Source: Escherichia phage KKE7M. From it: a DNA stretch of 64,000 nucleotides. The stretch lies in sequence record PQ356295.1. One strand, given 5' to 3'. The translations under genes were made by a program, and so were the position numbers. How positions within the stretch are numbered: position 1 is the stretch's first letter; every line of letters starts with the position of its first letter. Of this stretch, positions 1-64,000 are shown in pieces. Below the pieces are notes generated by a model that was not told where the DNA came from, searched no databases, and was given only the letters and a program-made list of their open reading frames with translations.

Positions 1-14
1 CACAAGAAAAAGTA

Positions 15-43
15 TTGACAGTCTCTGAAAAACTTGATAAAGT
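15..43 (+). promoter_or_regulatory. sigma70-like promoter (TTGACA-17 nt-TAAAGT)
   Basis: TTGACA at 15-20, 17-nt spacer, TAAAGT at 38-43, about 55 nt upstream of first ORF. Confidence 0.45.
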
Positions 44-99
44 ATCCTCTGATAATTAATCTATCATAAACCCCCTCAAGGGGGTTATTAGGAGGAGAT

Positions 100-528
100 A
101 TGTTACCAGTACCTGTAATATTTGTAGAAAAAGCCTACTACTCTTTAGAACAAAACTGTAAAAGAGCTAAAAATTTTATTGAAAGTTTAGCAGAACAACG
201 TTACACTGTATCTAAAAAGGGATGGTTTAGAAATTCACAATATTTAGTCAACCCTTTCGGAGAAGTTCGTGTGTTGTACGGCAACACAGAAAACATCTTA
301 GAAAGAATGTTAGAACTAGATAGGATCTCCTCCTGTGATTATCAACTGTTGAAATTTTACGATGTGTCAGAAAACATTAAAAACTTTCTTGACGATTTGT
401 CTAAACGAAAAACAGAAGAAGATACAATACCAGTATCTATGGAAGAATTAACGTTCTTAAGAGATATTATGGTTTTTGAAGAAAACCCTGAAATTACAAA
501 AGAGGAGATTTTAAGTAGTGGCAAATAA
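100..528 (+). CDS. hypothetical protein (142 aa)
   Basis: ORF with AGGAGG RBS 6 nt upstream of ATG; no recognisable motif. Confidence 0.6.
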   Translation: MLPVPVIFVEKAYYSLEQNCKRAKNFIESLAEQRYTVSKKGWFRNSQYLVNPFGEVRVLYGNTENILERMLELDRISSCDYQLLKFYDVSENIKNFLDDLSKRKTEEDTIPVSMEELTFLRDIMVFEENPEITKEEILSSGK

Positions 529-1027
529 GTATGATCGTCCACCAACTGATTACTATCCTACTCCACAAAAATGTATAAATGCATTATTTAGTGTAATAGA
601 TTTTAATAACCTTAAAGAAGAAGGTTTTATTTTTGCAGAACCGTGTAAAGGCGCTGCTGCTGCAATTTATCAACATTTTCCAGAAGGATCAGAATATTGT
701 GAGTTAGAAGAAGGGAAGGATTATTTTAACCACGAATGGCATACTAAGCCGGATATTATAATCACAAATCCACCATTCAGACTTGCACTTGAGTTCTTGC
801 AAAAGAGCTTAAAAGAAGCAGACGTTTGCATATACTTGTTGCGTCTTGGGTTCCTAGAGTCTATTAAACGAAGGGAATTCCATAAACAGAATCCACCAAC
901 AAATTTGATTGTTCTCTCTGAACGACCATCTTTTGTTGCAGGTGGCACTGACAAGACAGCATATGCTTGGTACGTCTACGACCCAAAAAACAGGCTGGGT
1001 TTAACTCAACCTTTCTATTTTGTTTAA
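518..1027 (+). CDS. putative phage DNA N6-adenine methyltransferase (small Dam-like)
   Basis: GTG start overlapping upstream stop with GAGGAG RBS; DYYPTP near N-terminus and IIITNPPF (motif IV-like NPPF) preceded by EPCKGAAAA. Confidence 0.5.
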   Translation: MANKYDRPPTDYYPTPQKCINALFSVIDFNNLKEEGFIFAEPCKGAAAAIYQHFPEGSEYCELEEGKDYFNHEWHTKPDIIITNPPFRLALEFLQKSLKEADVCIYLLRLGFLESIKRREFHKQNPPTNLIVLSERPSFVAGGTDKTAYAWYVYDPKNRLGLTQPFYFV

Positions 1028-1040
1028 GAGGAGCATTTTT

Positions 1041-1271
1041 ATGACCGAGAAATTTATTGTTACTATGGAACTCACCTTTGATGAAGAAGATTTTGATCTT
1101 CACGTATCAACTAAAGCAGATAACATTCACACAACACAGAGTGTTGCAATCGCTATGTTCTTTAAACAAGCAATTGCAAAACAAGCTGAAGTGTGTGCTG
1201 GTTTAGCTGTAGAGTATGCAGAAGTTGTCAAGGTTCTTGAAAATGCTCGTAACAACGATTGGGAAGAATAA
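1041..1271 (+). CDS. hypothetical protein (76 aa)
   Basis: ATG 21 nt inside listed ORF, preceded by AGAGGAG RBS. Confidence 0.55.
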   Translation: MTEKFIVTMELTFDEEDFDLHVSTKADNIHTTQSVAIAMFFKQAIAKQAEVCAGLAVEYAEVVKVLENARNNDWEE

Positions 1272-1474
1272 TGGCATACAATTACTATCTGGTATATTTT
1301 AACGAAACTAAGAAAAAAGACACAGGGACTAATGTTTATGCGGAATCCGAAGAACACGCAAAAGCTATTGGTTCAGTGCTTCTTTCTAGAATAGCAGGTG
1401 AAGAAATTCCTGTAGAAGCTATCTTTGCAGAAGTTGATCCTGGTATTCAAGAAGATGATATTACCACTACTTAA
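1271..1474 (+). CDS. hypothetical protein (67 aa)
   Basis: ATG overlapping upstream stop (TAATGG); coupled translation. Confidence 0.5.
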   Translation: MAYNYYLVYFNETKKKDTGTNVYAESEEHAKAIGSVLLSRIAGEEIPVEAIFAEVDPGIQEDDITTT

Positions 1475-1531
1475 CTGTTGACTTTAACGTTAAGGTAGTG
1501 CATACTTCCTGTAACAGAACAGGAGGGTATT

Positions 1532-2194
1532 ATGAAGTTTGTACTGTATCATCGACTTTCTAAGAAGAAACAACAAGGCAACCAGTATGGTATAGAATCA
1601 CAGGAAGCAGATATCCAACGCTTCCTGGATTCACAAGAAAATTATACTATTGTAGGTAGCTTTGCAGAGTTTTATTCTGGTAAAGGCGATTGGAAGCAAC
1701 GTAGAGAGCTTGTAAAAGCTGTTAATCTTTGCAAAGAAACAGGTGCTACACTTGTTGTTGCTAAGGTTGACCGTCTTGGACGTAACACAGCTTCTGTTGC
1801 AACCTTGTTAGAGATGATTAATGTACGAATAGCAACGATGCCCTCCGCTGAAAATATGATAATAAATATTTTAGCAGTTCTGGCAGAAGAAGAGGCTCGT
1901 GCAATATCGGATCGTGTTAAGAAGAGCCTTAAGGTAGCAAAAGCGAAGGGAACGCTTCTTGGTGCAGCAAACCCTAAATACAAAAGAACAGATTATACGA
2001 AAACGGAAGAAGCAAAACGCTCAAAAGAGTTTGCGCTTTCTTTAAAAGATTCTTTAGTTGCATACAGGGCTTGTAAAACGCCATATATGACGATTGCAAA
2101 GCATCTGAATGAATCAGGAAAGAGAACTATTCGTGGGAGTTTGTTCGATGCCAAAGCGGTACAACGTCTTTGTGCAAAATTGAATATTAAATAA
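1532..2194 (+). CDS. small serine recombinase (resolvase/invertase family)
   Basis: N-terminal YHRLSKKKQ with candidate catalytic Ser, VVAKVDRLGRN resolvase core motif, C-terminal HTH-like segment; AGGAGG RBS. Confidence 0.75.
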   Translation: MKFVLYHRLSKKKQQGNQYGIESQEADIQRFLDSQENYTIVGSFAEFYSGKGDWKQRRELVKAVNLCKETGATLVVAKVDRLGRNTASVATLLEMINVRIATMPSAENMIINILAVLAEEEARAISDRVKKSLKVAKAKGTLLGAANPKYKRTDYTKTEEAKRSKEFALSLKDSLVAYRACKTPYMTIAKHLNESGKRTIRGSLFDAKAVQRLCAKLNIK

Positions 2195-2203
2195 GGAGGA
2201 AAC

Positions 2204-2407
2204 ATGGCAGTTCAATCTTTTGAGGAGACTGTTAAAAAACAATTCCTATCGAAGCGAGCGATGGTTGAATTTTTGCATTTTCTCGAAGTAGATAGGGTAC
2301 TTATTGAGACTACACCAGATGGTAACTGGCAAGTCTCGTATATTGCCACCAGGCATATCGTAGACAGTACGAAAGAAGAAATTTCGGAAGTTACGGTTGC
2401 TAGTTAA
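2204..2407 (+). CDS. hypothetical protein (67 aa)
   Basis: AAGGAGG RBS 5 nt upstream. Confidence 0.55.
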   Translation: MAVQSFEETVKKQFLSKRAMVEFLHFLEVDRVLIETTPDGNWQVSYIATRHIVDSTKEEISEVTVAS

Positions 2408-2418
2408 AGGAGTTAAAT

Positions 2419-2991
2419 ATGCGTTTAGCTTTTAACGGGAAGATAAGCACAGCAAACATATTATCAGCAATAGGATTATTAGGTAAAAAATTCACACCTT
2501 TCAGTTTACCCGTTTGTGTAGATTTTGATCATGTATTTGATATTAATAATCCTTCACGTTGTATCGCCAGAAGTAATATTGATAACCCAAGTGAAAATCT
2601 GTTTTATATTACTAAACCATCCCAAGCAATTTTGAATCAATGGGAAGCAGGTCTGATTAAACCAGGTAAATATTTTGCATTACTACCTTGTAAATCATTG
2701 GCTATAGAGGACAGTCTAAACTATGCAAACAATCTTATTGTTACAGCATTCATTGTCTCAGAAAAAGAAGAAACTGCGGCACTTGCAAACACTGTTAAAT
2801 CTTTGTATGATTCTTTGGGTGTTACTTACACTACATTCGTTTGTGAAGATATTCCTCATTGCGTTGAATTTGTAGTAAATGGTGTAACTGTATGTCGTGT
2901 AGAAACAACGCAAGATGAGGACGTTTTTATTACTGTAGCCGATGTAATATCTGAACCTGTGTTTAGTTACGCAGTTTCATTAACACATTAA
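2419..2991 (+). CDS. hypothetical protein (190 aa)
   Basis: AAAGGAG RBS; no motif recognised. Confidence 0.6.
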   Translation: MRLAFNGKISTANILSAIGLLGKKFTPFSLPVCVDFDHVFDINNPSRCIARSNIDNPSENLFYITKPSQAILNQWEAGLIKPGKYFALLPCKSLAIEDSLNYANNLIVTAFIVSEKEETAALANTVKSLYDSLGVTYTTFVCEDIPHCVEFVVNGVTVCRVETTQDEDVFITVADVISEPVFSYAVSLTH

Positions 2992-3001
2992 GGAGAAGGG
3001 G

Positions 3002-3328
3002 ATGAAAATAACGACAGAACAGGCTTTAATAGACAAAGGAAGGGAAATCTTAGAAAGTCATTTGGAGGATATTCAAAGGACTCCAGGGTATCTCGGCTGG
3101 CGTATACAAGAAGCCGTCGATTTTCTACCCCGAAAAAATAAAGAGATTGAGGTAAGATCTCTATTCCTCCTTGTTAAAGTAGATGGTGACGCTATATACA
3201 AAGATGTAGCGTCTCACATTGAACAAATAGAAGAAAAAGCCTACAAAGAATTTGCAGATCTTGTTGTAGAACATAATATAGAAGGTAAAGTTAATATCTT
3301 TATACTTATGGATTTTGAGGAGAATTGA
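3002..3328 (+). CDS. hypothetical protein (108 aa)
   Basis: AAGGAGAAGGGG RBS directly upstream. Confidence 0.6.
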   Translation: MKITTEQALIDKGREILESHLEDIQRTPGYLGWRIQEAVDFLPRKNKEIEVRSLFLLVKVDGDAIYKDVASHIEQIEEKAYKEFADLVVEHNIEGKVNIFILMDFEEN

Positions 3329-4071
3329 TGCTAGTATATCAAGAAATTAGTGTAAAAGATGATCAAGACCTGTTTATTATTGGTGATTTACATGGTTGCT
3401 TTGATTTGTACCAGAAAGGTGTTAATACTTTAGGTATCCGAGATCAAGATGTTGTTGTATCTTTAGGAGATCTTACAGATCGCGGCAAGCAGAATTTTCG
3501 TTGTACCGTTGAATTCACCAGAAAGCTAAATCGCTATGGTATTCGTGGAAATCACGAAGATATGATGATTAAAGGGTTGCTAGAAGGTGATAGACGATAT
3601 TACGAATGTTGGTTTCAGAACGGAGGCCATACAGTTCTAAATGAGTGTGGAGAAGAAGGTGCAACTGCTCTTGCTTTGATGCTAGAAGACTTACCTGTTG
3701 TACTTGTTGTCAATTATCGTAATATGAAACTAGGCTTTATTCACGGAGGATATCCTTCAGTTTTGGAACATCTGCCAGTGACGGAAGTTTTGCCATTTTG
3801 TTCGAATATGAATAAAGAACAAGTATCTCGATTCACAGAATCTTTAATGTGGGATCGTGATATGATAGATTGCGCCCTTGAAGGGATTCTTCTTCCTAGA
3901 GTTTCAGGAGTAGATTATGTATTTCACGGGCATTCTTATGTTCCTAAACCTGTGATTAGCAGTAATAGGGTATATATGGATACAGGATCTTGCTTCAATG
4001 GTAATTTAACCTTTGCATATTTTGATGATTCAAATACGTTACAATTTTATTCTACTTTAGAGGAGGACTAA
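3328..4071 (+). CDS. calcineurin-like metallophosphoesterase (Ser/Thr phosphatase-like)
   Basis: GDLHG, GDLTDRG and GNHE motifs in canonical order; GAGGAG RBS. Confidence 0.8.
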   Translation: MLVYQEISVKDDQDLFIIGDLHGCFDLYQKGVNTLGIRDQDVVVSLGDLTDRGKQNFRCTVEFTRKLNRYGIRGNHEDMMIKGLLEGDRRYYECWFQNGGHTVLNECGEEGATALALMLEDLPVVLVVNYRNMKLGFIHGGYPSVLEHLPVTEVLPFCSNMNKEQVSRFTESLMWDRDMIDCALEGILLPRVSGVDYVFHGHSYVPKPVISSNRVYMDTGSCFNGNLTFAYFDDSNTLQFYSTLEED

Positions 4072-4391
4072 TGTATAAAGTCACAATTAAAGAGACGGTA
4101 GGGAATATTACGAAAGAAACTACTATTGAAACAGAAGATGTTGAGTTAGTCAAAGAGCTTTTATTTCCAAAACCAGAAATAAAAGATAATGACGAACAGT
4201 TGGATGAAGATAATGAGACAGCAAGGGATAAATGGAAGAAACAACTAGCGGAGATTTGGAAAAAGCCTCAAGTAACGCCTCCATTTGATCCTCGTACACC
4301 TTATAATCCCTGGGAAATTGGAAGCCCTTGGTATACGTATCCTATTACTCCAATTGTTACTCCTAATATTATTCCCAATATTACTTGTTAA
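4071..4391 (+). CDS. hypothetical protein, Pro-rich C-terminus (106 aa)
   Basis: ATG overlaps upstream stop (TAATG); GGAGGA RBS. Confidence 0.55.
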   Translation: MYKVTIKETVGNITKETTIETEDVELVKELLFPKPEIKDNDEQLDEDNETARDKWKKQLAEIWKKPQVTPPFDPRTPYNPWEIGSPWYTYPITPIVTPNIIPNITC

Positions 4392-4401
4392 GGAGAAAAC
4401 C

Positions 4402-4980
4402 ATGAGCGATTTATTCTACACAGGTGTTGGTAGCAGAGACATTACAGACGAAGAATGGGACACTATGGTAGCTGTTGCAAAATGGTTATCTACATGGTTC
4501 ATTTTGCGATCTGGTAAAGCAGAAGGTGCAGATTCCGCATTTGAATGCGGGGTATATGATAGTGGAAACAATACAAAGAAAGAAATATACATTCCTTGGC
4601 CTTCGTTTAAAGGTAATGAGATAGAGGGAGAGGTTATTGTTCTTGACAGACCCGATAGTGTAAACTATGCTCTAACTTTGCAATATGCAAAAGAATTGCA
4701 TCCAGCTTGGGACAGATTATCTCAAGGTGCTAAAAAATTACATCAAAGAAATATCCACCAAGTTCTTGGCAGAGATCTTGAGAATCCAAAACCATCTTGT
4801 TTTCTTTTAGCTTGTGCAAATACAGATAAGAATGGAGATCCTTTAGGTGGTACAAGAACAGCTTGGATGTTGGCTAAAAAGTTTAATGTTCCTTGTTTTA
4901 ATATTCGAGGTAAAAGTAAAAAACAAATCTTCGAATTTATTAAACCTATTTTAGAGGAGAATGGTCTTGTCCAGAAATAA
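4402..4980 (+). CDS. SLOG-superfamily (DprA/Smf-like Rossmann fold) protein
   Basis: GVGSRDIT ... LRSGKAEGADSAFE resembles the DprA/SLOG nucleotide-binding motif; AAGGAGAA RBS; start trimmed from listed ORF to internal ATG. Confidence 0.5.
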   Translation: MSDLFYTGVGSRDITDEEWDTMVAVAKWLSTWFILRSGKAEGADSAFECGVYDSGNNTKKEIYIPWPSFKGNEIEGEVIVLDRPDSVNYALTLQYAKELHPAWDRLSQGAKKLHQRNIHQVLGRDLENPKPSCFLLACANTDKNGDPLGGTRTAWMLAKKFNVPCFNIRGKSKKQIFEFIKPILEENGLVQK

Positions 4981-5485
4981 TATAAGTGTCATTAAAGATA
5001 GCTTTATTGATGTAACAAACGATATTGTACCTACAATACAATATATAGTTGAGGCACAAGGTTTAAACTTCATACGTGATAAAGTTAAGATTGTTTTTCA
5101 TAACACTCCAGGTTTTGTAATAGTAGGTTCAACAGAAACGATGTATCCTACAGATCTGATCACTTTAGACAAAAACTTAACACAAGAAGAAGTAGAAATT
5201 CTTAACCTCTATTGGTTAGGTTTTAAAAGATATGAGGATACAGCTTTATCCCGAATGTCAACTATTTTAGCTAATATTCTGGTGCGGAAAATTTCTAAAA
5301 TATGGGATGAAGAAAACCCAGATGAAATAATTTTACACTTTGCTAAACCGGAAGACGGGGCATATGATATAGACACATCTGAAATGGCTTATGGGTTTAT
5401 TATTTCTGGTAATGTATTACAGATGGAATCTTTATTGTATGTTGAGACAGTAAAACACAATAACAATTACGAGGAGGTTGTATGA
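4961..5485 (+). CDS. hypothetical protein (174 aa)
   Basis: ORF overlapping upstream 3-prime end; GAGGAGAA upstream. Confidence 0.55.
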   Translation: MVLSRNNISVIKDSFIDVTNDIVPTIQYIVEAQGLNFIRDKVKIVFHNTPGFVIVGSTETMYPTDLITLDKNLTQEEVEILNLYWLGFKRYEDTALSRMSTILANILVRKISKIWDEENPDEIILHFAKPEDGAYDIDTSEMAYGFIISGNVLQMESLLYVETVKHNNNYEEVV

Positions 5486-5739
5486 AAGGTTTAGAGTTTA
5501 ACTTTGTAGATGCGTGGGAAGGATGGGATGAACTAGGAGTAGGGGATTTATGTTTTTATGATGTTACCTTGAAGGAAGAATACAAACATCTAGCTCCTAG
5601 TGAAGATTGCGATGTGATTCTATCTATTCTATTAAGTCAGTCTATAGTGCAATTCGATTTCTTAAAAGGTAGTGAATGTATTGAAAGTAAAGCATTCCGT
5701 TTGGAAGTTTCTCTTGGTGAAGAAATTCCTGTAGAATAA
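5482..5739 (+). CDS. hypothetical protein (85 aa)
   Basis: GAGGAGG RBS; ATGA overlap with upstream gene. Confidence 0.55.
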   Translation: MKGLEFNFVDAWEGWDELGVGDLCFYDVTLKEEYKHLAPSEDCDVILSILLSQSIVQFDFLKGSECIESKAFRLEVSLGEEIPVE

Positions 5740-5743
5740 TATA

Positions 5744-5766
5744 AACCCGCTTCGGCGGGTTTTTTG
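5744..5766 (+). terminator. rho-independent terminator
   Basis: ACCCGC-TTCG-GCGGGT hairpin followed by TTTTTG. Confidence 0.7.
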
Positions 5767-5795
5767 TTGACAACACCAGTTTTTTCGAATAAACT
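5767..5795 (+). promoter_or_regulatory. sigma70-like promoter (TTGACA-17-TAAACT)
   Basis: TTGACA immediately after terminator, 17-nt spacer, TAAACT; 26 nt upstream of next RBS. Confidence 0.5.
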
Positions 5796-5821
5796 ACAGA
5801 AAAACAGAAGAGGAGATTAGC

Positions 5822-6235
5822 ATGTACTATAGTGACTATTTTGTAAACCCAACAAAAGAACAACTTCAATCGGCAGTGGATAAGATGCAGATTGTAGTTA
5901 AAGAATGTGAGAAAATAAGAAAACAACTACAAGAAGAAACTGTTGTTGTTAATAAATGGTTTGGTCTTAGAAAGAAGGTTGTTAGTAAACACAATATCAT
6001 CCTTGAAAAAGCAAAAACGACAGGGACTAGTTACGCCTTACAAGGCTTGTTGCTAAATTACATTGATATAGAACAACATTCTCTTCTGCACTGTTGGCTT
6101 CACAGTCCTAGTATTGAGGATCTCTTGTTCTGGTTGTCGTGTGAATCTGTACTTTTAAACGAAAATGAGGCTTACCGTTTAAACTTCTGCCTTAAGGCAG
6201 AGTTACCAGCTAGTGTTAAGGAGAAGAAGCAATAA
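5822..6235 (+). CDS. hypothetical protein (137 aa)
   Basis: AGAGGAG RBS 6 nt upstream. Confidence 0.6.
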   Translation: MYYSDYFVNPTKEQLQSAVDKMQIVVKECEKIRKQLQEETVVVNKWFGLRKKVVSKHNIILEKAKTTGTSYALQGLLLNYIDIEQHSLLHCWLHSPSIEDLLFWLSCESVLLNENEAYRLNFCLKAELPASVKEKKQ

Positions 6236-7224
6236 TGAAAGTTTTAAGTCTTTTTGATGGTATGTCAGGAGGAATGCTTGCACTAAAAAGCGCAGGTATT
6301 GAAGTAGATAAGTATTATGCCTCAGAATTGGACAAATTTGCCATAGCTGAAAGCCAAGCCAATTTTCCAGATATTATTCAATTAGGTGATGTTACAAAAT
6401 GGAGAGAATGGGATATCCCGTGGGGAGAAATTGATCTTTTGTTAGGTGGTAGCCCGTGCCAAGGCTTCTCTTCTTCTGGTAAGGGTTTGAACTTTCAAGA
6501 TCCGCGATCTAAACTGTTCTTTGAATATGTTGAAATTCTTGAACATATTAAAAAGTTTAACCCTAATGTTAAGTTCATGCTTGAAAACGTTAAGATGAAG
6601 GTGGAGTGGGAAAACGTGATCACAAGTTACTTAGGTGTTGATCCCGTATTCATTAACTCCGCAGATTTCACGGCACAGAATAGGCAACGTTTATACTGGT
6701 GCAATTGGGAAATAAAACCTTGGGATATTACCAATGAAGTGTTGCAAGATATCATTGAAGATGATAGTATCGTAGACAGAGATAAGGCTTATTGCATAGA
6801 TGCAAATTATGCCAAAGGTGGTAATATAGAACAGTATTTTGAAAAGAGTCGCAGACAACTGGTTTTTTATCCGGCAGCAATATATGGGCGTAGAATTAAT
6901 GAAAATGGCAAACGTAGTACATCTAAAACTGATCGTTTGGTACATTGTTTGGAAGTTCAGGACAGTGAAAAAACTCGTTGCCTCACGACTGTGCCTAAAG
7001 ACGTACTACTAGCTTACATTCCACCTGGAAGATATCTAGATGCCTTTGAAAAATTGAGTGAAGGCGTACATTATAGAAAGTTAACGGTTAAAGAGTGTTG
7101 CCGCTTACAAGGTGTTCCAGATGATTACTTTAAAGTGAGTAGTAACACACAAGCATATAAGATGTTAGGCAATGGTTGGACTATACCTGTCATTGCGCAT
7201 ATTCTTAAATCTATGGAGGAATAA
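6235..7224 (+). CDS. DNA (cytosine-5)-methyltransferase
   Basis: Motif I LFDGMSGG, motif IV GGSPCQGFS, motif VI FMLENVK in canonical order; AAGGAGAAG RBS. Confidence 0.9.
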   Translation: MKVLSLFDGMSGGMLALKSAGIEVDKYYASELDKFAIAESQANFPDIIQLGDVTKWREWDIPWGEIDLLLGGSPCQGFSSSGKGLNFQDPRSKLFFEYVEILEHIKKFNPNVKFMLENVKMKVEWENVITSYLGVDPVFINSADFTAQNRQRLYWCNWEIKPWDITNEVLQDIIEDDSIVDRDKAYCIDANYAKGGNIEQYFEKSRRQLVFYPAAIYGRRINENGKRSTSKTDRLVHCLEVQDSEKTRCLTTVPKDVLLAYIPPGRYLDAFEKLSEGVHYRKLTVKECCRLQGVPDDYFKVSSNTQAYKMLGNGWTIPVIAHILKSMEE

Positions 7225-7346
7225 TGGAAACATTGTGGAAAGGCTGGAAGACTGCTCTGATAGCTTTTATAATTCCATTAACTTTTCTTGGTTGGTGTTT
7301 TTGGGAATTTATCTTTTGGGTAATTTCCCATATACATTGGGGGTAA
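7224..7346 (+). CDS. small hydrophobic protein (40 aa)
   Basis: ATG overlapping the methyltransferase stop (TAATGG), single predicted TM helix, stop 1 nt before next ATG; not in ORF track (<60 aa). Confidence 0.35.
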   Translation: METLWKGWKTALIAFIIPLTFLGWCFWEFIFWVISHIHWG

Positions 7347-7347
7347 T

Positions 7348-7959
7348 ATGACTCAAAAAGTTGCATATCAAGTAGATCGTGAAGATGGTGAAGGTAGCGT
7401 TGTAGTTTTTGATACACATGGTCTTGCAGCAAGACGCAGAGGCGCTTGTCTATTGGACATTGGTGGTGAAGATGAATACTGCACTGTACGTAGAGTAAAA
7501 GAATTTGATCAATACGCTGAAAAAGGTTTTGTACCTGCAAAAGCACTATTAGAAGCTGGATGGTGGATACCTAGTGCACATGATTATGATATTTTGGAAT
7601 CAGATACAGACGAGTTTAACAGTGAAAATTTTGTTTTCTCTCTGGATGAAAAATGCGTTTGGAAAGATTGGGATGAAATGGAACGCCATGCTTATTTTAT
7701 AAACGAAGCATTAGATCGTAAAACTTGGTTTGAAAATACAGTTAAAGCAGCGTATCCTCAATTTACTTTTACAGAGTTTTGGGGTGGCCCACACCATATT
7801 ACTCATGTGGCATACTTCGAGTTCCCAGGCTCACGCTATAAAGGTACTGTCTACTGGGATTGGGACGAGGACAAAGAACCTTCTGCTCAAGACTTCCGTT
7901 GCTATGTTTGTCAAGGTGATCAAGAAGCCCTTGACAAGTACCTTAAAAGTCTGGTATAA
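7348..7959 (+). CDS. hypothetical protein (203 aa)
   Basis: ORF tightly packed after upstream gene; no motif recognised. Confidence 0.6.
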   Translation: MTQKVAYQVDREDGEGSVVVFDTHGLAARRRGACLLDIGGEDEYCTVRRVKEFDQYAEKGFVPAKALLEAGWWIPSAHDYDILESDTDEFNSENFVFSLDEKCVWKDWDEMERHAYFINEALDRKTWFENTVKAAYPQFTFTEFWGGPHHITHVAYFEFPGSRYKGTVYWDWDEDKEPSAQDFRCYVCQGDQEALDKYLKSLV

Positions 7960-7976
7960 TCCGTAAAACTTAACCA

Positions 7977-8000
7977 AAGCCCCAAGCAGGGGCTTTATTT
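7977..8000 (+). terminator. rho-independent terminator
   Basis: AGCCCC-AAGC-AGGGGCT hairpin followed by TTATTT. Confidence 0.65.
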
Positions 8001-8013
8001 GTCTGGAGGATAT

Positions 8014-8547
8014 ATGGGTTTTGATGACATGTTATTATATGAGGAGGCTTGTGTGAAAGAAGCTATGGCTTTACCAGTTTTATCTATTGATATTACAACA
8101 GTAGACACTTTTTCAGATTGTGAAACGTGTGGATCGTATTCATCTATTGTACATGAAGTCAGTGGGGATTTAGGCACTTACGAAGATGGAGATTATGCAA
8201 GTTGTTTAGGTGATAATCGAGATGGTGAAGTGGCGAATGTTGCAAACTGGATCGCTTCTAAGTTAAAAGAAAGAAATCGTCCGTTCCCTAATCTTCTTAC
8301 ACCAGAATCTATGCTTAAAGCTGAACAAGAGATGGATGACTATGGTTATAAAGTAGATTATGACTATAATGATCCTACTTATAAAAAATTGAGTGACAAG
8401 TATTGGGAACTAGCTAATGCTTATGATAAATACTACTCTACAGAAAACATTGTTAAATTATTTTTAGATTTTGGAGTAGAAATTAATTGGGATTTCGAAG
8501 AGGAAGAGCGTTACGATGCATCTTATTGGGAGGACGAGGGTGAATGA
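8014..8547 (+). CDS. hypothetical acidic protein (177 aa)
   Basis: GGAGGA RBS before internal ATG of listed ORF. Confidence 0.55.
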   Translation: MGFDDMLLYEEACVKEAMALPVLSIDITTVDTFSDCETCGSYSSIVHEVSGDLGTYEDGDYASCLGDNRDGEVANVANWIASKLKERNRPFPNLLTPESMLKAEQEMDDYGYKVDYDYNDPTYKKLSDKYWELANAYDKYYSTENIVKLFLDFGVEINWDFEEEERYDASYWEDEGE

Positions 8548-9284
8548 TAGAACGAAAACCCTTACCAGATAGAGATTACTTGTTATCAAGGTTTAGTGTG
8601 GAGAATGGTCGTCTTGTTTGGAAACCTAAACCTTCTACAACAAAAGAGAACAAAAGGTGGAATAGCAGATACGCAGGGAAGATTGCAGGGACTATTGATA
8701 AAGTTGGTTACTCTCATGTCAAAATAGATGGTATTGTATATTTGGAGCACAGAATTTGTTTTAAAATGTATCATAATTACTGTCCAGATGTTATAGACCA
8801 TGACGACGGCAATAAACTTAATAATGCGGAAAGTAATTTATTGGATAGTAACTATTTATTAAATAATAACAATAGACACGTAGATGGGTTAGAAGGTATT
8901 TATGAAAAGGATGGTGTTTTTCTTTGGGTTATAAACTACAACCAAGAAACTTTCTCTGTTTCAGGTTTCAAAACTAAAGAGGAAGCTACTGTAGCTAGAG
9001 CTTTAGCAAAACAAGAAATTTTGAAAGGATCTTATATCAAAAAAGAAAAGAAGCGTATAGATAACACTTCAGGATTAAGTTGTGTGTTTGTGGCAACAAG
9101 AGAGAGAACATTCTTTTTCAAGTTTGTGTTTGACAAGACCGCTTATTGCAAATATGGTTTCAACGATCCAGAGAGATGTGCTATAGCTCTGGAGAAGTTA
9201 AGGTTGAAGGTGATGAAAGAAAAATATAAACCTGCAAATAAAAGCATTTGCGAAAAATATAAGGAGGAGATTTATGCCGCGTAG
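8544..9284 (+). CDS. HNH homing endonuclease-like protein
   Basis: YLEHRICFKMYHNYCPDVIDHDDGNKLNN matches the HNH_3-type motif (H..DH.DGNK.NN) typical of phage homing endonucleases. Confidence 0.7.
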   Translation: MIERKPLPDRDYLLSRFSVENGRLVWKPKPSTTKENKRWNSRYAGKIAGTIDKVGYSHVKIDGIVYLEHRICFKMYHNYCPDVIDHDDGNKLNNAESNLLDSNYLLNNNNRHVDGLEGIYEKDGVFLWVINYNQETFSVSGFKTKEEATVARALAKQEILKGSYIKKEKKRIDNTSGLSCVFVATRERTFFFKFVFDKTAYCKYGFNDPERCAIALEKLRLKVMKEKYKPANKSICEKYKEEIYAA

Positions 9285-10089
9285 AGTCATATTCATAACT
9301 GGCGCAGGACTATCTGTGGATAGCGGTATCCCAGCTTTTAGAACAGATACTTCTTCAGGGGAGGCGTTATGGTCTTCTTATGATCTTTCTGAGGTCTGTG
9401 ACATTTTCAACTTCCGTGATGGTTATCAGCAAGAACAAGGTGTTCTTGATGCTATGGGTGGTTTAGATGCGGAAGGATATAACCTCTACCGTAAAACTCA
9501 CGACTTTTACAATAAACGTCGCGTGGAATTAGCGAAAGTTGACCCGAATCCAGCACATCTTCAGATTGGAGAATGGTTCAAAAAATATGGCCCAGAACGA
9601 ATTCTTAACATTACTACTAACGTGGATGACCTCCTTGAACGAGCAGGAGTAAATAGGGAAGAAGTGCTACATGTGCACGGTTTTCTTCCTGAAATTACTT
9701 TTCAAAGAAAAGCTGGACAACCTACAATTGTAAAAGATGTTGGTTATCAAGCCATAGATGTAGATGACTACCATTATGTAAAACCTAATGTAATTTTCTT
9801 TGGAGAAGCTGCTCCACTTTACACAGATATGTATCATATTCTTGATACACTAACGGCTCAAGATATGGTTGTAGTAGTAGGATGTTCAAACCAAGTTATC
9901 AATTTTAATTGGGAATTATTCCCTGCACTTAATATGGGTACAAAAATGATCGTTGTTAACCCAGGAATTAATTACGAAGAAACTCTTCTTTACGAAGATA
10001 GAGGAGTCTTTGTTTATCGAGAAAAGGCCGCAGATGCTTTTAGCAATCCTGCTTTCATAAAAATGATAGAAGATCATTTGACTAAATAA
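9274..10089 (+). CDS. Sir2-family NAD-binding protein
   Basis: FITGAGLSVDSGIPAFR Rossmann motif (GAGxSxxSGIPxFR) and downstream HVHG catalytic His; AAGGAGGAG RBS. Confidence 0.8.
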   Translation: MPRRVIFITGAGLSVDSGIPAFRTDTSSGEALWSSYDLSEVCDIFNFRDGYQQEQGVLDAMGGLDAEGYNLYRKTHDFYNKRRVELAKVDPNPAHLQIGEWFKKYGPERILNITTNVDDLLERAGVNREEVLHVHGFLPEITFQRKAGQPTIVKDVGYQAIDVDDYHYVKPNVIFFGEAAPLYTDMYHILDTLTAQDMVVVVGCSNQVINFNWELFPALNMGTKMIVVNPGINYEETLLYEDRGVFVYREKAADAFSNPAFIKMIEDHLTK

Positions 10090-10097
10090 CTTAACCA

Positions 10098-10121
10098 AGG
10101 GGGCGAAAGCCCCTTTTCTTA
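10098..10121 (+). terminator. rho-independent terminator
   Basis: GGGGGC-GAAA-GCCCC hairpin followed by TTTTCTT. Confidence 0.65.
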
Positions 10122-10133
10122 TAGGAGAATATT

Positions 10134-10391
10134 ATGACCACAGAACAAATCGTTAAAGACCATTTTATGATGCACTACGTTTATTACTTCAATAATAATC
10201 AGCAGAAAGGTGAGGGATTTTGTTATCTATCCGCACAACAAGGTTTTGGTATCCGTCAAGCAGATATTAACGGGGCAGTAGCTGGGATTACAAAAGGCTT
10301 GGTTGCAAACCTTAAAGATAATGTTGTTGTTGTCCCAACGTGCATTTCTTATCTCTCAACCTGTCCTGAAGAAGATTTTATGCATTCCTAA
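10134..10391 (+). CDS. hypothetical protein (85 aa)
   Basis: AGGAGAA RBS; last gene of forward block. Confidence 0.5.
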   Translation: MTTEQIVKDHFMMHYVYYFNNNQQKGEGFCYLSAQQGFGIRQADINGAVAGITKGLVANLKDNVVVVPTCISYLSTCPEEDFMHS

Positions 10392-10461
10392 AACCTCCTG
10401 TAACGCATTCTAACGCACTTTTTATTTTAGTAATACGTTTCCCTACCTTATGCAAACAAAA

Positions 10462-10493
10462 GCCCCTAGAAGCGATTCTAGGGGCTTTATTTT
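10462..10493. terminator. bidirectional rho-independent terminator at convergent junction
   Basis: GCCCCTAGA-AGCGAT-TCTAGGGGC hairpin flanked by A-run and T-run, between converging blocks. Confidence 0.7.
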
Positions 10494-10566
10494 AGTCTTC
10501 TGTAAAATATCCTATGACAACAATGATAAAGATGATTAACACTACAATACTCTCTAATAAAGTCAT

Positions 10567-10788
10567 CTATAGATCTCGTTCATATAGTTCAATTATCAAT
10601 TCATCCTCTGCTGTTATCGTACCAATTTGCCAAGTGTGAAGATAAACCTCTGTATAAGAGTGTATCTTACTATCTAACAAGCACAGCCACGTATTGTTGC
10701 TTACCTTTTCTTGAATATGAACCTTAACCACGAAAGGGTGAGGGTTATCTACTAAGAAACCAATACTACCTTCTACAACTACAGACAT
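10567..10788 (-). CDS. hypothetical protein (73 aa)
   Basis: GGAGG RBS upstream on minus strand. Confidence 0.55.
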   Translation of the reverse strand: MSVVVEGSIGFLVDNPHPFVVKVHIQEKVSNNTWLCLLDSKIHSYTEVYLHTWQIGTITAEDELIIELYERDL

Positions 10789-10848
10789 AATACCTCCTAT
10801 TGTTTATGCTAAAAGTGTTTATAACATATAAAGAGCATATATACAAGA

Positions 10849-10872
10849 AAACCCGCCGAAGCGGGTTTATGC
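10849..10872 (-). terminator. rho-independent terminator (minus strand)
   Basis: ACCCGC-TTCG-GCGGGT hairpin with T-run on minus strand after upstream gene stop. Confidence 0.6.
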
Positions 10873-10873
10873 G

Positions 10874-11197
10874 TCATACAATGTGTTTTGTTTTAACGTG
10901 CGAAGATTTAAAAATCTTGTTATGTAATGAAATACGATTATCACGGAACACATAATAGTTAGCAACATCTGGTTTATCAACACAGAGTGTAGCCACAACT
11001 TTCATAGGTATAGATACATTCTCACGAAGAGTAACACTACCTTTCAAACGTTCAGATGAAATGTGAATCAAACCTTCTTTTTCATCAATGATGACTTCTT
11101 TAACATTTTTGAAATTATAACAAGAGTTATCAATATAAGACACCCTTGCTTTTGTTTGCTTCTGTTTAGGACGAGAACCAGTGTTTATTTTTTGCAT
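10874..11197 (-). CDS. hypothetical protein (107 aa)
   Basis: AAGGAAAA RBS upstream. Confidence 0.55.
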   Translation of the reverse strand: MQKINTGSRPKQKQTKARVSYIDNSCYNFKNVKEVIIDEKEGLIHISSERLKGSVTLRENVSIPMKVVATLCVDKPDVANYYVFRDNRISLHNKIFKSSHVKTKHIV

Positions 11198-11205
11198 AGT
11201 TTTCC

Positions 11206-11493
11206 TTATTTGCTTTCACGAGCAAAATAATAATTTTCATATTCATTACGTGTAACGATTTCTGGATGATCAGGTTCACCGTAACTAAGTTTAACTTCAG
11301 GATACACTTTGGTGTTGAATAGACACGTAACACCTCTCATATAATATCCTGTAGGACTTAAAACAACATCATCTTCACTTACACTTGAGAATTTTATTTC
11401 ACCATTAGTATCTTTGACGACAATAAGAGCATGTTCAGGCCAATCAAGATTCTCTTCTTTTAGTTTTTCATAAACTTCTTGTACTAGTTCCAT
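11206..11493 (-). CDS. hypothetical protein (95 aa)
   Basis: GAGGAGG RBS upstream. Confidence 0.6.
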   Translation of the reverse strand: MELVQEVYEKLKEENLDWPEHALIVVKDTNGEIKFSSVSEDDVVLSPTGYYMRGVTCLFNTKVYPEVKLSYGEPDHPEIVTRNEYENYYFARESK

Positions 11494-11503
11494 ATTGCCT
11501 CCT

Positions 11504-11675
11504 CAGATTACAAATTTTTCTTCTTCTGGTTTCTCGTAGTTGGGAGAATAAACGTGGGATGGATTAAAACCTTTAAAGCTACCTCGCCCTTTTCGTGGAC
11601 AATTGAACGTCTTAGCTTGGTGATCACCAAAAGATTTACCACAATGTACACATTTATAATTGGTATCTTTGAACA
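11504..11675 (-). CDS. small Cys-containing (zinc-ribbon-like) protein, about 57 aa
   Basis: Alternative frame to listed ORF 11508..11705; AAAGGAGAG RBS, CVHC...C...C pattern; coordinates approximate. Confidence 0.4.
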
Positions 11676-11724
11676 TTTTACTCTCCTTTGAAAGATAGGC
11701 TGCACAATAGTACAGCCTTTTAGA

Positions 11725-11832
11725 AAATTAGTGTTTAAATTTTTCGATTACTTCGTCAACTTTAGCGATGATAACATCCTGATACTTGTGACCAAAATAA
11801 CCAACAACAACACCAACAATAAACGTCATCAT
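11725..11832 (-). CDS. tiny hydrophobic protein, about 35 aa
   Basis: AAAAGGAGAAG RBS then ATGATG; not in ORF track; coordinates approximate. Confidence 0.3.
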
Positions 11833-12432
11833 TTACTTCTCCTTTTTAACTATAATGGCTTCTTCATTCAGAGTAAACAGCAAGGAAGATGTATCACCAA
11901 CACACCTTGCACCTGGAATGAGTTCTAAAATTTTAGAGGATATAGCAATAGTAGTGTCATCCAGTACGTATTCCCCAGGTAACAATCTTAATGTTATTGG
12001 AAAATCTACAGATGCCAGACCAGAGAACATCCCATCATTCAGAAGAATAACTTCTAAACCGCTATCTTCTTGTTGTGCATTATGCACTTTTTCAGGTAAG
12101 AAGTCAATACATTGATTTAAAATTTCTACATCTAATTCTACACCAGTCCTAGCCTTATAAACTCTAGCCAAATCTATGATCCGAGAATCAATGCTGGCGT
12201 AAGGAGATTCCAAGTGTTTTGGGTCAATAGGAGCAACGCGTAATTTACTATCGAGAGATATCCACGTTACAATCCACATTTCACCAACCCCAGGTTGATC
12301 TCGCGCAGTAAGGAATTCTACTAATGCTCCAGGATTAGGCATTATGTAATCTTGTGTGATCAACATGTTCTTTACTCGCAAAAGCATTCCTGGCTTTAGC
12401 AAGCCCTTCTCACCACTCCAATATTCTTTCAT
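11833..12432 (-). CDS. hypothetical protein (about 199 aa)
   Basis: Internal ATG preceded by AGGAGTAAAA RBS chosen over upstream alternative start. Confidence 0.6.
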   Translation of the reverse strand: MKEYWSGEKGLLKPGMLLRVKNMLITQDYIMPNPGALVEFLTARDQPGVGEMWIVTWISLDSKLRVAPIDPKHLESPYASIDSRIIDLARVYKARTGVELDVEILNQCIDFLPEKVHNAQQEDSGLEVILLNDGMFSGLASVDFPITLRLLPGEYVLDDTTIAISSKILELIPGARCVGDTSSLLFTLNEEAIIVKKEK

Positions 12433-12445
12433 TTTTACTCCTGAT

Positions 12446-12718
12446 TTAATGTCGTAGTTCACTAAACTTACAAACAAAGTGAACGTTAAGAAAAGTTAGT
12501 TTTCGATCTGGTGTAAACTCTGTTACTGTTTTATACACCTGTGCAATACCGAACCTGTTGACAGCAGGTACTGACAATTGGCTTATACACTTTATAGCTG
12601 ATAGTTTTGCCTCTTCTTCAGATGCAAAATAAGTAAACATACCTTCTTCGTCAACTATAATTTCTTGTGTAACGCAATCTACAAAACAAAAGAAAACGTT
12701 AGGTAATTTTTCCGACAT
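12446..12718 (-). CDS. hypothetical protein (about 90 aa)
   Basis: Start trimmed to internal ATG adjacent to upstream gene stop. Confidence 0.5.
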   Translation of the reverse strand: MSEKLPNVFFCFVDCVTQEIIVDEEGMFTYFASEEEAKLSAIKCISQLSVPAVNRFGIAQVYKTVTEFTPDRKLTFLNVHFVCKFSELRH

Positions 12719-12719
12719 A

Positions 12720-12932
12720 TTAGTTGTTCCTGTACTTAGAGAACAAAGTATTGACCAACCAATCAGCAAACAGTAGTCCAAGTGTACCAATACCGTAACC
12801 AATAAGCATAATGTAAGGCACGGCTTTATTTTCATTACCTGTCATTACTTCAGGAAAAATCAAAAATACGATACCGTTACCAACGATAATCCAGAACATA
12901 AGAAACACAAAAATACGAAGCAACATTGTCAT
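12720..12932 (-). CDS. small membrane protein (70 aa, 2 predicted TM)
   Basis: GGAGGAAG RBS; hydrophobic segments. Confidence 0.55.
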   Translation of the reverse strand: MTMLLRIFVFLMFWIIVGNGIVFLIFPEVMTGNENKAVPYIMLIGYGIGTLGLLFADWLVNTLFSKYRNN

Positions 12933-12933
12933 A

Positions 12934-13116
12934 TTATTCTTCCTCCTTCACTTCTTCAACTTTACGAAGCATACGTTTATCAAATGTAGCTTTCTGTAGT
13001 TGCTCATTAACATCAAACCACACTACTTCGCAAGTATCATAAGTAGATACCATTACAGTCATTAACATTTCTTCACTGGCAAGACGTACAATATCACCTG
13101 TTTTAATATTTACCAT
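12934..13116 (-). CDS. hypothetical protein (60 aa)
   Basis: GGAGGAG RBS upstream. Confidence 0.5.
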   Translation of the reverse strand: MVNIKTGDIVRLASEEMLMTVMVSTYDTCEVVWFDVNEQLQKATFDKRMLRKVEEVKEEE

Positions 13117-13520
13117 AACTCCTCCAGAAGTTTACCAAGTTTAGTTTTAAATTCATTATCCCACGCTGTGCTAACTATGTCAAGATTACCTTGTGAATTA
13201 CGTTTTGTCTCTAAATAGTAACCACCACGCTCATAGCGATGTTTTATATGCTCGATCAGACGTTCTTTATCACTCTTAGATAAATAATCATCAAACTCCC
13301 CATTGAAAAGATCTAAGATTGTTTGTCTATTATCTCCTAATTGAGTGATTCTAAAACTAATCAAACATCCCTGTAAACCTATATCTGTTTGTTTAAGGGA
13401 AAACCCATGACCAAAGCCGCCTGTAACTATAACAAGCGGTTTTCCTGTGATAGAGCTTTTAATAACATCTTGCTTAGGTTCTGCCAAAGATGTTAGAAAC
13501 CCTTTTAACCATTTGAACAT
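13110..13520 (-). CDS. hypothetical protein (136 aa)
   Basis: AGGAGAG RBS upstream. Confidence 0.6.
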   Translation of the reverse strand: MFKWLKGFLTSLAEPKQDVIKSSITGKPLVIVTGGFGHGFSLKQTDIGLQGCLISFRITQLGDNRQTILDLFNGEFDDYLSKSDKERLIEHIKHRYERGGYYLETKRNSQGNLDIVSTAWDNEFKTKLGKLLEELW

Positions 13521-13625
13521 AAACTCTCCTATGTGGCGTGGCTTTGCCTAAGCGCCGAAGGCGCGGATCAAATATAAGCTGAATTTATTACGCCCAGGTA
13601 GCCAGGGCGCATAAATATCAGAAAT

Positions 13626-13874
13626 TTACCATCGAATAACTATTCGAGTAAAGTTTTCATCGTAGTGGGATGTTTCTGTATCAATAAAAGTTGAAAAACC
13701 TTCAGCATCCAAGCTAACTTTTACAAAAGTTGGATAAAGCGTGTAGATAGCAACTTCTCTGTCCCCGTCTTTAGCTGCTCTCTCAATATACGCGTAGATA
13801 TTTTGTAAACTCTCCTTTGCTTTGTTAAGTTCTGCGTTTTCTGCCAGTTCTCTCATTTTATCTGCTACAGTCAT
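13626..13874 (-). CDS. hypothetical protein (82 aa)
   Basis: ATGA overlap with upstream gene; AAAGGATA upstream. Confidence 0.55.
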   Translation of the reverse strand: MTVADKMRELAENAELNKAKESLQNIYAYIERAAKDGDREVAIYTLYPTFVKVSLDAEGFSTFIDTETSHYDENFTRIVIRW

Positions 13875-14134
13875 TTGTCAGTATCCTTTTCAATAAAGCC
13901 TGTGGTTTTACAAGGTACACATTCATACATTTGTCCAACATCTGCAACCACCCAACCCATTCCACTGCAATAAGGACATATTGTTTTGTTCTCTTTAGCA
14001 TACACAGCCAGAAGTCTTTCTTCTAGCTTATTGTAATCAGCAAGAAGAACATAATCCCCTTCTGGATCTGGTACAATATCACATTGACCAGCAGCACCTT
14101 GGCTGTACACCTCTAAACCATATCGTGTAACCAT
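13871..14134 (-). CDS. hypothetical Cys-containing protein (about 87 aa)
   Basis: Start trimmed to ATG with GGAGTGGGAATA upstream; CPYC...CVPC pairs suggest a zinc ribbon. Confidence 0.55.
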   Translation of the reverse strand: MVTRYGLEVYSQGAAGQCDIVPDPEGDYVLLADYNKLEERLLAVYAKENKTICPYCSGMGWVVADVGQMYECVPCKTTGFIEKDTDK

Positions 14135-14352
14135 TATTCCCACTCCGCAATCAGTTTTGGATTTTCTGCACGAGAATAGAATGTTGTAATGTCACCGTAA
14201 GTGTACTCTTGTTCTGACAGCTTTACAAGAGAGATCATTTCACGATCTGGAGTACCAGAGATCCAATCAAATACAGCAACACCTCGTGGTGTTACATAGA
14301 AACCAGATGTATTACCCGTAAACTTATCTTTTGCTTTATATAATTTGTACAC
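14134..14352 (-). CDS. hypothetical protein (72 aa), GTG start
   Basis: GAGGAGTAGAAA RBS then GTG. Confidence 0.5.
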   Translation of the reverse strand: MYKLYKAKDKFTGNTSGFYVTPRGVAVFDWISGTPDREMISLVKLSEQEYTYGDITTFYSRAENPKLIAEWE

Positions 14353-14410
14353 TTTCTACTCCTCATAGATAAAATCTATTAAAAACCTGCTATCAATCAG
14401 TATAAACAGT

Positions 14411-14478
14411 TTTACTTTTCGTAAAAAACATGCTACCCTAATCTTATATACCGAGCGATAGCGAGGTAGAGAATATTC
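14411..14478 (+). repeat. copy A of a ~65-bp element (AAAAACATGCTACCCTAA ... GAGCGA-AGCGAG-TAG)
   Basis: Near-identical to copy B at 42238..42306; lies in a 200-bp gene-free gap. Confidence 0.4.
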
Positions 14479-14559
14479 CATGTTATACATGGAAAGAGTA
14501 TATGTAATGTTACTAACTCTATAACTAACTATATACTCTTTATATCTTACTTACTACTC

Positions 14560-14802
14560 TTATTGCAGTTCAAAGATATCCCCATCTCCATCATATCCAT
14601 ACTCTAACTCTCCTGTATCATATAATACAATAAAGTCTGTATCATCTTCAATAAAAGATTTAGCATAATCTACTAACTCTTCATTATCTTCATAACCTTC
14701 CAGGTACTCAATACGACCATTGATACACTTAGCTGCAACAATTCCTGGGCCATTGCTTGGAGTCCACTCACTGTATACTCGCATCCCTAATTCTTTAATC
14801 AT
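14560..14802 (-). CDS. hypothetical protein (about 80 aa)
   Basis: Start trimmed to ATG with GAGGAGACAAACA RBS. Confidence 0.55.
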   Translation of the reverse strand: MIKELGMRVYSEWTPSNGPGIVAAKCINGRIEYLEGYEDNEELVDYAKSFIEDDTDFIVLYDTGELEYGYDGDGDIFELQ

Positions 14803-15019
14803 TGTTTGTCTCCTCATAATCAATGTAATTGTAACACTTATTCTTTAAGAAATCTTCTGCTTGTTTATTGTGTTTTAGAATGGTGCACTTCTCTATATTG
14901 TGTTCTACATTATTATGTAGCTTGTATAAGTTAGATGCACCATACAGAATACCAATTAACAAAAGCAAAAAGATTGCTGTTGATAACAAAAATTGTTGCA
15001 ACTTGTTTACAGACTTCAT
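14795..15019 (-). CDS. small membrane-anchored protein (74 aa), paralog family B
   Basis: AAGGAGGG RBS; N-terminal TM helix; C-terminal motif shared with 19514..19732. Confidence 0.55.
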   Translation of the reverse strand: MKSVNKLQQFLLSTAIFLLLLIGILYGASNLYKLHNNVEHNIEKCTILKHNKQAEDFLKNKCYNYIDYEETNND

Positions 15020-15072
15020 AAACCCTCCTTATCGTTAGTACATACTGATACTAACAAGAAGTTAAGATCGTG

Positions 15073-15246
15073 TCAACATCTTTGTGTTAATTTTATCCAC
15101 TGTTCACATTCCTCTTTTGTGTCATACTCTACAGGCTTCCCTGTATCATTTCCACAACCATCTCCGAACGTAGCCCACCAGGAGAATAGAAAACAAGTTT
15201 CTCTTACTCTCCACTTATTGGCATAGGGTACAACATAATAACTCAT
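15073..15246 (-). CDS. small Cys-rich protein, about 57 aa
   Basis: ATGA overlap with upstream stop; not in ORF track; coordinates approximate. Confidence 0.4.
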   Translation of the reverse strand: MSYYVVPYANKWRVRETCFLFSWWATFGDGCGNDTGKPVEYDTKEECEQWIKLTQRC

Positions 15247-15494
15247 AAGATTGTGATCCTTAGCTCATTTTCTAAGGTATGTCTCACACACTCTTTGAAA
15301 TTGTTATCAATATACACCACACGTACTCCATGAGGTGTGTCTTTACATTCAAACACATTATATACAGTATCAGATAAGACATGTTGTACGTTTACTTGTC
15401 CAATGCCATCTTTAACCACAACCATTACTTTCAGTAAACTTGTATGGTTTTTAACTTCATCTTCTACGTATGCTACAACATCTTTGATATTCAT
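15243..15494 (-). CDS. hypothetical protein (83 aa)
   Basis: CAGGAGAA RBS upstream. Confidence 0.6.
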   Translation of the reverse strand: MNIKDVVAYVEDEVKNHTSLLKVMVVVKDGIGQVNVQHVLSDTVYNVFECKDTPHGVRVVYIDNNFKECVRHTLENELRITIL

Positions 15495-15790
15495 GGTTTC
15501 TCCTGTTTAAGTACGATATAAGATTGACGAGATTTCCATCGCCCTATCTTAACAAGGCAAATAATGCCTCTCTTTAACAAATATTTCATATCTTCGTCAT
15601 AAGCTGTTTGCAATTGCCACTTACTGTTAACAGGAAGCGAACCATGTACCCTTAAATGAGCTAACAAATACTTTCTTCGCTCTTTTCCATAAGGCAGGTA
15701 TTGCCATTCTTTCTTTGATACAGGTTCATGTACTTTGCGATGCCAGTAAGTAAGGTGTCTTCTTTTATGTAAACCCCTATTCCTTACCAT
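15491..15790 (-). CDS. basic His-rich protein (99 aa)
   Basis: GGAGGTAGAGG RBS; highly basic, His/Arg rich. Confidence 0.55.
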   Translation of the reverse strand: MVRNRGLHKRRHLTYWHRKVHEPVSKKEWQYLPYGKERRKYLLAHLRVHGSLPVNSKWQLQTAYDEDMKYLLKRGIICLVKIGRWKSRQSYIVLKQEKP

Positions 15791-16029
15791 TATACCTCTA
15801 CCTCCGTTACCCCAGGATCTCTAGTCCAGGTGTAGTAGAGCATACCATCTTCTTTCAGTGCAATGCGATCACTTTCGTCTCGAAGATATAGGTCACAAAC
15901 CACACGCAGTTGCGGATCTGATCCTAGTAGTTCGGAAACAATAAAGTCATCACCACTCATACGAGCAACAATCACTGCATATTGACCAGTATCTTCATCA
16001 AAAATTGGTTGTCCGATGTTTAATTGCAT
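15790..16029 (-). CDS. hypothetical protein (79 aa)
   Basis: AAGGAGACAA RBS upstream. Confidence 0.6.
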   Translation of the reverse strand: MQLNIGQPIFDEDTGQYAVIVARMSGDDFIVSELLGSDPQLRVVCDLYLRDESDRIALKEDGMLYYTWTRDPGVTEVEV

Positions 16030-16077
16030 TGTGTTGTCTCCTTATTCAGTACGTTGTTTTGTGCTGCGCACCAGCAC

Positions 16078-16215
16078 TCATAAAAACCTTGGGTTAATGG
16101 CATAGTGTAGTTTCCAGAAGGATCTCTTTCGAGATCCCCCATCTGCATAACAACCACTACCTAAGAACCATTTTTCAAAATCGGATAAATCATCCCAATC
16201 TACACTATGTTTCAT
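16078..16215 (-). CDS. small protein, about 45 aa
   Basis: Internal ATG 1 nt after upstream stop; weak RBS. Confidence 0.3.
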   Translation of the reverse strand: MKHSVDWDDLSDFEKWFLGSGCYADGGSRKRSFWKLHYAINPRFL

Positions 16216-16216
16216 A

Positions 16217-16675
16217 TTATACAGTCTTATACCCGACAATAGCAACCTGATTCGTAGGCTTCCAACGACCAATAATCTCACCAGAAATCTCTGTGCTACT
16301 GTTTATGTATTGGTAATGGGTATCATCATGATTAACCCACGCCATAATGTCAAGGGTAGGGGTTTTCACGTGTACCAGTAGTGTAGCCCATTCTGGGGCT
16401 TCTTTAATATCCACAGAATCTTGCCAATCTTCTTCGATGTGCCAAGTAGGTTCACCATCAACATCTGTAACGAAGAAACGAGCTTTCATACGTTTAAAGA
16501 ACATTGGTGTATACCCATGATCGCACTCTGGGATAAAATCATCCATCGTCTCGTCATAGGTGAAATATTGTCCATCTTTGTAATGAAAAGATGCACAAAA
16601 CAGTTCATTACGAGCAGGAACATGCCATACAGCTACAAAACTACGACCATGTGGATAATGTTTAACCTCTTGCAT
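16217..16675 (-). CDS. hypothetical protein (about 152 aa)
   Basis: Start trimmed to ATG with AAGGAGAAAA RBS. Confidence 0.6.
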   Translation of the reverse strand: MQEVKHYPHGRSFVAVWHVPARNELFCASFHYKDGQYFTYDETMDDFIPECDHGYTPMFFKRMKARFFVTDVDGEPTWHIEEDWQDSVDIKEAPEWATLLVHVKTPTLDIMAWVNHDDTHYQYINSSTEISGEIIGRWKPTNQVAIVGYKTV

Positions 16676-16691
16676 AGTTTTCTCCTTATTT

Positions 16692-17036
16692 TTATTCAAA
16701 AGAATCAATTCGATTTTGTTCTATGTCAATTGCAGCATCTAGGATAAGTTTTAATGCTTCAAATTGCAAGTGTTCTTCTAAAGAGAAGACATATAAAACA
16801 ACGGATTCCAAGTAAGACAGCACCCCAAGACTAAGAGTTGCAATTTCTACTCCTGCATCGGAGAAGCCTGTTTGCAAAACTTCTTTGAAGAAACGTTGTT
16901 TATCAACAATAGCAGATAAAATAAGCGTTTTACGCTCCTCTGCTGATCGTACTGTGCAGTATATGTTGCTAAAAGAGTCCAGCCACATTTTGATCATACC
17001 TTGTCGGTACATAAGGATTTCAATATCAGCCAACAT
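16692..17036 (-). CDS. hypothetical protein (about 114 aa)
   Basis: Start trimmed to ATG with GAGGAGAAATAAT RBS. Confidence 0.55.
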   Translation of the reverse strand: MLADIEILMYRQGMIKMWLDSFSNIYCTVRSAEERKTLILSAIVDKQRFFKEVLQTGFSDAGVEIATLSLGVLSYLESVVLYVFSLEEHLQFEALKLILDAAIDIEQNRIDSFE

Positions 17037-17037
17037 A

Positions 17038-17205
17038 TTATTTCTCCTCTGGAGAGAGATTCGAATTGATTTGATAGTAAAAATCAAAATCCTTGTGTTG
17101 ATTGCACCATTCTTGAGCTTCTTTAAACGACGCAAATTGCATAGTGAATGTTGCCATCCACGTGTTCATATTTTTATTGAACTTGTCGATAAAAAATGTT
17201 TGCAT
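17038..17205 (-). CDS. small protein, about 55 aa
   Basis: GGGAGGAATA RBS before internal ATG. Confidence 0.45.
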   Translation of the reverse strand: MQTFFIDKFNKNMNTWMATFTMQFASFKEAQEWCNQHKDFDFYYQINSNLSPEEK

Positions 17206-17423
17206 TATTCCTCCCATTTTATCCAAAGGCAGTATTCTGGAACATAAACCTCTTTCCCTTTGTTATTCACAAAGGTGTACTCCACAAATTCTGCTTTATA
17301 TGTTTTGTTATATTCCTGTGCTGCTGGCACAGGACATTTTGTAATGCGCGTTTCAGTCCAACGGCGGTGTATAACCGCCTTGTTCTTTGGATCAAACGGA
17401 TGTATAAAGTGTGTTTTACTCAT
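17205..17423 (-). CDS. hypothetical protein (about 72 aa)
   Basis: Internal ATG overlapping upstream gene end by 8 nt. Confidence 0.45.
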   Translation of the reverse strand: MSKTHFIHPFDPKNKAVIHRRWTETRITKCPVPAAQEYNKTYKAEFVEYTFVNNKGKEVYVPEYCLWIKWEE

Positions 17424-17820
17424 GTGCCATTTCCACAAGATTTTTAATCATAGTTTCTCGACAGAGATTCCACATATCTGAAGCAACCATAGAGGCATAT
17501 TCATCGGGGTTGGATTCTGGTAAAATCTCTTTGACTGCTTCTGGTGTCGGATTGCACATAGCAGGTAGTGCTTTAAGTGCATCTTCAATAGAGAGCTTCT
17601 TACCTTCACTGTAAATAATCTCGTAATCATAGTCATTTACATCTTCCGAAATATCCCGATCCAGGTAACGTACAGTGGAGTTATGCATTTTGTTCATAGA
17701 TTCACTAACACCAGCACCACAAAGCTGTGCAACTTCTTTAGAGATACAGTCACAAATAACAACTTCGTAAGGCTTTCCACCATAATACTGCGCATTATAT
17801 TTGATTTTAACAGACCACAT
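17416..17820 (-). CDS. hypothetical protein (134 aa)
   Basis: AAGGAGAG RBS upstream. Confidence 0.6.
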   Translation of the reverse strand: MWSVKIKYNAQYYGGKPYEVVICDCISKEVAQLCGAGVSESMNKMHNSTVRYLDRDISEDVNDYDYEIIYSEGKKLSIEDALKALPAMCNPTPEAVKEILPESNPDEYASMVASDMWNLCRETMIKNLVEMAHE

Positions 17821-17830
17821 ATTACTCTCC

Positions 17831-18517
17831 TTATTTAACGTGTTTTAGCAATTCAATGTTAGCAGAATAGTTTTCACCACAATTAGTAACGCTCAACAGT
17901 GACCATTTACAAGAGAATACACCTTTTAGATGATCTGGAATACACATCAACGGAACATAAACTGTTTCTGAATCTTCTGTTTGCTCTGTTTTGTTAACAT
18001 TGCAACAAAATGGCAATACATCATCATGAATCATTTTACATTCACTCAAATTGTCTAACATATGTGAAACTTGTTCTGAAGTTTCAAACATTTCTGCTTC
18101 ACAAGCCAGTGCACCAACCACTTGATAAGCCTCTCCACACAAATCTTCTAGTTCTAAAATACGTTCAGACATAGTTTCGATGATTGCTGATCGTGCTTTC
18201 ACTTTAGTTTCTGCTTCTTTAATTTTATTCTCAAGTTCGGCAATGTACTTCAGTAGTGCACTAACAACATCTTGAGTATTTTCTTGATCATCTTGGGAAA
18301 TTTTTACCAAAGAAGAAGCTGCTTTGCAGCGCACTTTAGGCTCTACGTAGCCAAAAGTCATATTTTCCGAAGAAGATTGTTGTGAAAACCAGTGTTTGTT
18401 CGAAGAAAACACAGGTTCATCTTCAAACCAGAACACATCCCCAGTAATATCACGAGCCATGAAGTTTGCATTATCTGGAACTTCGTAACGATGCCCTTCA
18501 AACATAATCTCTTTCAT
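17831..18517 (-). CDS. hypothetical protein with coiled-coil segment (228 aa)
   Basis: GGAGGATG RBS upstream. Confidence 0.65.
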   Translation of the reverse strand: MKEIMFEGHRYEVPDNANFMARDITGDVFWFEDEPVFSSNKHWFSQQSSSENMTFGYVEPKVRCKAASSLVKISQDDQENTQDVVSALLKYIAELENKIKEAETKVKARSAIIETMSERILELEDLCGEAYQVVGALACEAEMFETSEQVSHMLDNLSECKMIHDDVLPFCCNVNKTEQTEDSETVYVPLMCIPDHLKGVFSCKWSLLSVTNCGENYSANIELLKHVK

Positions 18518-19101
18518 TACACATCCTCCATTTGGAACATCTCTTTGTGGTTAGAATAGATCTGTTTGAAAATCTTGTCAAGGCGTTCATATGATTCTTT
18601 ATGCTCTTGTTTCCATCCGTGATTTCGGATTTTATCTGCCAGGTCATAAACCTCGCATAAAACTTTGGCAAAGTTGGTATTATTTATAGCACAAGCCTCA
18701 AAACCTTGAACTAAACCCTCTACATCGTACCACGTATAGTCAGAGTCACTAGGAGGCTTTCCTGCATCGGCTAAACGTTGCCTTACCCATTCAATACGTT
18801 TTTCATTCAAATGGCACTTACCTTCTCTGCACTCTTGTTCTAATTCTTCTTTAGATTCATTGAATGGGTGAAGGACAGGAAGTTCTGCTTTTTGCAATTG
18901 CTCCAGGTATTCACCTACAATGCGCATAGCTTCACTGTGTGTACACTTTCTGCCTGTGTGCCAGTAACGGAAGATACTTTCTGTTAAACAGATGTTTTTA
19001 CTAAACATCGCATTGTCTTTAACATTCGATCTAGTAACCCAGTCTATATAATATACATAAAACTGCAATAATTCATAACTGCTTGGTATAATTTTACTCA
19101 T
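18517..19101 (-). CDS. hypothetical protein (194 aa), paralog family A
   Basis: AAGGAGAAG RBS; shares LLQFY ... LHPFN ... motif set with 19725..20093 and 22021..22386. Confidence 0.65.
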   Translation of the reverse strand: MSKIIPSSYELLQFYVYYIDWVTRSNVKDNAMFSKNICLTESIFRYWHTGRKCTHSEAMRIVGEYLEQLQKAELPVLHPFNESKEELEQECREGKCHLNEKRIEWVRQRLADAGKPPSDSDYTWYDVEGLVQGFEACAINNTNFAKVLCEVYDLADKIRNHGWKQEHKESYERLDKIFKQIYSNHKEMFQMEDV

Positions 19102-19110
19102 GACTTCTCC

Positions 19111-19278
19111 TTAGTTGTGCAAAATGTTATCGATCAGTATGACTAGTAGTACGAGGATAGAAGGGAGCAGGAATAGAAATCTTAACATTATGTGATGCGT
19201 GTGAGAAGCGGCTTTAGCTCCAGCCGCCAATAAGCCTACTAGTCCTACAATAAAGAGGAGTTGTTCAGGGACACCCAT
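19111..19278 (-). CDS. small membrane protein, about 55 aa
   Basis: ATG adjacent to upstream stop; hydrophobic; not in ORF track; coordinates approximate. Confidence 0.35.
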   Translation of the reverse strand: MGVPEQLLFIVGLVGLLAAGAKAASHTHHIMLRFLFLLPSILVLLVILIDNILHN

Positions 19279-19279
19279 A

Positions 19280-19504
19280 TTATGGAACACTTGGATACTC
19301 CGTAAGTTTAGCTAACAGTTGAATATGTGGACACGTAAATTGTTGTCCTGGATAGCGTGAGCTAATATCCTCCAGTAAAGCGATCACAGCATTGTGCAAT
19401 GCTTCGTAATCTTCATAATACACCATTTCTCCATTAGGATCTTCAACAATATCGCAGTGACAAGCGTGAGCAGTACACGCATCCCATTCCAGACGTTTTA
19501 CCAT
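19280..19504 (-). CDS. hypothetical Cys/His-containing protein (74 aa)
   Basis: AAGGAGGA RBS upstream. Confidence 0.55.
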   Translation of the reverse strand: MVKRLEWDACTAHACHCDIVEDPNGEMVYYEDYEALHNAVIALLEDISSRYPGQQFTCPHIQLLAKLTEYPSVP

Positions 19505-19513
19505 AAATCCTCC

Positions 19514-19732
19514 TTACTTATACATTTGATATGATACATAACGATTGCAATCAAGTGCGAGAAACTTTTCAGCATCCCTTTGATGCTTGAACACAATACA
19601 CTGTTCTTTTTTAGCTTCACTTTCACGAGCTTCTCTTGCCATATAATCACCTAAACGAACGATATTAGAGAACAATACGTATGCAAGAATAAGACAAACA
19701 GTAATTGCACAGAAAATTTTAAACTTAACCAT
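19514..19732 (-). CDS. small membrane-anchored protein (about 72 aa), paralog family B
   Basis: Start trimmed to ATG with GGAGGGATACA RBS; TM helix plus C...FKH..AE.FL...C..Y motif shared with 14795..15019. Confidence 0.5.
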   Translation of the reverse strand: MVKFKIFCAITVCLILAYVLFSNIVRLGDYMAREARESEAKKEQCIVFKHQRDAEKFLALDCNRYVSYQMYK

Positions 19733-20093
19733 TGTATCCCTCCATATCACGAATACGATCAATCACCCATTGTACACGTTCTTTGTTAAGGTGTGCAGTG
19801 CCTAGCTCTGTTTCCGTAAAGTAATGTGAGAAATCTGTATTAAATGGATGTAAATGGTTCAAACCCGCTTTCTTAAACTGTTCCTTCATTTCCTCTCGTA
19901 CAGAGGATTGGAGTTTTGATACATTTTCAACATCTTTTATCCAAGCGATGTTATATAAGAAGTCTACAAGACACGTGCAAAGACCATAGTGCTTTTTGCT
20001 AAAGTTTGTATCTTCTTGTTCCAACCACCACTCATAAAATTGTAGCAAATAGGGGCTGCTTTTCATGTTACACACTTTATTATTCTCTTGCAT
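19725..20093 (-). CDS. hypothetical protein (122 aa), paralog family A
   Basis: AAGGAGAAG RBS; LLQFYEWW ... GLCTCL ... LHPFN ... QWVIDRI motifs. Confidence 0.6.
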   Translation of the reverse strand: MQENNKVCNMKSSPYLLQFYEWWLEQEDTNFSKKHYGLCTCLVDFLYNIAWIKDVENVSKLQSSVREEMKEQFKKAGLNHLHPFNTDFSHYFTETELGTAHLNKERVQWVIDRIRDMEGYNG

Positions 20094-20102
20094 GGCTTCT
20101 CC

Positions 20103-20402
20103 TTAATGCCAGTCTACGATCACTGAATCTACAAAACCCTCTTTGGTGTTTAAAGCATACACCTTACTAAGTCCACGCTCTCGTAGTGCTTCCATAGCAA
20201 GATCAATCAAATCAACTTGGCGTTTCCTTGCTTGTTCATTTGTCGGGTAGTCATCCAAACCGAAAACAGATGGTTTAAATGCTTTGGAGTATTTACCAGT
20301 CTTAGCCTGATCATAACAGTCCTGAATGACTTCATCAATAGGAAACCACAAGCCTTCTCCACTTTGTTTTGCAATACAACGCAGTTTTTCTGTAACAGTC
20401 AT
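20103..20402 (-). CDS. hypothetical protein (99 aa)
   Basis: AAAGGAGAGGAAG RBS. Confidence 0.6.
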   Translation of the reverse strand: MTVTEKLRCIAKQSGEGLWFPIDEVIQDCYDQAKTGKYSKAFKPSVFGLDDYPTNEQARKRQVDLIDLAMEALRERGLSKVYALNTKEGFVDSVIVDWH

Positions 20403-20611
20403 TCTTCCTCTCCTTTCAATTTACACTCAAAGATACCATTCTTAATGTTATCTGTCAAATAAAGGCTATCTTCTATCTCTTCTTTTGTATACACATAAGC
20501 CTCCTTTTCCACGTCAGTCAGACCTTGCATCGGAGCTAGTAGCCACCAGCCCCGCCAGTCAAACATAGGAGACTTATCAGATACACGAAGAATGTATCTG
20601 TCATTACACAT
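20399..20611 (-). CDS. hypothetical protein (about 70 aa)
   Basis: ATG close to upstream stop; weak RBS. Confidence 0.45.
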   Translation of the reverse strand: MCNDRYILRVSDKSPMFDWRGWWLLAPMQGLTDVEKEAYVYTKEEIEDSLYLTDNIKNGIFECKLKGEEE

Positions 20612-20612
20612 A

Positions 20613-21065
20613 TTATACAATGTTCACATGAACATCTGCAACACCAATAAGAGAATAGACTTCAACTACACTCTGTGTACGATCCAGCTTGTAACGTTTT
20701 GCCTCTTTTTCAACTTCCTCACGGTAGATGGTTTCCACGATTGGAACTCCATCCACTACAAGCAGGTATTTCTCTTCATGCTTACTTTTTGGTGCTTCTT
20801 CTAATACCTCTACAAAGTATTCAAACTCACTCTCTACAAGCAATGTGTAACACTGAAGAAAATCTCCTTCATTTTGAGTGATAATTTCTTGCTCTCCTGC
20901 TAAGGATTGCAAAGAAGTGACACCATACCAGTCATCAATATCTAATACACGAAAATAGGAATCACCTAAGAAAGAAGCAATCCTGCTATTGAACTCAGAC
21001 ACATTAGCAAACTTACGGATATAAGATTCGTTCTTAAAACGATACACTTTACCAATTTCAAACAT
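20613..21065 (-). CDS. hypothetical protein (150 aa)
   Basis: AAGGAG RBS upstream. Confidence 0.6.
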   Translation of the reverse strand: MFEIGKVYRFKNESYIRKFANVSEFNSRIASFLGDSYFRVLDIDDWYGVTSLQSLAGEQEIITQNEGDFLQCYTLLVESEFEYFVEVLEEAPKSKHEEKYLLVVDGVPIVETIYREEVEKEAKRYKLDRTQSVVEVYSLIGVADVHVNIV

Positions 21066-21076
21066 TACACAACTCC

Positions 21077-21259
21077 TTATTGTTCAATAGTAAAAGGAAT
21101 GATTTCACCATAACTGTGTTGCATTTGCATGGCATCCACTTCTGCTTCTGCGCGTTGTGCTAGTTCTAATGTTGCACAGATCTTGTAAGGGACAGTGCTG
21201 CATTGGTTCCAGTCTAGGGTATTCTTTGTTACTAAGTACACAGTAGTTTGTTTATCCAT
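21077..21259 (-). CDS. hypothetical protein (60 aa)
   Basis: AGAGAGGAAAAG RBS. Confidence 0.5.
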   Translation of the reverse strand: MDKQTTVYLVTKNTLDWNQCSTVPYKICATLELAQRAEAEVDAMQMQHSYGEIIPFTIEQ

Positions 21260-21274
21260 CTTCTTTTCCTCTCT

Positions 21275-21490
21275 TTAAACAGTATATTCGTGTGGAAGGA
21301 AAACATAGTCTTCTCCTTCAACAACATCAACTACTTCCCAATTCCAGCCAGGTACTTGGCTCATTGTCTTGAATGACACATAAGCAACTCCGCTGTAAGC
21401 TATATCGGCATCCAATATAAGAGGGAAAGCAACGTGTGTCAACCCCAGATAGCCACAATTATTCTCGATACACACCCTAATGCTTTTCAT
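21275..21490 (-). CDS. hypothetical protein (about 71 aa)
   Basis: Start trimmed to ATG with GGAGCATAAC RBS, 1 nt after upstream stop. Confidence 0.5.
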   Translation of the reverse strand: MKSIRVCIENNCGYLGLTHVAFPLILDADIAYSGVAYVSFKTMSQVPGWNWEVVDVVEGEDYVFLPHEYTV

Positions 21491-21491
21491 G

Positions 21492-21950
21492 TTATGCTCC
21501 ATTAAAGACGGGGCGTGTAGCGTTACGTTCATCATTCACTGTAATAAGGTTTTTCATAACCATAACACCCTGAATATAGCCTAGCCAACGATGGCGTTTG
21601 GTTTCAGACATACCATTACACCCATCCTGAATTTCATTCAACATCCACAGCAAGTGGGAAGCACCTGTTTCACTAGTATCTGGATCTTCTACAGAACTAA
21701 GAATCGTTTCATAGCGTTCACAAATTTCTGGGTAGAATTCATAATCCTGTAGTACATCTCGCATTTCTTGAATGAAGTGACGAGCAATAGGTTTTCCACG
21801 AAAATATTCATTGAGGAAATCAATAACACACATCTCACTGCCTGTCACCACGGAAGGCTTTCCTATGTTAAATTGAACACTCACACCGCATTCTTTTACA
21901 AGATTATGTACACGCTCCGTGTTAGCAAGATACAAAGATACAGTTTTCAT
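21492..21950 (-). CDS. hypothetical protein (152 aa)
   Basis: GAGAGGTG RBS upstream. Confidence 0.6.
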   Translation of the reverse strand: MKTVSLYLANTERVHNLVKECGVSVQFNIGKPSVVTGSEMCVIDFLNEYFRGKPIARHFIQEMRDVLQDYEFYPEICERYETILSSVEDPDTSETGASHLLWMLNEIQDGCNGMSETKRHRWLGYIQGVMVMKNLITVNDERNATRPVFNGA

Positions 21951-22020
21951 TTACACCTCTCATTAGTAGTTTGTTATGCGCGATATTGTATATCTTATGG
22001 AACACAGTGTACAGACATTT

Positions 22021-22386
22021 CTATTCAATGCAAGCATTATTTGCATCTTCGATTCTGTCTTTCACCCACTGCAATCTCTTTGGGTTGGTATGGCAAGAAT
22101 GTGTCTTACCTTCATCTTCATAACACAGAAGATCATAATTAAAGGGTAGGAAGGAGGATAGCCCAGCACACGTGAATTGCAGTTTCATCTCTTCCAGTGT
22201 TTTACTACGAACCATCTTGAAATATTCTATATCTTCTTCCGTAGGTTTTTTCTTTGACATAGTGGTTGCCAGGTAATCCATAAGGCAATTACACAAACCA
22301 ACATTCTCACGATGCATTGAGGAATGATCTTCCATCCATGCTTTGTAAAATTCTAACAGCAGAGGACTGCTAAGAGGAACACACAT
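22021..22386 (-). CDS. hypothetical protein (about 121 aa), paralog family A
   Basis: Start trimmed to ATG with AAAGGAGTC RBS; LLLEFY ... GLCNCL ... LPFN ... LQWVKDRI motifs. Confidence 0.55.
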   Translation of the reverse strand: MCVPLSSPLLLEFYKAWMEDHSSMHRENVGLCNCLMDYLATTMSKKKPTEEDIEYFKMVRSKTLEEMKLQFTCAGLSSFLPFNYDLLCYEDEGKTHSCHTNPKRLQWVKDRIEDANNACIE

Positions 22387-22747
22387 ATCAGACTCCTTTA
22401 TAAATTTACGTTTCATGCTACACATCATACAGCGTCTTTTCATCTATTACAAGAACAGCAACCTAGAAACATCATTAATAGAGGAATTAGTATAGGATTT
22501 CCCTATCAATTATTCTATATATACCTAATATTTTTAACACACCCCTTTGTACATAATATAGACAAATAAATATCTATGCCACAAAAATTTTCCGGTATAC
22601 CCGATTTATTTCGACACACCCCCTTTTCATAAGCGTAAAGCCAATAATATCAATAACTTGCCGCAAAATACTGCTCGCTTGCGAGAGGTGCTTAACGCGA
22701 TTTTTAGCGCCCCCGATTTCTGCCGACCGTCCCCCTCAAATATCAAT

Positions 22748-22776
22748 GAGAATTATTATCATTTGCATTATCATTC
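22748..22776. promoter_or_regulatory. Fur-box-like AT-rich palindrome
   Basis: GAGAATTATTATCATTTGCATTATCATTC resembles GATAATGATAATCATTATC. Confidence 0.3.
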
Positions 22777-22942
22777 AATGACTTATAAGACTTTTGATTA
22801 TTTTCTGAGCAAGAAAGGCACTACTCACAACAAAACAGATAAATTATAAGTAAATCAATGACTTGGCAAGTCTAAACATCTATATACACCTTGCCAAATG
22901 AAATGATCCTGCGTGAAATAGTGCTACCCGTGGAAGATAGCT

Positions 22943-22963
22943 GATAATGATTATCATTTGCAT
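22943..22963. promoter_or_regulatory. Fur-box-like AT-rich palindrome
   Basis: GATAATGATTATCATTTGCAT. Confidence 0.3.
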
Positions 22964-23272
22964 ATTTTCTATACTATAAAACTACCTAAAAATCAAGATA
23001 ATTCTGATTTATTGCGCTTTTAAGAGAATAGGCTCAACAAATAGGCTATAACTATGCTCAACAAATGATAGGTTATATGGGGCAATAGTATGAAAAACCA
23101 TCTATTCAGATATAAATAATTTTGCGCAATAATGGTGATATTTTTCTTGACAAGAAAGATTTCTTTGTGTTCACATAGCGTCCCCTGGAAGGTGGCGCAT
23201 TATGATCATCAATGTCATTGTTCACGATGTTTATTATTGAATAGCTTATTATATGTAGCTTATATTATAGCC

Positions 23273-23456
23273 AATGTTCCAAACATTAGCTAATAATAAC
23301 GCACCGCAACAATGTAAGGGATACAATATACCATGTATATTGTTGCGCTTGCAATTGTTGCAAGCTACATAAGCACAAATAATAACTATCGGTGATGGTT
23401 ATTATGTGGGGTGTGTAGTTGCGTTATTATTAGCCGCCTATGTGTCCGGCATAGGC
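23273..23456. other. nested inverted-repeat (multi-hairpin) structure in gene-free region
   Basis: 15-bp perfect inverted repeat GCTAATAATAACGCA / TGCGTTATTATTAGC encloses three internal hairpins; a fourth GCCTATG / CATAGGC hairpin follows. Confidence 0.5.
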
Positions 23457-23499
23457 TGCTAATGATACGCTTGCTAATTATATTTCTTGTTATAATTAT

Positions 23500-23826
23500 T
23501 GTATGAAATGATTACGGTATGAAATGATTATTTAGGTAATAGATAGTAAGGTAAAGATTAGATCATAAATAGATAGGATATTAATTATTTAGTAATGTTA
23601 CTAACAATTTAATAGTTACTTTGTGCAACAATTCGATAGATTATAGTTATAGTTTTAAAGGTTAGATAGATTATATTTAGCTTGGTAATGATTTATATTA
23701 GTTATTGTTGTTTAATATAAGGTTATCAATGAGATAGTAACAGTAAGTTATAAATAAAGGTGAAATAATTAGCTTTAATTTAGTTAGATAACTTATTATT
23801 TTATAGGTTAGATGGTCATAAGTTAA
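23500..23826. repeat. AT-rich iteron-like short repeats
   Basis: Dense reiteration of TAGATAG / GGTTAGAT / GATTATA words in about 330 bp without ORFs. Confidence 0.35.
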
Positions 23827-23899
23827 GAATGATTATCATTATTGCATTATGCAGTTTATTGCATAAATAATCAGCTATAAATGAGAATGATTATTATTT
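23827..23899. promoter_or_regulatory. pair of Fur-box-like palindromes
   Basis: GAATGATTATCATTATTGCATTATGC and GAGAATGATTATTATTT. Confidence 0.3.
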
Positions 23900-24104
23900 A
23901 AGAGGAAAGACAAGAAAAAGGCTGTTTTTGCCAGATAGTTACATGGAGAAATTAAAAATAAGCGGTCTAAAACACGTTGTAAGCGCCTTATGATCTTCAT
24001 GGTATGGTTGTTCATCTGCTCCTTGATTAGCTCGATACCGCGATCTATTCACTTTTTTCGGTGAACGTTTTTGATAGGTAAAAGCTATCATCTTTATTTA
24101 GGTA

Positions 24105-24130
24105 AAAAGAAAGGGCGCTTTGTGCGCCCT
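24105..24130 (-). terminator. rho-independent terminator (minus strand)
   Basis: GGGCGC-ACAAA-GCGCCC hairpin followed by TTTCTTTTT on minus strand after gene stop. Confidence 0.6.
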
Positions 24131-24145
24131 GGTGTGAAATGTTAT

Positions 24146-24529
24146 TTACTGATAAGCTGGATCGTTTGTTATATCAATCCAATGAGCTAAATTAATTTTA
24201 TTTTTTGCTTTCATTTTCTCGATCAAACGTTCGGCTAATGTCTCGGAACGAATATAAACATGCTCGCTAAAATCTTGCCCCGTTTCCTCGTCGATCATCT
24301 CGCGATATTCAATTTTCCCGATAAACGCATGATTCAGCGCATAAGTTTTACCCGTGTACCAGTTGTGCAAATGAATCTCACATTTATAATCATCGCTATA
24401 ACCTTCGGTTGTTCTAACTTCAACCAGATCGCCTTTAAACACTGATAAGCACCACATAGGATCACGATCTACAGCGCCGTTAAAGTCTTTACCGTTTACA
24501 GTAGCCGCCAGGTTGATGATATTGCTCAT
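24146..24529 (-). CDS. hypothetical protein (about 127 aa)
   Basis: Start trimmed to ATG with CGAGGAAT RBS downstream of a sigma70-like promoter. Confidence 0.6.
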   Translation of the reverse strand: MSNIINLAATVNGKDFNGAVDRDPMWCLSVFKGDLVEVRTTEGYSDDYKCEIHLHNWYTGKTYALNHAFIGKIEYREMIDEETGQDFSEHVYIRSETLAERLIEKMKAKNKINLAHWIDITNDPAYQ

Positions 24530-24575
24530 GGTGATTCCTCGTTTACCGTTTAAAATGATTTGCCCTACGTGATAA

Positions 24576-24604
24576 ATAATAATGTAAGCGCGATCCGGTG
24601 TCAA
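24576..24604 (-). promoter_or_regulatory. sigma70-like promoter (TTGACA-17-TATTAT), minus strand
   Basis: Consensus -35 and good -10 about 45 nt upstream of start codon. Confidence 0.5.
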
Positions 24605-24616
24605 TAAGAAAGTTAA

Positions 24617-24853
24617 TTATTTTGCATAATCAATAACAGCGCAGATTTTATCATTTACATCTTGTAAATCAAAAGCATAGGCGATCTTACCTTGCAATTT
24701 CCCACGGGTGAAACAGATACGATAAACGCCGTTTTTACTATCCTCTTCTGATTTTAGTATTTTTGCAACCGTTGCAATTAACAGATCATCAGAGTAAGCG
24801 ATAAAGCCACCACGTAAAATAGGTGATTTTTTGAGGATCATGACTTCTTTCAT
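24617..24853 (-). CDS. hypothetical protein (78 aa)
   Basis: AGGAAAAAG RBS upstream. Confidence 0.55.
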   Translation of the reverse strand: MKEVMILKKSPILRGGFIAYSDDLLIATVAKILKSEEDSKNGVYRICFTRGKLQGKIAYAFDLQDVNDKICAVIDYAK

Positions 24854-24901
24854 TTTCTTTTTCCTGTTTTCGTTTTGGGTATGTTCTACCCTCTAAAAAC
24901 A

Positions 24902-24930
24902 ATATTAAACTGCTATGATTTATCGGTCAA
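24902..24930 (-). promoter_or_regulatory. sigma70-like promoter (TTGACC-17-TAATAT), minus strand
   Basis: -35/-10 pair about 50 nt upstream of 24853 start. Confidence 0.45.
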
Positions 24931-25275
24931 TAGATGAGATTGTAAAGATTTGATAGTTTATTCCTTTGATGTTTTGTTGTTTGATAGTTATTAGCTATCA
25001 ATATATAGCGGGATCTTCCGGTGATTATCTTCCCCTGTCCCCAGGTGCCGCCCGTTCCATAATAATAATCAAAAGCAGGGTAAAAGGCAAGATAAAAAGC
25101 AAATTATTTCCTATGTGCTTTAAACGCTCTAAACAGCTTTATAACAGCTTTTTCATCCTGGTAAGGGGATTAATCATCCCTACCTTGTTTAAGCGGTTAC
25201 AGTCGGTTTTAGATGGTTTTACGCCACCTTTACGCCTATTCTTTACGTGTTGTTTCCATCGTGAAAAAAGAATAC

Positions 25276-25308
25276 AAAAAAGGGCGCTTAGTGCGCCCCT
25301 TTCTTTTA
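25276..25308. terminator. bidirectional rho-independent terminator
   Basis: GGGCGC-TTAGT-GCGCCC hairpin flanked by A-run and T-run. Confidence 0.6.
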
Positions 25309-25315
25309 CCGTGTA

Positions 25316-25705
25316 TTAATATTCGTTATAATACATCGCTAATTTTTCATCAAAAGCCGATTGACGATCAGCATACTCCCAAAACATTTCCTGATCCTGT
25401 TGGTCATCTTCATCCATCATGTTAAACTGTGCTACTTCCTGGTAAGTGATCGCCATATTATAACGATAGGTGATCTCTTCTGCGATGTTTTCCGGTAAAG
25501 ATGATTCTACACTGTCTAACAGCATATTTAACATCATTTCAGCCGCTTTTTCATCATTATCAAAGCAGTAAGCAGACCATGCCGCATGATGCTTATTCTT
25601 CATCTTTGCAATCAAGCCATTGACTAAAAAAGGCGCTACGTTGTTAACGATACCCTGTAAAGATTGGAATTTTTCAACGTTAGAAACAGAAACCAGGTTG
25701 CGCAT
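25316..25705 (-). CDS. hypothetical protein (about 129 aa)
   Basis: Start trimmed to ATG downstream of promoter-hairpin cassette; AAAAAGG RBS. Confidence 0.6.
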   Translation of the reverse strand: MRNLVSVSNVEKFQSLQGIVNNVAPFLVNGLIAKMKNKHHAAWSAYCFDNDEKAAEMMLNMLLDSVESSLPENIAEEITYRYNMAITYQEVAQFNMMDEDDQQDQEMFWEYADRQSAFDEKLAMYYNEY

Positions 25706-25728
25706 AGTATTTACCTTTTTGATTACCT

Positions 25729-25787
25729 GGCGGGAAACCATTTCCCGCCTACGTGGTAAATAATACCATACTGGGGATCGGTGTCAA
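25729..25787 (-). promoter_or_regulatory. promoter + leader-hairpin cassette 1 (TTGACA-17-ATTATT then GGCGGGAAA-TGG-TTTCCCGCC)
   Basis: On minus strand: consensus -35, -10, then perfect 9-bp GC-rich hairpin, then RBS and ATG. Confidence 0.6.
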
Positions 25788-25793
25788 TACTTT

Positions 25794-26180
25794 TTATTCA
25801 ATATAAATCAAATTATCTTCACCAATGTAAGCATGCACCGATGGCATTAATTTAGCGGCATTTGTTAGGCGGTTCGCCGTGTTAGTGGTGTATATTTCAG
25901 GGCGATCCCAAAAGCCTACGCCGTGACCGTTACGGGTAAAATGTAAATCATTCCCGATCTGGTTTGCTGTAGCGCCGTCGCTCATTGCCTCAGAGATAGC
26001 TGCAACATTGGCATTACAAAAGGCGGTCACATCGCTGGTAATACGTTTCAGGGCGCTAGAAGAAAAATCATAATCGTCTAGATTCTCAATATATTCCCCA
26101 TTGTGATCCGTCGCTGGTTCGGCAAAAATAAAGGCTTCTTTATAGCCGTTGATCATTTCGTTAATGATTTCTGTTTTCAT
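25794..26180 (-). CDS. hypothetical protein (128 aa)
   Basis: ATGA overlap with upstream gene. Confidence 0.6.
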   Translation of the reverse strand: MKTEIINEMINGYKEAFIFAEPATDHNGEYIENLDDYDFSSSALKRITSDVTAFCNANVAAISEAMSDGATANQIGNDLHFTRNGHGVGFWDRPEIYTTNTANRLTNAAKLMPSVHAYIGEDNLIYIE

Positions 26181-26392
26181 GCTGTACGCTCAACAATAAT
26201 AATGGTTTGCGGGATCTCGTTTTCTACTACTATCAAGGCTTTTTTCTGCGTGATAGATATCTTTACCCGCTTCAGCGTGGCGGTAAAGTCTTTCATTTCG
26301 TCACGTGGTGTTTTAGTGCAATACCAGATCTCAGGTTTACCTATTTGCAAGCCGCGTAAAAATTCCGTTTTACCTGTCTTATTCGTGATCAT
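26177..26392 (-). CDS. hypothetical protein (about 71 aa)
   Basis: ATG with AAGGTGA RBS. Confidence 0.5.
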   Translation of the reverse strand: MITNKTGKTEFLRGLQIGKPEIWYCTKTPRDEMKDFTATLKRVKISITQKKALIVVENEIPQTIIIVERTA

Positions 26393-26402
26393 TTGTTTCA
26401 CC

Positions 26403-26507
26403 TTATCCAATACCGTGGGAAGATAGGATCATGTTAGCCATAGTTGCAATCACTCCAACCGATAACGCCAGGCCCACTATTACAACCGTGAAAATTTTCT
26501 CTAACAT
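26403..26507 (-). CDS. tiny hydrophobic peptide, about 34 aa
   Basis: GAGGGTAGC RBS directly downstream of cassette 2; one TM helix; not in ORF track. Confidence 0.35.
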   Translation of the reverse strand: MLEKIFTVVIVGLALSVGVIATMANMILSSHGIG

Positions 26508-26525
26508 GATGCTACCCTCATTAGT

Positions 26526-26587
26526 GGGCGTTGCCTTATTGCCCCGCCCTATGTGATACATATTATCAGCTTATTAGCCGTTGTCAA
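26526..26587 (-). promoter_or_regulatory. promoter + leader-hairpin cassette 2 (TTGACA-16-TAATAT, variant hairpin)
   Basis: Same architecture as cassette 1; hairpin variant GGGCGGGGCAA...GCAACGCCC. Confidence 0.55.
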
Positions 26588-26692
26588 TTACTTTTTTAAA
26601 CTTCTTTCAAAGAGAAGATCATCGATCTCAGAAACAATAAGCGTTATCAAAGGAATAATAACCGCCGCGCACATCATGGTAAGAATAATCAT
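26588..26692 (-). CDS. tiny hydrophobic peptide, about 34 aa
   Basis: ATG downstream of cassette 3; AGAGAGAA ribosome site; not in ORF track. Confidence 0.35.
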   Translation of the reverse strand: MIILTMMCAAVIIPLITLIVSEIDDLLFERSLKK

Positions 26693-26709
26693 TTTAGTTC
26701 TCTCTATTC

Positions 26710-26769
26710 TGGCGGGAAACCATTTCCCGCCCTACGTGGTACACTTTACCAGATAACCGCATATTGTCA
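26710..26769 (-). promoter_or_regulatory. promoter + leader-hairpin cassette 3 (TTGACA-16-TAAAGT + GGCGGGAAA-TGG-TTTCCCGCC)
   Basis: Identical hairpin to cassette 1. Confidence 0.6.
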
Positions 26770-26771
26770 AA

Positions 26772-26966
26772 CTATTTTTTACAAGGGATCAGTAAACTTC
26801 TCGCTACTGCTTCACGAAAACCTTTACTTTTTATTAGATCTATTGTTGCAGGGTGACAAGTAAAAGCCTTTGACCATTTTTGATCACCTGGTTTACGGGC
26901 GAAAATGTATACTTCCCCGTCAATTTCATCCCAACGAGTATTGCTTGTTAGTTTTTTAAGCGCCAT
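26772..26966 (-). CDS. hypothetical protein (about 64 aa)
   Basis: Start trimmed to ATG preceded by AAAGAGAAATC leader downstream of cassette 4. Confidence 0.5.
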   Translation of the reverse strand: MALKKLTSNTRWDEIDGEVYIFARKPGDQKWSKAFTCHPATIDLIKSKGFREAVARSLLIPCKK

Positions 26967-26987
26967 GATGATTTCTCTTTTAGTTGT

Positions 26988-27045
26988 GAGCGGCACTATT
27001 GCCGCCCTACGCAATACATTCTACCCTATTTATAATTGTTGTCAA
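26988..27045 (-). promoter_or_regulatory. promoter + leader-hairpin cassette 4 (TTGACA-16-TAGAAT + GCGGCA-ATAG-TGCCGC)
   Basis: Hairpin variant retains pairing via compensatory changes. Confidence 0.55.
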
Positions 27046-27046
27046 A

Positions 27047-27316
27047 CTATTTTTTCAAGCTCGCCCAGTCAAAACACGGCGGGATCTCGTTAAAACTTGT
27101 GCCCTGTAAAGCACATAATTTTTTAGCAATAGCCGCCGTGACCTGGCGCTGTACGCGCGGATCTGCTACTGATTGGAGAAAGTAGGCGGCTTTATATGTG
27201 ATCATGCTTTCGCCTGTTTCCTTGTTAACATGATGCACTATTTTAGCCTTATCATCTTTTACCAGGGTGTAACCGGATTCGATGGCCTTGATTGCAACGT
27301 CCAATGATATTTTCAT
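27047..27316 (-). CDS. hypothetical protein (89 aa)
   Basis: AAAGAGATAAATC leader then ATG, directly after hairpin. Confidence 0.6.
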   Translation of the reverse strand: MKISLDVAIKAIESGYTLVKDDKAKIVHHVNKETGESMITYKAAYFLQSVADPRVQRQVTAAIAKKLCALQGTSFNEIPPCFDWASLKK

Positions 27317-27335
27317 GATTTATCTCTTTATTGAT

Positions 27336-27355
27336 GGCGGGGAATACTCCCCGCC
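27336..27355 (-). promoter_or_regulatory. intergenic leader hairpin without own promoter (GGCGGGG-AGTATT-CCCCGCC)
   Basis: GC-rich hairpin between two same-operon genes; no U-tract. Confidence 0.4.
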
Positions 27356-27362
27356 TTATTAA

Positions 27363-27533
27363 TTACTCTTCATCGTCGCCGTTGTAGTATTCAATGCCGT
27401 TTTCATCGGTTACGGTAATATTAACGCCACCGATAGCAACACGATCACGGGCAAACGTCATGGCTTCATTTAAATCTTCAGACCAAAAAATATTGTGACC
27501 TTTGCGCGATACGTAAAACATAGTCGGGATCAT
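27363..27533 (-). CDS. small protein, about 56 aa
   Basis: AGAAGAGAAACAAATC leader then ATG downstream of cassette 6; not in ORF track. Confidence 0.5.
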   Translation of the reverse strand: MIPTMFYVSRKGHNIFWSEDLNEAMTFARDRVAIGGVNITVTDENGIEYYNGDDEE

Positions 27534-27557
27534 GATTTGTTTCTCTTCTGCTGTGAG

Positions 27558-27616
27558 CGGGAAACCATTTCCCGCCCTATGTGATAAACTTTACTACGTT
27601 GTTTGCCTACTGTCAA
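27558..27616 (-). promoter_or_regulatory. promoter + leader-hairpin cassette 6 (TTGACA-17-TAAAGT + GCGGGAAA-TGG-TTTCCCGC)
   Basis: Same architecture. Confidence 0.6.
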
Positions 27617-27617
27617 A

Positions 27618-27902
27618 TTATTTTTTAATGTTTTGCCCTACAAAATTGATCACATCTTTAAGCTGTTTCTCAGTCATGATCGTGCCTGGTAGTTCCTCTT
27701 TGATTTCTTGCGGTAAATAGATATTACCGCGCCAGGTTAATAAACAACCGTTTTGATCTTCGCAGATAGAATAAGAGAAGATCCACTCATTATCATTCTC
27801 AAGCTCCCAAAAGCACAAAAAATCTTCTTTCCCTAAGTTTTCAACGGTTAAGCATAAGCCGCGACGTGCTGCATAGTTGGAAAGTGCTTTTGTGATCTTC
27901 AT
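27618..27902 (-). CDS. hypothetical protein (94 aa)
   Basis: AGAAGAGATAAGAT leader then ATG downstream of cassette 7. Confidence 0.6.
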   Translation of the reverse strand: MKITKALSNYAARRGLCLTVENLGKEDFLCFWELENDNEWIFSYSICEDQNGCLLTWRGNIYLPQEIKEELPGTIMTEKQLKDVINFVGQNIKK

Positions 27903-27921
27903 ATCTTATCTCTTCTGTTAA

Positions 27922-27985
27922 GGCGGGAAAACCATTTCCCCGCTCTATGAGATACAATATACCCCTTATCAGGTGTGCTGTCAAT
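27922..27985 (-). promoter_or_regulatory. promoter + leader-hairpin cassette 7 (TTGACA-17-TATATT + GCGGGGAAA-TGG-TTTTCCCGCC)
   Basis: Same architecture, 1-nt hairpin variant. Confidence 0.6.
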
Positions 27986-28308
27986 CAATAATCTTTAATA
28001 TTTTCCACATTTACAAAAGTGTGTTTATTTTCTAAGTTTTCGCCGTACCATTGCCCAATGTTGATTTCTGCGGTGCGCAACCAGGACATGCCGCGTTCTA
28101 TCTTTTTGCTTGCAATGTCGATCCGGCTTTTACATAGTGCTTTCGCTTGCAATGTAAAAACACTATTGCCCTGTAATGCTTCCAGGTCATCATGTGCAAG
28201 GCGATACTCTTTAAAGCCTGATTCTATCATTTCAATAGCATCAAGTAAACGCGCGCGATGATAGAAAAAATCAGAGTTATCCAAATAAACACCGATCACA
28301 GATTTCAT
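27985..28308 (-). CDS. hypothetical protein (about 107 aa)
   Basis: Start trimmed to ATG with AAAAGGG RBS. Confidence 0.6.
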   Translation of the reverse strand: MKSVIGVYLDNSDFFYHRARLLDAIEMIESGFKEYRLAHDDLEALQGNSVFTLQAKALCKSRIDIASKKIERGMSWLRTAEINIGQWYGENLENKHTFVNVENIKDY

Positions 28309-28329
28309 AATTTTACCCTTTTGTTTGCG

Positions 28330-28379
28330 GCCTTTGCCGTTTTCAAGATATAGTTTAAAGCATAACAAAAAATTGTCAA
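28330..28379 (-). promoter_or_regulatory. sigma70-like promoter (TTGACA ... TAAACT), minus strand
   Basis: Consensus -35 with plausible -10 upstream of 28308 start; no GGCGGG hairpin. Confidence 0.4.
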
Positions 28380-28408
28380 GCCTTTAAAGCGTACAACTAT
28401 AAAACCTA

Positions 28409-28528
28409 TTAAAACACAATGTATAACAACATGGCTATAGTAGCAATACAACATAAAGCCATGCTTGTTTTCCTTCCTTCCTCGTATGCTGGATTTATTA
28501 CGCTATATTGTACGGGAATAATTTTCAT
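28409..28528 (-). CDS. tiny hydrophobic peptide, about 39 aa
   Basis: AAGGAAACAGC RBS; not in ORF track. Confidence 0.3.
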   Translation of the reverse strand: MKIIPVQYSVINPAYEEGRKTSMALCCIATIAMLLYIVF

Positions 28529-28537
28529 GCTGTTTCC

Positions 28538-28633
28538 TTAATGTCTTAAAACGTGGTTTACAATAGAAACAAGTATACAGAAGAAAAAAGATCCTGACAA
28601 TAAGATCCCGAAAAATAAATGTAAATAGGGCAT
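28538..28633 (-). CDS. tiny hydrophobic peptide, 31 aa
   Basis: AAGGAGTAAAACC RBS 2 nt after upstream stop; codon-by-codon check gives MPYLHLFFGILLSGSFFFCILVSIVNHVLRH. Confidence 0.35.
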   Translation of the reverse strand: MPYLHLFFGILLSGSFFFCILVSIVNHVLRH

Positions 28634-28637
28634 GGTT

Positions 28638-28940
28638 TTACTCCTTAAAAAAATCATTGACAATTAAACTGATAACGCCCAGCACCAGATCACCAGGTAG
28701 CGCCGCGCTTTCGTTGTTGCTTGTTTGCACTTCCTCACTAGTACCAGCATGATAGATTGCATGGTAAGCAATAGTATAATAACCTTTCGTTATTTCTTTA
28801 AGATTAATGATTAGCACGTTATTTGTTTCATCTTGAAACAATTTAGCGGTGATAGTATTGTTTTCTTTTACACTATCGACTTTTATTGATGGATCATTTA
28901 CACCAGAAAAAAGAAAAAACGTTTTAGCTATGCCGTTCAT
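28638..28940 (-). CDS. hypothetical protein (100 aa)
   Basis: AAAGGAGAAC RBS. Confidence 0.6.
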   Translation of the reverse strand: MNGIAKTFFLFSGVNDPSIKVDSVKENNTITAKLFQDETNNVLIINLKEITKGYYTIAYHAIYHAGTSEEVQTSNNESAALPGDLVLGVISLIVNDFFKE

Positions 28941-28962
28941 GTAGTTCTCCTTTGTTGTGTGT

Positions 28963-28991
28963 ATCTTATAACGTGCTTTCTATGTTGTCAA
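28963..28991 (-). promoter_or_regulatory. sigma70-like promoter (TTGACA-17-TAAGAT), minus strand
   Basis: -35 overlaps stop codon of upstream gene. Confidence 0.45.
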
Positions 28992-29389
28992 TCTTTTATT
29001 TCGGTGCATTTTGCTAGGGTATACGTTGCAAGTGCTGACACTAGTTTTTCATTGTTACGATCTGCGGCTGTACTGTGTACTTTTTGGATACTTTTTAACC
29101 ACGGTGTAAAATTTTGAGTAGTGAGCACACTGGTAATAATTTCACATGGCACGTTTTCATTTAAGCCATTAACAATAGATTTATCTATTTTTGCCGTTAA
29201 TTGTGTAACAGCACCATAAGCGATCATGTGTGAATCCTCCATGATTTCATCGGGGATCGCATTATTAATGATCATGACGTTTTCCATTGCATCAACGGCG
29301 CTTAATTCTGCTACTGTGGAGGATATCGCCGCGTGAGATGTTCCAACCATGCCAAAAGAGATTAAACCAGCGATCAATAATTTTTTCAT
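28988..29389 (-). CDS. putative secreted/periplasmic protein with signal peptide (about 133 aa)
   Basis: MKKLLIAGLISFGMVGTSHA signal-peptide-like N-terminus; GAGGCAAGAA RBS. Confidence 0.6.
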   Translation of the reverse strand: MKKLLIAGLISFGMVGTSHAAISSTVAELSAVDAMENVMIINNAIPDEIMEDSHMIAYGAVTQLTAKIDKSIVNGLNENVPCEIITSVLTTQNFTPWLKSIQKVHSTAADRNNEKLVSALATYTLAKCTEIKD

Positions 29390-29397
29390 TTCTTGCC

Positions 29398-29580
29398 TCA
29401 TATATGTTTTATTGAGATTATATTGTCACTATATACAACGTTTTTCAACGTGTCAATAAAAATTTTATTGTCTTCAATCCCCAGGATCACGCCGCTAGTT
29501 ATAAAGCCATATTGATCACGATATCTGGCGCATAACCTTTGCCCCTGGGCTAGTGCCTTGCTTATTTCGTCTAATTTCAT
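29398..29580 (-). CDS. hypothetical protein (about 60 aa)
   Basis: Internal ATG preceded by CAGGAGC RBS. Confidence 0.5.
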   Translation of the reverse strand: MKLDEISKALAQGQRLCARYRDQYGFITSGVILGIEDNKIFIDTLKNVVYSDNIISIKHI

Positions 29581-29667
29581 TTTTAAAGCTCCTGTAAAGC
29601 CGTCTAACGTTGATTTATAGGCTTGCCCTGGCGTTACCATTGCCTATGGGTAACAAGCCTCTATATA

Positions 29668-29700
29668 AGCTAAAAGGGCGCTTATTGCGCCCTTTTTGTT
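29668..29700. terminator. bidirectional rho-independent terminator
   Basis: AGGGCGC-TTATT-GCGCCCT hairpin flanked by A-run and T-run. Confidence 0.55.
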
Positions 29701-29836
29701 ATTCGTTCCAGTGTCTTTTTGTGCTGCGATCTCTTTTTGTTTTGTTCCGCTTATCGCCTTTCTTGGTAATCTCTTCGTTCCAATTTTTACGCGCCTTGCT
29801 GCGGTTGAATTTTTCGATCTGCTGTGATGCGTTCAT
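29699..29836 (-). CDS. small highly basic protein, about 45 aa
   Basis: AAGAGGAAAAAAC RBS; K/R-rich; not in ORF track. Confidence 0.4.
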   Translation of the reverse strand: MNASQQIEKFNRSKARKNWNEEITKKGDKRNKTKRDRSTKRHWNE

Positions 29837-29851
29837 GTTTTTTCCTCTTAA

Positions 29852-30211
29852 TTACGCAACGTTATGCTGTTTTGCCAGGGTTACAATCATGCTTGCAATA
29901 TATAACCAATAATTTTCCCTCTCACGGGTAACGGTTGTTTCTTTGCTTGTTTCTTTTATGTACTTCCATTCAATTAACAAGTGATCGATCTCGTTATAAT
30001 CAAAAGCAATATTGACTTCTGACGGTAAACCTTGTAACCATGAGGCTATTGCCTTGATCACGTTATAATTGTAACGTTTTTGATTATCGGGATACCAGTA
30101 TTCAGAGTTAAAACGGCGCATCAGTTCGGTGATCTTTTCTTTTTCGGTTGTAGTACCATCAAAAGAAATAGCCGACACAATGTAAGTTTTAATTGCTTTT
30201 ACTGATTTCAT
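29852..30211 (-). CDS. hypothetical protein (119 aa)
   Basis: AAAGAGATAAGATT leader then ATG downstream of cassette 8. Confidence 0.6.
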   Translation of the reverse strand: MKSVKAIKTYIVSAISFDGTTTEKEKITELMRRFNSEYWYPDNQKRYNYNVIKAIASWLQGLPSEVNIAFDYNEIDHLLIEWKYIKETSKETTVTRERENYWLYIASMIVTLAKQHNVA

Positions 30212-30231
30212 AATCTTATCTCTTTATTGAT

Positions 30232-30290
30232 GGCGGGAAACCATTTCCCGCCGTTGTTGTTACTTTACTTATAAATGATGCTACTGTCAA
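30232..30290 (-). promoter_or_regulatory. promoter + leader-hairpin cassette 8 (TTGACA-17-TAAAGT + GGCGGGAAA-TGG-TTTCCCGCC)
   Basis: Identical hairpin. Confidence 0.6.
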
Positions 30291-30297
30291 GCGAATA

Positions 30298-30468
30298 TTA
30301 TTTATTTTTTAACGTTAATGTTCCCAGCTTATCAGCGTGACGCAGACCAGGAAAGATCCATTTTCCTGATTCATCTTTCACCGGGGCTTTAAGCGTAGCG
30401 CCCAGGTTGGCGGCGTTAACTTTACGTGCAACGTTGCGAGCGGCTTCACGGGTGGCGAAAGTGATCAT
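30298..30468 (-). CDS. small protein, about 56 aa
   Basis: AGAAGAGGAAACATC leader then ATG downstream of cassette 9; not in ORF track. Confidence 0.45.
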   Translation of the reverse strand: MITFATREAARNVARKVNAANLGATLKAPVKDESGKWIFPGLRHADKLGTLTLKNK

Positions 30469-30491
30469 GATGTTTCCTCTTCTCTTTGTTA

Positions 30492-30554
30492 GGCGGTGGG
30501 CTATTCCACCGCCTTAATGAATATAATTTACTTTATTGATGGCCCTGGAGTCAA
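30492..30554 (-). promoter_or_regulatory. promoter + leader-hairpin cassette 9 (TTGACT-18-TAAATT + GGCGGTGG-AATAGC-CCACCGCC)
   Basis: Variant hairpin with compensatory substitutions; -35 embedded in a second short palindrome. Confidence 0.5.
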
Positions 30555-30572
30555 GGCCATCTAAAAATAAAT

Positions 30573-30914
30573 TTACTCGTTTTCTTCCAGCTCTGAAAGA
30601 TCTTCTTTCACTTCTTCGAGCTCTGTCTGCAATTCTTGGTACTCTTCATCGTCCTCAATATCCAGGCTGCCGATGTAGTCGCTAAATCCGCAGCGGTAAG
30701 CGATAGGATCTAACTCCTTGAGGATACGCGACGGAAGAAAAGAAATGTCTCCGATCATAATTTCGCCGTAGATCTCGTCTAACCATTCATCATAGTTTTC
30801 GTCGTACTTGTCCTCGTCGATTTCAAAGTTATCGATCTTGTTCTCAAGGTCTGCGATCTGTTTTTTCAGCGCGGCGATCTGCATAGCTTTTTCTGCGGCG
30901 GTCATAGTAGTCAT
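30573..30914 (-). CDS. acidic coiled-coil protein (113 aa)
   Basis: AAAGGAGAAAAC RBS; Asp/Glu-rich with heptad-like pattern. Confidence 0.6.
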   Translation of the reverse strand: MTTMTAAEKAMQIAALKKQIADLENKIDNFEIDEDKYDENYDEWLDEIYGEIMIGDISFLPSRILKELDPIAYRCGFSDYIGSLDIEDDEEYQELQTELEEVKEDLSELEENE

Positions 30915-30939
30915 GGTGTTTTCTCCTTTTGTGTATTCT

Positions 30940-30994
30940 GGGAAGTTTTCCCGTTTACGTGTTTAAGTATATCGATTTTAGTTATCTTGTCAAT
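30940..30994 (-). promoter_or_regulatory. sigma70-like promoter (TTGACA-16-TATACT) with degenerate leader hairpin
   Basis: GGGAA-AAC-TTCCC mini-hairpin downstream of -10. Confidence 0.45.
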
Positions 30995-31001
30995 ATTATT
31001 T

Positions 31002-31229
31002 TTAGTTTAACTGATCCAGGCACAACAAGCGATCAACATTTAGATCGGTTAGGCTAATCGTTGGCACTTGGTAGGCTTCGATGTACTCAACGCTCGACCA
31101 TTGCCCAAAGTTAGCGACCGCCCAGCTATTCAAGGAGGAGTGAAGATCATCCCCTTTCTTCTCGGTGATAACTGCTACTACCTGGGATATTCCAACCGTG
31201 CCGGATACGCGAACAATAACGATAGCCAT
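31002..31229 (-). CDS. hypothetical protein (75 aa)
   Basis: AAAGAAAGG leader then ATG downstream of cassette 10. Confidence 0.55.
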   Translation of the reverse strand: MAIVIVRVSGTVGISQVVAVITEKKGDDLHSSLNSWAVANFGQWSSVEYIEAYQVPTISLTDLNVDRLLCLDQLN

Positions 31230-31251
31230 AATGTTAACCTTTCTTTGATTT

Positions 31252-31311
31252 GGCGGGAAACCATTTCCCGCCCTATGCGATAAACTATACCAGATTAAAA
31301 AACGTTGTCAA
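31252..31311 (-). promoter_or_regulatory. promoter + leader-hairpin cassette 10 (TTGACA-16-TATAGT + GGCGGGAAA-TGG-TTTCCCGCC)
   Basis: Identical hairpin. Confidence 0.6.
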
Positions 31312-31320
31312 CTGCTTTTA

Positions 31321-31560
31321 TTACATTCCTACCATAGCGGCGCGGATACTGGTTTTACTGAATTTATAGCCATCTGGCGTAGTATTTTGGCCCATTTCGT
31401 TAAGTAGTGACATCATTTCACGCGCGGCGTTATCTTTATTGTTGTTCACGGCTATAAATTCTTTTGCCATATTATAAAAACCTGGATCGTTATTAATCCA
31501 AAGGCTTACATTCCAATGAGTTTTATTTTTGTGACCGTTGTACATTTTAGATTTAGCCAT
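31321..31560 (-). CDS. hypothetical protein (79 aa)
   Basis: AAAAGAGATTAACATC leader then ATG downstream of cassette 11. Confidence 0.6.
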   Translation of the reverse strand: MAKSKMYNGHKNKTHWNVSLWINNDPGFYNMAKEFIAVNNNKDNAAREMMSLLNEMGQNTTPDGYKFSKTSIRAAMVGM

Positions 31561-31585
31561 GATGTTAATCTCTTTTTCAGTGAGG

Positions 31586-31642
31586 CGGGAACTATTCCCG
31601 CTCTCGATATAAGTATTATATGCTTTTTATTCGTGCTGTCAA
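31586..31642 (-). promoter_or_regulatory. promoter + leader-hairpin cassette 11 (TTGACA-16-TATAAT + GCGGGAA-TAGT-TCCCGC)
   Basis: Perfect consensus -35/-10; variant hairpin. Confidence 0.6.
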
Positions 31643-31648
31643 TGCTTT

Positions 31649-32014
31649 TTATAAATCTTTTTTGCGTTTAACATCGCTTGCATGACTGTATACAGCGATC
31701 CCATTGTCACGGCAAAAACGGGAAAGGTAAGCATAATTTGAAAAGTCTTTACCTTCCAGGTTGATAACCTTGCTAAACTCTTCCAGGGCAACGGTATCAA
31801 AATGATCACCATAACCATATTGAAACGGAACGTTAACGACTTCAATCAGTTTACCGCCGATCTCAACGTCAACCATCAAAGAGAAATAAGTATTACCATA
31901 CGACTTTTGAAACCAGCGACGGGCGCTAATATGTACCGCTTCAATGCTGGATAGCTCAATTTTAGCAGTGTTAGCCAGGGTAGCATAAGCAGAAACATTG
32001 ATATTTTTAGCCAT
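31649..32014 (-). CDS. hypothetical protein (121 aa)
   Basis: AAAAGAGATTAAAGAC leader then ATG. Confidence 0.6.
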   Translation of the reverse strand: MAKNINVSAYATLANTAKIELSSIEAVHISARRWFQKSYGNTYFSLMVDVEIGGKLIEVVNVPFQYGYGDHFDTVALEEFSKVINLEGKDFSNYAYLSRFCRDNGIAVYSHASDVKRKKDL

Positions 32015-32040
32015 AGTCTTTAATCTCTTTTGATTAGTTA

Positions 32041-32090
32041 GGAGTATTCCCGATAAAAGTTATTATGCTTGTGCTATCGTTCGTTGTCAA
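32041..32090 (-). promoter_or_regulatory. sigma70-like promoter (TTGACA-17-CATAAT)
   Basis: -35/-10 upstream of 32014 start; hairpin degenerate. Confidence 0.45.
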
Positions 32091-32109
32091 TAGCACAAGA
32101 CTAAAACTT

Positions 32110-32289
32110 TTAACGATAATCATCATAGGCTTTATTGACCTGGCGAATATAGCATTCAAAAGCTAGATCAATAGATTTATATTCACGGATATAATCACCA
32201 TAGGAAACCACATACATTTCTATAGCTTCCTCATATGCCAGGATGATAGAATCTAAACCTACGATCTCAGTCTTTGCAATAATAGCCAT
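32110..32289 (-). CDS. small protein, about 59 aa
   Basis: CTAAGGAATAAAAGC RBS; not in ORF track; coordinates approximate. Confidence 0.45.
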   Translation of the reverse strand: MAIIAKTEIVGLDSIILAYEEAIEMYVVSYGDYIREYKSIDLAFECYIRQVNKAYDDYR

Positions 32290-32348
32290 GCTTTTATTCC
32301 TTAGTAATGTTTCAATCTATATAAGCATTATAGCTTACTGATTTCAGG

Positions 32349-32432
32349 TGTCAAGTGATTTTTTATTTCACCTTATGGGGCGTTGCCCCGCTTTATGTGG
32401 TACATATTACGGGGCTTATTTGCATATGTCAA
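32349..32432 (-). promoter_or_regulatory. tandem promoters (TTGACA-17-TAATAT and TTGACA-16-TATAAT) flanking a GGGGC-AAC-GCCCC hairpin
   Basis: Two consensus promoters 70 bp apart on minus strand upstream of 32289 start. Confidence 0.5.
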
Positions 32433-32435
32433 GCC

Positions 32436-32990
32436 TTACACAATGCAATTTTCATAATTTTTTAGGGCTTGTCTTTTTTCCTCTTCTGTCGGCATGTATG
32501 GCTGGATCTCTTCCTCTTCCAGAGTAGGCATGATTTCTTCCTCTTCCTCCTGGTCGCCCTGGTCTTCCTCTTGCGCTATGGTAACAAGTTTATTGATCTT
32601 CTCCTGGGCTTTAATCAATTTTGCATCTAGCACCATTTTAGCGGTGTTGTATACAGTCCAGGCCATGCGCTTTTCTTCGTATGCCTTATCTAGTGCGGCT
32701 AATTTAGCGGGATACTCTTCCAACACCTTAAAAGCCGGATCAATGTTGTACAAGGGATTATTTTTAGCGTCATCGCTTGGATCTGCGGCGCTTGCAATGT
32801 CAGCGTTACCATTCGCCAGCCATCCAGGACGAACGGATCGCGTCCTGGTGTTGCCGTTGCTCTTTGCCGCTCGATTTCCTATCTGCTCCCCGCTATACCC
32901 TACCATGTGATCGATCATGTCATCTGGTATTATGCGCGGATCATTTGCGTCATGCTTTACCCAGGACTGGATCACATATTCACGCCCCAT
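32436..32990 (-). CDS. hypothetical protein with acidic C-terminal region (184 aa)
   Basis: AGAAGAGG RBS upstream. Confidence 0.6.
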   Translation of the reverse strand: MGREYVIQSWVKHDANDPRIIPDDMIDHMVGYSGEQIGNRAAKSNGNTRTRSVRPGWLANGNADIASAADPSDDAKNNPLYNIDPAFKVLEEYPAKLAALDKAYEEKRMAWTVYNTAKMVLDAKLIKAQEKINKLVTIAQEEDQGDQEEEEEIMPTLEEEEIQPYMPTEEEKRQALKNYENCIV

Positions 32991-32991
32991 G

Positions 32992-33252
32992 CTAGTTCGC
33001 CTCTTCTGTTAGTAGTTTACATACCTTAAACATGCTTGCAGCGTCTTTTGACGGTAGCCAGCCTATTCGATACACTCCAGGATCTGGATTAGTTACATCA
33101 GTCAGTTGCGCGTTGCGATGATTAAAAATAGTGTAACCGCCGCCAGCACGGGGATAAACATTATCTTTAAACCTGATAGCGTATCTCGCCAGGTCGAACG
33201 TTGTAGCATGTTCAAAAGCGATCACATTATCAAAAACTTTTAGAAAAAACAA
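32992..33252 (-). CDS. hypothetical protein (86 aa), TTG start
   Basis: GGGGAGGA RBS 5 nt before TTG. Confidence 0.5.
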   Translation of the reverse strand: MFFLKVFDNVIAFEHATTFDLARYAIRFKDNVYPRAGGGYTIFNHRNAQLTDVTNPDPGVYRIGWLPSKDAASMFKVCKLLTEEAN

Positions 33253-33254
33253 GA

Positions 33255-33401
33255 TTATCCTCCCCAGCGTTTAAAGCCCGTTGCACGGTTATTTTTTAGC
33301 TCTCGTTTTAGTCTCTTGCAACGGTTTACAAGTGCAAACCGTGCCGGAGTCGTAACAGTAGCGCCGTTTTTGGTATGAATACTCATTACATATTGTTTCA
33401 T
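33255..33401 (-). CDS. small basic protein, about 48 aa
   Basis: AGGATAAAACTTT then ATG downstream of cassette 13; not in ORF track. Confidence 0.4.
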   Translation of the reverse strand: MKQYVMSIHTKNGATVTTPARFALVNRCKRLKRELKNNRATGFKRWGG

Positions 33402-33420
33402 AAAGTTTTATCCTATATAA

Positions 33421-33473
33421 GCGGGAACAATTCCCGCTTTAAGATAGCTTATCAGGTTTTAGTGCAATGTCAA
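33421..33473 (-). promoter_or_regulatory. promoter + leader-hairpin cassette 13 (TTGACA-16-TAAGCT + GCGGGAA-TTGT-TCCCGC)
   Basis: Same architecture, variant loop. Confidence 0.55.
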
Positions 33474-33479
33474 CCGTTT

Positions 33480-33842
33480 TTATTCGTAAATTTTACCGCT
33501 TTCTACCCATACCATAACACGGCGCATGTTATCCCATGCATCTTGTTGCAGATTTAAGGCATGCAATTCTTCCGTGGTGCTCATACCTAGAACGGGCTTG
33601 CTATATGTTACAAAGAGATCGCCAGCATATTCATAAGCCAGGGTAAGATCACATTGAATCATCTTTTTAATCATAGCATCAAGCATCATATTAGCGGCAT
33701 GTTGATCACGTTTCAGCGGTAACGTTGCGATCTGTGTGCGATAGCTTTCGATCCGTGCATCCACTGCATCACGCGAAAGGTTTTTCACGTCATCGCGGAA
33801 AGATACCAGATTAAACATGATAGTATTGATTTGCTTGCTCAT
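33480..33842 (-). CDS. hypothetical protein (120 aa)
   Basis: AAAGAAAGGGTAACACA leader then ATG downstream of cassette 14. Confidence 0.6.
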   Translation of the reverse strand: MSKQINTIMFNLVSFRDDVKNLSRDAVDARIESYRTQIATLPLKRDQHAANMMLDAMIKKMIQCDLTLAYEYAGDLFVTYSKPVLGMSTTEELHALNLQQDAWDNMRRVMVWVESGKIYE

Positions 33843-33864
33843 TGTGTTACCCTTTCTTTGATTT

Positions 33865-33924
33865 GGCGGGAAACCATTTCCCGCCTTATGTGGTATATAT
33901 TACCAGATTATTTTTCAGTGTCAA
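33865..33924 (-). promoter_or_regulatory. promoter + leader-hairpin cassette 14 (TTGACA-16-TAATAT + GGCGGGAAA-TGG-TTTCCCGCC)
   Basis: Identical hairpin. Confidence 0.6.
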
Positions 33925-33927
33925 GCC

Positions 33928-34200
33928 TTAAAACAAAAATGCTATATCTTGCGCTTTTAGTGTAGTGTCGATCATTTTCGGGCTTTTATAATCGACAAAG
34001 CGCGCGGTTTTTTCAATAACGAAGCCGAGGTAATCTTGTTTATTGAAATCACATTCTTTTTTAAATGTTTCCCGTGCCACTGTGATCGCTGCGTCCAGGG
34101 ATAAACGTCCATCAATATTGATGTTAGCGAAAGATCCGCCACCGCGCATAGGTTTACCAGTGATACCCTTTACGATCATTGATGCGCTATATGATGCCAT
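33928..34200 (-). CDS. hypothetical protein (90 aa)
   Basis: AGAAGAGAGAAATAATC leader then ATG downstream of cassette 15. Confidence 0.6.
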   Translation of the reverse strand: MASYSASMIVKGITGKPMRGGGSFANINIDGRLSLDAAITVARETFKKECDFNKQDYLGFVIEKTARFVDYKSPKMIDTTLKAQDIAFLF

Positions 34201-34224
34201 GATTATTTCTCTCTTCTGTTATGA

Positions 34225-34280
34225 GCGGCACTATTGCCGCCCTATGTGATACATCTTATCAGATTAAAAAACGTTGTCAA
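34225..34280 (-). promoter_or_regulatory. promoter + leader-hairpin cassette 15 (TTGACA + GCGGCA-ATAG-TGCCGC)
   Basis: Same variant hairpin as cassette 4. Confidence 0.55.
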
Positions 34281-34289
34281 GAATATTTT

Positions 34290-34385
34290 TTAGAAAATAA
34301 CAACCGCTACTACAATCCAAAATGGAACGGCTAGAATGATAGCGTTAATCGTTCCAACCGTCAAGCTGTTTTCTTTCTTGATCAT
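34290..34385 (-). CDS. tiny hydrophobic peptide, 31 aa
   Basis: First ORF after the outermost promoter of the array; weak RBS; not in ORF track. Confidence 0.25.
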   Translation of the reverse strand: MIKKENSLTVGTINAIILAVPFWIVVAVVIF

Positions 34386-34512
34386 CGTTATCAACCTTTT
34401 ATAAGTAATGTTATTGTGACGGTGGATTGTGGAGATCCTCACCTTTGCCCGTCCTGCATTGCACCCGCCTTTTATTTATTGTCGTTGTGCCTTGCCCCCC
34501 TCGACAAGATGA

Positions 34513-34541
34513 ATAATATGTTATTACCCTGGTAACGTCAA
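34513..34541 (-). promoter_or_regulatory. sigma70-like promoter (TTGACG-17-TATTAT), outermost promoter of reverse array
   Basis: -35/-10 pair followed by about 120-nt GC-rich leader. Confidence 0.4.
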
Positions 34542-34651
34542 CCATTTTTTTAATCTTTTTTCATTTCTTTTTTGCTTGCTATCTATAAAGGAAACGGCTA
34601 TTATCTTTCTACCGCGCCAACCAGGGCGCACATCAAAGAAAGGGCGATACC

Positions 34652-34918
34652 ATGACAAATACTCCTTTACATCTCATGCACTCATTGGGCTGGCAAGGCG
34701 GCACGGTGCACCAGGTAGCAAGCGCAACGGGCTTAAAGGTTGAAACCGTTCTCAACCTGGGCGATCATAAGGTGGAAGAGATAGATCATTTTGATACGTT
34801 CGCAAATGGTTATCTATGGGCTTGCAGTGGCGGCGGGGAAAGCAAGATCCCACCAGGGGCGCGGGGCGACATGTATTTTTGGTTAGGTGTCCTATCCTGG
34901 CAAGAAAACAAAAAATAA
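34652..34918 (+). CDS. hypothetical protein (88 aa), GC-rich codon usage
   Basis: Forward ORF in otherwise gene-free region; weak RBS; composition differs from neighbours. Confidence 0.4.
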   Translation: MTNTPLHLMHSLGWQGGTVHQVASATGLKVETVLNLGDHKVEEIDHFDTFANGYLWACSGGGESKIPPGARGDMYFWLGVLSWQENKK

Positions 34919-34921
34919 TCT

Positions 34922-34950
34922 TGACAAGCCCAGGGATCGGGCTTATACTG
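34922..34950 (+). promoter_or_regulatory. sigma70-like promoter (TTGACA-17-TATACT) driving GC-rich non-coding transcript
   Basis: Consensus -35/-10 with no credible ORF downstream for more than 700 nt. Confidence 0.45.
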
Positions 34951-35180
34951 TTTTACATACAGAAGAGGAAGCGCCACCCCCACGGCGTAAAGGCGGGGCT
35001 AACATACCAGGGGGGCACTGGTTGGAAGGTTGATCGCCGGTAGCTCGTCTAAAATAAATTTGTAAAGAAATGTAAAGATAAAAATAATCGCTTGCTTTTG
35101 TTGTTGGTTATGCTATTCTTATTGTATGGCGAGGGGACACGGGAGCGCGAGACAAACACCACCCCTGCGCGTTATTCTCT

Positions 35181-35292
35181 AAATGAGAAAAATTCTCATT
35201 TGCTAACGATTCTCATTCTCTTACTGAGAATGATTATCACTTACATAATTAAATGATAATGATTCTCATTTACAAATGAGAATGATTATCAT
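35181..35292. promoter_or_regulatory. cluster of Fur-box-like palindromes
   Basis: AAATGAGAAAAATTCTCATTT, GAGAATGATTATCAC and AAATGATAATGATTCTCATTTACAAATGAGAATGATTATCAT. Confidence 0.35.
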
Positions 35293-35313
35293 ACGCACAC
35301 CTATAAAAACACG

Positions 35314-35520
35314 AAATTGAACTTTTCATTTTTGATTTTTCTACGGAAAAAGGCAAAAAAACTTTAAATAAACTGGGGAATTTTTAAAAAATTGAAGTTT
35401 TCATTTTCAAAATCTGGATAGAAATACATACAAAAACTTTAAATAATTTTGACCAAACTTGAACTTTTCATTTTCTAAATTTGTACCCAAAAATCTGTAA
35501 AAACTTTAAATAATTTTGTA
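35314..35520. repeat. three tandem direct repeats of about 67 bp
   Basis: Units start at about 35314, 35387 and 35455; each is AAAtTGAAcTTTTCATTTT ... AAAAACTTTAAATAA. Confidence 0.6.
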
Positions 35521-35732
35521 CTTTTTATAAAAATGATTTTACTGTTCTGTTATAAGTAGTAGTTAAGAGATAGTATGTCTTTTAAAGATCAGATACCATA
35601 GTCCAACAAACAAATTAAATACTTTATTAACAGGGTATAGAATACTACTTACTCTGGATATATTATTCAGAGGGTGAATTTCCGTACATGAAACCCACAC
35701 CCCTTTTTATAAAAATAAAAATTTTCAAAATA

Positions 35733-36284
35733 TCAGGAAATATCAGATTGTGCTTTTAGATAAACAGCAAGGTCTGTATGCCATTTTCCTAAAAGATTTT
35801 GTCCTTTCCAACAATCCTTATTTTCCACGTCACGATCCCACATCCCCATTTTGATACCATAAATAGAATCATAAGGGCTTGCCTCTACGAACTCCTTATC
35901 TGCGTAAGCGATAAGTTTATTTTTGAGATCTTCATTTTGTGTGTATTTAAGATACAAACCACGCTTGACAATCTTCTCCCGTAAAGAAGCCCAAGTATCT
36001 TCATCGTAATCTTTAACTAATCTACCTAGTCGCTTATAATATGCCTGTTCTTTTTCTCCTGTATATCTTAGATCTCCGGTTAAAATAGAAGATGCAATGT
36101 TGTAATCATAAAACAAACATGCTTTTCTCCACATCATATATTGTTCCACACAAGTAAATTCAACAGAACTTGTAATAGAATTATTATACTTGGGTGCTAA
36201 AGGTTCAATAAAAGATGATAGATACCAGTTGCTAAATTCATCTTTTGCTGAAAAGAAGAACACATACTTATCAGTAATCCGCAT
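35733..36284 (-). CDS. NADAR (YbiA-like, DUF1768) domain protein
   Basis: FFF...FSNWY.S.F ... EQYMMWRKA.LFYD pattern of the NADAR family; AAGGAG RBS. Confidence 0.7.
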   Translation of the reverse strand: MRITDKYVFFFSAKDEFSNWYLSSFIEPLAPKYNNSITSSVEFTCVEQYMMWRKACLFYDYNIASSILTGDLRYTGEKEQAYYKRLGRLVKDYDEDTWASLREKIVKRGLYLKYTQNEDLKNKLIAYADKEFVEASPYDSIYGIKMGMWDRDVENKDCWKGQNLLGKWHTDLAVYLKAQSDIS

Positions 36285-37274
36285 TTACATCTCCTTACTG
36301 TATACTAATTTGCCACCATATTGTGTAATAATTTTTTGAAGATTTTCCAAATCAGAAACACTTACTGTTTCTGTATAACCGTCTTTCAACTCTCTTTCCG
36401 TTAAAATACCAGTTTTTAATTTTTTCTTTATAGCTCTTTCAGCAGCCTTACATTGTTTTACTGTGCTAAAATCATATAAACAAATACGCTCCATAGGAAA
36501 CATATTACGGCTATTTTGAATTTTTAATCGTCTATCACTATCTTTAGCTATACCAAACTTAAGAGCAACTATAATATTATCATCCTTAACAATATTAATA
36601 TATAACTGCTGCTGACTATGACCAGCACACATAGGACAACCTCGACCGAGGCTTAATAAATTATGAGCACTCCCTATCTGCTCACCATGCACAAGACAAA
36701 AATATTTAAACTTACCTATAGAAGAGGGTTTGGTAATCCAATCTACCCAGACATACCCTTTCCCTTCTACTTCCTTTTTTACCCTATAGGTGATCTGGTC
36801 TTCTGTATACCGATAGTTCCCACAACGACACGGAATATACCCTCGTTTAAGGTTATCTCCTTCAGAGTAAAATTTACCATCACAAACACCTGCTTGAACA
36901 TATTCATCATGAGAGCAAACAGGACATTCAACCATCCAGATAATATTCCTACATCCTTTACCCCGTGTTCCTGTGTTAGTGAAGATAGTGCCTTCCTTAA
37001 ATTCCCCTGTAGAAAAGAAATCTGCAATATGTTGATCGTCGGACATTGTTTGTGACTTCCTTATATTCTTCCTCCTACATTGTGGACAACCGCTACCACA
37101 TTTAAAACTGTTAATACTTGTAGTATCCCATTTATAACCACAATGGCACAACAAATCAAGTTTTGTGTGGACCCCTTTCCATTGTCCCGTCCATCCTAAG
37201 ATTTGGATTTGCTTACTCTCTGCTATTGGTATACACTCTTCTTTATATTGTTCCCATGATTTTGGTGCTGCCAT
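36285..37274 (-). CDS. Cys-rich zinc-ribbon repeat protein with C-terminal T5orf172/GIY-YIG-like domain
   Basis: Four or more CxxC pairs (GSGCPQC, ECPVCSHDEY, IPCRCGNY, GRGCPMCAG) then KFGIAKDSDRRLKIQNS ... AERAIKKKL ... DGYTETV; AAGAGGAG RBS. Confidence 0.55.
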   Translation of the reverse strand: MAAPKSWEQYKEECIPIAESKQIQILGWTGQWKGVHTKLDLLCHCGYKWDTTSINSFKCGSGCPQCRRKNIRKSQTMSDDQHIADFFSTGEFKEGTIFTNTGTRGKGCRNIIWMVECPVCSHDEYVQAGVCDGKFYSEGDNLKRGYIPCRCGNYRYTEDQITYRVKKEVEGKGYVWVDWITKPSSIGKFKYFCLVHGEQIGSAHNLLSLGRGCPMCAGHSQQQLYINIVKDDNIIVALKFGIAKDSDRRLKIQNSRNMFPMERICLYDFSTVKQCKAAERAIKKKLKTGILTERELKDGYTETVSVSDLENLQKIITQYGGKLVYSKEM

Positions 37275-37313
37275 CTACTACTCCTCTTATTAAATCTGGC
37301 ATTAATGCAAGAA

Positions 37314-37337
37314 AACCCGCCGAAGCGGGTTTTTATT
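37314..37337 (-). terminator. rho-independent terminator (bidirectional-capable)
   Basis: ACCCGC-CGAA-GCGGGT hairpin with flanking T/A runs after AAA ATPase gene. Confidence 0.65.
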
Positions 37338-37348
37338 TGCTGGCTTAC

Positions 37349-38476
37349 TTAAAACACACTTGCCAAAGTTGCACCATTGGTGATAGTTGGTTCCAGAACA
37401 ATACGGAAAGAATCTTCTGGATCATCACTAAACACAACGATTTTACCGCCTGTGATAAGATCTGCTTTCATTTTTGTCGCATTCAATGGAATTCGAGCAT
37501 CGCCTTCATCATCAAAAACCACGTAAGAGCTATTAGCAAGGGCTTCTTTAGAGTCTGCATCACTTGGAGATGACAAGTACACGTCTAGTGTGCACGAACC
37601 ACCTAAAAAGATTGCAGGTGTAAAGTTATGCCAACTAGATACCCAGCTAACTTTCTGAAGTTTTCCATTAATAACAACGCTGCTGATATCCCATTTATTA
37701 CCACCACCTAAAGAAACGCCCATCATAGAGATGCATTCTTTAAAGGATAAATCAGGGTAGAAATTAAGTTCTTCTACTATACCTTGGATCACATCAAAGG
37801 ACAACTCTAAACTTACATCCCAAAGTCTTTGGAAATTATCAAAGTGTGCTTTGTTATCCAGGTTTTTATCTAAATAGTCAATCATAGTTTCTAGTGAGAT
37901 TTTATCATAATTAAAATTATAAAACACACGACTAGGACGATTTAAAAAGAATTCAGAGATAAAACCACTGTTTTTAGTCAGAATAAACAGTTTATTACCA
38001 CTGCCAGTACCATCTAACAAAGTGAGAAGTGCTTCTTGATCTTGTTTCTTCTCATATACTTTATCAAACTCGTCAAAAATAATCACTGCTTTGTCGGTGA
38101 TCTTGCTAATAAGTTCAATGAAATTAGCATCACTGTAGGCTTGAGTAACCATAATAGTTGGAATACCTTCTTCTACAAGATCACGACTAATGAGTTTGGC
38201 TAACATAGTTTTACCACTACCCTTAGTTCCTGTCAGAAGCAAGCCTGTATTTTTACCTTGTGCACTCCGGCGATGGAATGTACGGATAACGTGATTTGCT
38301 CGTTTTTCTGTTTCACCATACAGAACATCCGGTACACCTGTTAGATTACCACGGCTTAAAAAATAATTGCCAAGGGGATCACGACTAACAGTATAGAATC
38401 CAGGTGGAAGATAGTTAGATTCCACGCCCATATCTTTATTTACACTTACAATATCACCATAAATCGTGTATTTCAT
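37349..38476 (-). CDS. AAA-family ATPase (paralog 1)
   Basis: Walker A GTKGSGKT, Walker B IIFDEFDK, downstream LLTLLDG ... LFILTKN; about 45 percent identical to 52455..53615. Confidence 0.8.
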   Translation of the reverse strand: MKYTIYGDIVSVNKDMGVESNYLPPGFYTVSRDPLGNYFLSRGNLTGVPDVLYGETEKRANHVIRTFHRRSAQGKNTGLLLTGTKGSGKTMLAKLISRDLVEEGIPTIMVTQAYSDANFIELISKITDKAVIIFDEFDKVYEKKQDQEALLTLLDGTGSGNKLFILTKNSGFISEFFLNRPSRVFYNFNYDKISLETMIDYLDKNLDNKAHFDNFQRLWDVSLELSFDVIQGIVEELNFYPDLSFKECISMMGVSLGGGNKWDISSVVINGKLQKVSWVSSWHNFTPAIFLGGSCTLDVYLSSPSDADSKEALANSSYVVFDDEGDARIPLNATKMKADLITGGKIVVFSDDPEDSFRIVLEPTITNGATLASVF

Positions 38477-38487
38477 TTTAACCCCTT

Positions 38488-38925
38488 TTATTTTTGTTGA
38501 GATGAACGAATTAAATCAGCAGCAAATTCAATCAGATACACTTTTGGTGCAATAATGATTTTTAGCCAATCAAAATTCGAAAAGAAAATAACAAATCCTA
38601 AAAAGAAAAAGAAAGCACAGACAACAAGACCAACAATAGGTAAAGCAGATACTTCACCATAACGATCTCGTGACCACAGGCATTCTTTATCTTTAATTGC
38701 TTTTACGATGTTCCGCACAGCAATAAAAGTAATAAACATAAAGCAAATACTAAAAAGTTGCCATAAACCTGCGGATACTGCTTTCCACACTAATAATTGA
38801 TGGATTACTTCTGGAATTTGTTGTTTTCCAAACTCTACAACATCACTCATTGTTTGAATAGTGACGTTAACCATGTTCAGAAGTACATCCGTTGCTTTAT
38901 CTGCGATTACGTTTGTTTTACTCAT
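38488..38925 (-). CDS. membrane protein (145 aa)
   Basis: GAGGAATAAAGA RBS; several hydrophobic helices. Confidence 0.6.
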   Translation of the reverse strand: MSKTNVIADKATDVLLNMVNVTIQTMSDVVEFGKQQIPEVIHQLLVWKAVSAGLWQLFSICFMFITFIAVRNIVKAIKDKECLWSRDRYGEVSALPIVGLVVCAFFFFLGFVIFFSNFDWLKIIIAPKVYLIEFAADLIRSSQQK

Positions 38926-38940
38926 TCTTTATTCCTCACT

Positions 38941-39113
38941 TACCTTTTAAGGAAACCAATCATAATGAAGAACCACATCCAGGCAGGAGAGATAATAAAG
39001 CCAAAGAAACCGCAAATAACCGCTTTCTTAATCTCTTCCAGACAACCCACTAGGAAAAGAACGAGTGAGACTACAATCCAAATAGCCATAAATACTGTAA
39101 CAAAGAAACTCAT
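38941..39113 (-). CDS. small membrane protein, about 57 aa
   Basis: ACGGGAGAAAGGT RBS; hydrophobic; not in ORF track; coordinates approximate. Confidence 0.35.
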
Positions 39114-39133
39114 ACCTTTCTCCCGTCTGTATT

Positions 39134-39385
39134 TTAAAATTCAACCACCACTTTATCGAGGTGCTCTGCTTCAACTTGATCTAATGTTAACACCTCAACT
39201 AAACCCTTGTCAATACCTAATTTAATAACATCAACATATTGTCCAAACAGATCCTGGATAGATATCTTGTGTTCGACAACAACAACCACTTCATTCCCTT
39301 TTGTGAATTCTCTCCATACACGTCCACATTTGAAAATAAAGTCTGCTTCATCTGCTGTTATCATTTTAGGTTTGATACTTAACAT
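39134..39385 (-). CDS. hypothetical protein (83 aa)
   Basis: ATGA overlap with upstream gene. Confidence 0.55.
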   Translation of the reverse strand: MLSIKPKMITADEADFIFKCGRVWREFTKGNEVVVVVEHKISIQDLFGQYVDVIKLGIDKGLVEVLTLDQVEAEHLDKVVVEF

Positions 39386-39936
39386 TATAAAACTCCGTAT
39401 TCCGGCTCAAAATCATATTTTTCACAAATCATGTCCCAGCGTTCGTTACCGAAGCTGCGACCACAAATTGCATCGTAAGCATAATGCTCTGCTAACCATT
39501 TTACAACAGTGTCTACATCATTATCAAGTGGTAATCTGAATTCTTTGCCATAGCGCATACGAAGAACAAATTCACCCCCTTCTTCAAACAAGTGCATATG
39601 GCTTTTTGCATAAGAAGCCAGGTTGAAAAAAGATACCTCTTCCCAGCATTCTTTTTCCACTGCAATCCCGTGATCAACAACTAAAGCACCGATGACGCGA
39701 TACATAATAGGGCTAAACAGTGCGCTTGAGTTAGGCTGATCTTCAACTATAGACCAACCTGTTCCCTGCCAAATTTCATTTTTGAACCATTGTTCCATGT
39801 TATTTCCTTTTTCGTCTACAAGGGATTGGTTACGCATTTCAAACCATTCCCCTTCGCAAAAGTATGTATGTTTAACACGTTTGCCTTTTAACATTGCTTC
39901 TTTGGCTTCTACCCAAGTCAGATCGGTGTTTTGCAT
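39385..39936 (-). CDS. hypothetical protein (about 183 aa)
   Basis: Start trimmed to ATG with GAGGAGATAAACGA RBS downstream of promoter. Confidence 0.6.
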   Translation of the reverse strand: MQNTDLTWVEAKEAMLKGKRVKHTYFCEGEWFEMRNQSLVDEKGNNMEQWFKNEIWQGTGWSIVEDQPNSSALFSPIMYRVIGALVVDHGIAVEKECWEEVSFFNLASYAKSHMHLFEEGGEFVLRMRYGKEFRLPLDNDVDTVVKWLAEHYAYDAICGRSFGNERWDMICEKYDFEPEYGVL

Positions 39937-39968
39937 TCGTTTATCTCCTCTCATTTGTGTATGCATTA

Positions 39969-39996
39969 AGATTAGCACAATAAAACAGTATGTCAA
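39969..39996 (-). promoter_or_regulatory. sigma70-like promoter (TTGACA-16-TAATCT) at divergent junction
   Basis: -35/-10 pair about 30 nt upstream of first gene of reverse operon. Confidence 0.45.
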
Positions 39997-40052
39997 TACT
40001 TGATCTGAAATTAGTTTCTGGTACTCTGTGTGTATCGTAACAAAAGAGGTAG

Positions 40053-40346
40053 ATGATGAACATTACTTTAGCAACTAAGAATATTTCTGAAACAATTAAC
40101 GGTTTTGGTGTGATTGTAGCCTTGCACGGTAACAATGAGAAATGGTTGGCTTCTTTTGAAGAGGATCGTCAGCACAACATCATTTTAGATGCTCCTATAA
40201 AAGTTATGCATATTGTTGGTGAAAGCAAAGTGCTCACTTCCTCCCGTTCAAGGGAACAAATTACAAATGAATTAGTAAAACTGCTTGACAATGTTCTTAA
40301 CATGTTTGATGATGCTCCCATCAACACAAAACGTGTCTTAATGTGA
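40053..40346 (+). CDS. hypothetical protein (97 aa)
   Basis: AAAGAGGTAGATG RBS; first gene of forward block. Confidence 0.6.
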   Translation: MMNITLATKNISETINGFGVIVALHGNNEKWLASFEEDRQHNIILDAPIKVMHIVGESKVLTSSRSREQITNELVKLLDNVLNMFDDAPINTKRVLM

Positions 40347-40358
40347 GAGGAGAACCAA

Positions 40359-40646
40359 ATGTATTATTCACAAGACGAAGTAGCAAACATTAAACTGGCA
40401 GTGGGCGATCTTATTGTGTCACCTAACTACTATTGGGATAACACAGACTTGGTTGAAGTAGTAACCTATGTTGGAGTTGAAGGTATTGTGCTCTACACAC
40501 TAGGTGGAGGTGTTGTTGGGGAAATGGAACGTTATACGACAACGAAGAAACTGGTAAGCTCTTATCACATGTTTTTACACCAAGGTTCGGAAGAGTATAC
40601 AGATTTCTTGTTGAAATTAGATGCAGATCGGGAGAAGGCACGATGA
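40359..40646 (+). CDS. hypothetical protein (95 aa)
   Basis: GAGAGGAGAACC RBS. Confidence 0.6.
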   Translation: MYYSQDEVANIKLAVGDLIVSPNYYWDNTDLVEVVTYVGVEGIVLYTLGGGVVGEMERYTTTKKLVSSYHMFLHQGSEEYTDFLLKLDADREKAR

Positions 40647-40996
40647 AAATTGTACACGATGAAATTCAATTTGAAGAGAGTGATCTTCTTGATCTGGATG
40701 TGACACTAAGTAAACTGATCTACAATGCACTTTCTGCGTATCGTGCAAAAGTGATAGCCACAAACAATGTTAAAATTCCTAGTGGGTTACTTCGTCGGAT
40801 GTACCCACACGCTAAAGGTGACTATCTACCTTATATGGAAGAACGAGCAGCAGAACACTGGTTAGAAATTCTTGAAAAAATGGAGTCTTCTTTTAAGGAC
40901 TCAACTCCACCAGAAGAAGTTAATGAAAAACAACGGCAAGATCGTTTAGAAGGTCGTATTTTGTTTGCTAAGTATTTTCATAACCTGTGGATGTAA
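40643..40996 (+). CDS. hypothetical protein (117 aa)
   Basis: ATGA overlap; GGAGAAGG upstream. Confidence 0.6.
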   Translation: MKIVHDEIQFEESDLLDLDVTLSKLIYNALSAYRAKVIATNNVKIPSGLLRRMYPHAKGDYLPYMEERAAEHWLEILEKMESSFKDSTPPEEVNEKQRQDRLEGRILFAKYFHNLWM

Positions 40997-41008
40997 CAAG
41001 GAGTAAAG

Positions 41009-41164
41009 ATGGTTATCTACAAAAATAAGTTCACTGGCTGTCTGCGTAAATTTATTGACAAAAAAGGGTATGTTTCTGTTGACAATGGTGTTACGTGGGT
41101 GCAAAATGGCACTTCAGAACAACTGATCAGGGCTTTACCTTACTACGAGGAGTCTACAAAATGA
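41009..41164 (+). CDS. small protein, 51 aa
   Basis: ACAAGGAGTAAAG RBS; stop overlaps next ATG; not in ORF track. Confidence 0.5.
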   Translation: MVIYKNKFTGCLRKFIDKKGYVSVDNGVTWVQNGTSEQLIRALPYYEESTK

Positions 41165-41361
41165 CAGAATGGGTAAAAGTAGAAGATCCATACGATATCC
41201 CACTAGGTGAGTATGTGGTGGTAATGGAAGATGGTGGAAAAGGGTATTGTGAAGTGCATAAAAGTATGTCTGGTAAGATTATTGTGGTGAACCATCATTT
41301 TCACTTTGATTACCCTCCCATTGTGGCATATATGCCTTTACCTAAATATGAAGGGGATTAA
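41161..41361 (+). CDS. hypothetical protein (66 aa)
   Basis: CGAGGAG RBS before internal ATG of listed ORF. Confidence 0.55.
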   Translation: MTEWVKVEDPYDIPLGEYVVVMEDGGKGYCEVHKSMSGKIIVVNHHFHFDYPPIVAYMPLPKYEGD

Positions 41362-41508
41362 ATGTTATTCTTTAGACTTAATATTGCTTTTTGTTTGTTT
41401 GCAAATATTGCATTCTGGGTATTGGGTAGTGTAAAATTAGGCTACTTCTTTATTGTACTACAAGCTATTTGTTTAGCTGGTCAAATAATCACTAAGGGGC
41501 GAGTATGA
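41362..41508 (+). CDS. small membrane peptide, 48 aa
   Basis: AAGGGGATTAA then ATG; hydrophobic; stop overlaps next start; not in ORF track. Confidence 0.4.
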   Translation: MLFFRLNIAFCLFANIAFWVLGSVKLGYFFIVLQAICLAGQIITKGRV

Positions 41509-41933
41509 CACAACAAATCCAAGACAAGTTTAATGAACTCTATCCAGCAAGCGAAAGCGGCACTCATAACGTGCGTAAATCGCTCTATAACGTCTTTAAA
41601 GCAGGATGGGAGGCTTGCCTTCAGGCTCAAGAGGAACCAGCGTCAGGGACGCGTAACGGCTTTTATATCCCGATTGTTGAAAGTGAGGAAGGATGGGGTA
41701 GCAAACATGATGGTTATATGGTAGGATTCACCATAGAAGATCTTGAAGAACGCCGTAAAGTCTTTGAGGCAGCTAATACAGAAAAGTATGGCTACTATTA
41801 TGAACGACCTGTTCGTTACATTCCTGTTGTGCTTAGTCCTAAAGCTGTTGAAACAATGTCTGCAACAGAAAAAGAAAGGACTCGCCATTGTGTATGGTTT
41901 GATGATATTGACGATTTTCGATTTGGAGAATAA
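41505..41933 (+). CDS. hypothetical protein (142 aa)
   Basis: AAGGGGCGAGT RBS. Confidence 0.6.
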   Translation: MTQQIQDKFNELYPASESGTHNVRKSLYNVFKAGWEACLQAQEEPASGTRNGFYIPIVESEEGWGSKHDGYMVGFTIEDLEERRKVFEAANTEKYGYYYERPVRYIPVVLSPKAVETMSATEKERTRHCVWFDDIDDFRFGE

Positions 41934-41936
41934 ATT

Positions 41937-42209
41937 ATGAAAAATAAACACCCTTACTATAAATTATTGCATGTACTGCGCCGATTGCGCAATAAACAGA
42001 TTGAAGATTTCCGTCACTTCAAGCGTGATCGTGTGAATCGTCAATGGATGGATCATCGTTTCTTCTCTCTAACTATACGTAAGTTCCGTGAAGAGATTAA
42101 GAAGACAGACCAGGTAATTGCAGGTGCTAAACGTGCAATCTCTATGTCAAAGATCACAGGTGTAAATCATATGTACGACTTCAAAACAGACTCTGTTGTA
42201 CCTATGTAA
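41937..42209 (+). CDS. hypothetical basic protein (90 aa)
   Basis: GGAGAATAAATT upstream. Confidence 0.55.
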   Translation: MKNKHPYYKLLHVLRRLRNKQIEDFRHFKRDRVNRQWMDHRFFSLTIRKFREEIKKTDQVIAGAKRAISMSKITGVNHMYDFKTDSVVPM

Positions 42210-42237
42210 AAGTATTTTGTAAAGTTTTGTGGAGAGT

Positions 42238-42306
42238 ATTGACTTTTTCAGAAAAACATGCTACCCTAAACCTGAAAGGTGACGAGCGAAGCGAGTTAGT
42301 ATTCTC
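42238..42306 (+). repeat. copy B of the ~65-bp element (TTGACTTTTTCAGAAAAACATGCTACCCTAA ... GAGCGAAGCGAGTTAG)
   Basis: Matches copy A at 14411..14478; here begins with TTGACT and precedes a forward gene. Confidence 0.4.
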
Positions 42307-42373
42307 TATAGATATTGTTCCTGTCACTCATGGAGGGGCAGGAACAGAGTATATTACTGTATAGGAGAATACT

Positions 42374-42640
42374 ATGGATGTTACTACACTAAGGTTTATA
42401 CTTCTCTTCTTACTTATAGTTATAGGATTAATTGTTATACCCTATCTATATGTCTACATGTTATCTTGTAAGTATGGTTATGATCGTATACCATTTTACT
42501 ATTTAATACCTGTCTTAATTATCTATCTATTTCTCTTTTGTAGATATTGCCCTGAATTAGTCCCTGAACACTGGAAGTTAGAACCTGTTGAAGTTTACTA
42601 TTGTGAATGGAAGACAGAATACAGATCTAACAGTAATTAG
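42374..42640 (+). CDS. membrane protein (88 aa)
   Basis: ATAGGAGAATACT RBS; two hydrophobic helices. Confidence 0.55.
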   Translation: MDVTTLRFILLFLLIVIGLIVIPYLYVYMLSCKYGYDRIPFYYLIPVLIIYLFLFCRYCPELVPEHWKLEPVEVYYCEWKTEYRSNSN

Positions 42641-42700
42641 TTATTGACTCTATCTACTAAATAATCTAGACTCTATGTAAAATTTACTAAGGAGACTACT

Positions 42701-42865
42701 ATGCAAAACATTTCTATCACTAAAACAAAAAGATCTGTACCTAAACTTACTCACTCTACATATCCTGTTATCATCCGTAAAGGAAAAGAATGGATTAAAG
42801 ATGATCATGGTGGTTATGTAGAAGTGTCAAAGCTGAAAGAAGCAGAAGTTAACTTTGTACGCTAA
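42701..42865 (+). CDS. small protein, 54 aa
   Basis: CTAAGGAGACTACT RBS; not in ORF track. Confidence 0.5.
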   Translation: MQNISITKTKRSVPKLTHSTYPVIIRKGKEWIKDDHGGYVEVSKLKEAEVNFVR

Positions 42866-42875
42866 GGAGTAGACT

Positions 42876-43157
42876 ATGACTGAAGAATTTAAGCAATGGT
42901 TTGATAAAACCTTCCCACCACATATGTGGCCTAACGAAGAAGAACGTCAAGAAGTGATGATCTACACTTGGCTTGCCTGGCGGGATGGTATCCGTAGCAA
43001 AGAAGCACAGGAAGAGGAACCTATTGCCTACATCTTTAAACATCCAGCAGGTAAGTTGTTTTGGGCTTTAACAGATGAAAGTAATAAAGATCAACACGAT
43101 GTTATTCCTGTGTATACCAAGAGCAATGTAAAGGATCAATCAGATGACAAGGTATAG
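42876..43157 (+). CDS. hypothetical protein (93 aa)
   Basis: GCTAAGGAGTAGACT RBS. Confidence 0.6.
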   Translation: MTEEFKQWFDKTFPPHMWPNEEERQEVMIYTWLAWRDGIRSKEAQEEEPIAYIFKHPAGKLFWALTDESNKDQHDVIPVYTKSNVKDQSDDKV

Positions 43158-43626
43158 CATATGGGGTAGAATGGGCGAAGACCATGATTACTATTGCTTG
43201 AAAAGTAATGTTGAACAGGCAGATGTTGATAAAATTATAAAGCACTACCTAAAAACATGGCGTGAAGTGGAGTTTAGAGAGTTCGCTATCCTCCATAGTC
43301 AAGAAGGAGAAAAGGAGATAGACATGAGTACACTAACTAAAGCAGTACAAACGCATAAGGAGTATGAGGAAGCAGTTAAAGATGAAGTGAACCCTACTTC
43401 ACTGACGTTCGAAAACCTCACCCCTTTGTTTTGGTCATATGATGGTAATGAAATTTTTACACATGATACACCAGAGGCTGTTAAAAATTGGGAAGGCTGT
43501 TGTAATTCCTATGAGGTGTTATATGTTGTAGAAGAAGATGATACGTACATTATGTTCCGCATAGATAACGGTTGTGGTGATCAGTGGGATATTGTTCTTT
43601 CTAAACATTTGCAATTGGGTGGTTAA
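43144..43626 (+). CDS. hypothetical protein (160 aa)
   Basis: ORF overlapping upstream gene end. Confidence 0.6.
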   Translation: MTRYSIWGRMGEDHDYYCLKSNVEQADVDKIIKHYLKTWREVEFREFAILHSQEGEKEIDMSTLTKAVQTHKEYEEAVKDEVNPTSLTFENLTPLFWSYDGNEIFTHDTPEAVKNWEGCCNSYEVLYVVEEDDTYIMFRIDNGCGDQWDIVLSKHLQLGG

Positions 43627-43627
43627 A

Positions 43628-43990
43628 ATGCTAAAGTACCTGATGATCACTTGGTTATGTTTACTTTCATTTGCGGGGCATGCAACAGAAGGTTTTAAAC
43701 TTGGTGCTGACGGTACTAAATTCTTTACATATTGGGGTGGGAAAGCCTTATACCAAGAAGAAAAGAATAGCATAGAATGTACGGTTAGTAAGAAGATTAA
43801 ATCAGTAGATCAATATGGGGATGCCTATACTGGTGTAGGTTTTAACTGTGGAAAAGATTTATTTCTATTTGTTAAGAAGTATTTAGATGTTAACCTTGTA
43901 TTGCTTATTGTTATAGATCCTGCTAAGTTTGAAGAGCGTAAAGCATATCGTGCAGATATGTTCCTAGAATATGATGATAAGGAGAAATAA
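43628..43990 (+). CDS. putative secreted protein with signal peptide (about 120 aa)
   Basis: Start trimmed to MLKYLMITWLCLLSFAGHA signal-peptide-like N-terminus. Confidence 0.55.
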   Translation: MLKYLMITWLCLLSFAGHATEGFKLGADGTKFFTYWGGKALYQEEKNSIECTVSKKIKSVDQYGDAYTGVGFNCGKDLFLFVKKYLDVNLVLLIVIDPAKFEERKAYRADMFLEYDDKEK

Positions 43991-44341
43991 ATGCTTGATG
44001 TAACTATTAATGGTGTTAAATATATTCCTTATGTAGAGAAAAGCAATCCTGATGCCCTGGATGTTATGTTTGAGGATTCAGACCTTGGTACTGTCACTGT
44101 ACGGGAATATTTCCGACAACTACTCTCTACGTTATGGAGAGAAGAAGAGTGTTTTAATGGTAAACGTCCATTTGGTAATTCATGCTGGCAATTTGATATG
44201 ATCCGTGCCTTAATTGAGGCAGGGTATATTGAAGGTACAGTTGTGTACGATGAAGATGGATATCCAGAAGAAACTGATTACGACAGTAAAGAAGCTAATA
44301 AATTTATACAGGGCTTGATTGCACAGATGTGTTTGGGTTAA
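43991..44341 (+). CDS. hypothetical protein (116 aa)
   Basis: AAGGAGAAATAA RBS. Confidence 0.6.
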   Translation: MLDVTINGVKYIPYVEKSNPDALDVMFEDSDLGTVTVREYFRQLLSTLWREEECFNGKRPFGNSCWQFDMIRALIEAGYIEGTVVYDEDGYPEETDYDSKEANKFIQGLIAQMCLG

Positions 44342-44342
44342 T

Positions 44343-44729
44343 ATGAAAGTATTAAATTTCTACCATTTAGGTAAAGTAATACCTGAAGGTGCAGTGTACA
44401 TTGGCAGAGCTATGCCTCATATGGGGTTAAAAGCCTCAAAGTTTGCAAATCCTTTTAAGTTAAAGGATGATGAGCCACGAGGATCAACTATACAAAGATA
44501 TAAAGAGTGGTTGTGGGAGCAAATTCGTTGTGGTAAAATCACTCTTGAAGATTTGTTAGAATTAGAAGGGAAAGACTTAGTTTGCTTCTGCTCACCTCAA
44601 CCTTGTCATGGTGATGTGTTGGTAGCAGCGGTTGCTTGGGCTAGAACAGAGTGGGATAAAAGGCATCCTACTTACACAGATGATTATTGGATTTGGGAGG
44701 ATATTTATGAAGACTACACAAGAAATTAA
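44343..44729 (+). CDS. DUF4326-like protein
   Basis: GRAMPHMGLKASKFANPF ... YKEWLWEQI ... LVCFCSPQPCHGDVL pattern. Confidence 0.5.
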   Translation: MKVLNFYHLGKVIPEGAVYIGRAMPHMGLKASKFANPFKLKDDEPRGSTIQRYKEWLWEQIRCGKITLEDLLELEGKDLVCFCSPQPCHGDVLVAAVAWARTEWDKRHPTYTDDYWIWEDIYEDYTRN

Positions 44730-45072
44730 CGTATTTGATCTGTCAGGTTTAGATATGGAAAAAGCAACCCTGTATCATCACGATAAAGATAACATTACGT
44801 ACATCTACATCGGAGCAGATAAATATAACATTCCTGAAAACTCCCTGGCAGTAATGAAGGAAGGGGATATGCCTTTGCAAGAGAAGATGATTGGTTTTTC
44901 CTTTCGTCAAGATGTTAAGATGGATGGTGTTATTGCTGTCTTCCAGGTGGACGAGTTTTATATGGTTACTTTTGTCACACCAAATTTCACCAATATTAAT
45001 GGGGAAGAGGCAGCAAACGATGTTATTGTTTTAACGTTGGGTAATGCCTTAAAAGATTTAGAAAACGTTTAA
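44707..45072 (+). CDS. hypothetical protein (about 121 aa)
   Basis: GGAGGATATTT RBS before internal ATG. Confidence 0.5.
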   Translation: MKTTQEINVFDLSGLDMEKATLYHHDKDNITYIYIGADKYNIPENSLAVMKEGDMPLQEKMIGFSFRQDVKMDGVIAVFQVDEFYMVTFVTPNFTNINGEEAANDVIVLTLGNALKDLENV

Positions 45073-45093
45073 CAAACCAATAAGGAAAATATA

Positions 45094-45609
45094 ATGTTTT
45101 TTGATGCTCAATCTCCACTTGTTGACTCTGTAAGCAGGGCGGTAATATATCCAGACTTTGATGAAAGAGAAATATGGCTTAAGGAACACCACTATGATCC
45201 AGAAAATGTCAACTGGTGCAATCTGGATGTTGGTAAATATCCGCGAGATAAGGGCATCTTGAAATATTATGCTTGCTATACGGTGGATAACATCTATGAA
45301 TATTATGTGTTTCGTAGTTTGATTATCCATCTAAATAAATTGGGTGCTCTAACAGGGGATTCTCAATTCACTCTAGGCCACTATAAACCATTTAAGAAAG
45401 GTGGAGAGCACTTTCCAAGTAATTGGATTATACAAACATTAAAAGATAATTCTCGTGCTAGTGATGTTATCCCGGACAAAAAAGAAAAGTGGACATGGCA
45501 TGAGCAAATGGAGTATATTATACAACATATGCCACAACGTGTATTGTACGATGAAAAGTTGGTCAACCGTTGTGCCGAGTTAATACAAATTGTTAAGGGG
45601 TTTTACTAG
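45094..45609 (+). CDS. hypothetical protein (171 aa)
   Basis: ATAAGGAAAATATA RBS. Confidence 0.6.
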   Translation: MFFDAQSPLVDSVSRAVIYPDFDEREIWLKEHHYDPENVNWCNLDVGKYPRDKGILKYYACYTVDNIYEYYVFRSLIIHLNKLGALTGDSQFTLGHYKPFKKGGEHFPSNWIIQTLKDNSRASDVIPDKKEKWTWHEQMEYIIQHMPQRVLYDEKLVNRCAELIQIVKGFY

Positions 45610-45617
45610 GGGGAAAT

Positions 45618-46094
45618 ATGTCTAAACGTTTTGGTCGTAATCAAAAAAGAAAGTTAAGTGCTCAACTAGCAGCTTTGCAAAAAGAGGTTAACACTTTACA
45701 AAAAAGTGTTTGTGAACTCAAGGAACAAAACCAGCTTGAAAAAGAGTGTATTCAGCTTACACAGGAAGTTATTGGGGAGTATTTCCCTTCATTAGTGCCT
45801 AAGAAGGTGGCTCTTAGGGAAAATCTACCTTTTGCCTTATCCTTGATGCAAACAAGGGATAGATTCCAAACTGAAACTGATGATTTGATGTTTGCAATGC
45901 ATCAATTACGTGGTTTAGAATATACAGCACGAGTGGATAAACTTCGTAACATGTTATATGTGCGGGTAGAAACACCTAAAGGTGAGACAGTAGCATTTAA
46001 TTATAATTTCCAACAGCTACCTGATCACATTATTGAACAAATTTTAAAACGAGATTTTGTTCCTATGCTTGTTAAACAAATTAAGAGAGGTTGA
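45618..46094 (+). CDS. hypothetical protein (158 aa)
   Basis: GGGGGAAAT RBS. Confidence 0.6.
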   Translation: MSKRFGRNQKRKLSAQLAALQKEVNTLQKSVCELKEQNQLEKECIQLTQEVIGEYFPSLVPKKVALRENLPFALSLMQTRDRFQTETDDLMFAMHQLRGLEYTARVDKLRNMLYVRVETPKGETVAFNYNFQQLPDHIIEQILKRDFVPMLVKQIKRG

Positions 46095-46095
46095 A

Positions 46096-47832
46096 ATGGC
46101 TAAGAAAGAGTTGAGTTTTACTCCAACAGAAGAGCAAACAGCTATTAAGGAGGCTTTTCCAGATCATCGGTTTTTAACTATCCAAGCTAAATCTGGATCA
46201 GGAAAAACGTCAACACTTTATTTGCTGGCTAACAGTACAGAAGATCGCATTCTTTACTTAGCTTTCAATAAAAGCATGGCAGAAGAAGCACGGCGTAAGA
46301 TGCCACCAAATGTAGAATGCCGTACATTGCATTCCATTTGCTATCAATTCCTGGATCATCGTTTACGTGCAAAACTGTCACGACCAGAAGGACAGTATGT
46401 TAACGTTGCAGGTACAGGTAGTGAGATAGCAAAGAAATTTAAGATTAATAATCTTATTGATAAACGAGGGAAAACACTTTTAACTCGTGCTATGATTGGT
46501 TTAATGATCAAGCAAACCGTAGGTAAGTTTGAATTTTCGGATGATCCTTTTATCAGCCGTAAACATTTTCCTGGTGTACATCTTGCAGATATTAAAAGAA
46601 AAGGTATTAACGAACACAAACTAATTACAGAAGTAGTTAAGTATGCAAAACAATTGTGGCGAGAGCGCATTGACCCTAACACAGATACTTTGATGACGCA
46701 CGACACCTATGTAAAATTGTTTGAATTGTCTGGTGCTGACCTTGGTTATGACATTATTTTTGGGGATGAATTCCAGGATGTTAACCCTGCATTCTTGTCT
46801 ATTCTGCGGAATGCTAAATCTGCAAAACAAGTAGTGGTGGTGGGAGATGAATATCAGAGCATCTACCAGTTCCGTGGAAGCCAAAATATGATGAAGGAAA
46901 CCTCTACATATGGGGCAGAGCTTCCATTAACTGCTTGCTTCCGTTTTGGCCCCAAAGTGGCAAATATTGCGAATATGATTTTAAGTGATAAAGAACCTTT
47001 GCGTCATCCTTTGGTTGGTAAAGGCTTTGATACTGTAGTAGGTAGCTACAAATCAGATGTTGTAGACTATACAAAACCTTACACTATCATCTTTCGCAAG
47101 AATTTAACCTTGCTTATGGAGGCAATGGATCGTATTGCAGATGGGGAAGAAATTATTATTAACGTAGATACCAGGGATTTTATCTCTATGGTAGATAGTG
47201 TTAATGCTCTTCGGAGAGGAGATATTGAGAAAGTAAAACATGAAACTGTATTACCTTACGCAGACTGGAATGAATTTGTTGAGTGTGCAGAGGCTGATCC
47301 AGATGCTAAACGCTTGTTAAACATTGTAGTTTCTGGTAAGGCAAACACTATAGCACATACACTTAGAACGCATAGAAATTCTCCTACAGCAAAAGTCACA
47401 CTGACTACAGCACATAAGTCTAAAGGTTTGGAGTGGGATCAGGTTATTGTTGCTAATGATTTTCCTTCCAACTATGATAAAAAGACTGGTGAATGGGTAG
47501 GACTAGAAGAGGCAGAGCGAAACCTACTGTATGTAGCGCATACCCGTTGTGTTAAATGCTTACAATGGAACACAACCGTACAGGAGATTATAGATATCAA
47601 CCGTGTTGCAACAGAGAAAGTACCAACAAGCCCTACTTTACCGATCAATGGTATTAAACTTGGTGTATTTGGCGCTGGCACATCTCGAAAAACTGTAGAA
47701 AAATTTGTTGCAGATTCTTTTGATGGTAACTATAATCATGCACAAGCATATGAGAGTTGGCTAGAGGAAGGTGAAGGTGATTTCTTAGGTGAAATAAATC
47801 TTTTACCAGATATAAATAAACTGGTAAACTAA
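46096..47832 (+). CDS. UvrD/Rep-like superfamily 1 DNA helicase
   Basis: TEEQ then Walker A AKSGSGKTST, Walker B IIFGDEFQD, VVVVGDEYQSIYQFRG helicase motif; AAGAGAGG RBS. Confidence 0.8.
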   Translation: MAKKELSFTPTEEQTAIKEAFPDHRFLTIQAKSGSGKTSTLYLLANSTEDRILYLAFNKSMAEEARRKMPPNVECRTLHSICYQFLDHRLRAKLSRPEGQYVNVAGTGSEIAKKFKINNLIDKRGKTLLTRAMIGLMIKQTVGKFEFSDDPFISRKHFPGVHLADIKRKGINEHKLITEVVKYAKQLWRERIDPNTDTLMTHDTYVKLFELSGADLGYDIIFGDEFQDVNPAFLSILRNAKSAKQVVVVGDEYQSIYQFRGSQNMMKETSTYGAELPLTACFRFGPKVANIANMILSDKEPLRHPLVGKGFDTVVGSYKSDVVDYTKPYTIIFRKNLTLLMEAMDRIADGEEIIINVDTRDFISMVDSVNALRRGDIEKVKHETVLPYADWNEFVECAEADPDAKRLLNIVVSGKANTIAHTLRTHRNSPTAKVTLTTAHKSKGLEWDQVIVANDFPSNYDKKTGEWVGLEEAERNLLYVAHTRCVKCLQWNTTVQEIIDINRVATEKVPTSPTLPINGIKLGVFGAGTSRKTVEKFVADSFDGNYNHAQAYESWLEEGEGDFLGEINLLPDINKLVN

Positions 47833-47842
47833 GGGGGTTAAA

Positions 47843-48094
47843 GTGGCAGGGTATCATTTGAAGGAGATTAGCAAAGAGGAATATGGTTCTGTTGCTAAGA
47901 TTCAAGAAGAGCTTTATGAACTTCAAGATGCTATTGATCAAGATTGCAAGCTGATGCAACTTATTGAGTTATCAGATATTGTAGGCGCTGTTGAAGGTGT
48001 TCTTGAACAGCATTTTCCTGAGATGACGCTTCAAGATTTGATCACTATGTCAAACATTACTAAACGTGCATTCCGCAGCGGAGGTCGATCATGA
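47843..48094 (+). CDS. hypothetical protein (83 aa), GTG start
   Basis: AAGGGGGTTAAA then GTG. Confidence 0.5.
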   Translation: MAGYHLKEISKEEYGSVAKIQEELYELQDAIDQDCKLMQLIELSDIVGAVEGVLEQHFPEMTLQDLITMSNITKRAFRSGGRS

Positions 48095-48663
48095 ATGTTG
48101 CAGTAATAGCTCAAGCTATTGCTTACTATGGTCGGTTTGCACAAATGTTGGAAGTTCCATATCTCGTGGATGCTGATATACTGGCGTACACACTACCAGA
48201 AAATAAAGAGGATCGCCCGTTAGGGCATCCTAACGGTAAATACTATGTAGCTAGTGCAGAACAATCTTTCCTGCAAATGGAGAAGGATGGTTTTGAATTT
48301 GCAGCAGGTAATCCATATATGGCACTAACGCCATGTTACCGTACAGAAGAAAATTTAGATGATACCCATTTTAATATTTTCTTGAAATTGGAGTTGATTG
48401 AGTTCTACCCTGATGCTACAATTGAAGAGTATGCTAACGCTATGCGTTGTTTCTTCTCTACTTATTATGGAGTTAAAACATATTTAGTACCCACTAATAT
48501 TGGGGTTGACGTAGAGGATGAATATGGTTTAGAATTAGGTTCATTCGGTATGAGGGAGTCTCCAAAAGGTCATCCTTATATCTATGCAACAGGTATTGCA
48601 GAGCCTAGGGCTTCACTGGCAATAAACCGTGTTGTAAATAACATTCAAAGCATTAGCAAATAA
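48091..48663 (+). CDS. hypothetical protein (190 aa)
   Basis: GGAGGTCGATC RBS; no confident family assignment. Confidence 0.6.
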   Translation: MNVAVIAQAIAYYGRFAQMLEVPYLVDADILAYTLPENKEDRPLGHPNGKYYVASAEQSFLQMEKDGFEFAAGNPYMALTPCYRTEENLDDTHFNIFLKLELIEFYPDATIEEYANAMRCFFSTYYGVKTYLVPTNIGVDVEDEYGLELGSFGMRESPKGHPYIYATGIAEPRASLAINRVVNNIQSISK

Positions 48664-48675
48664 GAGGAGAATAGA

Positions 48676-49110
48676 ATGTCTATTGTGACACAAATGAAAG
48701 CAGATCGTATCTTAGCACGTACAACCGATAAAGGTGCTTTTGCTTTGTTAACTAATATTATTGGTGAGTTTGACCTTGCTCGTACTCAAAAGGCAAATCT
48801 AAACAAATCAGAAGACGATATTATGATTAACATTGTTAAGATTGGTATTGCACACGCTAAAGAGGAACTAGACTCGCTTAAGAAAGTTAATGCCTCCATT
48901 AGCAAATGTGAGCGAGCTATGCGTGATATCACCACTCTGGAAAAATATTTACCAGAAATGCTATCTGAAGATGATCTTCGCGCTATTGCTGAAGAATTTG
49001 CCTTGACAGGCAAGAAAATGCCAGATATGATGAAACACCTTAAAGCAGAGTATCCGAATCAATATGATGGAAAACTTGCTTCTACCATTGCAAAAGAAAT
49101 TTTAAACTAA
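48676..49110 (+). CDS. GatB/YqeY-domain protein
   Basis: Length and pattern (KADRIL ... EKYLPEMLSEDDLRAIAEE ... MMKHLK) match YqeY-like helical domain. Confidence 0.55.
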   Translation: MSIVTQMKADRILARTTDKGAFALLTNIIGEFDLARTQKANLNKSEDDIMINIVKIGIAHAKEELDSLKKVNASISKCERAMRDITTLEKYLPEMLSEDDLRAIAEEFALTGKKMPDMMKHLKAEYPNQYDGKLASTIAKEILN

Positions 49111-49127
49111 TTTAGAAGGAGAACATA

Positions 49128-50078
49128 ATGATTGCATTTTACGCTAATAAACTGGAAGTTAAAAAAGCAGCAGAAGAGATGGGTATCCTGCATATTCTTA
49201 ACGAAGCAATTCACAAAAGTTTTGGTTACACGTCTGAAGCAGAAATCAATGATCTGATTCACAGTGTTAATGACTTGTTCTTCTACCCTAACTTTCTACA
49301 GCAATTAGATGGTTGTGGATTTGAATATATGGAGCTTCATCCTGAATATACATTTATGGAAGTAACACCTGAAAATTTTCTGGAGATTATTCGTACTGAA
49401 TATCTTGCTAAAGAGGATAAAGAAAAAGATATGGCTGAAAAAGTACAACTGACTGTGCATAATACGTGTTTCCTGGATACTGATGCCACGGAAGAAGATA
49501 TTAGTTATCTGCTTTCCGTTTGTAATCCTCGTTGTCCACAACCACATTGGAAAAATGCAGATCATTATCTAATGTATTCAACTGAAGAAAACATTACTTT
49601 CTTCGATGAAAACAGTGGTATTAATGGTGCACATAAGAATTCTCCATATCGGAAAGATCGGTTTGTAGTTGATGTAAAAACATTTACTAAACTGTTTGAG
49701 GAGTATTATTCAAAAGATGAAAGTAAAACTGAATCTTCACCAAAACCACGTTTTCGCCGACCGCGTAAACCTGTGCCTACTCGTTCTGTAAGTTATGTTC
49801 GTATCATTTACACTACACAGCAGGTATATACTCTTAAGAACGTAAGTGTTCTTACTGTACAAGAAGATGCAATTAATATTGTGCGCAATAATGTTATTAC
49901 AGAGGGTATTGAGGAAAAGATTATGTCTGTTATCGATCCTAAACTTGTTATGGCAATCATTATTAATGAACCAAAAGGTGTAACAACATTGTTCCGAAAT
50001 ATTCACGGTACTTGGGAAACTCAAGTTGACGGTTTGACTTCTGACGGTTGTACACGTATTACCAAAAACCTTGACTAA
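49128..50078 (+). CDS. hypothetical protein (316 aa)
   Basis: GAAGGAGAACATA RBS. Confidence 0.6.
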   Translation: MIAFYANKLEVKKAAEEMGILHILNEAIHKSFGYTSEAEINDLIHSVNDLFFYPNFLQQLDGCGFEYMELHPEYTFMEVTPENFLEIIRTEYLAKEDKEKDMAEKVQLTVHNTCFLDTDATEEDISYLLSVCNPRCPQPHWKNADHYLMYSTEENITFFDENSGINGAHKNSPYRKDRFVVDVKTFTKLFEEYYSKDESKTESSPKPRFRRPRKPVPTRSVSYVRIIYTTQQVYTLKNVSVLTVQEDAINIVRNNVITEGIEEKIMSVIDPKLVMAIIINEPKGVTTLFRNIHGTWETQVDGLTSDGCTRITKNLD

Positions 50079-50126
50079 GATCAAGGACAATCTTACGAAA
50101 AAGATTTAAAATAAAGATCCACCCTA

Positions 50127-50155
50127 AAGCCAGCTTAATGCTGGCTTTTATTTTC
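50127..50155 (+). terminator. rho-independent terminator
   Basis: AAGCCAGC-TTAAT-GCTGGCTT hairpin followed by TTATTTT. Confidence 0.65.
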
Positions 50156-50167
50156 CACGGAGGATTA

Positions 50168-51967
50168 ATGACCCAAAAACTATATGAGGATGTAATCGGA
50201 TTCCTCGAACAAACATCCGAAGAATTTACTCGTGAAAATGCAAACAAACCTGCAATGATTGTTAATACTCACCGAGACTTACTAGCAGGTATCCTAAGCA
50301 AGCACATGGCAATGACCCATATTTTACCGGAAGATCTGGCAGAATGGCATAAAAGTGGGTATGGTCACATTCACGATTTAGATTATTTACTCTCACCTCT
50401 AACTAATTGTTGCCTGGTAAATTACCAAGATATGCTTGAGAATGGTTTCCGTATTGGTAATGCACATATTGAAAAACCAAAATCTATTGGTGTAGCAACT
50501 ACTGTTCTAACTCAAATTATTCAAGCAGTAGCTTCTAGCCAATATGGTGGACAAACTTGTGCACATATTGATACTGGGCTTAGTCAATACGTTAAAGCAA
50601 GTTTTAATAAAATATATGCCGATGTTGGCGATTATGATATTGCTATGCGTATGGTAGATAAACAGGTTTACGATGCAATGCAAACTTTAATCTACCAGGT
50701 GAACACCCTAATGAGTGTAAATGGTCAGTCACCTTTTATAACAATTAGTTTAGGTTTGGATACCTCTGCTTTTGGTAGAATGATCACTAAAAACTACCTA
50801 ATGGTGCACAAACAAGGATTAGGAAAAGATAGGGTAACTCCTGTGTTTCCTAAAGTTATCTTCTTCTTAGAAGATGGTGTTAACATGAAAGCTGGCGATC
50901 CAAACTATGATTTGAAGCAACTGGCAATGGAGTGTTGTGCTGAACGCATTTATCCTGATTTTATCTCTGTACCTTTAAACAAAGAAGTTACAGGATCTTC
51001 AGATGGTCGCGTCACAAGCATGGGTTGCCGTAGTTTCTTGTCATACTATGCAACAGAGCAAGGTGAAAAATATGATGGTCGTTTCAACTTAGGCGTAGTT
51101 TCTTTAAACTTACCTATCATTGCAGCGGAGTCCCGTGAAAAGGGCATCTTATTTACTGAACTGTTGGAACAACATATGGAGATGGCGTATAAGGCACATA
51201 TGCTACGTGTTAACCGTATTAGACATACCAAAGCATCTCAAAACCCTACATTGTTTATGGAAGGGGCTTTAGCTCGACTAGAAGCTAATGAAGAGATTGG
51301 TAAACTATTTGAAGGTGGTTATGCCTCTATTAGTATCGGTTATGTAGGTTTAGCAGAAGCTATGGAGATTTTATACCCAAATAACACCAATCCAAAAGCT
51401 ATGGGTAAAAACATCCTTCAATATATGAAGGATATCTGTTGCACATTTAAAGAACGTTCTGGTTTAGCTTTTAGTTTGTATGGCACACCAGCAGAATCCT
51501 TGTGTTATAAATTTGCCAAAGCATTAAATGATCGCTATCCTGGTTCTATTGATCGTGACTACTTGACAAACTCTTTCCATCAACCTGTATGGATGCACAC
51601 TACCCCGTTCCAAAAGTGGGATTATGAGGAAGGTTTTGCACAAATTAGTAATGGTGGGAACATAGGTTATGTAGAAACACCAAACCTTAAAAATAACTTG
51701 CAAGCACTGGAAACTCTTGTAGATTATGCCTACAATAAAATTCCTTATTTTGGCGTGAACCAACCTGTAGATCAGTGTTTCAAATGTGGTTTTCATGGTG
51801 AATTTAAAGCAACGGCTAAAGGCTTCGAGTGTCCAAGTTGCGGTAATCATGAAGAAGAATCCATATCTGTGATCAGAAGAGTGTCAGGATACCTTTCTGC
51901 CCCTAACTCTCGCCCTTATAATAAAGGTAAAATGCAAGAGGTACTAGAAAGGGAGAAACATTTTTGA
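50168..51967 (+). CDS. nrdD: anaerobic ribonucleoside-triphosphate reductase NrdD
   Basis: Length about 600 aa, C-terminal CxxC ... CPSC zinc site and glycyl-radical motif RRVSGYLS; immediately followed by NrdG. Confidence 0.9.
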   Translation: MTQKLYEDVIGFLEQTSEEFTRENANKPAMIVNTHRDLLAGILSKHMAMTHILPEDLAEWHKSGYGHIHDLDYLLSPLTNCCLVNYQDMLENGFRIGNAHIEKPKSIGVATTVLTQIIQAVASSQYGGQTCAHIDTGLSQYVKASFNKIYADVGDYDIAMRMVDKQVYDAMQTLIYQVNTLMSVNGQSPFITISLGLDTSAFGRMITKNYLMVHKQGLGKDRVTPVFPKVIFFLEDGVNMKAGDPNYDLKQLAMECCAERIYPDFISVPLNKEVTGSSDGRVTSMGCRSFLSYYATEQGEKYDGRFNLGVVSLNLPIIAAESREKGILFTELLEQHMEMAYKAHMLRVNRIRHTKASQNPTLFMEGALARLEANEEIGKLFEGGYASISIGYVGLAEAMEILYPNNTNPKAMGKNILQYMKDICCTFKERSGLAFSLYGTPAESLCYKFAKALNDRYPGSIDRDYLTNSFHQPVWMHTTPFQKWDYEEGFAQISNGGNIGYVETPNLKNNLQALETLVDYAYNKIPYFGVNQPVDQCFKCGFHGEFKATAKGFECPSCGNHEEESISVIRRVSGYLSAPNSRPYNKGKMQEVLEREKHF

Positions 51968-52434
51968 ATTACGCCGGATATGAACCTGTTGACATGCTCA
52001 ACGGTGACGGTGTAAGATGCTCTTTGTGGGTGAGCGGTTGTAGCCACGGCTGTCGTGGCTGCTTTAACCAGAAAGCCTGGTCGTATAACTACGGACAAGA
52101 GTTCACTGCTGAAACATTAGATCTTATCTTGGAAGATTTATCTCGACCTTTCATTAAAGGATTAACAGTTTTAGGTGGTGAACCTCTTGACAAAGAGAAC
52201 ATTGATACTGTAGAGTATGTTCTTGAGAAGGTAAGAGATTGTTTTGGAAACAAAAAAGATATTGTCTTATATACAGGATATCTTTTTGAAGAAATTCCAG
52301 ATAAAATTAAAAAACTGGTTGACATAGTGATAGATGGTAAGTATGATATGAATCAACCAACAACGAAACGTTATAGAGGTTCAGATAATCAACGAATGTG
52401 GGTTAAGAAAGACAACATTTGGGAATCTGACTAA
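51964..52434 (+). CDS. nrdG: anaerobic ribonucleotide reductase activating protein NrdG (radical SAM)
   Basis: MNYAGYEPVDMLNGDGVRCSLWVSGCSHGCRGCFN parallels the NrdG N-terminus including the radical-SAM Cys cluster; TTG start overlapping nrdD stop. Confidence 0.85.
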   Translation: MNYAGYEPVDMLNGDGVRCSLWVSGCSHGCRGCFNQKAWSYNYGQEFTAETLDLILEDLSRPFIKGLTVLGGEPLDKENIDTVEYVLEKVRDCFGNKKDIVLYTGYLFEEIPDKIKKLVDIVIDGKYDMNQPTTKRYRGSDNQRMWVKKDNIWESD

Positions 52435-52454
52435 ATTAAATAGAGGAGAAAACT

Positions 52455-53615
52455 ATGTTTACAGTATTCGGCAATCAAATCTTCCTGCGTCAGAAATCTG
52501 GTACAGATATTGAAGAAATTCCAGCAGGAACTTTTGGTGTAGGTGTTACTCAAAGTGGTGAGTTCTTCTTGTATCCTAAAAACGATATGGAAGTCCCTTC
52601 AGTAACATACGGTGATACTGATGATAAATCAGAACGTATTATCAAAACGTTCCTTAGCCGCAAAGGTAAAAACACAGGTGTTCTCCTTGAAGGTACGAAA
52701 GGTAGCGGTAAAACTTTGCAAGCTAAAATGCTGTCTTCTGCTCTTCGTGAAATGGGTATTCCTACTATTTCTATCGGTAGTGCTTTTAATGGTGAAGGCT
52801 TTATCAATTTTATGTCTAAAACCACACAACCTGTGATGATTATGATCGATGAATTTGATAAACTGTATGCTGAAAAAGATGCACAAGATGGTTTGCTTAC
52901 CCTGCTGGATGGTGTTGGTGGCTACGACAAACTGTTTGTATTGACTAAAAATGATGGTTATGTATCAGAATTTTTGCGTAATCGTCCTAGCCGTATTTTC
53001 TACAGTTTTAGCTATAAGAAACTACCTAAAGCTACTATGGATGATTATCTGGCTAAAAATCTGGAGAACAAAGCCTTCTTACCAGATTTTGAAACGCTTT
53101 ATAATCTCTCCGTGGATTTGAACTTTGATATTGTTCAGTCATTAGTAGAAGAACTTAACCGTTACCCTAATGACAAATTCTCTGATGCACTTGCATTGAT
53201 GGGTATCAGTATTACTGAACACCGCTATGCTGCAAAAGAGGTTAAACTTCTGAAAGTTAACGGTGTAGATCGTACAGGAGATGTTTCGGCAGATACCGAT
53301 ATTGACGGTATGACAGCACAAGGTTTGTTTAGCGGTAATCGTTATGTTGTAGCTGTAGACCATAAACTAGGTGAAGAGCATCTTCCTGAAATGGAAGGGA
53401 TCGTTACCGTAGAAGATAAAGATGAAGAAGGTGACTACTACTGGGGTGTAGACCGTATCTTGCTGACGTATGATGAAAAACACATTCGTACAATGGGTGG
53501 TGACGGTTATCACTTTATGTTCACCGATGATAAAGGTAACAACATTGAAGTTGTTATTAAAAACAAAGAACGTAAAAATTACACAGAGTATGTGTTTGGT
53601 GGTCGTTCTTACTAA
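52455..53615 (+). CDS. AAA-family ATPase (paralog 2)
   Basis: Walker A GTKGSGKT, Walker B IMIDEFDK, LLTLLDG ... LFVLTKN; paralog of 37349..38476. Confidence 0.8.
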   Translation: MFTVFGNQIFLRQKSGTDIEEIPAGTFGVGVTQSGEFFLYPKNDMEVPSVTYGDTDDKSERIIKTFLSRKGKNTGVLLEGTKGSGKTLQAKMLSSALREMGIPTISIGSAFNGEGFINFMSKTTQPVMIMIDEFDKLYAEKDAQDGLLTLLDGVGGYDKLFVLTKNDGYVSEFLRNRPSRIFYSFSYKKLPKATMDDYLAKNLENKAFLPDFETLYNLSVDLNFDIVQSLVEELNRYPNDKFSDALALMGISITEHRYAAKEVKLLKVNGVDRTGDVSADTDIDGMTAQGLFSGNRYVVAVDHKLGEEHLPEMEGIVTVEDKDEEGDYYWGVDRILLTYDEKHIRTMGGDGYHFMFTDDKGNNIEVVIKNKERKNYTEYVFGGRSY

Positions 53616-53623
53616 GTGATAAA

Positions 53624-53650
53624 AGGAGGCGAAAGCCTCCTTTATTTATA
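53624..53650 (+). terminator. rho-independent terminator
   Basis: GGAGGC-GAAA-GCCTCC hairpin followed by TTTATTT. Confidence 0.65.
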
Positions 53651-53661
53651 TGGAGGGTATT

Positions 53662-53853
53662 ATGGATCATTATTTTGTTTTTAAAGATAAAGTTGATACC
53701 GCAGGTGGTCACGTTGCTAAAAATGATCGTGACATTAAAGAAGTATTAGGAGATCTGATTAACATTTTAGAACAAAAAGAGTTGCTTTTAGATAAGGATA
53801 TTGCTAGACTTCTTGGTGTGGGGATAAGTGACATACAAAGATTACCATTCTAA
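53662..53853 (+). CDS. hypothetical protein (63 aa)
   Basis: TGGAGGGTATT RBS before internal ATG. Confidence 0.5.
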   Translation: MDHYFVFKDKVDTAGGHVAKNDRDIKEVLGDLINILEQKELLLDKDIARLLGVGISDIQRLPF

Positions 53854-53864
53854 AGGGGAAGAAA

Positions 53865-54020
53865 ATGCTTACAGATGATGAATATAAAGCTATCCAAGAA
53901 AAACTGACGGAGCTTGAAATTCTTGCTGTCAATATTAAAGATCAATCACATGCTGGAAAGTTACTACGTCAAGAGATTAATAAAATTAAGCAGATGATAT
54001 TCTTTTGGACGGAGGATTAA
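53865..54020 (+). CDS. small protein, 51 aa
   Basis: AAAGGGGAAGAAA RBS; stop 1 nt before next ATG; not in ORF track. Confidence 0.45.
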   Translation: MLTDDEYKAIQEKLTELEILAVNIKDQSHAGKLLRQEINKIKQMIFFWTED

Positions 54021-54021
54021 A

Positions 54022-54678
54022 ATGACTGTTAAGCATATTTCTTTTGATGTATGGAATACTCTTATTACTGCTAACCCTTTGTATGCAGAAGAGCGCAACA
54101 AGGTTATTGCCGAGTATGCCTCTTGTTCTGAGGTAGAAGCAGCTACCGTATATAAAGAGGTAAAAACTCTCCTGGATTTAAAAGCAGAAAAAGGCATTTG
54201 TGGAACATCTAGAAATGCTTGGGAAACACTTTCTGCTCATTTGAACATTGAGCTTGATAAAGTAGATGGGTTAAAAAGAGACTGTTTAGCAATGTTTATA
54301 AAACATCCTCCAACATTAAACCCTGAACTTTGCAAGAAGTTGGAAGAGCTAAGTTCAACCTATTCTTTGAGTATTAAGAGCAATACTAATTTTGTACCAG
54401 GTAGCTTCTTAGCTGTCTATTCTGGCTTGACAAAATTACCATTTGACTTTATGCATTTTTCTGATGAGTTTTGCTTGTGTAAACCAGATCCTAGGTTTTT
54501 TAAACTCTCTTTTGATGAAATGGTAACGTTTGATCTCGCACCAGAGGAGATCTTACACGTTGGAGATAGTTTGATTTATGATGGAAAAGCTGTTGACATA
54601 GGAATGAAGTTCTGTCATATTATTAATCCAGAAGACTTGTTGGCTAAACTTAAAAAAGAGGAACTTATTAATGCGTAA
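54022..54678 (+). CDS. HAD-superfamily hydrolase
   Basis: N-terminal ISFDVWNTLI (motif I with nucleophile Asp) and C-terminal HVGDSLIYDGKAVD (motif IV); GGAGGATTAAA RBS. Confidence 0.7.
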   Translation: MTVKHISFDVWNTLITANPLYAEERNKVIAEYASCSEVEAATVYKEVKTLLDLKAEKGICGTSRNAWETLSAHLNIELDKVDGLKRDCLAMFIKHPPTLNPELCKKLEELSSTYSLSIKSNTNFVPGSFLAVYSGLTKLPFDFMHFSDEFCLCKPDPRFFKLSFDEMVTFDLAPEEILHVGDSLIYDGKAVDIGMKFCHIINPEDLLAKLKKEELINA

Positions 54679-55528
54679 TCAAATTCAACATTTTGCTAAT
54701 ACTTTTACTAACCTGAAGGAAGCAAAATTTAACATTGCAGATTATTCCAAGCTAAAGTTTGGTAGTAACCAGGCAGCAAAAAGAATGGGGCGCATTCTGG
54801 CTGAAAGTTTCTTTTCTAAGTATGAAGAACGACTGGTAAATGAAAGTTTTGTTGTTATTCCATCTCCATATAACTATGTGAAAAATGCAGCTACAGTGTT
54901 ATCTGAACATTTTGTAGATCACCTCAACTACCTAATCTCTATCAAAGGAGGTAAAGCAGTGGAGTGGGATATCGTTCATCGTAAAGTGAGCTACATTAAT
55001 GATTATGGATTTCTTAGCAAAGAAGATCGTAAGGCTTTGATCGATGGTGACACTTTCTCTATCAATCGTGATTTCTGGGGTAATAAAACTCTGATTTTCA
55101 TTGATGATGTTAATATTACAGGAACACACGAAGAAAAACTTATTGAAATTTTAGACAAAGAAGGTGTTGAAAACGATACGTTTTTCCTGTACTTTGCAAA
55201 GTATGAAGGTACAGAAGCCAATACCGAAGCTGCACTTAACTTCAACTATATCAACAATCTGGCAGCTTTTATTAAAATGATTAAGCAAGAAACTGATGCT
55301 AAATGTTTGGTTCGTCCTATTAAGTATCTAATGAGTCAAAGCGAAGTTGATTTTAAAATTGCACTTTCACAACTTCCTTTGTATTATGTAGAACAACTGT
55401 TCTTTGGTTGCCTTGCAGAAGGTTACAATAACGTTGAAAAATACAAAGAGAACTTTGATTTCCTACGTCAATTTTTTGAAAGCAACATTATCAACAAATC
55501 TAATGTTAAAGGGGATTATTATGTCTAA
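54671..55528 (+). CDS. phosphoribosyltransferase (type I PRT fold) domain protein
   Basis: PRPP-binding loop TLIFIDDVNITGTHEEK; overlaps both neighbours. Confidence 0.7.
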   Translation: MRNQIQHFANTFTNLKEAKFNIADYSKLKFGSNQAAKRMGRILAESFFSKYEERLVNESFVVIPSPYNYVKNAATVLSEHFVDHLNYLISIKGGKAVEWDIVHRKVSYINDYGFLSKEDRKALIDGDTFSINRDFWGNKTLIFIDDVNITGTHEEKLIEILDKEGVENDTFFLYFAKYEGTEANTEAALNFNYINNLAAFIKMIKQETDAKCLVRPIKYLMSQSEVDFKIALSQLPLYYVEQLFFGCLAEGYNNVEKYKENFDFLRQFFESNIINKSNVKGDYYV

Positions 55529-56237
55529 TAAAGTAATGACTTTCGGAGATCCTATCACCAATATTACAGAAAAAGATTTTGGGCGTGTAGCAACAGATAA
55601 AGATGGTGTCTTAAGAATTCGTGTGCAAGGTATTACAGCACAGGATGAATACGCTGTGTATGTTTCAGGTCTTAACTATATTGATGATCGCATTACACAA
55701 AACTTTGCACTGATCGGTGGTGTAGAGAAAATGTACTGGGAAGATGAAATTGTAATAAGTTATCCAGCAGGTATCGTTGAGGTATACGGTGATCTTTTAG
55801 CAGCAGCCGAGAGAGGCGATATAGACGCTATAGCACACTGCTGTAACTGTTTTTGCACTATGGGTAGTGGTATTGCACCAAAAATTAAAAGCAAGTGGCC
55901 TGGTGCGTTTAAAGCAGATTGTGCCACTAAACGTGGTGATTATAAAAAATTAGGTACGTTTACCAAATATACAGAAAACAATTTGACAATTTATAATTTA
56001 TATGGACAATATGGTTATAGTAGTCGTGAGGAAGGTAAGCGTGACCTGAATTATGAAGCTATCTACAATGCGCTAGATAGTATGGGAGACGATGTTGTAT
56101 CTTCAGGCGGTAAAATTGTAGGTTTACCAATGCTTGGTTGTGGTTTGGCTGGAGGTTCTTGGAATATTGTAAAACTTATGATCGAAGAAACTCTAGTAAA
56201 CAAAGGTTTAAATGTAATTGTTTACAAACTGAAATAA
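55521..56237 (+). CDS. macro-domain-like (ADP-ribose binding/processing) protein
   Basis: DAIAHCCNCFCTMGSGIAPKI and later GLPMLGCGLAGGSW resemble the two glycine-rich macro-domain loops; about 80-aa N-terminal extension. Confidence 0.55.
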   Translation: MSNKVMTFGDPITNITEKDFGRVATDKDGVLRIRVQGITAQDEYAVYVSGLNYIDDRITQNFALIGGVEKMYWEDEIVISYPAGIVEVYGDLLAAAERGDIDAIAHCCNCFCTMGSGIAPKIKSKWPGAFKADCATKRGDYKKLGTFTKYTENNLTIYNLYGQYGYSSREEGKRDLNYEAIYNALDSMGDDVVSSGGKIVGLPMLGCGLAGGSWNIVKLMIEETLVNKGLNVIVYKLK

Positions 56238-56246
56238 GGAGAAAGT

Positions 56247-56453
56247 ATGGCAGGTGTTTTAGCAGTATTAGGTTGTTTTATTGTTGTGTTCTTGATTGTG
56301 TTAATCCCTAGTTGGCTACTGCTTTTAGCATACAATTATATGATTGACATTATCGGCTTAGACTGGCATCATGTTCCTGTAACGTTTTGGAGTGTAGTCT
56401 GTGTGACGTTCATTCTTGCGGTACTCCGTGGTATCTTTCAATCTAACAAATAA
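56247..56453 (+). CDS. small membrane protein (68 aa)
   Basis: AAGGAGAAAGT RBS; two TM helices. Confidence 0.55.
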   Translation: MAGVLAVLGCFIVVFLIVLIPSWLLLLAYNYMIDIIGLDWHHVPVTFWSVVCVTFILAVLRGIFQSNK

Positions 56454-56467
56454 GAGAGGATCTTTAT

Positions 56468-56716
56468 ATGCGTAAAGTAAATGTTGAAGTGCTTGAAAAA
56501 TTTATAAACACTCGTGATTGTACTATCGGCAAGGTTTACGAGGCTATTCTCATTGAAGATGGAGATGAAGTTCCTGCTCCGTATCATGCCTTTAATGGTC
56601 AGGTTAGCAAAGTGGAAGGTGGTCTTGCTATTTGCTTTATTGATGATGTAGGTGATGCTGTAGCTTTCCCTATCATTAACAAAGAAGATAAACTTAAAAT
56701 TACAGAACTGAACTAG
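56468..56716 (+). CDS. hypothetical protein (82 aa)
   Basis: AGAGAGGATC RBS. Confidence 0.55.
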   Translation: MRKVNVEVLEKFINTRDCTIGKVYEAILIEDGDEVPAPYHAFNGQVSKVEGGLAICFIDDVGDAVAFPIINKEDKLKITELN

Positions 56717-56793
56717 TTGACTTTCTTTAAAAACAGTTTATAGTATAAGACATAGAGCGGAGGATTGTCCTCCGCATTAAAGAGGAGAAGAGA

Positions 56794-57771
56794 ATGCAAC
56801 TGGGTTTCCCAATTATTGATGTGGTTGTTTTAGTGGGTATTTTAGTGTTGTCGATTTGTATTGATTTCTTTGGACACAGAGAAAACAAAGAGATTTCATT
56901 TAAATCGGCAGTTGGTTGGTCAATTTTCTGGATTGGGGTATCATTAGCCTACTATGGTTTTGTATACTTCCAACACGGTGCTGATTTTGCGAGCTTGTTC
57001 TTGAGTGGATATGTGTTGGAGAAATCTCTTTCTGTAGATAACTTAGTAGTATTTGTGGCAGTATTCGCAAGTTTTGGTATTAAAAGCACACACTTGCAAC
57101 ACAAGATTCTACTTTGGGGTATTGCAGGTGCGATTGTCTTCCGAGGTGTGTTTGTAGCAGTAGGCACTTACTTGTTGAGTTTGGGCTGGTATGTTAATAT
57201 CTTCTTCGGTGCGGTCATCCTTTTCTGTGCAGCTAAAATGGTATTCGCGGGAGATAATGACGCAGAAGTTGATTACTCTAAACACTGGGCTACTCGCATT
57301 GTTCGTAAGCTGTTCCCTGTATCTGATCAGATGGATGGTGAGAAGTTCTTCACAATCAAAAATGGTGTTCGTGTACCAACTCCGGCTCTGGTTTGTGTGT
57401 TTGTAATGGAAATGGTTGACGTAATCTTTGCAGTAGACTCTGTTCCAGCAGTAATTGCAGTGACACAAGAACCTCTGCTTGTATTTTCTTCAATGCTGTG
57501 TGCAATTTTAGGTCTACGTGCTCTGTTCTTTGTCCTTAGTGTTGCACTGAAGTATTTGGTTCATCTGGAGAAAGCAGTTATCGTAGTCCTGGTGTTTGTG
57601 GGTGTAAAACTGATGTATCACCCGTTTGCAGAAACTCTGCACGCAAAAGTCAGTTTCCTGCCAGCACACATTGATCCGACGATCAGTATGTATATTGTGT
57701 TAGGTACTCTTGGGCTGGGTGTTATTGCAAGTTTAATCTTCCCTGAAAAAGAAGACCAGACTGTTGCTTAA
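56794..57771 (+). CDS. terC: TerC-family integral membrane protein
   Basis: Multi-pass membrane protein with EKSLSVDNLVVF and AVDSVPAVIAVTQEPLLVFSSMLCAILGLRALFF TerC signatures; AGAGGAGAAG RBS. Confidence 0.8.
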   Translation: MQLGFPIIDVVVLVGILVLSICIDFFGHRENKEISFKSAVGWSIFWIGVSLAYYGFVYFQHGADFASLFLSGYVLEKSLSVDNLVVFVAVFASFGIKSTHLQHKILLWGIAGAIVFRGVFVAVGTYLLSLGWYVNIFFGAVILFCAAKMVFAGDNDAEVDYSKHWATRIVRKLFPVSDQMDGEKFFTIKNGVRVPTPALVCVFVMEMVDVIFAVDSVPAVIAVTQEPLLVFSSMLCAILGLRALFFVLSVALKYLVHLEKAVIVVLVFVGVKLMYHPFAETLHAKVSFLPAHIDPTISMYIVLGTLGLGVIASLIFPEKEDQTVA

Positions 57772-57777
57772 TTCATT

Positions 57778-57800
57778 AAGCCCCTTCGGGGGCTTTGTTG
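57778..57800 (+). terminator. rho-independent terminator
   Basis: AGCCCC-TTCG-GGGGCT hairpin followed by TTGTTG. Confidence 0.6.
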
Positions 57801-57810
57801 AGGTGATCTG

Positions 57811-58017
57811 ATGGTGGTTTTACGTGTTCTTTGGATTCTGTTTGAAAATATTTGTTTTGCTTTAGGGTTATTTTGTTTGATTTTTATCTTGACAACATAT
57901 ATTGATAACCATACAATTACTATCAACAGGAACGGAGAACAGATGTATTGTTTCTCTAGGGATTTTAAAAATTGTGTTGAGACTTTAAATGAGAGGGTTA
58001 CAAATGAAAAACATTAA
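57811..58017 (+). CDS. small membrane protein (68 aa)
   Basis: GAGGTGATCTG then ATG; hydrophobic N-terminus. Confidence 0.45.
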   Translation: MVVLRVLWILFENICFALGLFCLIFILTTYIDNHTITINRNGEQMYCFSRDFKNCVETLNERVTNEKH

Positions 58018-58594
58018 ATCTTTTATTGTTGCAGTTGTATTAGGTAGTGCATTGCTGGTAGGTTGTGATGATTCTGAAAATGTACAAAATCAACGTTACC
58101 AACAAACACCAAATCAGATGGTAGATGAACAATATGTGAATCAGCCTGCACCTCAAGTTGTTCAAGCAGCACCTGCACAACCTTCAACAGTTGTTGTGCA
58201 AGGAGGCGGCAGTGGTTCTTCTGGTGTAGGTGACTTTGCTACAGGTATGCTTCTTGGTCATATGTTGAGTGGTAACAGTGGCGGTGGTGGTTATAGAGAT
58301 GGTGGTAGCAATACAACCATTATTAATAACAATGCTGCCCCTACAACTAACAGTAAATCATATACAACACAAAAGCGTAGTTTTTATGATAAACCTGTAA
58401 ATACATATACAACCACTAAACAAAACACAATTAAGCAGCAAAGTGTACAAACGTATTCACGCCCATCAACAACAAAAGTGAATAGTGATTACTCTGCTCG
58501 TAAGTCTTACTCAAGTCCTATTAGCTCTTATAGTAAGTCTTCGAAAAGTTATTCTTCGTCGAAACGTAGTTTTAGTAGCTCACGTCGTCGTTAA
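58004..58594 (+). CDS. lipoprotein with glycine-zipper and Ser/Tyr/Lys-rich tail
   Basis: Signal peptide ending in lipobox LLVGC; GGGSGSSGVGDFATGMLLGHMLSGNSGGGG glycine zipper; low-complexity C-terminus. Confidence 0.6.
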   Translation: MKNIKSFIVAVVLGSALLVGCDDSENVQNQRYQQTPNQMVDEQYVNQPAPQVVQAAPAQPSTVVVQGGGSGSSGVGDFATGMLLGHMLSGNSGGGGYRDGGSNTTIINNNAAPTTNSKSYTTQKRSFYDKPVNTYTTTKQNTIKQQSVQTYSRPSTTKVNSDYSARKSYSSPISSYSKSSKSYSSSKRSFSSSRRR

Positions 58595-58629
58595 TAATTT
58601 AATACAGATTAAATAAGAAGGAGAAACAG

Positions 58630-59481
58630 ATGAAACTAGAAGTTGGTAAAGTGTATCGCCTGGAAGGTTGGATCTTTAATCAAGAAATTCTTGAGAAGAA
58701 TAAAGATGGTTTTGAGTTTGTTGGTACTACCAAAGAAAGTATGCACGATGACGAATATTGTAAATTCGTTGGTAAAAATACAGGTCAAGAACAATTTTGC
58801 TTTAAAAGCGCAATCGGTGATTATGCTTCTGTAATGCCAACACCAGAAAAAACTTCGAAGCCATATACTGTCTTTGGTGTAAAACTTGAAGAACTGGTAG
58901 AACACCCACGTTTTGAAGAGTTTAAGGTTGCTGCAATGTGCAAGCATTCTGAAATTAAGATACATAATTTGTTTGATTTAGAAGATCGTTTTGATATCTT
59001 TATGTATGATCGCAGGGGAAAGCATTTTGATGCAACGACTTCAAAATTTGCTGCAACAGAGGATATTAAAATCCTTGATGTTGATACCTTTCTTGATAGT
59101 GTATCGTTTGTATTCATTCCTAAGTACAAAAAACGTAGTGATCATAAACGTGTGAAAGGAACTCCTCGTAAGAAACGTACTGTAAACAAAGCAACTTTGC
59201 ATTTCACTTCTGGTGATAAGTATACTCTCAAAGGGTTTGAAAGTGTTTTGTATGATGCTGGAACGGGTAATATCAAGTTTATTATTAAGGCAACCTACAA
59301 AGGTACGGTATTGCACGAAGAGGCTGTTACACTGCCTGTATTCGATATCTCTCGTGTTGAGGTACGGGGTGTTAAAGAGTCCTTCGATCTGGATTTCTTA
59401 ACCACTAATGCTACTGGTTATGTTAATCTGGAAGCAGATGGAGCATTTATTACTACAAATTATTTAGATATGTTTGTTTAA
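58630..59481 (+). CDS. hypothetical protein (283 aa)
   Basis: AAGAAGGAGAAACAG RBS. Confidence 0.6.
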   Translation: MKLEVGKVYRLEGWIFNQEILEKNKDGFEFVGTTKESMHDDEYCKFVGKNTGQEQFCFKSAIGDYASVMPTPEKTSKPYTVFGVKLEELVEHPRFEEFKVAAMCKHSEIKIHNLFDLEDRFDIFMYDRRGKHFDATTSKFAATEDIKILDVDTFLDSVSFVFIPKYKKRSDHKRVKGTPRKKRTVNKATLHFTSGDKYTLKGFESVLYDAGTGNIKFIIKATYKGTVLHEEAVTLPVFDISRVEVRGVKESFDLDFLTTNATGYVNLEADGAFITTNYLDMFV

Positions 59482-59549
59482 TACTTAATTTGTGTTATGA
59501 TGGTGGTACAGAGGTATCACCATCTACTAAAGAATATGGAGGAAATTGA

Positions 59550-60653
59550 ATGTCCAGTCCTTTTATCAGTGCCGTAAAAAGCAAACCGTCTGAAATGAGT
59601 GTATTCACGGCAACAACAGAAAAAAGTAAGTCTTTGTTTGCTCCAAGTGCTATGGATGCAAGTCCTGTATATGCCCCTGCTGTTGCACGACCTGTACAAA
59701 TGCTGCCTCCAATGTCTCGTGAAGAGATTGAACAGGTTGGTGCTGATGCAGGACTTACTCTTCGTAACCTTAATGCTGAAGTGCTTAAACACCAGCGTTC
59801 ATCTCAGGGAGATGAAATGAGTGAACGTTTAACTGCACTTATTAAGCAAGCAAAGCAACTTGATCCTAATTCTATTAAACAATCTAAAGGTTTAGGTAAG
59901 TTAGTTAAGAAAGTATTAGGTATGAAAGAAGATTTGTTTGGAGAATTTGACACCATCAATAATCGTATTGAAGGTTTGGTAAAGACACTACAAACAGACT
60001 TGAAAAAAGAAGAAGATTCTTTACGATATCTGCAACGTTTAGAAGAGGCTATTGCAAAATATGCTCTTAGCTTAAACAGGGATATAGAGCTTCTAACAGC
60101 TACTTATGAAAAAGAAGAAGTTCGCCTTAATACACTACCTGAAAATGAAGTAGAAGAGCGTCAACGTACTCGTGATACTATGGATCTGCTTGAAATTCGT
60201 ATTGCAGACCTGAAAGCCTTGCGTTTACTGTGTGTTCAGATGGGGCCACGTGTACAAAGTATGCAGAAAGTATCTGCAAGTTTGATGCGATCAGCACGTA
60301 ACATTGTGAATAATGTTATCCCTGCTTACTCTGCAAACTTTTCTATGTATATTGAAAGTCTACGCCAGAAGAAAGCAGCCGATACGCAGAACAATGTACT
60401 GAATGAGTTTAATGCTGCTATTGCAATGGGTAGTGATCTGGCTGCACAAAACCAAATTGAAGCTACGCAACTTGCTAATCGTCAAGTATTGGATATTGAA
60501 ACATTACGTCGCGATCAAGAAAACTTAGTTAAAATGTTGGAAGAAACTAACCGAATCAACACTGAAGCCCGTGCTGCTCGTATTGATTACATTCAAGAAG
60601 TGCAATCTCTTGAAGATGGTATGATTCAAACTGTTAAACGTGGTCTACTTTAA
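59550..60653 (+). CDS. telA: TelA-like (toxic anion resistance family) coiled-coil protein
   Basis: About 370 aa, largely alpha-helical/coiled-coil, length and pattern consistent with TelA/KlaA; sits between TerC and TerD. Confidence 0.55.
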   Translation: MSSPFISAVKSKPSEMSVFTATTEKSKSLFAPSAMDASPVYAPAVARPVQMLPPMSREEIEQVGADAGLTLRNLNAEVLKHQRSSQGDEMSERLTALIKQAKQLDPNSIKQSKGLGKLVKKVLGMKEDLFGEFDTINNRIEGLVKTLQTDLKKEEDSLRYLQRLEEAIAKYALSLNRDIELLTATYEKEEVRLNTLPENEVEERQRTRDTMDLLEIRIADLKALRLLCVQMGPRVQSMQKVSASLMRSARNIVNNVIPAYSANFSMYIESLRQKKAADTQNNVLNEFNAAIAMGSDLAAQNQIEATQLANRQVLDIETLRRDQENLVKMLEETNRINTEARAARIDYIQEVQSLEDGMIQTVKRGLL

Positions 60654-60666
60654 GGAGAAATATATT

Positions 60667-60873
60667 ATGAATATTAAAATTTACAAACTGTCTGGTTCTA
60701 TGATCGCTGTCCAGTACGACAATGAAGATCGTTATGTTCTCCTCCAGGATGCTTGGTTAGATGATCCTAATGTATTTACTGTCCTGCGAGAACTACGTTC
60801 TGTCTATACCTATTCTTCTAAAGATGGTTTTGATAGTTCAACGATGGAATTGGTAAAAGAGGAGAATGTGTAA
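60667..60873 (+). CDS. hypothetical protein (68 aa)
   Basis: TAAGGAGAAATATATT RBS. Confidence 0.5.
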   Translation: MNIKIYKLSGSMIAVQYDNEDRYVLLQDAWLDDPNVFTVLRELRSVYTYSSKDGFDSSTMELVKEENV

Positions 60874-61073
60874 TGAGTAAAGATATTCACTTAACTCGTG
60901 AAGAGTTACAAACCATTATGGAAGATGCTTTCATTGATGGTTGGAAACAAGGTCAAGAGTCAGATTGGTATGATGCCGAAGATTTTTTGTATTATCATAT
61001 GACTGCACCTGTAGATGAGCAAACACACTCTGAAACAACTTTGGCTATAATTGATCTTAAGGCTGGTGTATAA
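60873..61073 (+). CDS. hypothetical acidic protein (66 aa)
   Basis: ATG overlaps upstream stop; GGAGAATG upstream. Confidence 0.5.
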   Translation: MSKDIHLTREELQTIMEDAFIDGWKQGQESDWYDAEDFLYYHMTAPVDEQTHSETTLAIIDLKAGV

Positions 61074-61636
61074 TGGGATGTTTTAGTTTCTTGTGCAAAG
61101 AATCTGGTCATGCTGCTCTTTCTACCTCTTTCGATGGCTCTCCTTGCTACCTATTTCTTTTGAAAGGTGGTAAAGTTGTTGAAGAGATGTATGGCAATTA
61201 TGATAGCTATGGTAGTGTTTTCTCTAACGAAGAAGATAAACATGGCAATCGTAAAAGATTCAAGTGGTCTATGCCTTGGGAAGAAGTTTGTAATTTGATG
61301 TTCTCTTCCGATCTTGGGGATGGTATTGCTATGGTGTTAGAAGAGCACTTTACAGGTGAGATCCCAACAGAAAGATCTGAAGAAGACCCTAACCAGGGCT
61401 GGGGTGATGGAGAAGAAGATCCAGATTGCTTCTTCAGCACTGAAAATAATAAATTTAAACGTGTTGACAATCCTTACCACAAAGTGCATAATACTTGCAT
61501 TGAGACAGAAGAAGACTCAAAGCTAGAAATTGAAGATGATTTAGTTGTAACTATCTCTTTAAACGAGTTGCAAAAGATCACCAGAGAGGCTTTCTATTTA
61601 GGCTTGAGAGCAGGTAAAGGAGAAGACAGTGCTTAA
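61073..61636 (+). CDS. hypothetical acidic protein (187 aa)
   Basis: TAATGG overlap with upstream gene. Confidence 0.55.
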   Translation: MGCFSFLCKESGHAALSTSFDGSPCYLFLLKGGKVVEEMYGNYDSYGSVFSNEEDKHGNRKRFKWSMPWEEVCNLMFSSDLGDGIAMVLEEHFTGEIPTERSEEDPNQGWGDGEEDPDCFFSTENNKFKRVDNPYHKVHNTCIETEEDSKLEIEDDLVVTISLNELQKITREAFYLGLRAGKGEDSA

Positions 61637-61898
61637 ATTTAATATCAAAGACGACAAATCAGATGAACCTAAATGTTTTGGAGAACTTGACGCAGGTGAT
61701 ACATTCGTATATTATGTTGCCTATCAAGATGCTGGTTTAGATACGTTCAGAAACTTAGTGTTTATTAAGGTTAATACAAACCAAGCAATGTGTCTGAATG
61801 GTTCACAAAGAGGTCAACTTAACTGTATTTTATATGATACAGAAGTAGTAGAAGTGGATTTAGAAGTTACTAACATTACACTCAGAAAGGAGAAATAA
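61629..61898 (+). CDS. hypothetical protein (89 aa), GTG start
   Basis: AAAGGAGAAGACA then GTG. Confidence 0.5.
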   Translation: MLKFNIKDDKSDEPKCFGELDAGDTFVYYVAYQDAGLDTFRNLVFIKVNTNQAMCLNGSQRGQLNCILYDTEVVEVDLEVTNITLRKEK

Positions 61899-61899
61899 T

Positions 61900-62694
61900 A
61901 TGTCCAATAAAATCAGTCTTAAAAAACGTCAAGAAACTCTTACTGTATCTCTGCGTAAGAAAAAGATTAACGATGTTGTTCTTCGTGTCGGTAGCGCCTT
62001 AGATATTTCGGGCAGTATGTGTGAACTGTATCGTGATGGCACTGTTAGTGATTTTGTAGGTAAACTGCTGCCGTTTGGTATGAAGTTTGATGATAATGCA
62101 CAGATTGACATGTGGGCTTTCAATAGTTCTTCTTTTGAACTGCCTCCTGCAACGGCTGATGTGTATGATGATTATGTCGGCTCTTGCATGTCTAATGTTT
62201 GCATCAACGGTGGTACAGCTTATGCTCCAGTAATGCAAGAGATTTATGATACATACTTCGGCAGTGTACCTATGAAAAATATTACACGCGAAGTCGTTGA
62301 GTATGAAGAAGTCCCAGCTAAGGGTTTCCTTGCTAAACTAACTGGTAAAAAAGAACTTGTAGAAGTAACACGTACTGTTGTAGAACAGGTTGTAGATACT
62401 GATGCACAAGTTGATCGTACTCCTGCAATGATTTTCTTCCAAACTGACGGGGAAAACATGGATACTTCAGCAGTACGTAGCTTACTGAACAAACACCGCA
62501 ATACGCCTGTTTACTGGTTTATGGTTGGTGTAGGTAATGCAAACTTTAAATTCCTGAAAGACTTGGCAAAAGAATACGATAATGTTGATTTTATCGGTAT
62601 TGCAGATTTGTCCTTGTCTGATGAAGAACTTTACGATAAACTGTTATCCGAAGAGTTTGGCGAGTGGGTTAAAAAATTTGGAGCAAAAGCGTAA
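61900..62694 (+). CDS. von Willebrand factor A (vWA) domain protein, TerY-like
   Basis: MIDAS motif LDISGSM after a TerD-like ISLKK ... VSL N-terminal segment; AGAAAGGAGAAATAAT RBS. Confidence 0.65.
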   Translation: MSNKISLKKRQETLTVSLRKKKINDVVLRVGSALDISGSMCELYRDGTVSDFVGKLLPFGMKFDDNAQIDMWAFNSSSFELPPATADVYDDYVGSCMSNVCINGGTAYAPVMQEIYDTYFGSVPMKNITREVVEYEEVPAKGFLAKLTGKKELVEVTRTVVEQVVDTDAQVDRTPAMIFFQTDGENMDTSAVRSLLNKHRNTPVYWFMVGVGNANFKFLKDLAKEYDNVDFIGIADLSLSDEELYDKLLSEEFGEWVKKFGAKA

Positions 62695-62766
62695 AAAACG
62701 CTTGACTTTGTAGAAAAGATTAGTAAAATAGACAACGTAAATTAACAACAAAGGAGATAATAAATT

Positions 62767-63363
62767 ATGACTCAGAAAATTTCCCTGAAAAAAGGTTCTA
62801 GCGAAAAAGTTTCTCTGAAAAAGATTGCACCAGCACTGAAACGCATTCGTCTGGAATTCTCTTGGAAATCTAACGAAAAACTGGATCTGGATGTTAGTGC
62901 TCTGATTTGCCGACACAACGCATCTGGTCTGCCGGAACTGTTGTCTCCTCGCCACCTGGTGTGCTACGCACAGAAATTTGATCCTGAACGTTCTACTTTT
63001 GCAGGTGAAGATGTTCGTGACGGTGTAGGACAAATGGAGCAGATTGATGTTACACTGGATAATATCTCTGCTGAAGCACAGGAAATTGCATTCGTAATTA
63101 CTATTGATGACGAAACGGGTAAGAAACGCCTTGGTCACGCTACCGAAGGTTTCCTTAAAATCTTCGATGATGAACGTAATGTTGAACTGCTGGACTTTGA
63201 CTTCTTGGCTCCAGAACTTGCAGGTAACACCATTTGCCACGTTGCCTCCCTGGTACGGGAAGATAGTGAATGGAAACTGAAAGCATATGGTGTAGGTAAA
63301 GCTGGGCTTGACATTTACGATGTAGTTAAAGCGTTTGGCGCTGGCGACGATTGGTTCGAGTAA
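62767..63363 (+). CDS. terD: TerD-family stress protein
   Basis: ISLKKG ... VSLKK start, LDLDVSALI, GEDVRDGVGQMEQIDV, LLDFDFL and WKLKAYGVG match TerD domain blocks; AAAGGAGATAATAAATT RBS. Confidence 0.8.
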   Translation: MTQKISLKKGSSEKVSLKKIAPALKRIRLEFSWKSNEKLDLDVSALICRHNASGLPELLSPRHLVCYAQKFDPERSTFAGEDVRDGVGQMEQIDVTLDNISAEAQEIAFVITIDDETGKKRLGHATEGFLKIFDDERNVELLDFDFLAPELAGNTICHVASLVREDSEWKLKAYGVGKAGLDIYDVVKAFGAGDDWFE

Positions 63364-63371
63364 TAAATCAT

Positions 63372-63395
63372 AGCGCCCTTCGGGGCGCATATTTA
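63372..63395 (+). terminator. possible terminator (weak T-tract)
   Basis: GCGCCC-TTCG-GGGCGC hairpin followed by ATATTTAAAA. Confidence 0.4.
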
Positions 63396-63415
63396 AAATA
63401 AAAGAGGAGAAAACA

Positions 63416-64000
63416 ATGAGTATTACTTTAGAAGGTCAAAAACTTATTCGTAGCGGCAATTTTCTTGTAGATATTGACAACAATGAAGATTATGCTTTAG
63501 AAGTTAGTGATGTGCTGTTTGATGCTTTGCAGTCTGGTTTCAATTTTGAAGTTTATGAAGTAATCCGTGGAACTAAACTCAGAGAAACCCTTGGATCATC
63601 TAGTGATGTTTATTCGGCAATCTGGCAATATTTCGGGTTAATGGAGGGTAAGACATATCTTACTGATAGTTATTCTGAAGATGTTGTTTATCTTGATATG
63701 GAAGAGTTTCGTCGTCTGTTCAAAAGTGAAGAAAATGAAGAAGAGGGCGAACTTTTTGAAGGAATTACTCTTGAAGGTAATGTTGAAATTGTGTATAAAG
63801 CAGGGAAAACATTCCATTTGCGCGAAAACGGTAAAGCAAAAGTTGATTTTGTAAACAAGACAGTGACAACTGAACATAATTATCTTAAAGATGGTCAACC
63901 AGCTTTTGAACGTGTAAAAATTAAATTTAAAGTGTTGTCTGCACTAGTTACGGATCAAGAACGTATTGATTTTGTAGAAGATGGTGTAGTAACTCATACA
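63416..64000 (+). CDS. hypothetical protein, 3-prime truncated by window end
   Basis: AAAAGAGGAGAAAACA RBS, ATG at 63416, open to end of window. Confidence 0.5.
   Translation, partial: MSITLEGQKLIRSGNFLVDIDNNEDYALEVSDVLFDALQSGFNFEVYEVIRGTKLRETLGSSSDVYSAIWQYFGLMEGKTYLTDSYSEDVVYLDMEEFRRLFKSEENEEEGELFEGITLEGNVEIVYKAGKTFHLRENGKAKVDFVNKTVTTEHNYLKDGQPAFERVKIKFKVLSALVTDQERIDFVEDGVVTHT

Follow-up and report, generated by a model that had tools for sequence, protein, structure and literature searches.

The 64,000 nucleotides of Escherichia phage KKE7M analysed here (PQ356295.1; hereafter the window), from a phi92-like E. coli phage (Justusliebigvirus, nearest relative JohannJBalmer), carry two copies of a real and uncharacterised control module; a chance repeat is excluded. 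The best reading, to which we give slightly better than even chances, is that the module is an autonomous sigma-70 promoter followed by a structured 5' RNA whose 5'-terminal hairpin (HP1) acts in cis. We infer from sequence that the module is transcribed, where its RNA starts, that the hairpin works as RNA, and what kind of factor it engages. The main alternatives are the priming of replication origins and a trans-acting small RNA.

Copies of the Module

Exact matches to the 18-mer AAAAACATGCTACCCTAA lie at 14424-14441(+) and 42252-42269(+), and the window contains no others when up to three mismatches are allowed. The number of matches expected by chance in the window is 0.14, and two or more were found in none of 100 shuffles. 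The two related sequences described in an earlier note on this DNA are thus a repeat beyond chance, and their positions agree with ours within 1 nt. Their length, given there as about 65 bp, has to be extended: similarity spans approximately 14411-14503 and 42239-42355, taking in a second hairpin and a common AGAGTATAT. Both copies lie on the plus strand, and the gene map confirms that copy 1 does so among minus-strand genes. In the earlier note, a lack of further copies genome-wide was to count against the element; a third copy, with the same layout, is present beyond the window in the closest complete genome (JohannJBalmer), upstream of a prs-NAMPT-tRNA block. A covariance model of HP1 finds two matches in the window, where the next-best score is 9.5 bits, and three in the 144.8-kb genome.

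Table 1. Features of the two module copies, in window coordinates.
Feature	Position	Strand	Basis or detail
Copy 1, -35 hexamer TTTACT	14411..14416	+	17 bp upstream of TACCCT
Copy 1, extended -10, TGC + TACCCT	14431..14439	+	Read from sequence
Copy 1, predicted start (A)	14446..14446	+	7 nt past -10, preceded by T; promoter geometry
Copy 1, HP1	14447..14471	+	Outer stem TACC/GGTA round invariant box CGAGCGATAGCGAG (14452-14465)
Copy 1, HP3, TTCCATG-TTATA-CATGGAA	14476..14494	+	Fold, compensatory changes
Copy 1, HP4, long and A/U-rich, AAGAGTATAT...ATATACTCTT, then TTATATCTT	14494..14540	+	Folded
Copy 2, -35 hexamer TTGACT	42239..42244	+	Read from sequence
Copy 2, extended -10, TGC + TACCCT	42259..42267	+	Read from sequence
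Copy 2, predicted start (G at 42274) and HP1	42274..42305	+	Fold, covariance model
Copy 2, HP3, GTTCCTG...CAGGAAC	42317..42345	+	Fold
RBS AGGAG (42363-42367) and 88-aa gene (42374-42640) served by copy 2	42363..42640	+	

The Promoter Part

In both copies, a -35 hexamer is separated by a 17-bp spacer from an extended -10 element, TGC-TACCCT. The -35 and downstream gene ascribed earlier to copy 2 are both found (Table 1), and the TTTACT of copy 1 is retained in all copy-1-type relatives. The geometry is kept in 45 distinct promoter sequences, and the extended -10 is identical in copies 1-3 and in the phages Klebsiella KP13-26, Citrobacter Tr1 and Phapecoctavirus ESCO13. TACCCT agrees with the -10 consensus at only three of six positions, and its non-consensus CCC is invariant, as is the C at -13. 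A regex promoter scan of the JohannJBalmer genome recovered the -35 of copy 2 with its 17-bp spacer. TACCCT stands in only two entries of that genome's TTGACW-based list, copies 2 and 3, copy 1 being excluded from such a scan by its TTTACT; a separate promoter scan did not list the site. Many spacers contain a T-tract/A-tract inverted repeat (TTTTTC-A-GAAAAA in copy 2, for instance). In the aligned copies, position 7 past TACCCT usually holds a purine, and the position before it a pyrimidine.

The 5' Hairpin

HP1 begins about 7 nt past the -10 element and has an invariant apex, C-GA-GC-G(N)A-GC-GA-G. Inside its closing C-G pair come tandem G.A, then a GC helix of two pairs, and at the top a loop with G as its first base, A as its last and N1-4 between them. 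The loop comprises 3 to 5 nt (GAA, GCA, GATA, GAAA, GGGA, GTAA, GTCTA), a variation that fits a hairpin and does not fit a duplex-DNA site; the distance from -10 to box also varies, from 7 to 16 nt. In copy 1, the minimum-free-energy RNA fold of HP1 has -7.9 kcal/mol (z -4.0), and the covariance model matches 14442-14475 (35.9 bits, E 1e-9). In copy 2, the box CGAGCGAAGCGAG (42283-42295) is flanked by an imperfect GAAAGGTGAC/GTTAGTATTC pairing, the first nucleotide of the predicted transcript is paired, and the match covers 42273-42305 (39 bits, E 9e-11). Nearest-neighbour energies of HP1 alone are modest (copy 2, z -1.6; copy 3, z -0.3) and the outer stem is irregular, one position being G.G in most copy-3-type sequences.

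The stem of HP1 covaries. Stem cells are paired in 69.3% of cases against 59.9 +/- 1.5 in shuffles, none of 500 reaching the observed value, figures that are inflated, like the invariance itself, since patterns that demanded TGCTACCCT together with the box supplied most of the instances, and many of these are related to one another. Pairing drops to 35-49% when partners are slid, and the covariation score is 0.302 versus 0.151. At pair 10-26, 16 sequences have C-G and 10 have A-U; at pair 8-28, 13 have U-G, 10 U-A, four C-G and two A-U. Conservation is not simply imposed by the search pattern: the copies that BLAST recovered in KP13-26, Tr1 and ESCO13 retain TGCTACCCTAA and an unbroken box in surroundings only about 70-77% identical. 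Because an RNA and the non-template DNA strand have the same sequence, covariation cannot separate the two; G.U pairs and folds favour the plus strand. The earlier proposal of a specialised promoter with a conserved downstream box fits the promoter layout and the box and is supported in part; the box, as the apex of a covarying plus-strand hairpin, is not a linear DNA site. The outer stem in two phage contigs, L073 and L016, starts 2-3 nt past TACCCT, so near the -10 that part of it would lie upstream of a standard start site.

Downstream Hairpins

The conserved unit extends past HP1 into one to three more hairpins. HP3 of copy 1 shows compensatory changes (TTTCATG/CATGAAA versus TTCCATG/CATGGAA) in copy-1-type relatives and in genomic islands, and scores as terminator-like when read on the minus strand. 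HP4 may form the 3' end of an RNA of about 100 nt, although it lacks the G+C-richness of a canonical terminator. The whole copy 1 RNA (117 nt) folds into three hairpins at -27.1 kcal/mol (z -3.2). Eight copy-2-type leaders have as their consensus fold a two-part hairpin with compensatory changes. Downstream hairpins covary in copy-2-type and island-type leaders, several of them with G.U pairs, and the island RNA is predicted to be long and highly structured. Sequence between the hairpins is poorly conserved, HP1 excepted. In copy 1 and its relatives no canonical terminator sets the 3' end, no conserved terminator follows copy 2 and no boxA adjoins either copy; neither Rfam nor the literature gave a match for the module.

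Genomic Context and Distribution

The 207-bp gap that holds copy 1 (14353-14559) is flanked by the minus-strand homologues of phi92 gp024 and gp023. Copy 1 is antisense to both neighbours in the window and in at least seven of the 11 relatives examined; immediately downstream of its gap, the opposite strand carries genes with putative transcription factor annotations. Copy 2 occupies the gap 42210-42373. The 88-aa protein encoded downstream, which follows the element in all copy-2-type relatives, begins MDVTTLRF and is membrane-protein-like; its sole family match is PHROG 18381, of unknown function. Among the small proteins near the copies, neither a recognisable DNA-binding family nor an N-like protein was found.

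The three positions are orthologous across the Stephanstirmvirinae (125 phage records, comprising Justusliebigvirus, Phapecoctavirus, and Klebsiella and Citrobacter phages), with flanking proteins only 35-90% identical. Such constancy of site leaves the small mobile sequence envisaged earlier unsupported. The module also occurs once in some small islands of Citrobacter, Buttiauxella and Scandinavium that carry integrase, EndoVII and DUF5906 genes; there it is followed by 0.9-1.4 kb without long ORFs and then by EndoVII and a DUF5906 primase-type NTPase. Only the 40-70 nt of the module are common to phage and islands, and the stretches fetched from L073 and L016 share no phi92-like phage protein. 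A phage-encoded transcription factor, for which a binding test was first suggested, is thus neither needed nor indicated in the stretches examined. The presence of the module in islands and contigs without a shared protein suggests instead that its reader is supplied by the host.

Proposed Mechanism

It can be proposed that host RNA polymerase with sigma-70 reads the near-consensus -35, the 17-18 bp T-tract/A-tract spacer and the extended -10, and that transcription starts about 7 nt past the latter. The first 30 or so nucleotides would fold immediately into HP1 with the 5'-terminal nucleotides paired. Acting in cis, HP1 would seal the 5' end against 5'-end-dependent decay, while its apex, on the model of the lambda nut and HK022 put RNAs, would dock a factor that no host lacks: RNA polymerase itself or a host protein. 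With the end sealed and the factor docked, the few transcripts of the module would be unusually stable and/or processive. Copy 2 would then drive a membrane-protein/replication block and copy 3 the prs-NAMPT-tRNA block. Copy 1, with no gene to serve, would give rise either to a small structured RNA or to transcripts running antisense into the early block; its antisense position to the genes on both sides was counted in favour of autonomy. Stabilisation alone leaves the invariant -10 (CCC) and apex unexplained; antitermination leaves copy 1 unexplained, and the missing boxA and the lack of a conserved terminator past copy 2 also speak against it.

Alternative Readings

An unlikely alternative, though one to be weighed, is that the three copies are three replication origins of the T4 oriF/oriG, T7 or ColE1 kind, each promoter making a primer RNA. 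A GCGAAGC-type mini-hairpin in the displaced non-template strand would stabilise an R-loop in A+T-rich DNA downstream, and the islands would carry one module for their replication. Among DNA motifs of unusual stability, d(GCGAAGC) and tandem sheared G.A in a Y-GA-R context are classic examples, although HP1 is weak in folds with DNA parameters (in a model without special loop bonuses). Copy 3 lies at the global minimum of the cumulative GC skew; this skew, however, tracks gene orientation and has a second local minimum at the other divergent junction. Copy 3 is followed within about 100 nt by the genome's most A+T-rich 60-mer (55/60, record position 137135), but the A+T-rich block abuts the -35 of a second promoter and could be its UP element, and a CTAACA cluster past copy 3 is not significant. 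Copy 1 is oriented regardless of gene direction and has A+T-rich DNA downstream, whereas copy 2 lacks such a stretch and is followed, past a covarying hairpin, by an RBS and gene at about 100 nt. The non-ORF stretch and the EndoVII and DUF5906 genes behind the island module would suit an origin; the G.U pairs with which several downstream hairpins covary point to functional RNA.

No more and no less probable is a trans-acting small RNA or protein decoy of about 100-150 nt made from three loci, two of them giving 5'-UTR-derived species. Such an RNA would either titrate or recruit a protein (of host or defence origin) by means of its HP1 apex, or base-pair with targets. Copy 1 is wholly intergenic and runs antisense to the genes on either side wherever the examined relatives are clear; this, its three-hairpin fold and the structured island RNA agree with a stand-alone RNA gene, and paralogous copies with an invariant apex suit a protein-binding RNA. 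Against it, no canonical terminator closes the RNA of copy 1 or of its relatives, no seed is evident in the poorly conserved inter-hairpin sequence, no Rfam family corresponds, and copies 2 and 3 continue directly into genes.

Rather less probable still is a DNA-level site at which a regulator binds TGCTACCCTAA and/or the box and the T-tract/A-tract spacer, the hairpin being incidental; a phage middle-gene activator, a repressor or an alternative sigma such as sigma-S could then define a temporal promoter class. For plain sigma-70 use the invariant CCC and -13 C would be unnecessary, and -13C, C at -8 and an A/T-rich stretch past -10 resemble the preference of sigma-S. The spacer repeats and the putative transcription factors beyond the copy-1 gap count in its favour as well. 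Yet the variable -10-to-box distance and loop, with flanks that covary as a stem, are unlike a duplex site, phage and islands, L073 or L016 have no common protein in the DNA examined, and the neighbouring small proteins belong to no recognisable DNA-binding family.

That the repeats belong to small protein-coding genes, following the JohannJBalmer annotation (bas62_0168 and bas62_0091, CDS in MZ501084.1), is very improbable: window ORFs do exist at 14356-14490 (minus, 44 aa) and 42227-42364 (plus, 45 aa), and many records place a 'hypothetical protein' beneath the element, but these ORFs lie on opposite strands relative to homologous DNA and cannot encode related proteins, the copy-1 gap is gene-free in the phi92 annotation, copy 3 is in an unannotated gap, and conservation peaks at promoter and hairpin apex, tracking base-pairing rather than codons.

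Comparison With Known Systems

The cis-acting hairpin that we favour has partial counterparts. Like the module in our reading, lambda nut has a small RNA hairpin whose purine-rich loop opens with G and closes with A, just past strong sigma-70 promoters, in a few paralogous copies heading long transcription units. In the lambda N leader, a larger hairpin comes next, before the ribosome-binding site, as in copy 2. The module differs by the lack of an adjoining boxA, by the extreme 5' position of its hairpin, by an apex of tandem G.A and a two-pair helix in place of a 5-bp stem with pentaloop, by the absence of a detected N-like protein, by a promoter co-conserved with the hairpin and by a copy 1 that heads no operon. 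HK022 putL and putR are cis-acting structured RNAs in paralogous copies directly past early promoters, as the module is proposed to be. A put-like need for host RNA polymerase alone would explain the module in islands and contigs without shared proteins. However, put is a two-stem element of about 70 nt, and copy 1 of the module lacks downstream genes.

The RfaH ops element (GGCGGTAGnnTG) is also a leader element of about 12 nt able to form a mini-hairpin (C:G pair, G.A pair, 2-nt loop), and GCGATAGCGAG of copy 1 matches GCGGTAGCGTG of ops at 9 of 11 positions. With two mismatches allowed, the ops consensus is found in neither copy, the T read by RfaH in ops is absent from copies 2 and 3, and the outer-stem covariation of the module reaches beyond a transcription bubble.

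As at T4 oriF/oriG, the T7 primary origin and ColE1 RNA II, the transcript of the module need not encode anything, and the setting of copy 3 and of the islands is origin-like; unlike promoter-primed origins, copy 2 lacks an unwinding element and the downstream hairpins are RNA-like. Lambda oop, a short antisense RNA convergent with its upstream gene, is comparable to copy 1, a stand-alone promoter within an early operon that points against the operon, towards the 3' end of the gene upstream. The predicted copy 1 RNA, in contrast, covers only the intercistronic region unless it reads on, lacks a clear terminator, and belongs to a module that elsewhere heads mRNAs.

Finally, the module is like stabilisers of the ompA 5' UTR type in that its predicted start is at or a few nucleotides from the hairpin foot, with a paired 5' end. 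In such stabilisers structure matters rather than sequence, whereas the 12-14-nt apex and the -10 of the module are invariant across genera. A stabiliser-like design with a different hairpin is also seen at early promoters of the same phage, and 13 of these in the window have a hairpin a few nucleotides past the start.

A Three-Copy Element of Phi92-Like Phages

The window derives from a phi92-like E. coli myovirus (Stephanstirmvirinae, Justusliebigvirus) and corresponds, in reverse complement, to ~50-114 kb of the record of JohannJBalmer (MZ501084.1), the closest complete genome. Identity to JohannJBalmer is 98-99.9%, and identity to phi92 is about 97% in the copy-1 region. The earlier note had described an element of ~65 bp occurring twice, and related stretches are indeed found at both positions, within 1 nt of its coordinates. 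They share the 18-mer AAAAACATGCTACCCTAA, exact on the plus strand at 14424-14441 and 42252-42269, for which no third site exists in the 64-kb window even with up to three mismatches; the number of matches expected by chance is 0.14, and none of 100 shuffles gave two. The repeat is genuine. Its proposed limit of ~65 bp, however, does not hold, as the pairwise alignment runs further, via a second hairpin and a common AGAGTATAT. The genome-wide search that the note had called for yields a third copy in JohannJBalmer. Moreover, with a covariance model of the 5' hairpin of the element (HP1), constructed from 32 sequences, the window yields exactly two matches (39 and 35.9 bits; next best, 9.5 bits) and the whole JohannJBalmer genome exactly three, and among these matches HP1 is never seen without the promoter that precedes it (see the table).

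The three copies have distinct settings. The 207-bp gap that holds copy 1 (14353-14559) separates two minus-strand early genes homologous to phi92 gp024 and gp023; being on the plus strand, copy 1 opposes the whole early block. Copy 2 occupies the gap 42210-42373 ahead of an 88-aa gene of the same strand, ~2.2 kb into a long block with helicase, NrdD/G, primase and DNA polymerase genes. Copy 3 is found in a 410-bp divergent gap upstream of PRPP synthetase, NAMPT and tRNA genes, where a second, ordinary promoter follows it (TTGACT, 17 bp, TAGAGT). The cumulative GC skew has its global minimum at this gap, which also holds the genome's most A+T-rich 60-mer (55/60); the gap is a candidate origin or control region. 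Putative ACTAAC/CTAACA iterons were discarded, the single CTAACA triple after copy 3 being about what chance gives (rough estimate, p ~0.1). A genome end near copy 3 was also rejected, the "repeat_region" of phage inny being just a 26-bp feature and the record end of phage ALITA being uninformative.

On the copy-1 side, terminator-like hairpins were observed on the plus strand, antisense to the early genes, at 15693-15705, 16385-16400, 17314-17334 and 17363-17379. These four hairpins downstream of copy 1 could stop or punctuate any antisense transcription that begins there. The 4-kb terminator scan gave eight terminator-like sites on both strands together, versus 1.7 expected.

Coordinates of the module copies and of associated features (window positions unless another source is named)
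Feature	Copy or source	Coordinates	Strand	Sequence or remark
-35 hexamer	copy 1	14411-14416	+	TTTACT
-35 hexamer	copy 2	42239-42244	+	TTGACT
Spacer	copies 1 and 2			17 bp in each
TGC, extended -10	copy 1	14431-14433	+	
TGC, extended -10	copy 2	42259-42261	+	
-10 hexamer	copy 1	14434-14439	+	TACCCT
-10 hexamer	copy 2	42262-42267	+	TACCCT
Predicted start	copy 1	14446	+	A
Predicted start	copy 2	42274	+	G
Box (HP1 apex)	copy 1	14452-14465	+	CGAGCGATAGCGAG
Box (HP1 apex)	copy 2	42283-42295	+	CGAGCGAAGCGAG
CCATG hairpin	copy 1	14476-14494	+	RNA fold
Long A/U-rich hairpin	copy 1	14494-14540	+	RNA fold
Downstream hairpin	copy 2	42317-42345	+	then ribosome-binding site AGGAG, ATG at 42374
Module	copy 3, JohannJBalmer	~136977-137043		TTGACA, 17 bp, TGC-TACCCT, then CGAGCGCAGCGAG
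Divergent gap with copy 3	JohannJBalmer	136845-137254 (36845-37254 of fetched locus L004)		outside the window
Overlapping ORF, 44 aa	copy 1	14356-14490	-	bas62_0168, "hypothetical protein" in JohannJBalmer
Overlapping ORF, 45 aa	copy 2	42227-42364	+	bas62_0091, "hypothetical protein" in JohannJBalmer
Early promoter-hairpin	early region	34225-34280	-	
Early promoter-hairpin	early region	33866-33924	-	
Early promoter-hairpin	early region	27557-27616	-	
Early promoter-hairpin	early region	25730-25787	-	
Island	L172, Citrobacter sp. OP27 (CP191518.1)	238-5332		
Island	contig L015	3413-13165		
Island	contig L173	1636-7375		

Promoter Architecture

Judged by a -35 hexamer near TTGACA, a spacer of 17 ± 1 bp, TG at -15/-14 and TAnnnT, both window copies have the predicted architecture of an extended -10 sigma-70 promoter. 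Their -10 hexamer keeps the critical T, A and T and has an unusual CCC core. Comparison of 45 distinct promoter sequences establishes this predicted architecture throughout, with spacers of 17 or 18 bp, a C-rich discriminator and, seven bases after the -10, mostly a purine preceded by a pyrimidine. A generic promoter scan misses the site because TACCCT has three of the six consensus -10 bases. In a promoter list of JohannJBalmer drawn up with a TTGACW-based regular expression, TACCCT occurs solely at copies 2 and 3, copy 1 falling outside such a scan since its -35 hexamer is TTTACT. No transcriptome and no study of the transcription programme of Stephanstirmvirinae was found in the literature searched; full-text searches on the exact motifs and on phi92/Stephanstirmvirinae transcription gave nothing relevant, the exact-motif matches being in unrelated papers only.

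A second promoter-hairpin family was observed in the window. Thirteen early-type promoters (TTGACA, 16-18 bp, TAnnnT, with a 5' hairpin) lie on the minus strand between 25730 and 34280, one ahead of almost every small early gene. Their hairpins, 8-13 nt after the -10, are near-identical (GCGGG-AAATGGTT-TCCCGC or a variant). These promoters share the 5'-hairpin design of the module, whereas the hairpin itself is different and G+C-rich.

A Conserved Hairpin at the Predicted 5' End

In the apex of HP1, a closing C-G pair is followed by a tandem G.A/A.G and a two-pair GC helix, topped by a loop that begins with G and ends with A. The stem is lengthened by flanking bases, TACC with GGTA in copy 1 and, imperfectly matched, GAAAGGTGAC with GTTAGTATTC in copy 2, so that the predicted first nucleotide falls at or within the foot of HP1. 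This hairpin is the minimum-free-energy fold of the plus-strand RNA (-7.9 kcal/mol, z -4.0, in copy 1; -6.5 kcal/mol in copy 2), and the minus-strand RNA gives a poorer fold or none. The whole 117-nt RNA of copy 1, with its two further hairpins, has a z of -3.2.

Standard pairs fill 69.3% of HP1 stem cells, versus 59.9 ± 1.5% in shuffles (reached in none of 500) and 35-49% with slid partners, and the covariation score is 0.302 against 0.151 in shuffles; since most module sequences were gathered with patterns fixing TGCTACCCT and the box, and many are mutually related, part of the invariance follows from the way of collection, and the significance is inflated in the shuffle control. Fairer evidence comes from the slid-partner control and from the copies found by BLAST (KP13-26, Tr1, ESCO13), which retain TGCTACCCTAA and the box in surroundings that are ~70-77% identical. 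Next to the closing C-G, 16 sequences have a C-G pair and 10 an A-U pair; at pair 8-28, 13 have U-G, 10 U-A, four C-G and two A-U. Loops are 3-5 nt long, and the -10 and the box are separated by anything between 7 and 16 nt. Compensatory changes are also seen in the downstream hairpins of copy-2-type and island-type leaders. Taken as a set, the alignments and folds establish a predicted hairpin that covaries, is strand-specific and has an invariant apex and -10. The idea of a specialised promoter with a conserved downstream box was on the right track, but the covariation and folds make the box the apex of a predicted hairpin.

In many copy-2-type leaders (loci L130, L146, L151, L156 and similar; columns 47-80 of alignment A5), the second hairpin mirrors the HP1 design: its stem leads through a tandem G.A into a 5-bp helix that carries a GUA loop (CC-U-GA-CACUC-GUA-GAGUG-GA-A-GG). 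The motif combining tandem GA and a GNA loop may therefore be used twice per leader of this type.

Distribution in Phages and Integrative Islands

To gather relatives, viral, metagenomic and genome collections were scanned with patterns, and cultured phages were searched by BLAST. The module is present in 125 phage records (Justusliebigvirus, Phapecoctavirus, Klebsiella phages and Citrobacter phage Tr1) and in many metagenomic relatives. Its instances form three types that match the three genome positions, to which even distant examples are assigned by flanking proteins that are down to 35-90% identical in amino acids. Because the sites are orthologous, the small mobile sequence that the earlier note had also envisaged is rejected; a MITE-like repeat is likewise set aside, the internal structure being directional (promoter, then hairpins). 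Copy-2-type elements always have an MDV... membrane gene next downstream, and in KP13-26 and Tr1 the copy-3-type element is followed by prs-NAMPT. Of 11 copy-1-type loci examined, at least 7 have the element antisense to both neighbours; copy 1 thus shows the module to be autonomous of downstream coding. Few non-coding sequences met in this analysis are as conserved as the module, which occurs in three copies and subfamily-wide.

The same module is also found in small integrative islands, carried by the chromosome of Citrobacter sp. OP27, Buttiauxella and Scandinavium MAGs, a 22.8-kb IMG/VR contig and, in a diverged form, an uncultured-bacterium MAG. These islands comprise, in order, a tyrosine integrase, the module, a long leader, two small ORFs, an EndoVII-like protein, a DUF5906 primase-type NTPase and a resolvase. 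The module is co-directional with the integrase and directly follows its stop codon; the leader after it is 0.9-1.4 kb long and has no convincing ORFs, and its first ~160 nt contain hairpins that covary. In the L015 island, the sole one examined that far, an Eco29kI-type restriction-modification pair lies beyond the resolvase. Islands and phages have in common only 40-70 nt of DNA, from the promoter through HP1, with one 38-nt island stretch 100% identical to a copy-3-type phage element. A tblastn comparison of islands with the phage gave no consistently shared protein, the matches being limited to one methyltransferase and one recombinase. Promoter and HP1 were also found in two phage contigs, L073 (46 kb) and L016 (84 kb), whose fetched stretches share no phi92-like protein, and tblastn of contigs L073, L016, L173 and L024 gave no protein in common with the phage. 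No island-type sequence was found in 5,426 complete E. coli genomes. The island family is possibly one of satellites or defence islands.

Comparison With Known Elements

By analogy with lambda-type nut sites, a boxA (CGCTCTTA or TGCTCTTTA) would be sought between promoter and HP1, but it is absent there from both copies (9-mer, up to one mismatch). The nearest boxA-like match, at 14534-14542, is ~70 nt 3' of HP1, and the window total (44 versus 34.8) is near chance. Lambda boxB is a 5-bp stem with a GNRA-like pentaloop, and HP1 loops likewise run from G to A; unlike boxB, however, HP1 has a loop of 3-5 nt on a 2-bp helix above the tandem G.A. Among eight neighbouring proteins, none belongs to an informative Pfam or PHROG family that would indicate an arginine-rich antiterminator of the N family. 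The RfaH ops sequence GGCGGTAGnnTG is absent within two mismatches at 14446-14475 and 42274-42305. No Rfam family reached the gathering threshold in the window and seven related loci, two local scans at E up to 10 gave chance-level matches only, and a tRNA/tmRNA scan found nothing. The module shares with nut/put sites and 5' stabilisers the theme of control by a promoter-proximal RNA hairpin, while belonging to no defined family; the most fitting description is that of a hitherto undescribed promoter-leader RNA module of Stephanstirmvirinae.

Proposed Function and Alternatives

We consider it somewhat probable that the module is a promoter followed by a cis-acting 5' RNA element, with start site and RNA role deduced from the features described here. 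About equal weight is given, within this reading, to 5'-end protection or regulator binding and to nut/put-like processivity. The host E-sigma-70 would initiate ~7 nt past TACCCT and HP1 would fold at the 5' end of the transcript, a base-paired 5' end being the geometry of a 5' stabiliser. As stability alone leaves the invariant apex unexplained, it can be proposed that the apex docks a factor. Since the module persists in islands and unrelated contigs that have no consistently shared protein with the phage, such a factor would occur in every host; it might be a host RNA-binding protein or, as with HK022 put, RNA polymerase itself. Alternatively, it is possible that a phage N-like protein is involved, on which the islands eavesdrop.

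Origin priming at the module sites is unlikely. It would suit the position of copy 3, at the skew minimum and adjoining the most A+T-rich 60-mer, and the orientation of copy 1, which ignores gene direction. Moreover, the GCGAAGC/tandem-GA motif is a classic hyper-stable DNA hairpin, which could keep an R-loop open; HP1 folded with DNA parameters was weak and uninformative. GC skew here, however, just tracks gene orientation, and the downstream hairpins are RNA-like. A+T-rich DNA of the kind expected of a T4-type unwinding element lies within ~100 bp downstream of copy 3 and, in part, of copy 1, but not of copy 2, where the gene begins ~100 nt on.

An improbable alternative, of similar standing, is a trans-acting small RNA or protein decoy. 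Copy 1 fits it best, and the module has its own promoter as a stand-alone small RNA should, but neither a defined terminator nor a seed is apparent: copy 1 ends in an A/U-rich hairpin and TTATATCTT, with no canonical terminator, and its relatives have no U-run. A DNA operator or special sigma class would account for the invariant -13C, the CCC and the T-tract/A-tract symmetry of the spacer; it would leave the variable loop and spacing and the stem covariation unexplained, and is distinctly unlikely. Coding or chance can be practically dismissed: in the homologous DNA of the two copies, the annotated ORFs of 44 and 45 aa run on opposite strands, phi92 annotates none in the copy-1 gap, and a short ATG-containing frame within HP3, a further downstream hairpin, is not kept in frame among relatives and has no convincing ribosome-binding site. 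The two ORFs, "hypothetical" in many other records as well, are probably annotation artefacts, and the module flags such spurious calls in many deposited genomes.

Phi92-like and phAPEC8-like phages are isolated widely and used in therapy collections. The conserved module stands at three fixed points of the genome: one copy heads the replication block, another heads the prs-NAMPT-tRNA block at the main divergent junction, and the third is antisense within the early region. It therefore provides a direct way into temporal control, into RNA stability or antitermination, or into origin firing. The invariant apex, with its tandem G.A and GNA-type loop, is a defined and mutable target for finding a binding factor. 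The same 40-70 nt in unrelated islands provide a testable lead on phage-island cross-talk in enterobacteria other than E. coli. A bolder reading, to which we attach a low probability, is that of an RNA switch, read by the host or by the polymerase, common to lytic Stephanstirmvirinae and previously undescribed integrative islands. The islands would then be satellites or defence islands that copied the phage promoter-leader, which could let them detect these phages, respond to them by being switched on, or interfere with them. With equal plausibility, the hairpin could act in cis as a novel put-like element and alter how polymerase behaves. Either outcome, phage-satellite cross-talk or a polymerase-modifying RNA, would make the module more significant.

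Apex-Like Sequences and Doubtful Assignments

Looser pattern matches in IMG/VR were mostly due to chance, in G+C-rich coding DNA. Matches in Chloroflexota and elsewhere were rejected as GTCATTCC-GAGCGnAGCGAG-GAATC hairpins without a -35 hexamer, a probable chance pairing of TGCTACCCTA with an abundant repeat. The apex CGAGCGnAGCGAG was observed inside GTCATTCC...GGAATC palindromic repeats of unrelated bacteria, again with no -35 hexamer (loci L121, L123, L131, L144, L165, L175 and L178). As read from these Chloroflexota and other metagenomic contigs, the apex motif is employed beyond the module.

Four records named "Campylobacter phage", with C. jejuni as host (MG065645.1, MG065650.1, MG065656.1 and MG065689.1), carry this module. 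Three of them (MG065645.1, MG065656.1 and MG065689.1) are ~98% identical to the window phage across the copy-3 region, and the host assignment of all four looks doubtful. Likewise doubtful is the assignment of a 453-bp "Lysobacteraceae" contig (L176) and a "Proteobacteria" MAG contig (L170), in which the module sequence is that of Phapecoctavirus ESCO13.

Follow-up and report, generated by a model that had tools for sequence, protein, structure and literature searches.

T4 Imm and proteins of the HK97 gp15 type are small phage products of the inner membrane that keep the genome of a second phage from entering the cell; Imm does not have the conserved two-cysteine tail described below. T4 RI, of ~100 aa, starts with a hydrophobic segment; its small periplasmic domain binds that of another membrane protein. 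The i-spanins (Rz-type) display type II inner-membrane topology, and their periplasmic domain is helical, with periplasmic cysteines that matter for function; spanins are about twice the length of the proteins considered here, have coiled-coil domains (~100 aa), are encoded in the lysis cassettes of the late region and act together with a lipoprotein, the o-spanin. T4 Spackle (gp61.3) is an early, helical periplasmic protein with an N-terminal export signal and one intramolecular disulfide, Cys29-Cys81. It blocks superinfection by binding the gp5 tail lysozyme of the incoming phage, and its mature form, freed by signal cleavage, is a soluble 75-aa multi-helix bundle (PMC7677548).

How do two small genes of Escherichia phage KKE7M compare? 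The window, i.e. the whole 64,000-nt stretch of DNA analysed, belongs to a phi92-like myophage, Justusliebigvirus. Small membrane protein A (74 aa; 14795..15019, minus strand) and its paralogue B (72 aa; 19514..19732, minus strand) are both present in the ORF list and as annotated CDSs in relatives, where the first-pass annotation had placed them. Like Spackle, A and B are small, and they are encoded in the putative early array of a virulent myophage. They are predicted to be helical, and have an invariant cysteine pair and a charge bias for export. They differ from Spackle in having no sequence or profile similarity to it (PHROGs, Pfam, PDB) and no PDB fold match; in addition, the part predicted to be exported is ~45 aa, a stalk plus helix-turn-helix, and is probably still membrane-anchored. 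Imm and HK97 gp15-type proteins are also small, but no PHROG, Pfam or NCBIfam match relates them to A or B. There is no sequence relation to RI, and compared with it the anchors are stable and strongly hydrophobic and linkage to lysis genes is absent. Unlike the i-spanins, A and B belong to a series of small genes on one strand, have no lipoprotein partner and have a predicted periplasmic part of ~45 aa.

Characterised exclusion, antiholin or spanin families have no sequence or fold relation to A and B in PHROGs, Pfam, NCBIfam, PADLOC or the PDB. Pfam scans of both proteins gave nothing above curated cut-offs and at most three weak chance matches, NCBIfam gave no meaningful match, no family of the PADLOC anti-phage defence profiles matched, and neither a sequence profile search nor a Foldseek search of the PDB gave a meaningful match. 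The PHROGs scan at E ≤ 0.1 found four families in all, every one of unknown function. Matches to L-selectin (E 0.017), CD20, COX14 and SecD-TM1 were rejected as sub-threshold chance matches of a Cys-containing or hydrophobic stretch. The literature on phi92, Justusliebigvirus, Phapecoctavirus, Stephanstirmvirinae and small phage membrane proteins contains nothing on these genes, nor does a paper on EHEC Zorya, Druantia and ARMADA that mentions Bas61 and Bas62. The BASEL collection includes phi92-like and phAPEC8-like phages, and such phages are considered for therapy; nearly all of their early genes are annotated as 'hypothetical'.

Two diverged paralogues of one orphan family

A is the orthologue of phi92 gp022 (phrog_23204, E 7e-51, matched end to end) and B that of phi92 gp007 (phrog_15662, E 1.3e-37, also end to end); in another relative the corresponding annotated CDSs are bas62_0166 and bas62_0151. 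The Shine-Dalgarno sequence of A, AAGGAGG (15024..15030, minus strand), was read from the sequence, and phi92 has an annotated ribosome-binding site at this position. That of B, GGAGGG (19738..19743, minus strand), also annotated in phi92, lies inside the upstream gene, at its 3' end, and B overlaps the end of this gene, stop codon included, by 8 nt (19725..19732), an arrangement of apparent translational coupling. The 53-bp gap upstream of A contains a sigma-70-like promoter match, TTGACA-17-TAGTAT, TG-extended (15048..15076, minus strand). It represents a weak lead, a mere fit to the consensus that is no evidence of function, since promoter-like sites occur no more often than in shuffles (41 vs 42).

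The pN/pS ratios of A (0.19) and B (0.28) are both below 1 and are the two highest among the 23 genes for which the region yielded values. Both genes were found in 55 of 55 matching phi92-like records. With strong Shine-Dalgarno sequences, pN/pS below 1 and presence in every one of these records, A and B are real genes under purifying selection. The family is core to the genus. B occurs in two allelic forms that differ at the C-terminus and are linked to an insertion next to the gene.

The two proteins were proposed in the first-pass annotation to be paralogues with a shared C-terminal motif. Formal alignment, named beforehand as the place where this proposal might fail, gave a similarity far past chance: BLASTP of A against B has E 9e-8 with 39% identity across 31 aa, each protein matches the PHROG family of the other (E 3.5e-6 and 1e-5), and hhalign gives a probability of 96.8% and E 3.1e-10. 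The Smith-Waterman score is 74; shuffles average 23.8 with a maximum of 57, and none of 20,000 reached 74. The motif as originally quoted is exact, CTILKHNKQAEDFLKNKCYNYIDY vs CIVFKHQRDAEKFLALDCNRYVSY. Likeness is limited to this C-terminal module, where identity is 41%, as against 12% in the transmembrane helix and 6% in the linker. Exactly two copies are present, as neither motif scan nor family HMM found a third in the 64-kb window.

Could the similarity be a matter of chance, or the ORFs not be genes? The ORFs are very short, and the phage region around them is AT-rich and crowded with spurious ones, which might raise this suspicion, but its probability is practically nil. It is already refuted by the alignment, PHROG, hhalign and shuffle statistics, by the strong ribosome-binding sites of both genes and their pN/pS below 0.3, and by conservation across genera where synonymous sites are saturated. 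A and B are true diverged paralogues of one family.

A family profile search of 1.84 billion representatives (cut-off E ≤ 0.001) listed 21 proteins, ~19 of which are family members, and an IMG/VR scan yielded only four additional family loci. The A and B families constitute one small orphan family of phi92/phAPEC8-like (Stephanstirmvirinae-type) phages. In PHROGs, phrog_15662 and phrog_23204 are separate and unannotated; they are linked here by cross-matches and hhalign. Two orphan PHROGs that had been classified apart are thereby united in a single family, probably exported, with a sharply defined ~27-residue module that carries an invariant cysteine pair. All 46 intact members are 61-83 aa long and have a single N-terminal hydrophobic helix, and A and B fall in the family range of 60-85 aa with one such helix. 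The plan does not change between members: the hydrophobic helix at the N-terminus and the linker after it are variable in sequence, and the C-terminal module is conserved. Sampled family loci are all in arrays of small same-strand genes, and on ~150-kb phage contigs wherever the contig is long enough to tell. The module is kept in phages reported from Escherichia, Klebsiella, Salmonella and Serratia. The two copies are dispersed in phi92-like phages, as they are in ESCO13, whereas those of L010 stand in tandem; the family has duplicated repeatedly and independently. Repeated duplication, together with the two alleles of B, is what diversifying interaction modules look like.

The module, delimited by motif scan, alignment and regional conservation, spans residues 42-68 in both proteins (14816..14896 in A, 19529..19609 in B, both minus strand). 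On the same strand, Cys45 and Cys62 are encoded at 14885..14887 and 14834..14836 in A, and at 19598..19600 and 19547..19549 in B. The consensus is K-E-x-C-I-V-L-K-H-Q-K-x-A-E-K-F-L-x3-C-x-R-Y-V-x-Y, and A and B both carry the family motif E-x-C-x3-K-x4-A-x2-F-L-x3-C. The C-x16-C pair, spacing included, is invariant in 46 of 46 intact members. E43, C45, K49, A54, L58 and C62 are invariant in the family alignment and F57 nearly so (at least 90%); position 50 varies between H, Y and Q. In the 19-member non-redundant set, mean pairwise identity is 70% in the module and 25% in both helix and linker. Synonymous sites are saturated (pS 0.7-1.0) and pN is 0.16-0.45, which shows that the constraint is on the protein and rules out a conserved DNA or RNA element beneath the module. 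The module is the constrained part of these proteins.

Topology, cysteine pair and predicted fold

The single N-terminal transmembrane helix that had been proposed for each protein is borne out, the best 19-residue Kyte-Doolittle mean (KD19) being 2.41 for both. Hydropathy and charge place it at residues 7-29 in A (14933..15001, minus strand) and 6-25 in B (19658..19717, minus strand). In A the helix is predicted to be a signal-anchor or signal peptide, and a SignalP annotation is already present on phi92 gp022. Several members have AXA-type sites, e.g. AMA|K, and some have weakly hydrophobic N-terminal segments rich in Gly, Ala, Ser and Trp (KD19 1.6-1.9).

Which side of the membrane does the conserved tail face? 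By net charge, the N-terminal flank is more positive than the C-terminal flank in 45 of 46 members. K+R counts alone are ambiguous, with means of 1.2 on the N-terminal side vs 2.4 in the first 15 residues of the C-flank, and would also agree with an N-out, C-in orientation. Nine of the 46 members have no N-terminal K or R; in all nine the first charged residue past the helix is acidic. Because of the charge balance and the invariant cysteine pair, the N-in, C-out topology is favoured, with the two-cysteine tail probably facing the periplasm and Cys45 and Cys62 probably joined in a disulfide. A periplasm-facing domain with a possible disulfide had been suggested at the outset; the C-x16-C pair, the net charge and the SignalP annotation sustain it as a prediction.

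AlphaFold2 models of A (pLDDT 80, helices 3-50 and 54-59) and B (pLDDT 74, helices 2-50 and 54-59), of moderate confidence with pTM values of 0.41 and 0.32, respectively, predict one shared fold: a helix to residue 50, a turn and a helix at 54-59. A BFVD model of the gp022 type superposes on one of the gp007 type with a TM-score of 0.87-0.89, and a fold search of BFVD gave no matches outside the family itself.

The gene immediately upstream of B (19725..20093, minus strand) represents the multi-copy gp006-like family, which often adjoins the small membrane-protein family in other phages. The gp006-like protein has no signal sequence and is presumably cytoplasmic. A relation to Crl was considered from weak matches (Pfam E 0.09, NCBIfam E 0.013) and rejected, as the hhalign probability is 1.6% and Crl matched in one of 19 family members. 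Of 13 lineages, about 8 have a gp006-like gene directly next to the family gene, and the stop codon of one often overlaps the start codon of the other; this adjacency is at most suggestive of functional coupling because early regions contain 5 to 7 or more gp006-like copies.

Adjacency of this kind, the K+R excess on the C-terminal side and the nine members with no positive N-terminal charge would fit an opposite topology, in which the N-terminus is outside and the conserved charged C-terminal module is a cytoplasmic tether. In this improbable arrangement the module would hold a cytoplasmic partner at the membrane, e.g. the gp006-like protein translated along with it, and its cysteines would be either reduced or part of a metal site shared across a dimer. 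The net charge difference points to N-in, the acidic residues past the helix favour export of the flank in members that have no N-terminal K or R, and two invariant cysteines beside which no other metal ligand is conserved, the variable position 50 included, are what an exported disulfide typically shows. Moreover, the abundance of gp006-like genes makes adjacency only weakly significant, and A, L004, L010 and L011 have no gp006-like neighbour.

Putative roles at the envelope

From gene layout, the long array of small same-strand genes that includes A and B is inferred to be the early, host-takeover region; the literature search found no transcriptome of these phages. The best explanation, offered tentatively and at less than an even chance, is that A and B are inner-membrane-anchored, disulfide-stapled periplasmic binding modules that act on the envelope, e.g. 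in superinfection exclusion. The variable N-terminal helix, with its N-terminus in the cytoplasm, would serve as export and anchor signal only and continue into the periplasm as a helical stalk bearing the ~27-residue helix-turn-helix. Stapled by the Cys45-Cys62 disulfide, the latter would form the functional surface and bind a conserved envelope or periplasmic partner, either a host component or the penetration machinery of an incoming phage. Binding might then alter the infected cell's envelope, and the most plausible outcome would be a block of secondary infection such as Spackle brings about. As the copies have diverged, with under half of their module residues identical, A and B probably recognise different partners or variants. 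By analogy, superinfection exclusion or envelope modulation, the role first put forward for the pair, is plausible. Adjacency to gp006-like genes and translational coupling, however, would better fit a cytoplasmic partner.

The same architecture is compatible with modules that inhibit a conserved enterobacterial periplasmic or inner-membrane protein and are not directed at incoming phages. This reading is possible, if on the unlikely side; the target could be, for example, a protein of the machinery for the cell wall, division, transport or stress signalling, or else an anti-phage defence component bound to the membrane. Conservation of the module over phages reported from four enterobacterial genera fits a conserved host target, and the genes sit among presumed host-takeover genes, but no similarity to known inhibitor or anti-defence families was found in PHROGs, Pfam, NCBIfam or PADLOC.

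A role in lysis timing is quite unlikely. Here the periplasmic domain, whether membrane-tethered or released, would bind the periplasmic part of the phage holin or sense superinfection and so delay lysis in the manner of the antiholin RI. The general plan, shared with RI, of a short chain that begins with a hydrophobic segment and ends in a small domain in the periplasm invites the comparison, and the weakly hydrophobic N-termini of some members could leave the membrane. The window copies, however, have strongly hydrophobic anchors, there is no match to lysis-annotated PHROGs, the annotated lysozyme of ESCO13 is ~20 kb from both copies and on the other strand, and two diverged copies per genome would be unexpected for an antiholin.

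With an envelope-acting binding module as the preferred reading, the family offers a concrete candidate for an early function at the envelope. If it is an exclusion or envelope factor, this bears on the design of phage cocktails, since related phages could exclude each other, and adds a periplasmic binding scaffold that is very small and easy to engineer. If no such phenotype exists, A and B stay an ordinary orphan early gene pair.

More speculatively, and with considerable doubt, the family may represent a class of periplasmic effectors that has so far escaped notice and is confined to phi92/phAPEC8-like phages, i.e. a disulfide-stapled helix-turn-helix mini-domain atop a transmembrane stalk that would have repeatedly duplicated and diversified towards different envelope targets or competing phages. 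Its origin perhaps lies in an early three-gene module (gp006-like, membrane protein, gp008-like) that would have been duplicated in tandem in the phi92 lineage. Immediately downstream of B, gp008 (19280..19504, minus strand) is paralogous in a 32-aa N-terminal module to gp025 (13871..14134, minus strand), three genes downstream of A; the two are related by BLASTP (E 7e-7) and by reciprocal PHROG matches. The N-terminal ~115 aa of gp010 (18517..19101, minus strand) are paralogous to gp006, a possible remnant of module duplication.

Two paralogous genes in an array of small genes

Two minus-strand genes of Escherichia phage KKE7M, A (14795..15019, 74 aa) and B (19514..19732, 72 aa), had been picked out in a first-pass annotation as paralogues with one N-terminal transmembrane helix each and a shared C-terminal motif. 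Both open reading frames are as described there, each product has a single strongly hydrophobic N-terminal segment, and the motif pattern that was quoted is exact. Are the two truly related? Formal alignment, which the annotation itself had proposed as the trial of kinship, gives significant similarity (BLASTP E 9e-8). Paralogy is backed further by reciprocal PHROG matches, A to the family of B and vice versa (E 3.5e-6 and 1e-5), by profile–profile comparison (96.8% probability, E 3e-10) and by shuffling, where none of 20,000 shuffles (mean 24, maximum 57) reaches the local alignment score of 74. By motif scan and by family HMM alike, the window contains two copies and no more.

The ATG of A lies four bases past AAGGAGG and that of B five bases past GGAGGG, and B overlaps the gene before it, stop codon included, by 8 nt. 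Both genes are clearly under purifying selection, with pN/pS of 0.19 (A) and 0.28 (B) in eleven close genomes; both exceed all the others of the 23 regional genes with data, which range from 0.03 to 0.16.

The 8-kb stretch around the pair is 96–98% identical to 55 phage records, every one of which has both genes. Among them are phi92 and Escherichia phage JohannJBalmer (Bas62; 97.8% identity here), of the genus Justusliebigvirus (Stephanstirmvirinae). A is phi92 gp022 and bas62_0166, B is phi92 gp007 and bas62_0151, all annotated coding sequences. The genes are already known as hypothetical proteins in many genomes, with a SignalP signal-peptide note on gp022. They sit in a long, tightly packed array of small genes, all on the minus strand; GC skew is negative from about 10 to 22 kb of the window, and a low-GC region and a strand change follow near 22–24 kb. 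This layout suggests an early, host-takeover region; literature searches found no transcriptome for phi92-like phages. Among the neighbours, gp009 (19111..19290, minus strand), two genes downstream of B, encodes 55–59 aa that include two hydrophobic segments. Not related to the family of A and B, it has a SignalP note and the flag 'bad prodigal statistics' in the phi92 record.

The conserved module and its predicted export

Two orphan PHROGs that had been classified apart, phrog_15662 (B) and phrog_23204 (A), prove to be one family; this is new, as is the delimitation of its conserved module. Word-indexed searches with A and B at first returned close relatives only; tblastn against phage genomes then added phAPEC8-like phages, Klebsiella phages and others, each with one copy that is more distant, and a family profile search recovered 69 clusters. 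When 1.84 billion cluster representatives were scanned exhaustively with HMMER, just 21 proteins came in at E <= 0.001; some 19 of these are real members, all of 61–83 aa and of one common architecture. In every sampled context the gene lies in an array of small genes on one strand, and the contigs long enough to judge are phage contigs of roughly 140–157 kb.

Among 19 non-redundant members, mean pairwise identity is 70% in the C-terminal 27 residues and 25% in both the N-terminal helix and the linker. In these 19, E43, C45, K49, A54, L58 and C62 never vary, and F57 is invariant or nearly so. Between lineages the module has saturated synonymous sites (pS 0.7–1.0) while pN stays at 0.16–0.45, which argues that its conservation reflects selection on the protein; an embedded nucleic-acid signal is excluded by the same saturation. 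A is the most deviant member, with changes at near-invariant positions (K42I, I46T, K56D, D59K and R64N), and among sequences from outside the genus it is closest to P0073, a protein cluster from a 151-kb metagenomic phage contig.

On which side of the membrane does the module lie? In 45 of 46 intact members the segment before the helix is more positive, by net charge, than the 15 residues that follow it, and in all nine members without N-terminal Lys or Arg the first charge past the helix is acidic. During membrane insertion an acidic residue right after a helix favours export of that flank, so these nine favour export of the C-terminal side. An N-in, C-out orientation is thus predicted with fair confidence, and this evidence for export of the tail is also new. 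The opposite orientation, with a cytoplasmic partner for the tail, would accord with a simple count of Lys plus Arg, which is higher on the C-terminal side, and is a minority possibility, rather improbable. Under the predicted C-out orientation, some members may be cleaved, as they have classical AXA sites (AMA|K); A and B combine poor cleavage sites with very hydrophobic helices and more likely stay membrane-anchored. The two cysteines are invariant and no further metal ligand is conserved, as expected of a putative periplasmic disulfide.

The AlphaFold2 models of the two proteins agree (mean pLDDT 80 for A, 74 for B): a single helix extends out of the membrane segment as far as residue 50, and after a turn of three residues come a short helix (54–59) and a helical turn (62–64). 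A54, F57, L58 and C62 would share a face, with C45, I46 and K49 on the opposite one, as judged from helical periodicity, not coordinates.

Possible modes of action

By sequence and fold, A and B belong to no characterised family, since searches of Pfam, NCBIfam, PADLOC and PDB sequences gave no match of any weight, their PHROG matches are to families of unknown function only, a PDB fold search gave no match, and a BFVD fold search led back to the family and nothing else, its matches including a gp022-type model at TM-score 0.87–0.89. They fall within the broad kind of small early phage membrane proteins and are not a new kind of system. On the favoured reading the tail would be a periplasm-facing binding module, putatively stapled by a disulfide and held at the inner membrane, from where it would act on an envelope target.

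What might its role be? Superinfection exclusion, one of the roles first suggested for the pair, is the leading guess, though a tentative one even when taken jointly with the architecture. The nearest known analogue in possible mode of action is T4 Spackle; this helical protein, early and exported, has one disulfide and binds the tail lysozyme of the incoming phage (PMC7677548). That A and B inhibit some component of the host envelope or of host defence is almost equally probable. T4 Imm, HK97 gp15, the RI antiholin and i-spanins have parts of the architecture in common with A and B, but fail on sequence, size or genomic context; an antiholin-like role is a minority possibility, and quite unlikely.

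Duplication and recombination

The family has duplicated more than once, again a new observation: two copies lie 4.7 kb apart in phi92-like phages and 5.5 kb apart in ESCO13 (Phapecoctavirus), and the metagenomic phage at locus L010 has a tandem pair. B shares the phAPEC8 synteny, with a gp006-like gene directly upstream and overlapping stop and start codons, and is therefore probably at the ancestral position. In Phapecoctavirus-type genomes the second copy (ESCO13 gp034 type) stands directly upstream of a serine recombinase (relatives' loci L005, 2694-3368; L006, 2604-3278; L022, 12534-13205), annotated as a resolvase or DNA invertase and unusual among early genes of virulent phages.

The gp006-like family (phrog_2510 and phrog_27059, PHROGs without assigned function) has three minus-strand copies in the window (19725..20093, 18517..19101 and 22021..22443). 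In relatives it has multiplied strongly, to 5 to 7 or more copies per 8–15 kb (ESCO13, L022, 1466-15254; L008, 1597-4013; L007, 4368-6049; L015, 2486-9387), one instance being a fused tandem double, and about 8 of 13 lineages have it right next to the gene for the small membrane protein. Its conserved motif is LLxFYxWW..GLCxxL..EMxxQFxxAGL..PF..HxNxxRxxWV; its weak similarity to Crl, a sigma-binding protein, was tested and rejected. A 32-aa N-terminal module is common to gp008 (19280..19504, minus strand), just downstream of B, and gp025 (13871..14134, minus strand), three genes downstream of A (BLASTP E 7e-7, reciprocal PHROG matches); gp008 also weakly matches a Lar-like restriction-alleviation PHROG (E 1e-3). 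There are thus three colinear pairs of paralogues, gp006/gp010, gp007/gp022 and gp008/gp025, and their colinearity suggests that a three-gene module was duplicated in tandem long ago and later split by insertions.

The last codons of B look like a recombination junction (3' end of the gene, 19514..19560; see also phage Antha, L020, 6551-6799). Close relatives have two C-terminal alleles, ...ALDCNRYVSYQMYK and ...EQDCGRYVNYN. The ...EQDCGRYVNYN allele (69 aa) accompanies an adjacent insertion of about 285 bp, which carries an extra 82-aa open reading frame between gp007 and gp008. The same tail also sits on a quite different N-terminal helix in protein clusters P0065 and P0067, which points to recombination at the 3' end of B.

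Upstream in B, GCTAAAAAAGAACAG contains an A6 run (about 19608..19613, minus strand), and three metagenome-derived clusters, P0032–P0034, are frameshifted exactly there, after ...EAKK, with loss of the conserved module; P0031 breaks further on, at ...QRD. These breaks are most likely assembly or sequencing errors, slippage being a less likely source. The window holds a further pair of paralogues, on opposite strands (52455..53615, plus; 37349..38476, minus), whose products of roughly 375–385 aa are 46% identical over 254 aa (E 6e-79).

Follow-up and report, generated by a model that had tools for sequence, protein, structure and literature searches.

The window analysed in this study, a stretch of 64,000 nucleotides from the phi92-like E. 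coli phage KKE7M (PQ356295.1), encodes on its minus strand three related proteins, which we term A, B and C. Gene A (18517..19101, annotated as bas62_0154) encodes a protein of 194 aa in which the family domain spans residues ~5-115; the family part is thus restricted to the first ~115 residues, and residues ~120-194 constitute a lineage-specific helical extension unrelated to the family. Genes B (19725..20093; bas62_0150) and C (22021..22386; bas62_0143) each encode a single family domain, in proteins of 122 and 121 aa, and are orthologous to phi92 gp006 and UAB_1 gp001 respectively. The coordinates of all three coincide with annotated CDSs of phage JohannJBalmer (97.5% identical). We take C to be the 121-aa form rather than the 140-aa ORF starting at 22443, because a Shine-Dalgarno sequence, AAGGAG, can be read on the minus strand at 22393..22398, 6 nt upstream of the start codon at 22386. 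Annotation and blastn further identify an unstranded stretch at 22692..23034 as homologous to the 343-bp left direct terminal repeat of UAB_1, which UAB_1 gp001 adjoins, and positions 1-1094 of UAB_1 match window positions 23034-21943 at 96% identity (blastn). The physical genome end maps to ~23034, with C as the first gene inward from the terminus and the block from C to A running further inward. The initial annotation had placed the three genes in a block of host-interaction-type genes, and the UAB_1 comparison indeed locates them within small accessory genes at the terminus-proximal genome end. No RNA families were detected within the window using Rfam.

The similarity between the three proteins, originally proposed from an ordered set of short motifs, is statistically significant. 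In BLASTP comparisons B and C share 40% identity over 115 aa (E=1e-26) and A and B 30% over 114 aa (E=1e-11), while the match between A and C (E=5e-8) is confined to the C-terminal half. A phmmer search of the window's complete set of 657 stop-to-stop ORFs linked A, B and C alone (E-values from 1e-22 to 4e-6; next E>0.2), and a more sensitive family HMM built from 115 sequences recovered the same three at 1e-29 to 1e-34, with no fourth copy in the window by either method. Hence both the count of three and the description of these proteins as real paralogs with function-less annotation stand. All the ordered motifs could be located, namely LLQFY/LLEFY, GLCTCL/GLCNCL (ICLTE in A), LHPFN/FLPFN, (C/A)H(L/T)N and R.(Q/E)WV..R(I/L). 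The last of these, initially written as (R/K).(Q/E)WV.(D/Q)RI, is present in all three but ends in RL rather than RI in A, which is the most divergent copy and also has ICLTE in place of GLC. These motifs correspond to the conserved columns of a wider family.

Profile searches connect A to phrog_27059 (1e-139) and phrog_2510 (5e-17), and B and C to phrog_2510 (3e-26 and 1e-22 respectively); likewise, all 115 aligned family members match phrog_2510. Across the whole domain, A, B and C show significant profile-HMM matches to PHROGs 2510, 6418, 27059 and 2176 (equivalent to pVOG VOG7392), which represent the same family and are all labelled 'unknown function'. These entries were generated by automatic clustering and carry neither a name nor a structure nor a function, and the family is scattered across four of the PHROGs; the annotation of phage outra already carries the VOG7392 tag on A, B and an extra copy. 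An exhaustive HMMER search recovered 818 clusters (at 50% identity) with E<=1e-3, and 206 at 1e-10, the majority of which are stand-alone proteins of 96-130 aa. The family occurs in 183 phage records, ranging from phages of E. coli to those of Rhizobium, Xanthomonas and Erwinia, and on 1 of 72,556 plasmids. It is restricted to phages, both virulent and temperate, of alpha-, beta- and gamma-proteobacteria. A scan of viral contigs yielded six family loci, and a scan of genome contigs with the fused, multi-domain proteins as query yielded none. Pfam gave nothing consistent across the 115 members, NCBIfam contains no model for the family, and the PADLOC anti-phage defence HMMs returned only a 12.5-bit chance match to Cas12d. 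A literature search on the family identifiers, EaA and phi92 early genes retrieved no functional report.

The number and arrangement of the domains vary considerably. This genome has three copies, congeners have four and the sister genus reaches at least 6-8; the fourth copy, which is 52% identical to C, is found in 4 of 8 genomes of the genus. Unrelated phages carry tandem arrays of 4-5 domains, such as the four consecutive family genes directly 3' of the DNA ligase gene in the T4-like Yersinia phage JC221, and two- and three-domain proteins also occur. In addition, the domain is found as an internal module, with Pro/Ala-rich linkers on either side, of 250-400-aa mosaic prophage proteins; tblastn matches fall on CDSs annotated as 'EaA protein', and several different mosaic proteins (annotated EaA/EaD) contain one identical domain sequence. 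This modular use resembles the mosaic early proteins of temperate enterobacterial phages, such as P22 EaA/EaD and the lambdoid Ea22-type proteins with their 'portable' C-terminal domains. Ea22-type proteins have been described as very early transcribed, oligomerising scaffolds that bear variable 'portable' domains (PMC10834534). Unlike them, A, B and C are stand-alone proteins without the Ea22 N-terminal or coiled-coil signature. The solved C-terminal domain of lambda Ea22 is a mixed alpha-beta dimer (PMC10834534), whereas the family domain is all-alpha in our model, and the family profile does not match that C-terminal domain. Neither Pfam nor NCBIfam detected Ead_Ea22 (IPR025153) in A, B, C, the fused proteins or the window neighbours. 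The neighbouring gene at 17416-17820 bears a DUF551 label from one depositor; Pfam gave no match to DUF551 (IPR007539) in this neighbour, in A, B and C or in the fused proteins, and NCBIfam gave none in the fused proteins or the neighbouring genes. We also considered a 'split EaA operon', given that in JLBYU50 the labels ead/Ea22-like and DUF551 have been assigned to genes downstream of A; this idea went unconfirmed, as Pfam, NCBIfam and BLASTP revealed no module common to these neighbours and the fused prophage proteins.

Structure prediction and sequence conservation together define a ~110-residue, soluble, mildly acidic domain (pI 5.4-5.7 for A, B and C; family median 5.3) that is predicted to be all-alpha. 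The AlphaFold2 model of B comprises six helices (pLDDT 86.5, pTM 0.80), and in that of A the N-terminal domain is predicted with confidence (~88-95) and the three C-terminal helices with considerable uncertainty (55-78); the underlying alignments were shallow, with 17-19 sequences, the word-indexed protein search having given 1, 14 and 2 matches. The 115 aligned members share only ~25-45% identity, and yet Y20, P83, F84 and R106 (numbering of B throughout) are invariant, and L16, F19, G37-L38-C39, E68, Q72, F73, L78, N103, W109 and V110 nearly so. B and C possess the complete set, and A all but G37 and C39, being the sole aligned member without the near-invariant cysteine. Most of the conserved columns are probably structural, because they occupy hydrophobic-core or helix-cap positions in the model: the hydrophobic ones follow helical periodicity, S13 and N103-P104 stand before predicted helices, and A76-G77-L78 closes one. 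In contrast to this scaffold, the loops at ~47-64 and ~86-100 vary in both length and sequence. Capping and core packing do not, however, account for Y20 (115 of 115), C39 (114), E68 (106), Q72 (111) and R106 (115), which point inwards from four of the helices. The family profile retrieved no PDB chain at E<=10.

The combination of a cysteine at a helix N-terminus with an arginine and a glutamate would equally be expected of a catalytic or ligand-binding pocket. The family could accordingly comprise small enzymes or binders of small molecules, second messengers or metals (e.g. a thiol redox protein or a signalling-nucleotide sponge), with a site formed by Y20, C39, E68, Q72, N103, R106 and perhaps H101, and with copies differing in ligand specificity. 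We regard this as unlikely overall, but as the strongest of the alternatives. The near-invariance of polar residues in such divergent sequences, those from phages of distant hosts included, speaks for it, as do the placement of C39 at the N-terminal end of predicted helix 3, where a reactive thiolate is favoured, the restriction of losses from the residue set to a minority (A, ZCKP1 25933-26334 and phiWec188 28057-28395), and purifying selection on the whole gene. Against it, no enzyme or ligand-binding family was matched by sequence or fold, and helix capping explains several of the conserved 'polar' positions. Neither a canonical Cys-His dyad nor a Zn site can be recognized, since H101 is present in 76% and C100 in 50% of the members; with C41 in 12% and C39 alone near-invariant, the family lacks the three or four conserved Cys/His ligands of a metal site. 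Moreover, purifying selection on A (pN/pS 0.12) is no different although this copy has lost C39, and known phage sponges are usually single-copy, unlike this multi-copy family. The most specific version, in which the family has a new helical fold whose buried Tyr20-Cys39-Glu68-Gln72-Arg106 cluster forms a reactive-thiol or ligand pocket, is more doubtful still. If correct, it would imply a hitherto unrecognized phage enzyme, or else a protein that sequesters or senses a small molecule of the host, such as an immune second messenger or a redox signal; phages would have diversified it in tandem arrays and mounted it on oligomeric scaffolds of the Ea type, to serve counter-defence or the control of lysis-lysogeny.

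Phylogenetic analysis indicates that A, B and C are true paralogs but belong to anciently diverged lineages. Neither A, B and C together nor B and C were monophyletic in any of 100 bootstraps, and C groups with the copies of another genus in 83 of 100, which contradicts the earlier suggestion of local duplication with divergence. The rapid evolution expected under that suggestion is not borne out either: the proposed dN/dS analysis, performed as pN/pS among orthologues, gave 0.12 for A, 0.11 for B and 0.24 for C, values that signify purifying selection and resemble those of the neighbouring genes (0.00-0.20), and the few substitutions are scattered along the genes. The portrayal of the three as an arms-race family therefore survives only with respect to their dynamic copy number, and not with respect to the age of the lineages or the selection acting on them. 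In its strict form, in which recent local duplicates evolve fast and track variants of a single host factor or defence protein, it strikes us as improbable. It gains from the within-genus variation in copy number, from the repeated origin of tandem arrays (three of the four domains of one array-bearing contig, L002, cluster together) and from the location of the genes in hyperplastic accessory regions. However, the 30-40% identity between copies that are not each other's closest relatives runs counter to it, as does the fixation of identical residues in members from phages of alpha-, beta- and gamma-proteobacteria, which points to one conserved biochemical property rather than to rapid tracking of host-factor variants. 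A conserved ligand would explain the whole-gene purifying selection, and the conservation in phages of distant hosts, just as well as a conserved protein target would.

The domain is found in the early-gene regions of four phage architectures. Apart from its terminus-proximal location in the present phage, the domain is encoded in N4-like contigs between RNAP II and the homologues of N4 gp1/gp2, and in a T4-like phage within the 30.x region, downstream of DNA ligase. The fourth setting is the Ea-type genes of lambdoid phages, which belong to the first genes to be transcribed (PMC10834534). Because these regions of N4-like, T4-like and lambdoid/P22-like phages are transcribed early, early expression of A, B and C in the source phage is plausible; the initial description of the proteins as 'early' thus agrees with their position. 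The likeness to the hyperplastic 30.x cluster of T4-like phages is positional only, as seen in the JC221 array, and the named T4 proteins have no sequence relation to the family. The window also encodes a protein with the Pfam domain Phage_30_8, 1.8 kb from C.

Such a position would suit a protein that binds nucleic acid or regulates transcription or translation within the phage's early programme, for instance by modulating host RNA polymerase or sigma factors, and depositors have annotated some of the small neighbouring genes as 'putative transcription factor'. T4 AsiA, a small all-helical early protein that binds a sigma factor, provides a precedent. In B alone, residues 8-75 align weakly with positions 41-105 of profiles for the sigma-S-binding protein Crl in three libraries: Pfam PF07417 (E=0.09; 13.0 bits against a cut-off of 27), NCBIfam NF008217 (E=0.013; 15.4 bits against 117) and phrog_18153 (2e-4). 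We nevertheless rejected Crl as the identity of B, and regard these matches as due to chance, since they involve one of 115 members, fall far below the cut-offs and are not seen with A and C. Crl is likewise absent from the results of the PDB sequence and fold searches, and its solved structures are alpha/beta, as against the all-alpha model of the family. With no helix-turn-helix or other nucleic-acid-binding fold detected, and a mild acidity unfavourable for binding DNA or RNA, a regulatory role appears the least probable of the alternatives weighed here. A DNA-mimic anti-restriction protein of the Ocr/ArdA type does not fit the data, given that such proteins have a strongly acidic surface and a pI of about 4 and that ArdA is common on plasmids, against the pI of 5.4-5.7, the lack of a fold match and the single plasmid occurrence recorded here.

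Based on these observations we tentatively favour, as the best available explanation though one of less than even probability, that A, B and C are anciently diverged representatives of a large phage-restricted helical family of early accessory effectors, which would bind macromolecules rather than act as catalysts. As the domain architecture suggests, a compact helical scaffold would hold the variable loops, and each copy may use its variable surface to recognize a host or phage macromolecule; a host target is what we infer. Phages could then widen or multiply this activity by maintaining several diverged copies, by tandem fusion, or by mounting the domain on oligomerising mosaic proteins of the EaA type.

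As phage 'dark matter' the family is solid, yet fairly ordinary. Still, it comprises more than 800 clusters, has been repeatedly amplified and placed at the sites of the earliest genes, and has neither a Pfam entry nor a solved or recognizable fold. Treated as a single domain family, it ties together 'hypothetical proteins' by the hundred, among them modules of the EaA/Ea22-type prophage proteins, which have long been enigmatic. If it were a host-takeover or counter-defence module, its wide distribution would make that role a general one; otherwise it would be a typical accessory family. For its study, the BASEL collection provides a tractable system in its phi92-like phages, which carry three to four diverged copies and can be grown on E. 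coli K-12.

The ORFs that we term A (18517-19101, 194 aa), B (19725-20093, 122 aa) and C (22021-22386, 121 aa), all on the minus strand, lie exactly where the initial annotation had placed them, and the mutual similarity it had observed was confirmed by BLASTP: B and C are related with E=1e-26 (40% identity), A and B with E=1e-11 (30% identity), and A and C with E=5e-8 in an alignment confined to the C-terminal half of the domain. C is taken as a 121-aa protein rather than a 140-aa ORF beginning at 22443 because AAGGAG is located 6 nt upstream of the start codon at 22386. In searches of all 657 stop-to-stop ORFs of at least 40 aa in the window with phmmer and a three-sequence HMM, A, B and C were the sole family matches (next best E>0.2), and a 115-sequence family HMM likewise recovered no fourth copy in the window. 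The family part of A comprises only residues ~5-115; residues ~120-194 (18517-18741, minus strand) form a C-terminal extension lacking significant relatives, with weak PHROG matches (2e-3 to 6e-2).

A, B and C truly form a set of three within a large domain family that is specific to phages and uncharacterised. The motifs initially noticed in them are all genuine and represent conserved columns of this far larger family, as seen in the 115-sequence alignment. Searching 1.84 billion representatives exhaustively with HMMER and a profile of the three paralogs gave 818 clusters at E<=1e-3, of which 206 reached E<=1e-10; P0090, among the top-150 matches, was rejected as an artefact of low-complexity repeats. 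The domain occurs in 183 phage records (tblastn) from myo-, sipho- and jumbo phages of Escherichia, Salmonella, Klebsiella, Yersinia, Erwinia, Xanthomonas and Rhizobium, and is regarded as phage-restricted because only 1 of 72,556 plasmids carries it. Most members stand alone and are 96-130 aa long, with about a dozen two-domain versions and a single three-domain version. Ten further members are modular enterobacterial prophage proteins of 250-400 aa, in which Pro/Ala-rich linkers flank the domain; an identical domain sequence is present in several different mosaic proteins of this kind, and CDSs bearing it have the depositor name 'EaA protein' (tblastn). A, B and C each match phrog_2510, and A additionally matches phrog_27059; Pfam, NCBIfam and PADLOC returned nothing significant for them. 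When the 115 members were scanned individually no recurrent Pfam match emerged, and the PHROG matches were to phrog_2510 (115), phrog_6418 (109), phrog_27059 (103) and phrog_2176 (46), all unknown-function families. Public sources hold no functional name for any member. The family has thus been auto-clustered (PHROG, pVOG) yet never described, and deserves a DUF-type entry.

The AlphaFold2 model of B, built from a 17-sequence alignment, has six helices (pLDDT 86.5, pTM 0.80); the N-domain of A is predicted to share this architecture, with its 75-residue extension forming three low-confidence helices. No PDB chain matched the family profile at E<=10, and a Foldseek search of the PDB gave no fold match (best E 1.9, TM 0.30). 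Matches in BFVD (TM 0.6-0.77), from phages of Rhizobium, Pectobacterium, Achromobacter, Burkholderia, Klebsiella, Delftia and Shigella, are confined to uncharacterised family members, and the predicted fold is therefore consistent across the family. All three proteins are mildly acidic (pI 5.4-5.7). The 115 aligned sequences have a mean column identity of 25%; Y20, P83, F84 and R106 (B numbering) are invariant among them, and L16, F19, G37-L38-C39, E68, Q72, F73, L78, N103, W109 and V110 show conservation of 90% or more, with H101 retained in 76% and C100 in 50%. C39 is absent from A alone, and E68/Q72 are lost in a few other divergent copies from high-copy genomes. The hydrophobic conserved positions show helical periodicity; in the model S13 and N103-P104 immediately precede helices and A76-G77-L78 terminates one, so that these look like helix-capping motifs. 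Neither capping nor periodicity accounts for the conservation of Y20, C39, E68, Q72 and R106.

We tentatively favor a binding role, as adaptor or inhibitor, for the family, since the domain's occurrence in tandem and on oligomeric scaffolds suggests that valency is important, it is the loops that vary, a catalytic or metal signature is absent, and no enzyme-like fold was found. The observations are in keeping with a portable, stable helical module deployed early by phages and multiplied or multimerised. The main alternative, a Cys-centred enzyme or putative ligand pocket, draws on the unusually fixed set of Y20, C39, E68, Q72 and R106, but appears rather unlikely.

Improbable, too, is a strict arms-race inhibitor family, as raised in the initial annotation. 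The copy-number dynamics of the domain family as a whole do not contradict such a reading: three copies each are found in the window, JohannJBalmer, JLBYU50 and AV123, and four each in outra, Paula, PATM and A150, the extra gene lying directly downstream of C with 52% identity to it, between the C orthologue and a 152-aa gene (5015-5383 in locus L005, 5304-5672 in L007 and L008, 5020-5394 in L004). Of the 8 Justusliebigvirus genomes compared, 4 have this fourth copy, a presence/absence polymorphism inside the genus. At least six copies occur in ZCKP1 and at least eight in phiWec188 (within the 30 kb examined), unrelated metagenomic phages have 4-5 consecutive domains, and Rhizobium phages carry three. 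Local tandem expansion does occur in other parts of the family. For A, B and C themselves, however, the arms-race reading is contradicted. Neither A+B+C nor B+C was an exclusive group in any of 100 bootstraps of an NJ tree, so the three copies are old lineages rather than a recent local expansion; C clusters with the extra copy and a terminus-proximal tandem pair of Phapecoctavirus (83/100), while the placement of A and B is weak (38 and 18). When summed over the 8 Justusliebigvirus genomes, Nei-Gojobori pN/pS comes to 0.12 (A), 0.11 (B) and 0.24 (C, from 4 gap-free sequences), and lies between 0.00 and 0.20 in the 13 neighboring genes; each protein has 11-14 variable sites, which are scattered, with none at invariant positions. 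A regulator or sigma-binding role is scarcely probable, as its sole specific support, a match to Crl, was rejected (1 of 115 members, below cut-offs, wrong fold class).

By megablast, Escherichia phage JohannJBalmer (Bas62) matches 17000-23500 at 97.5% identity across 100% of the query, and ~40 more genomes of Justusliebigvirus, a genus of phi92-like myoviruses of the Stephanstirmvirinae, match at 95-97%. The JohannJBalmer equivalents bas62_0154 (A), bas62_0150 (B) and bas62_0143 (C), all labelled 'hypothetical protein', sit within a long leftward run of small unnamed genes. The accessory block also encodes a T4 gp30.8-family protein (24146-24529, minus strand; PF06019, E=4e-29) and a protein with weak similarity to goF/FRD2 (20613-21065, minus strand; phrog_2980 1e-7, Pfam FRD2 0.02). 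The record of Salmonella phage UAB_1 begins with a 343-bp 'left end direct terminal repeat', and its orthologues gp001 (C), gp008 (B) and gp011 (A) all read inward. As UAB_1 1-1094 aligns to 23034-21943 with 96% identity, the physical genome end maps to ~23034, with A, B and C in the first ~4.5 kb; the UAB_1 annotation and this alignment place the repeat at 22692-23034, so the window spans the junction of genome ends, and its AT-rich gap of 1.7 kb (GC 0.33) is the terminal region. Two N4-like contigs have a single family gene between homologues of N4 gp1/gp2 and RNAP II, an interval that is the early region in N4; T4-like phage JC221 has a DNA ligase followed by four consecutive family genes; and lambdoid and P22-like phages carry the domain on Ea-type proteins. 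From these settings we infer that early expression of A, B and C in this phage is plausible. Finding such a set in a phage early region is no surprise. Scanning for sigma-70 promoters gave 38 sites where 33 were expected, which does not exceed background.

In both N4-like contigs a DUF4326 (PF14216) gene directly follows the family gene (L022 5569-5901; L023 2303-2632), and could be a conserved partner or mere shared synteny; none was found with Pfam among ten neighbors of A, B and C. Repeats closely resembling the E. coli Fur-box consensus GATAATGATAATCATTATC occur at 22732-22963, 23821-23903 and 35229-35293. Three distinct sites match it with <=3 mismatches (0.04 expected), there are 10 occurrences of the core AATGATTATCATT (0.41 expected), and two sites fall where the window is homologous to the UAB_1 terminal repeat. 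They may mark early control regions that respond to iron/Fur or titrate Fur, or else operators belonging to a phage regulator. Downstream of A, the orthologues of 17831-18517 and 17416-17820 (both minus strand) bear the JLBYU50 depositor labels 'ead/Ea22-like family protein' and 'DUF551 domain-containing protein'; the 228-aa product of the former has a coiled-coil-like segment in its center. A 'split EaA operon' based on these labels was rejected, as Pfam, NCBIfam and BLASTP do not reproduce them. Finally, MG065639, MG065645, MG065656 and MG065689 ('Campylobacter phage' A150, A145, C3 and A110a) are UNVERIFIED records with Campylobacter jejuni as stated host; they share ~96% identity with this block of the E. 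coli phage and are classified as Justusliebigvirus, and their host assignment looks doubtful.
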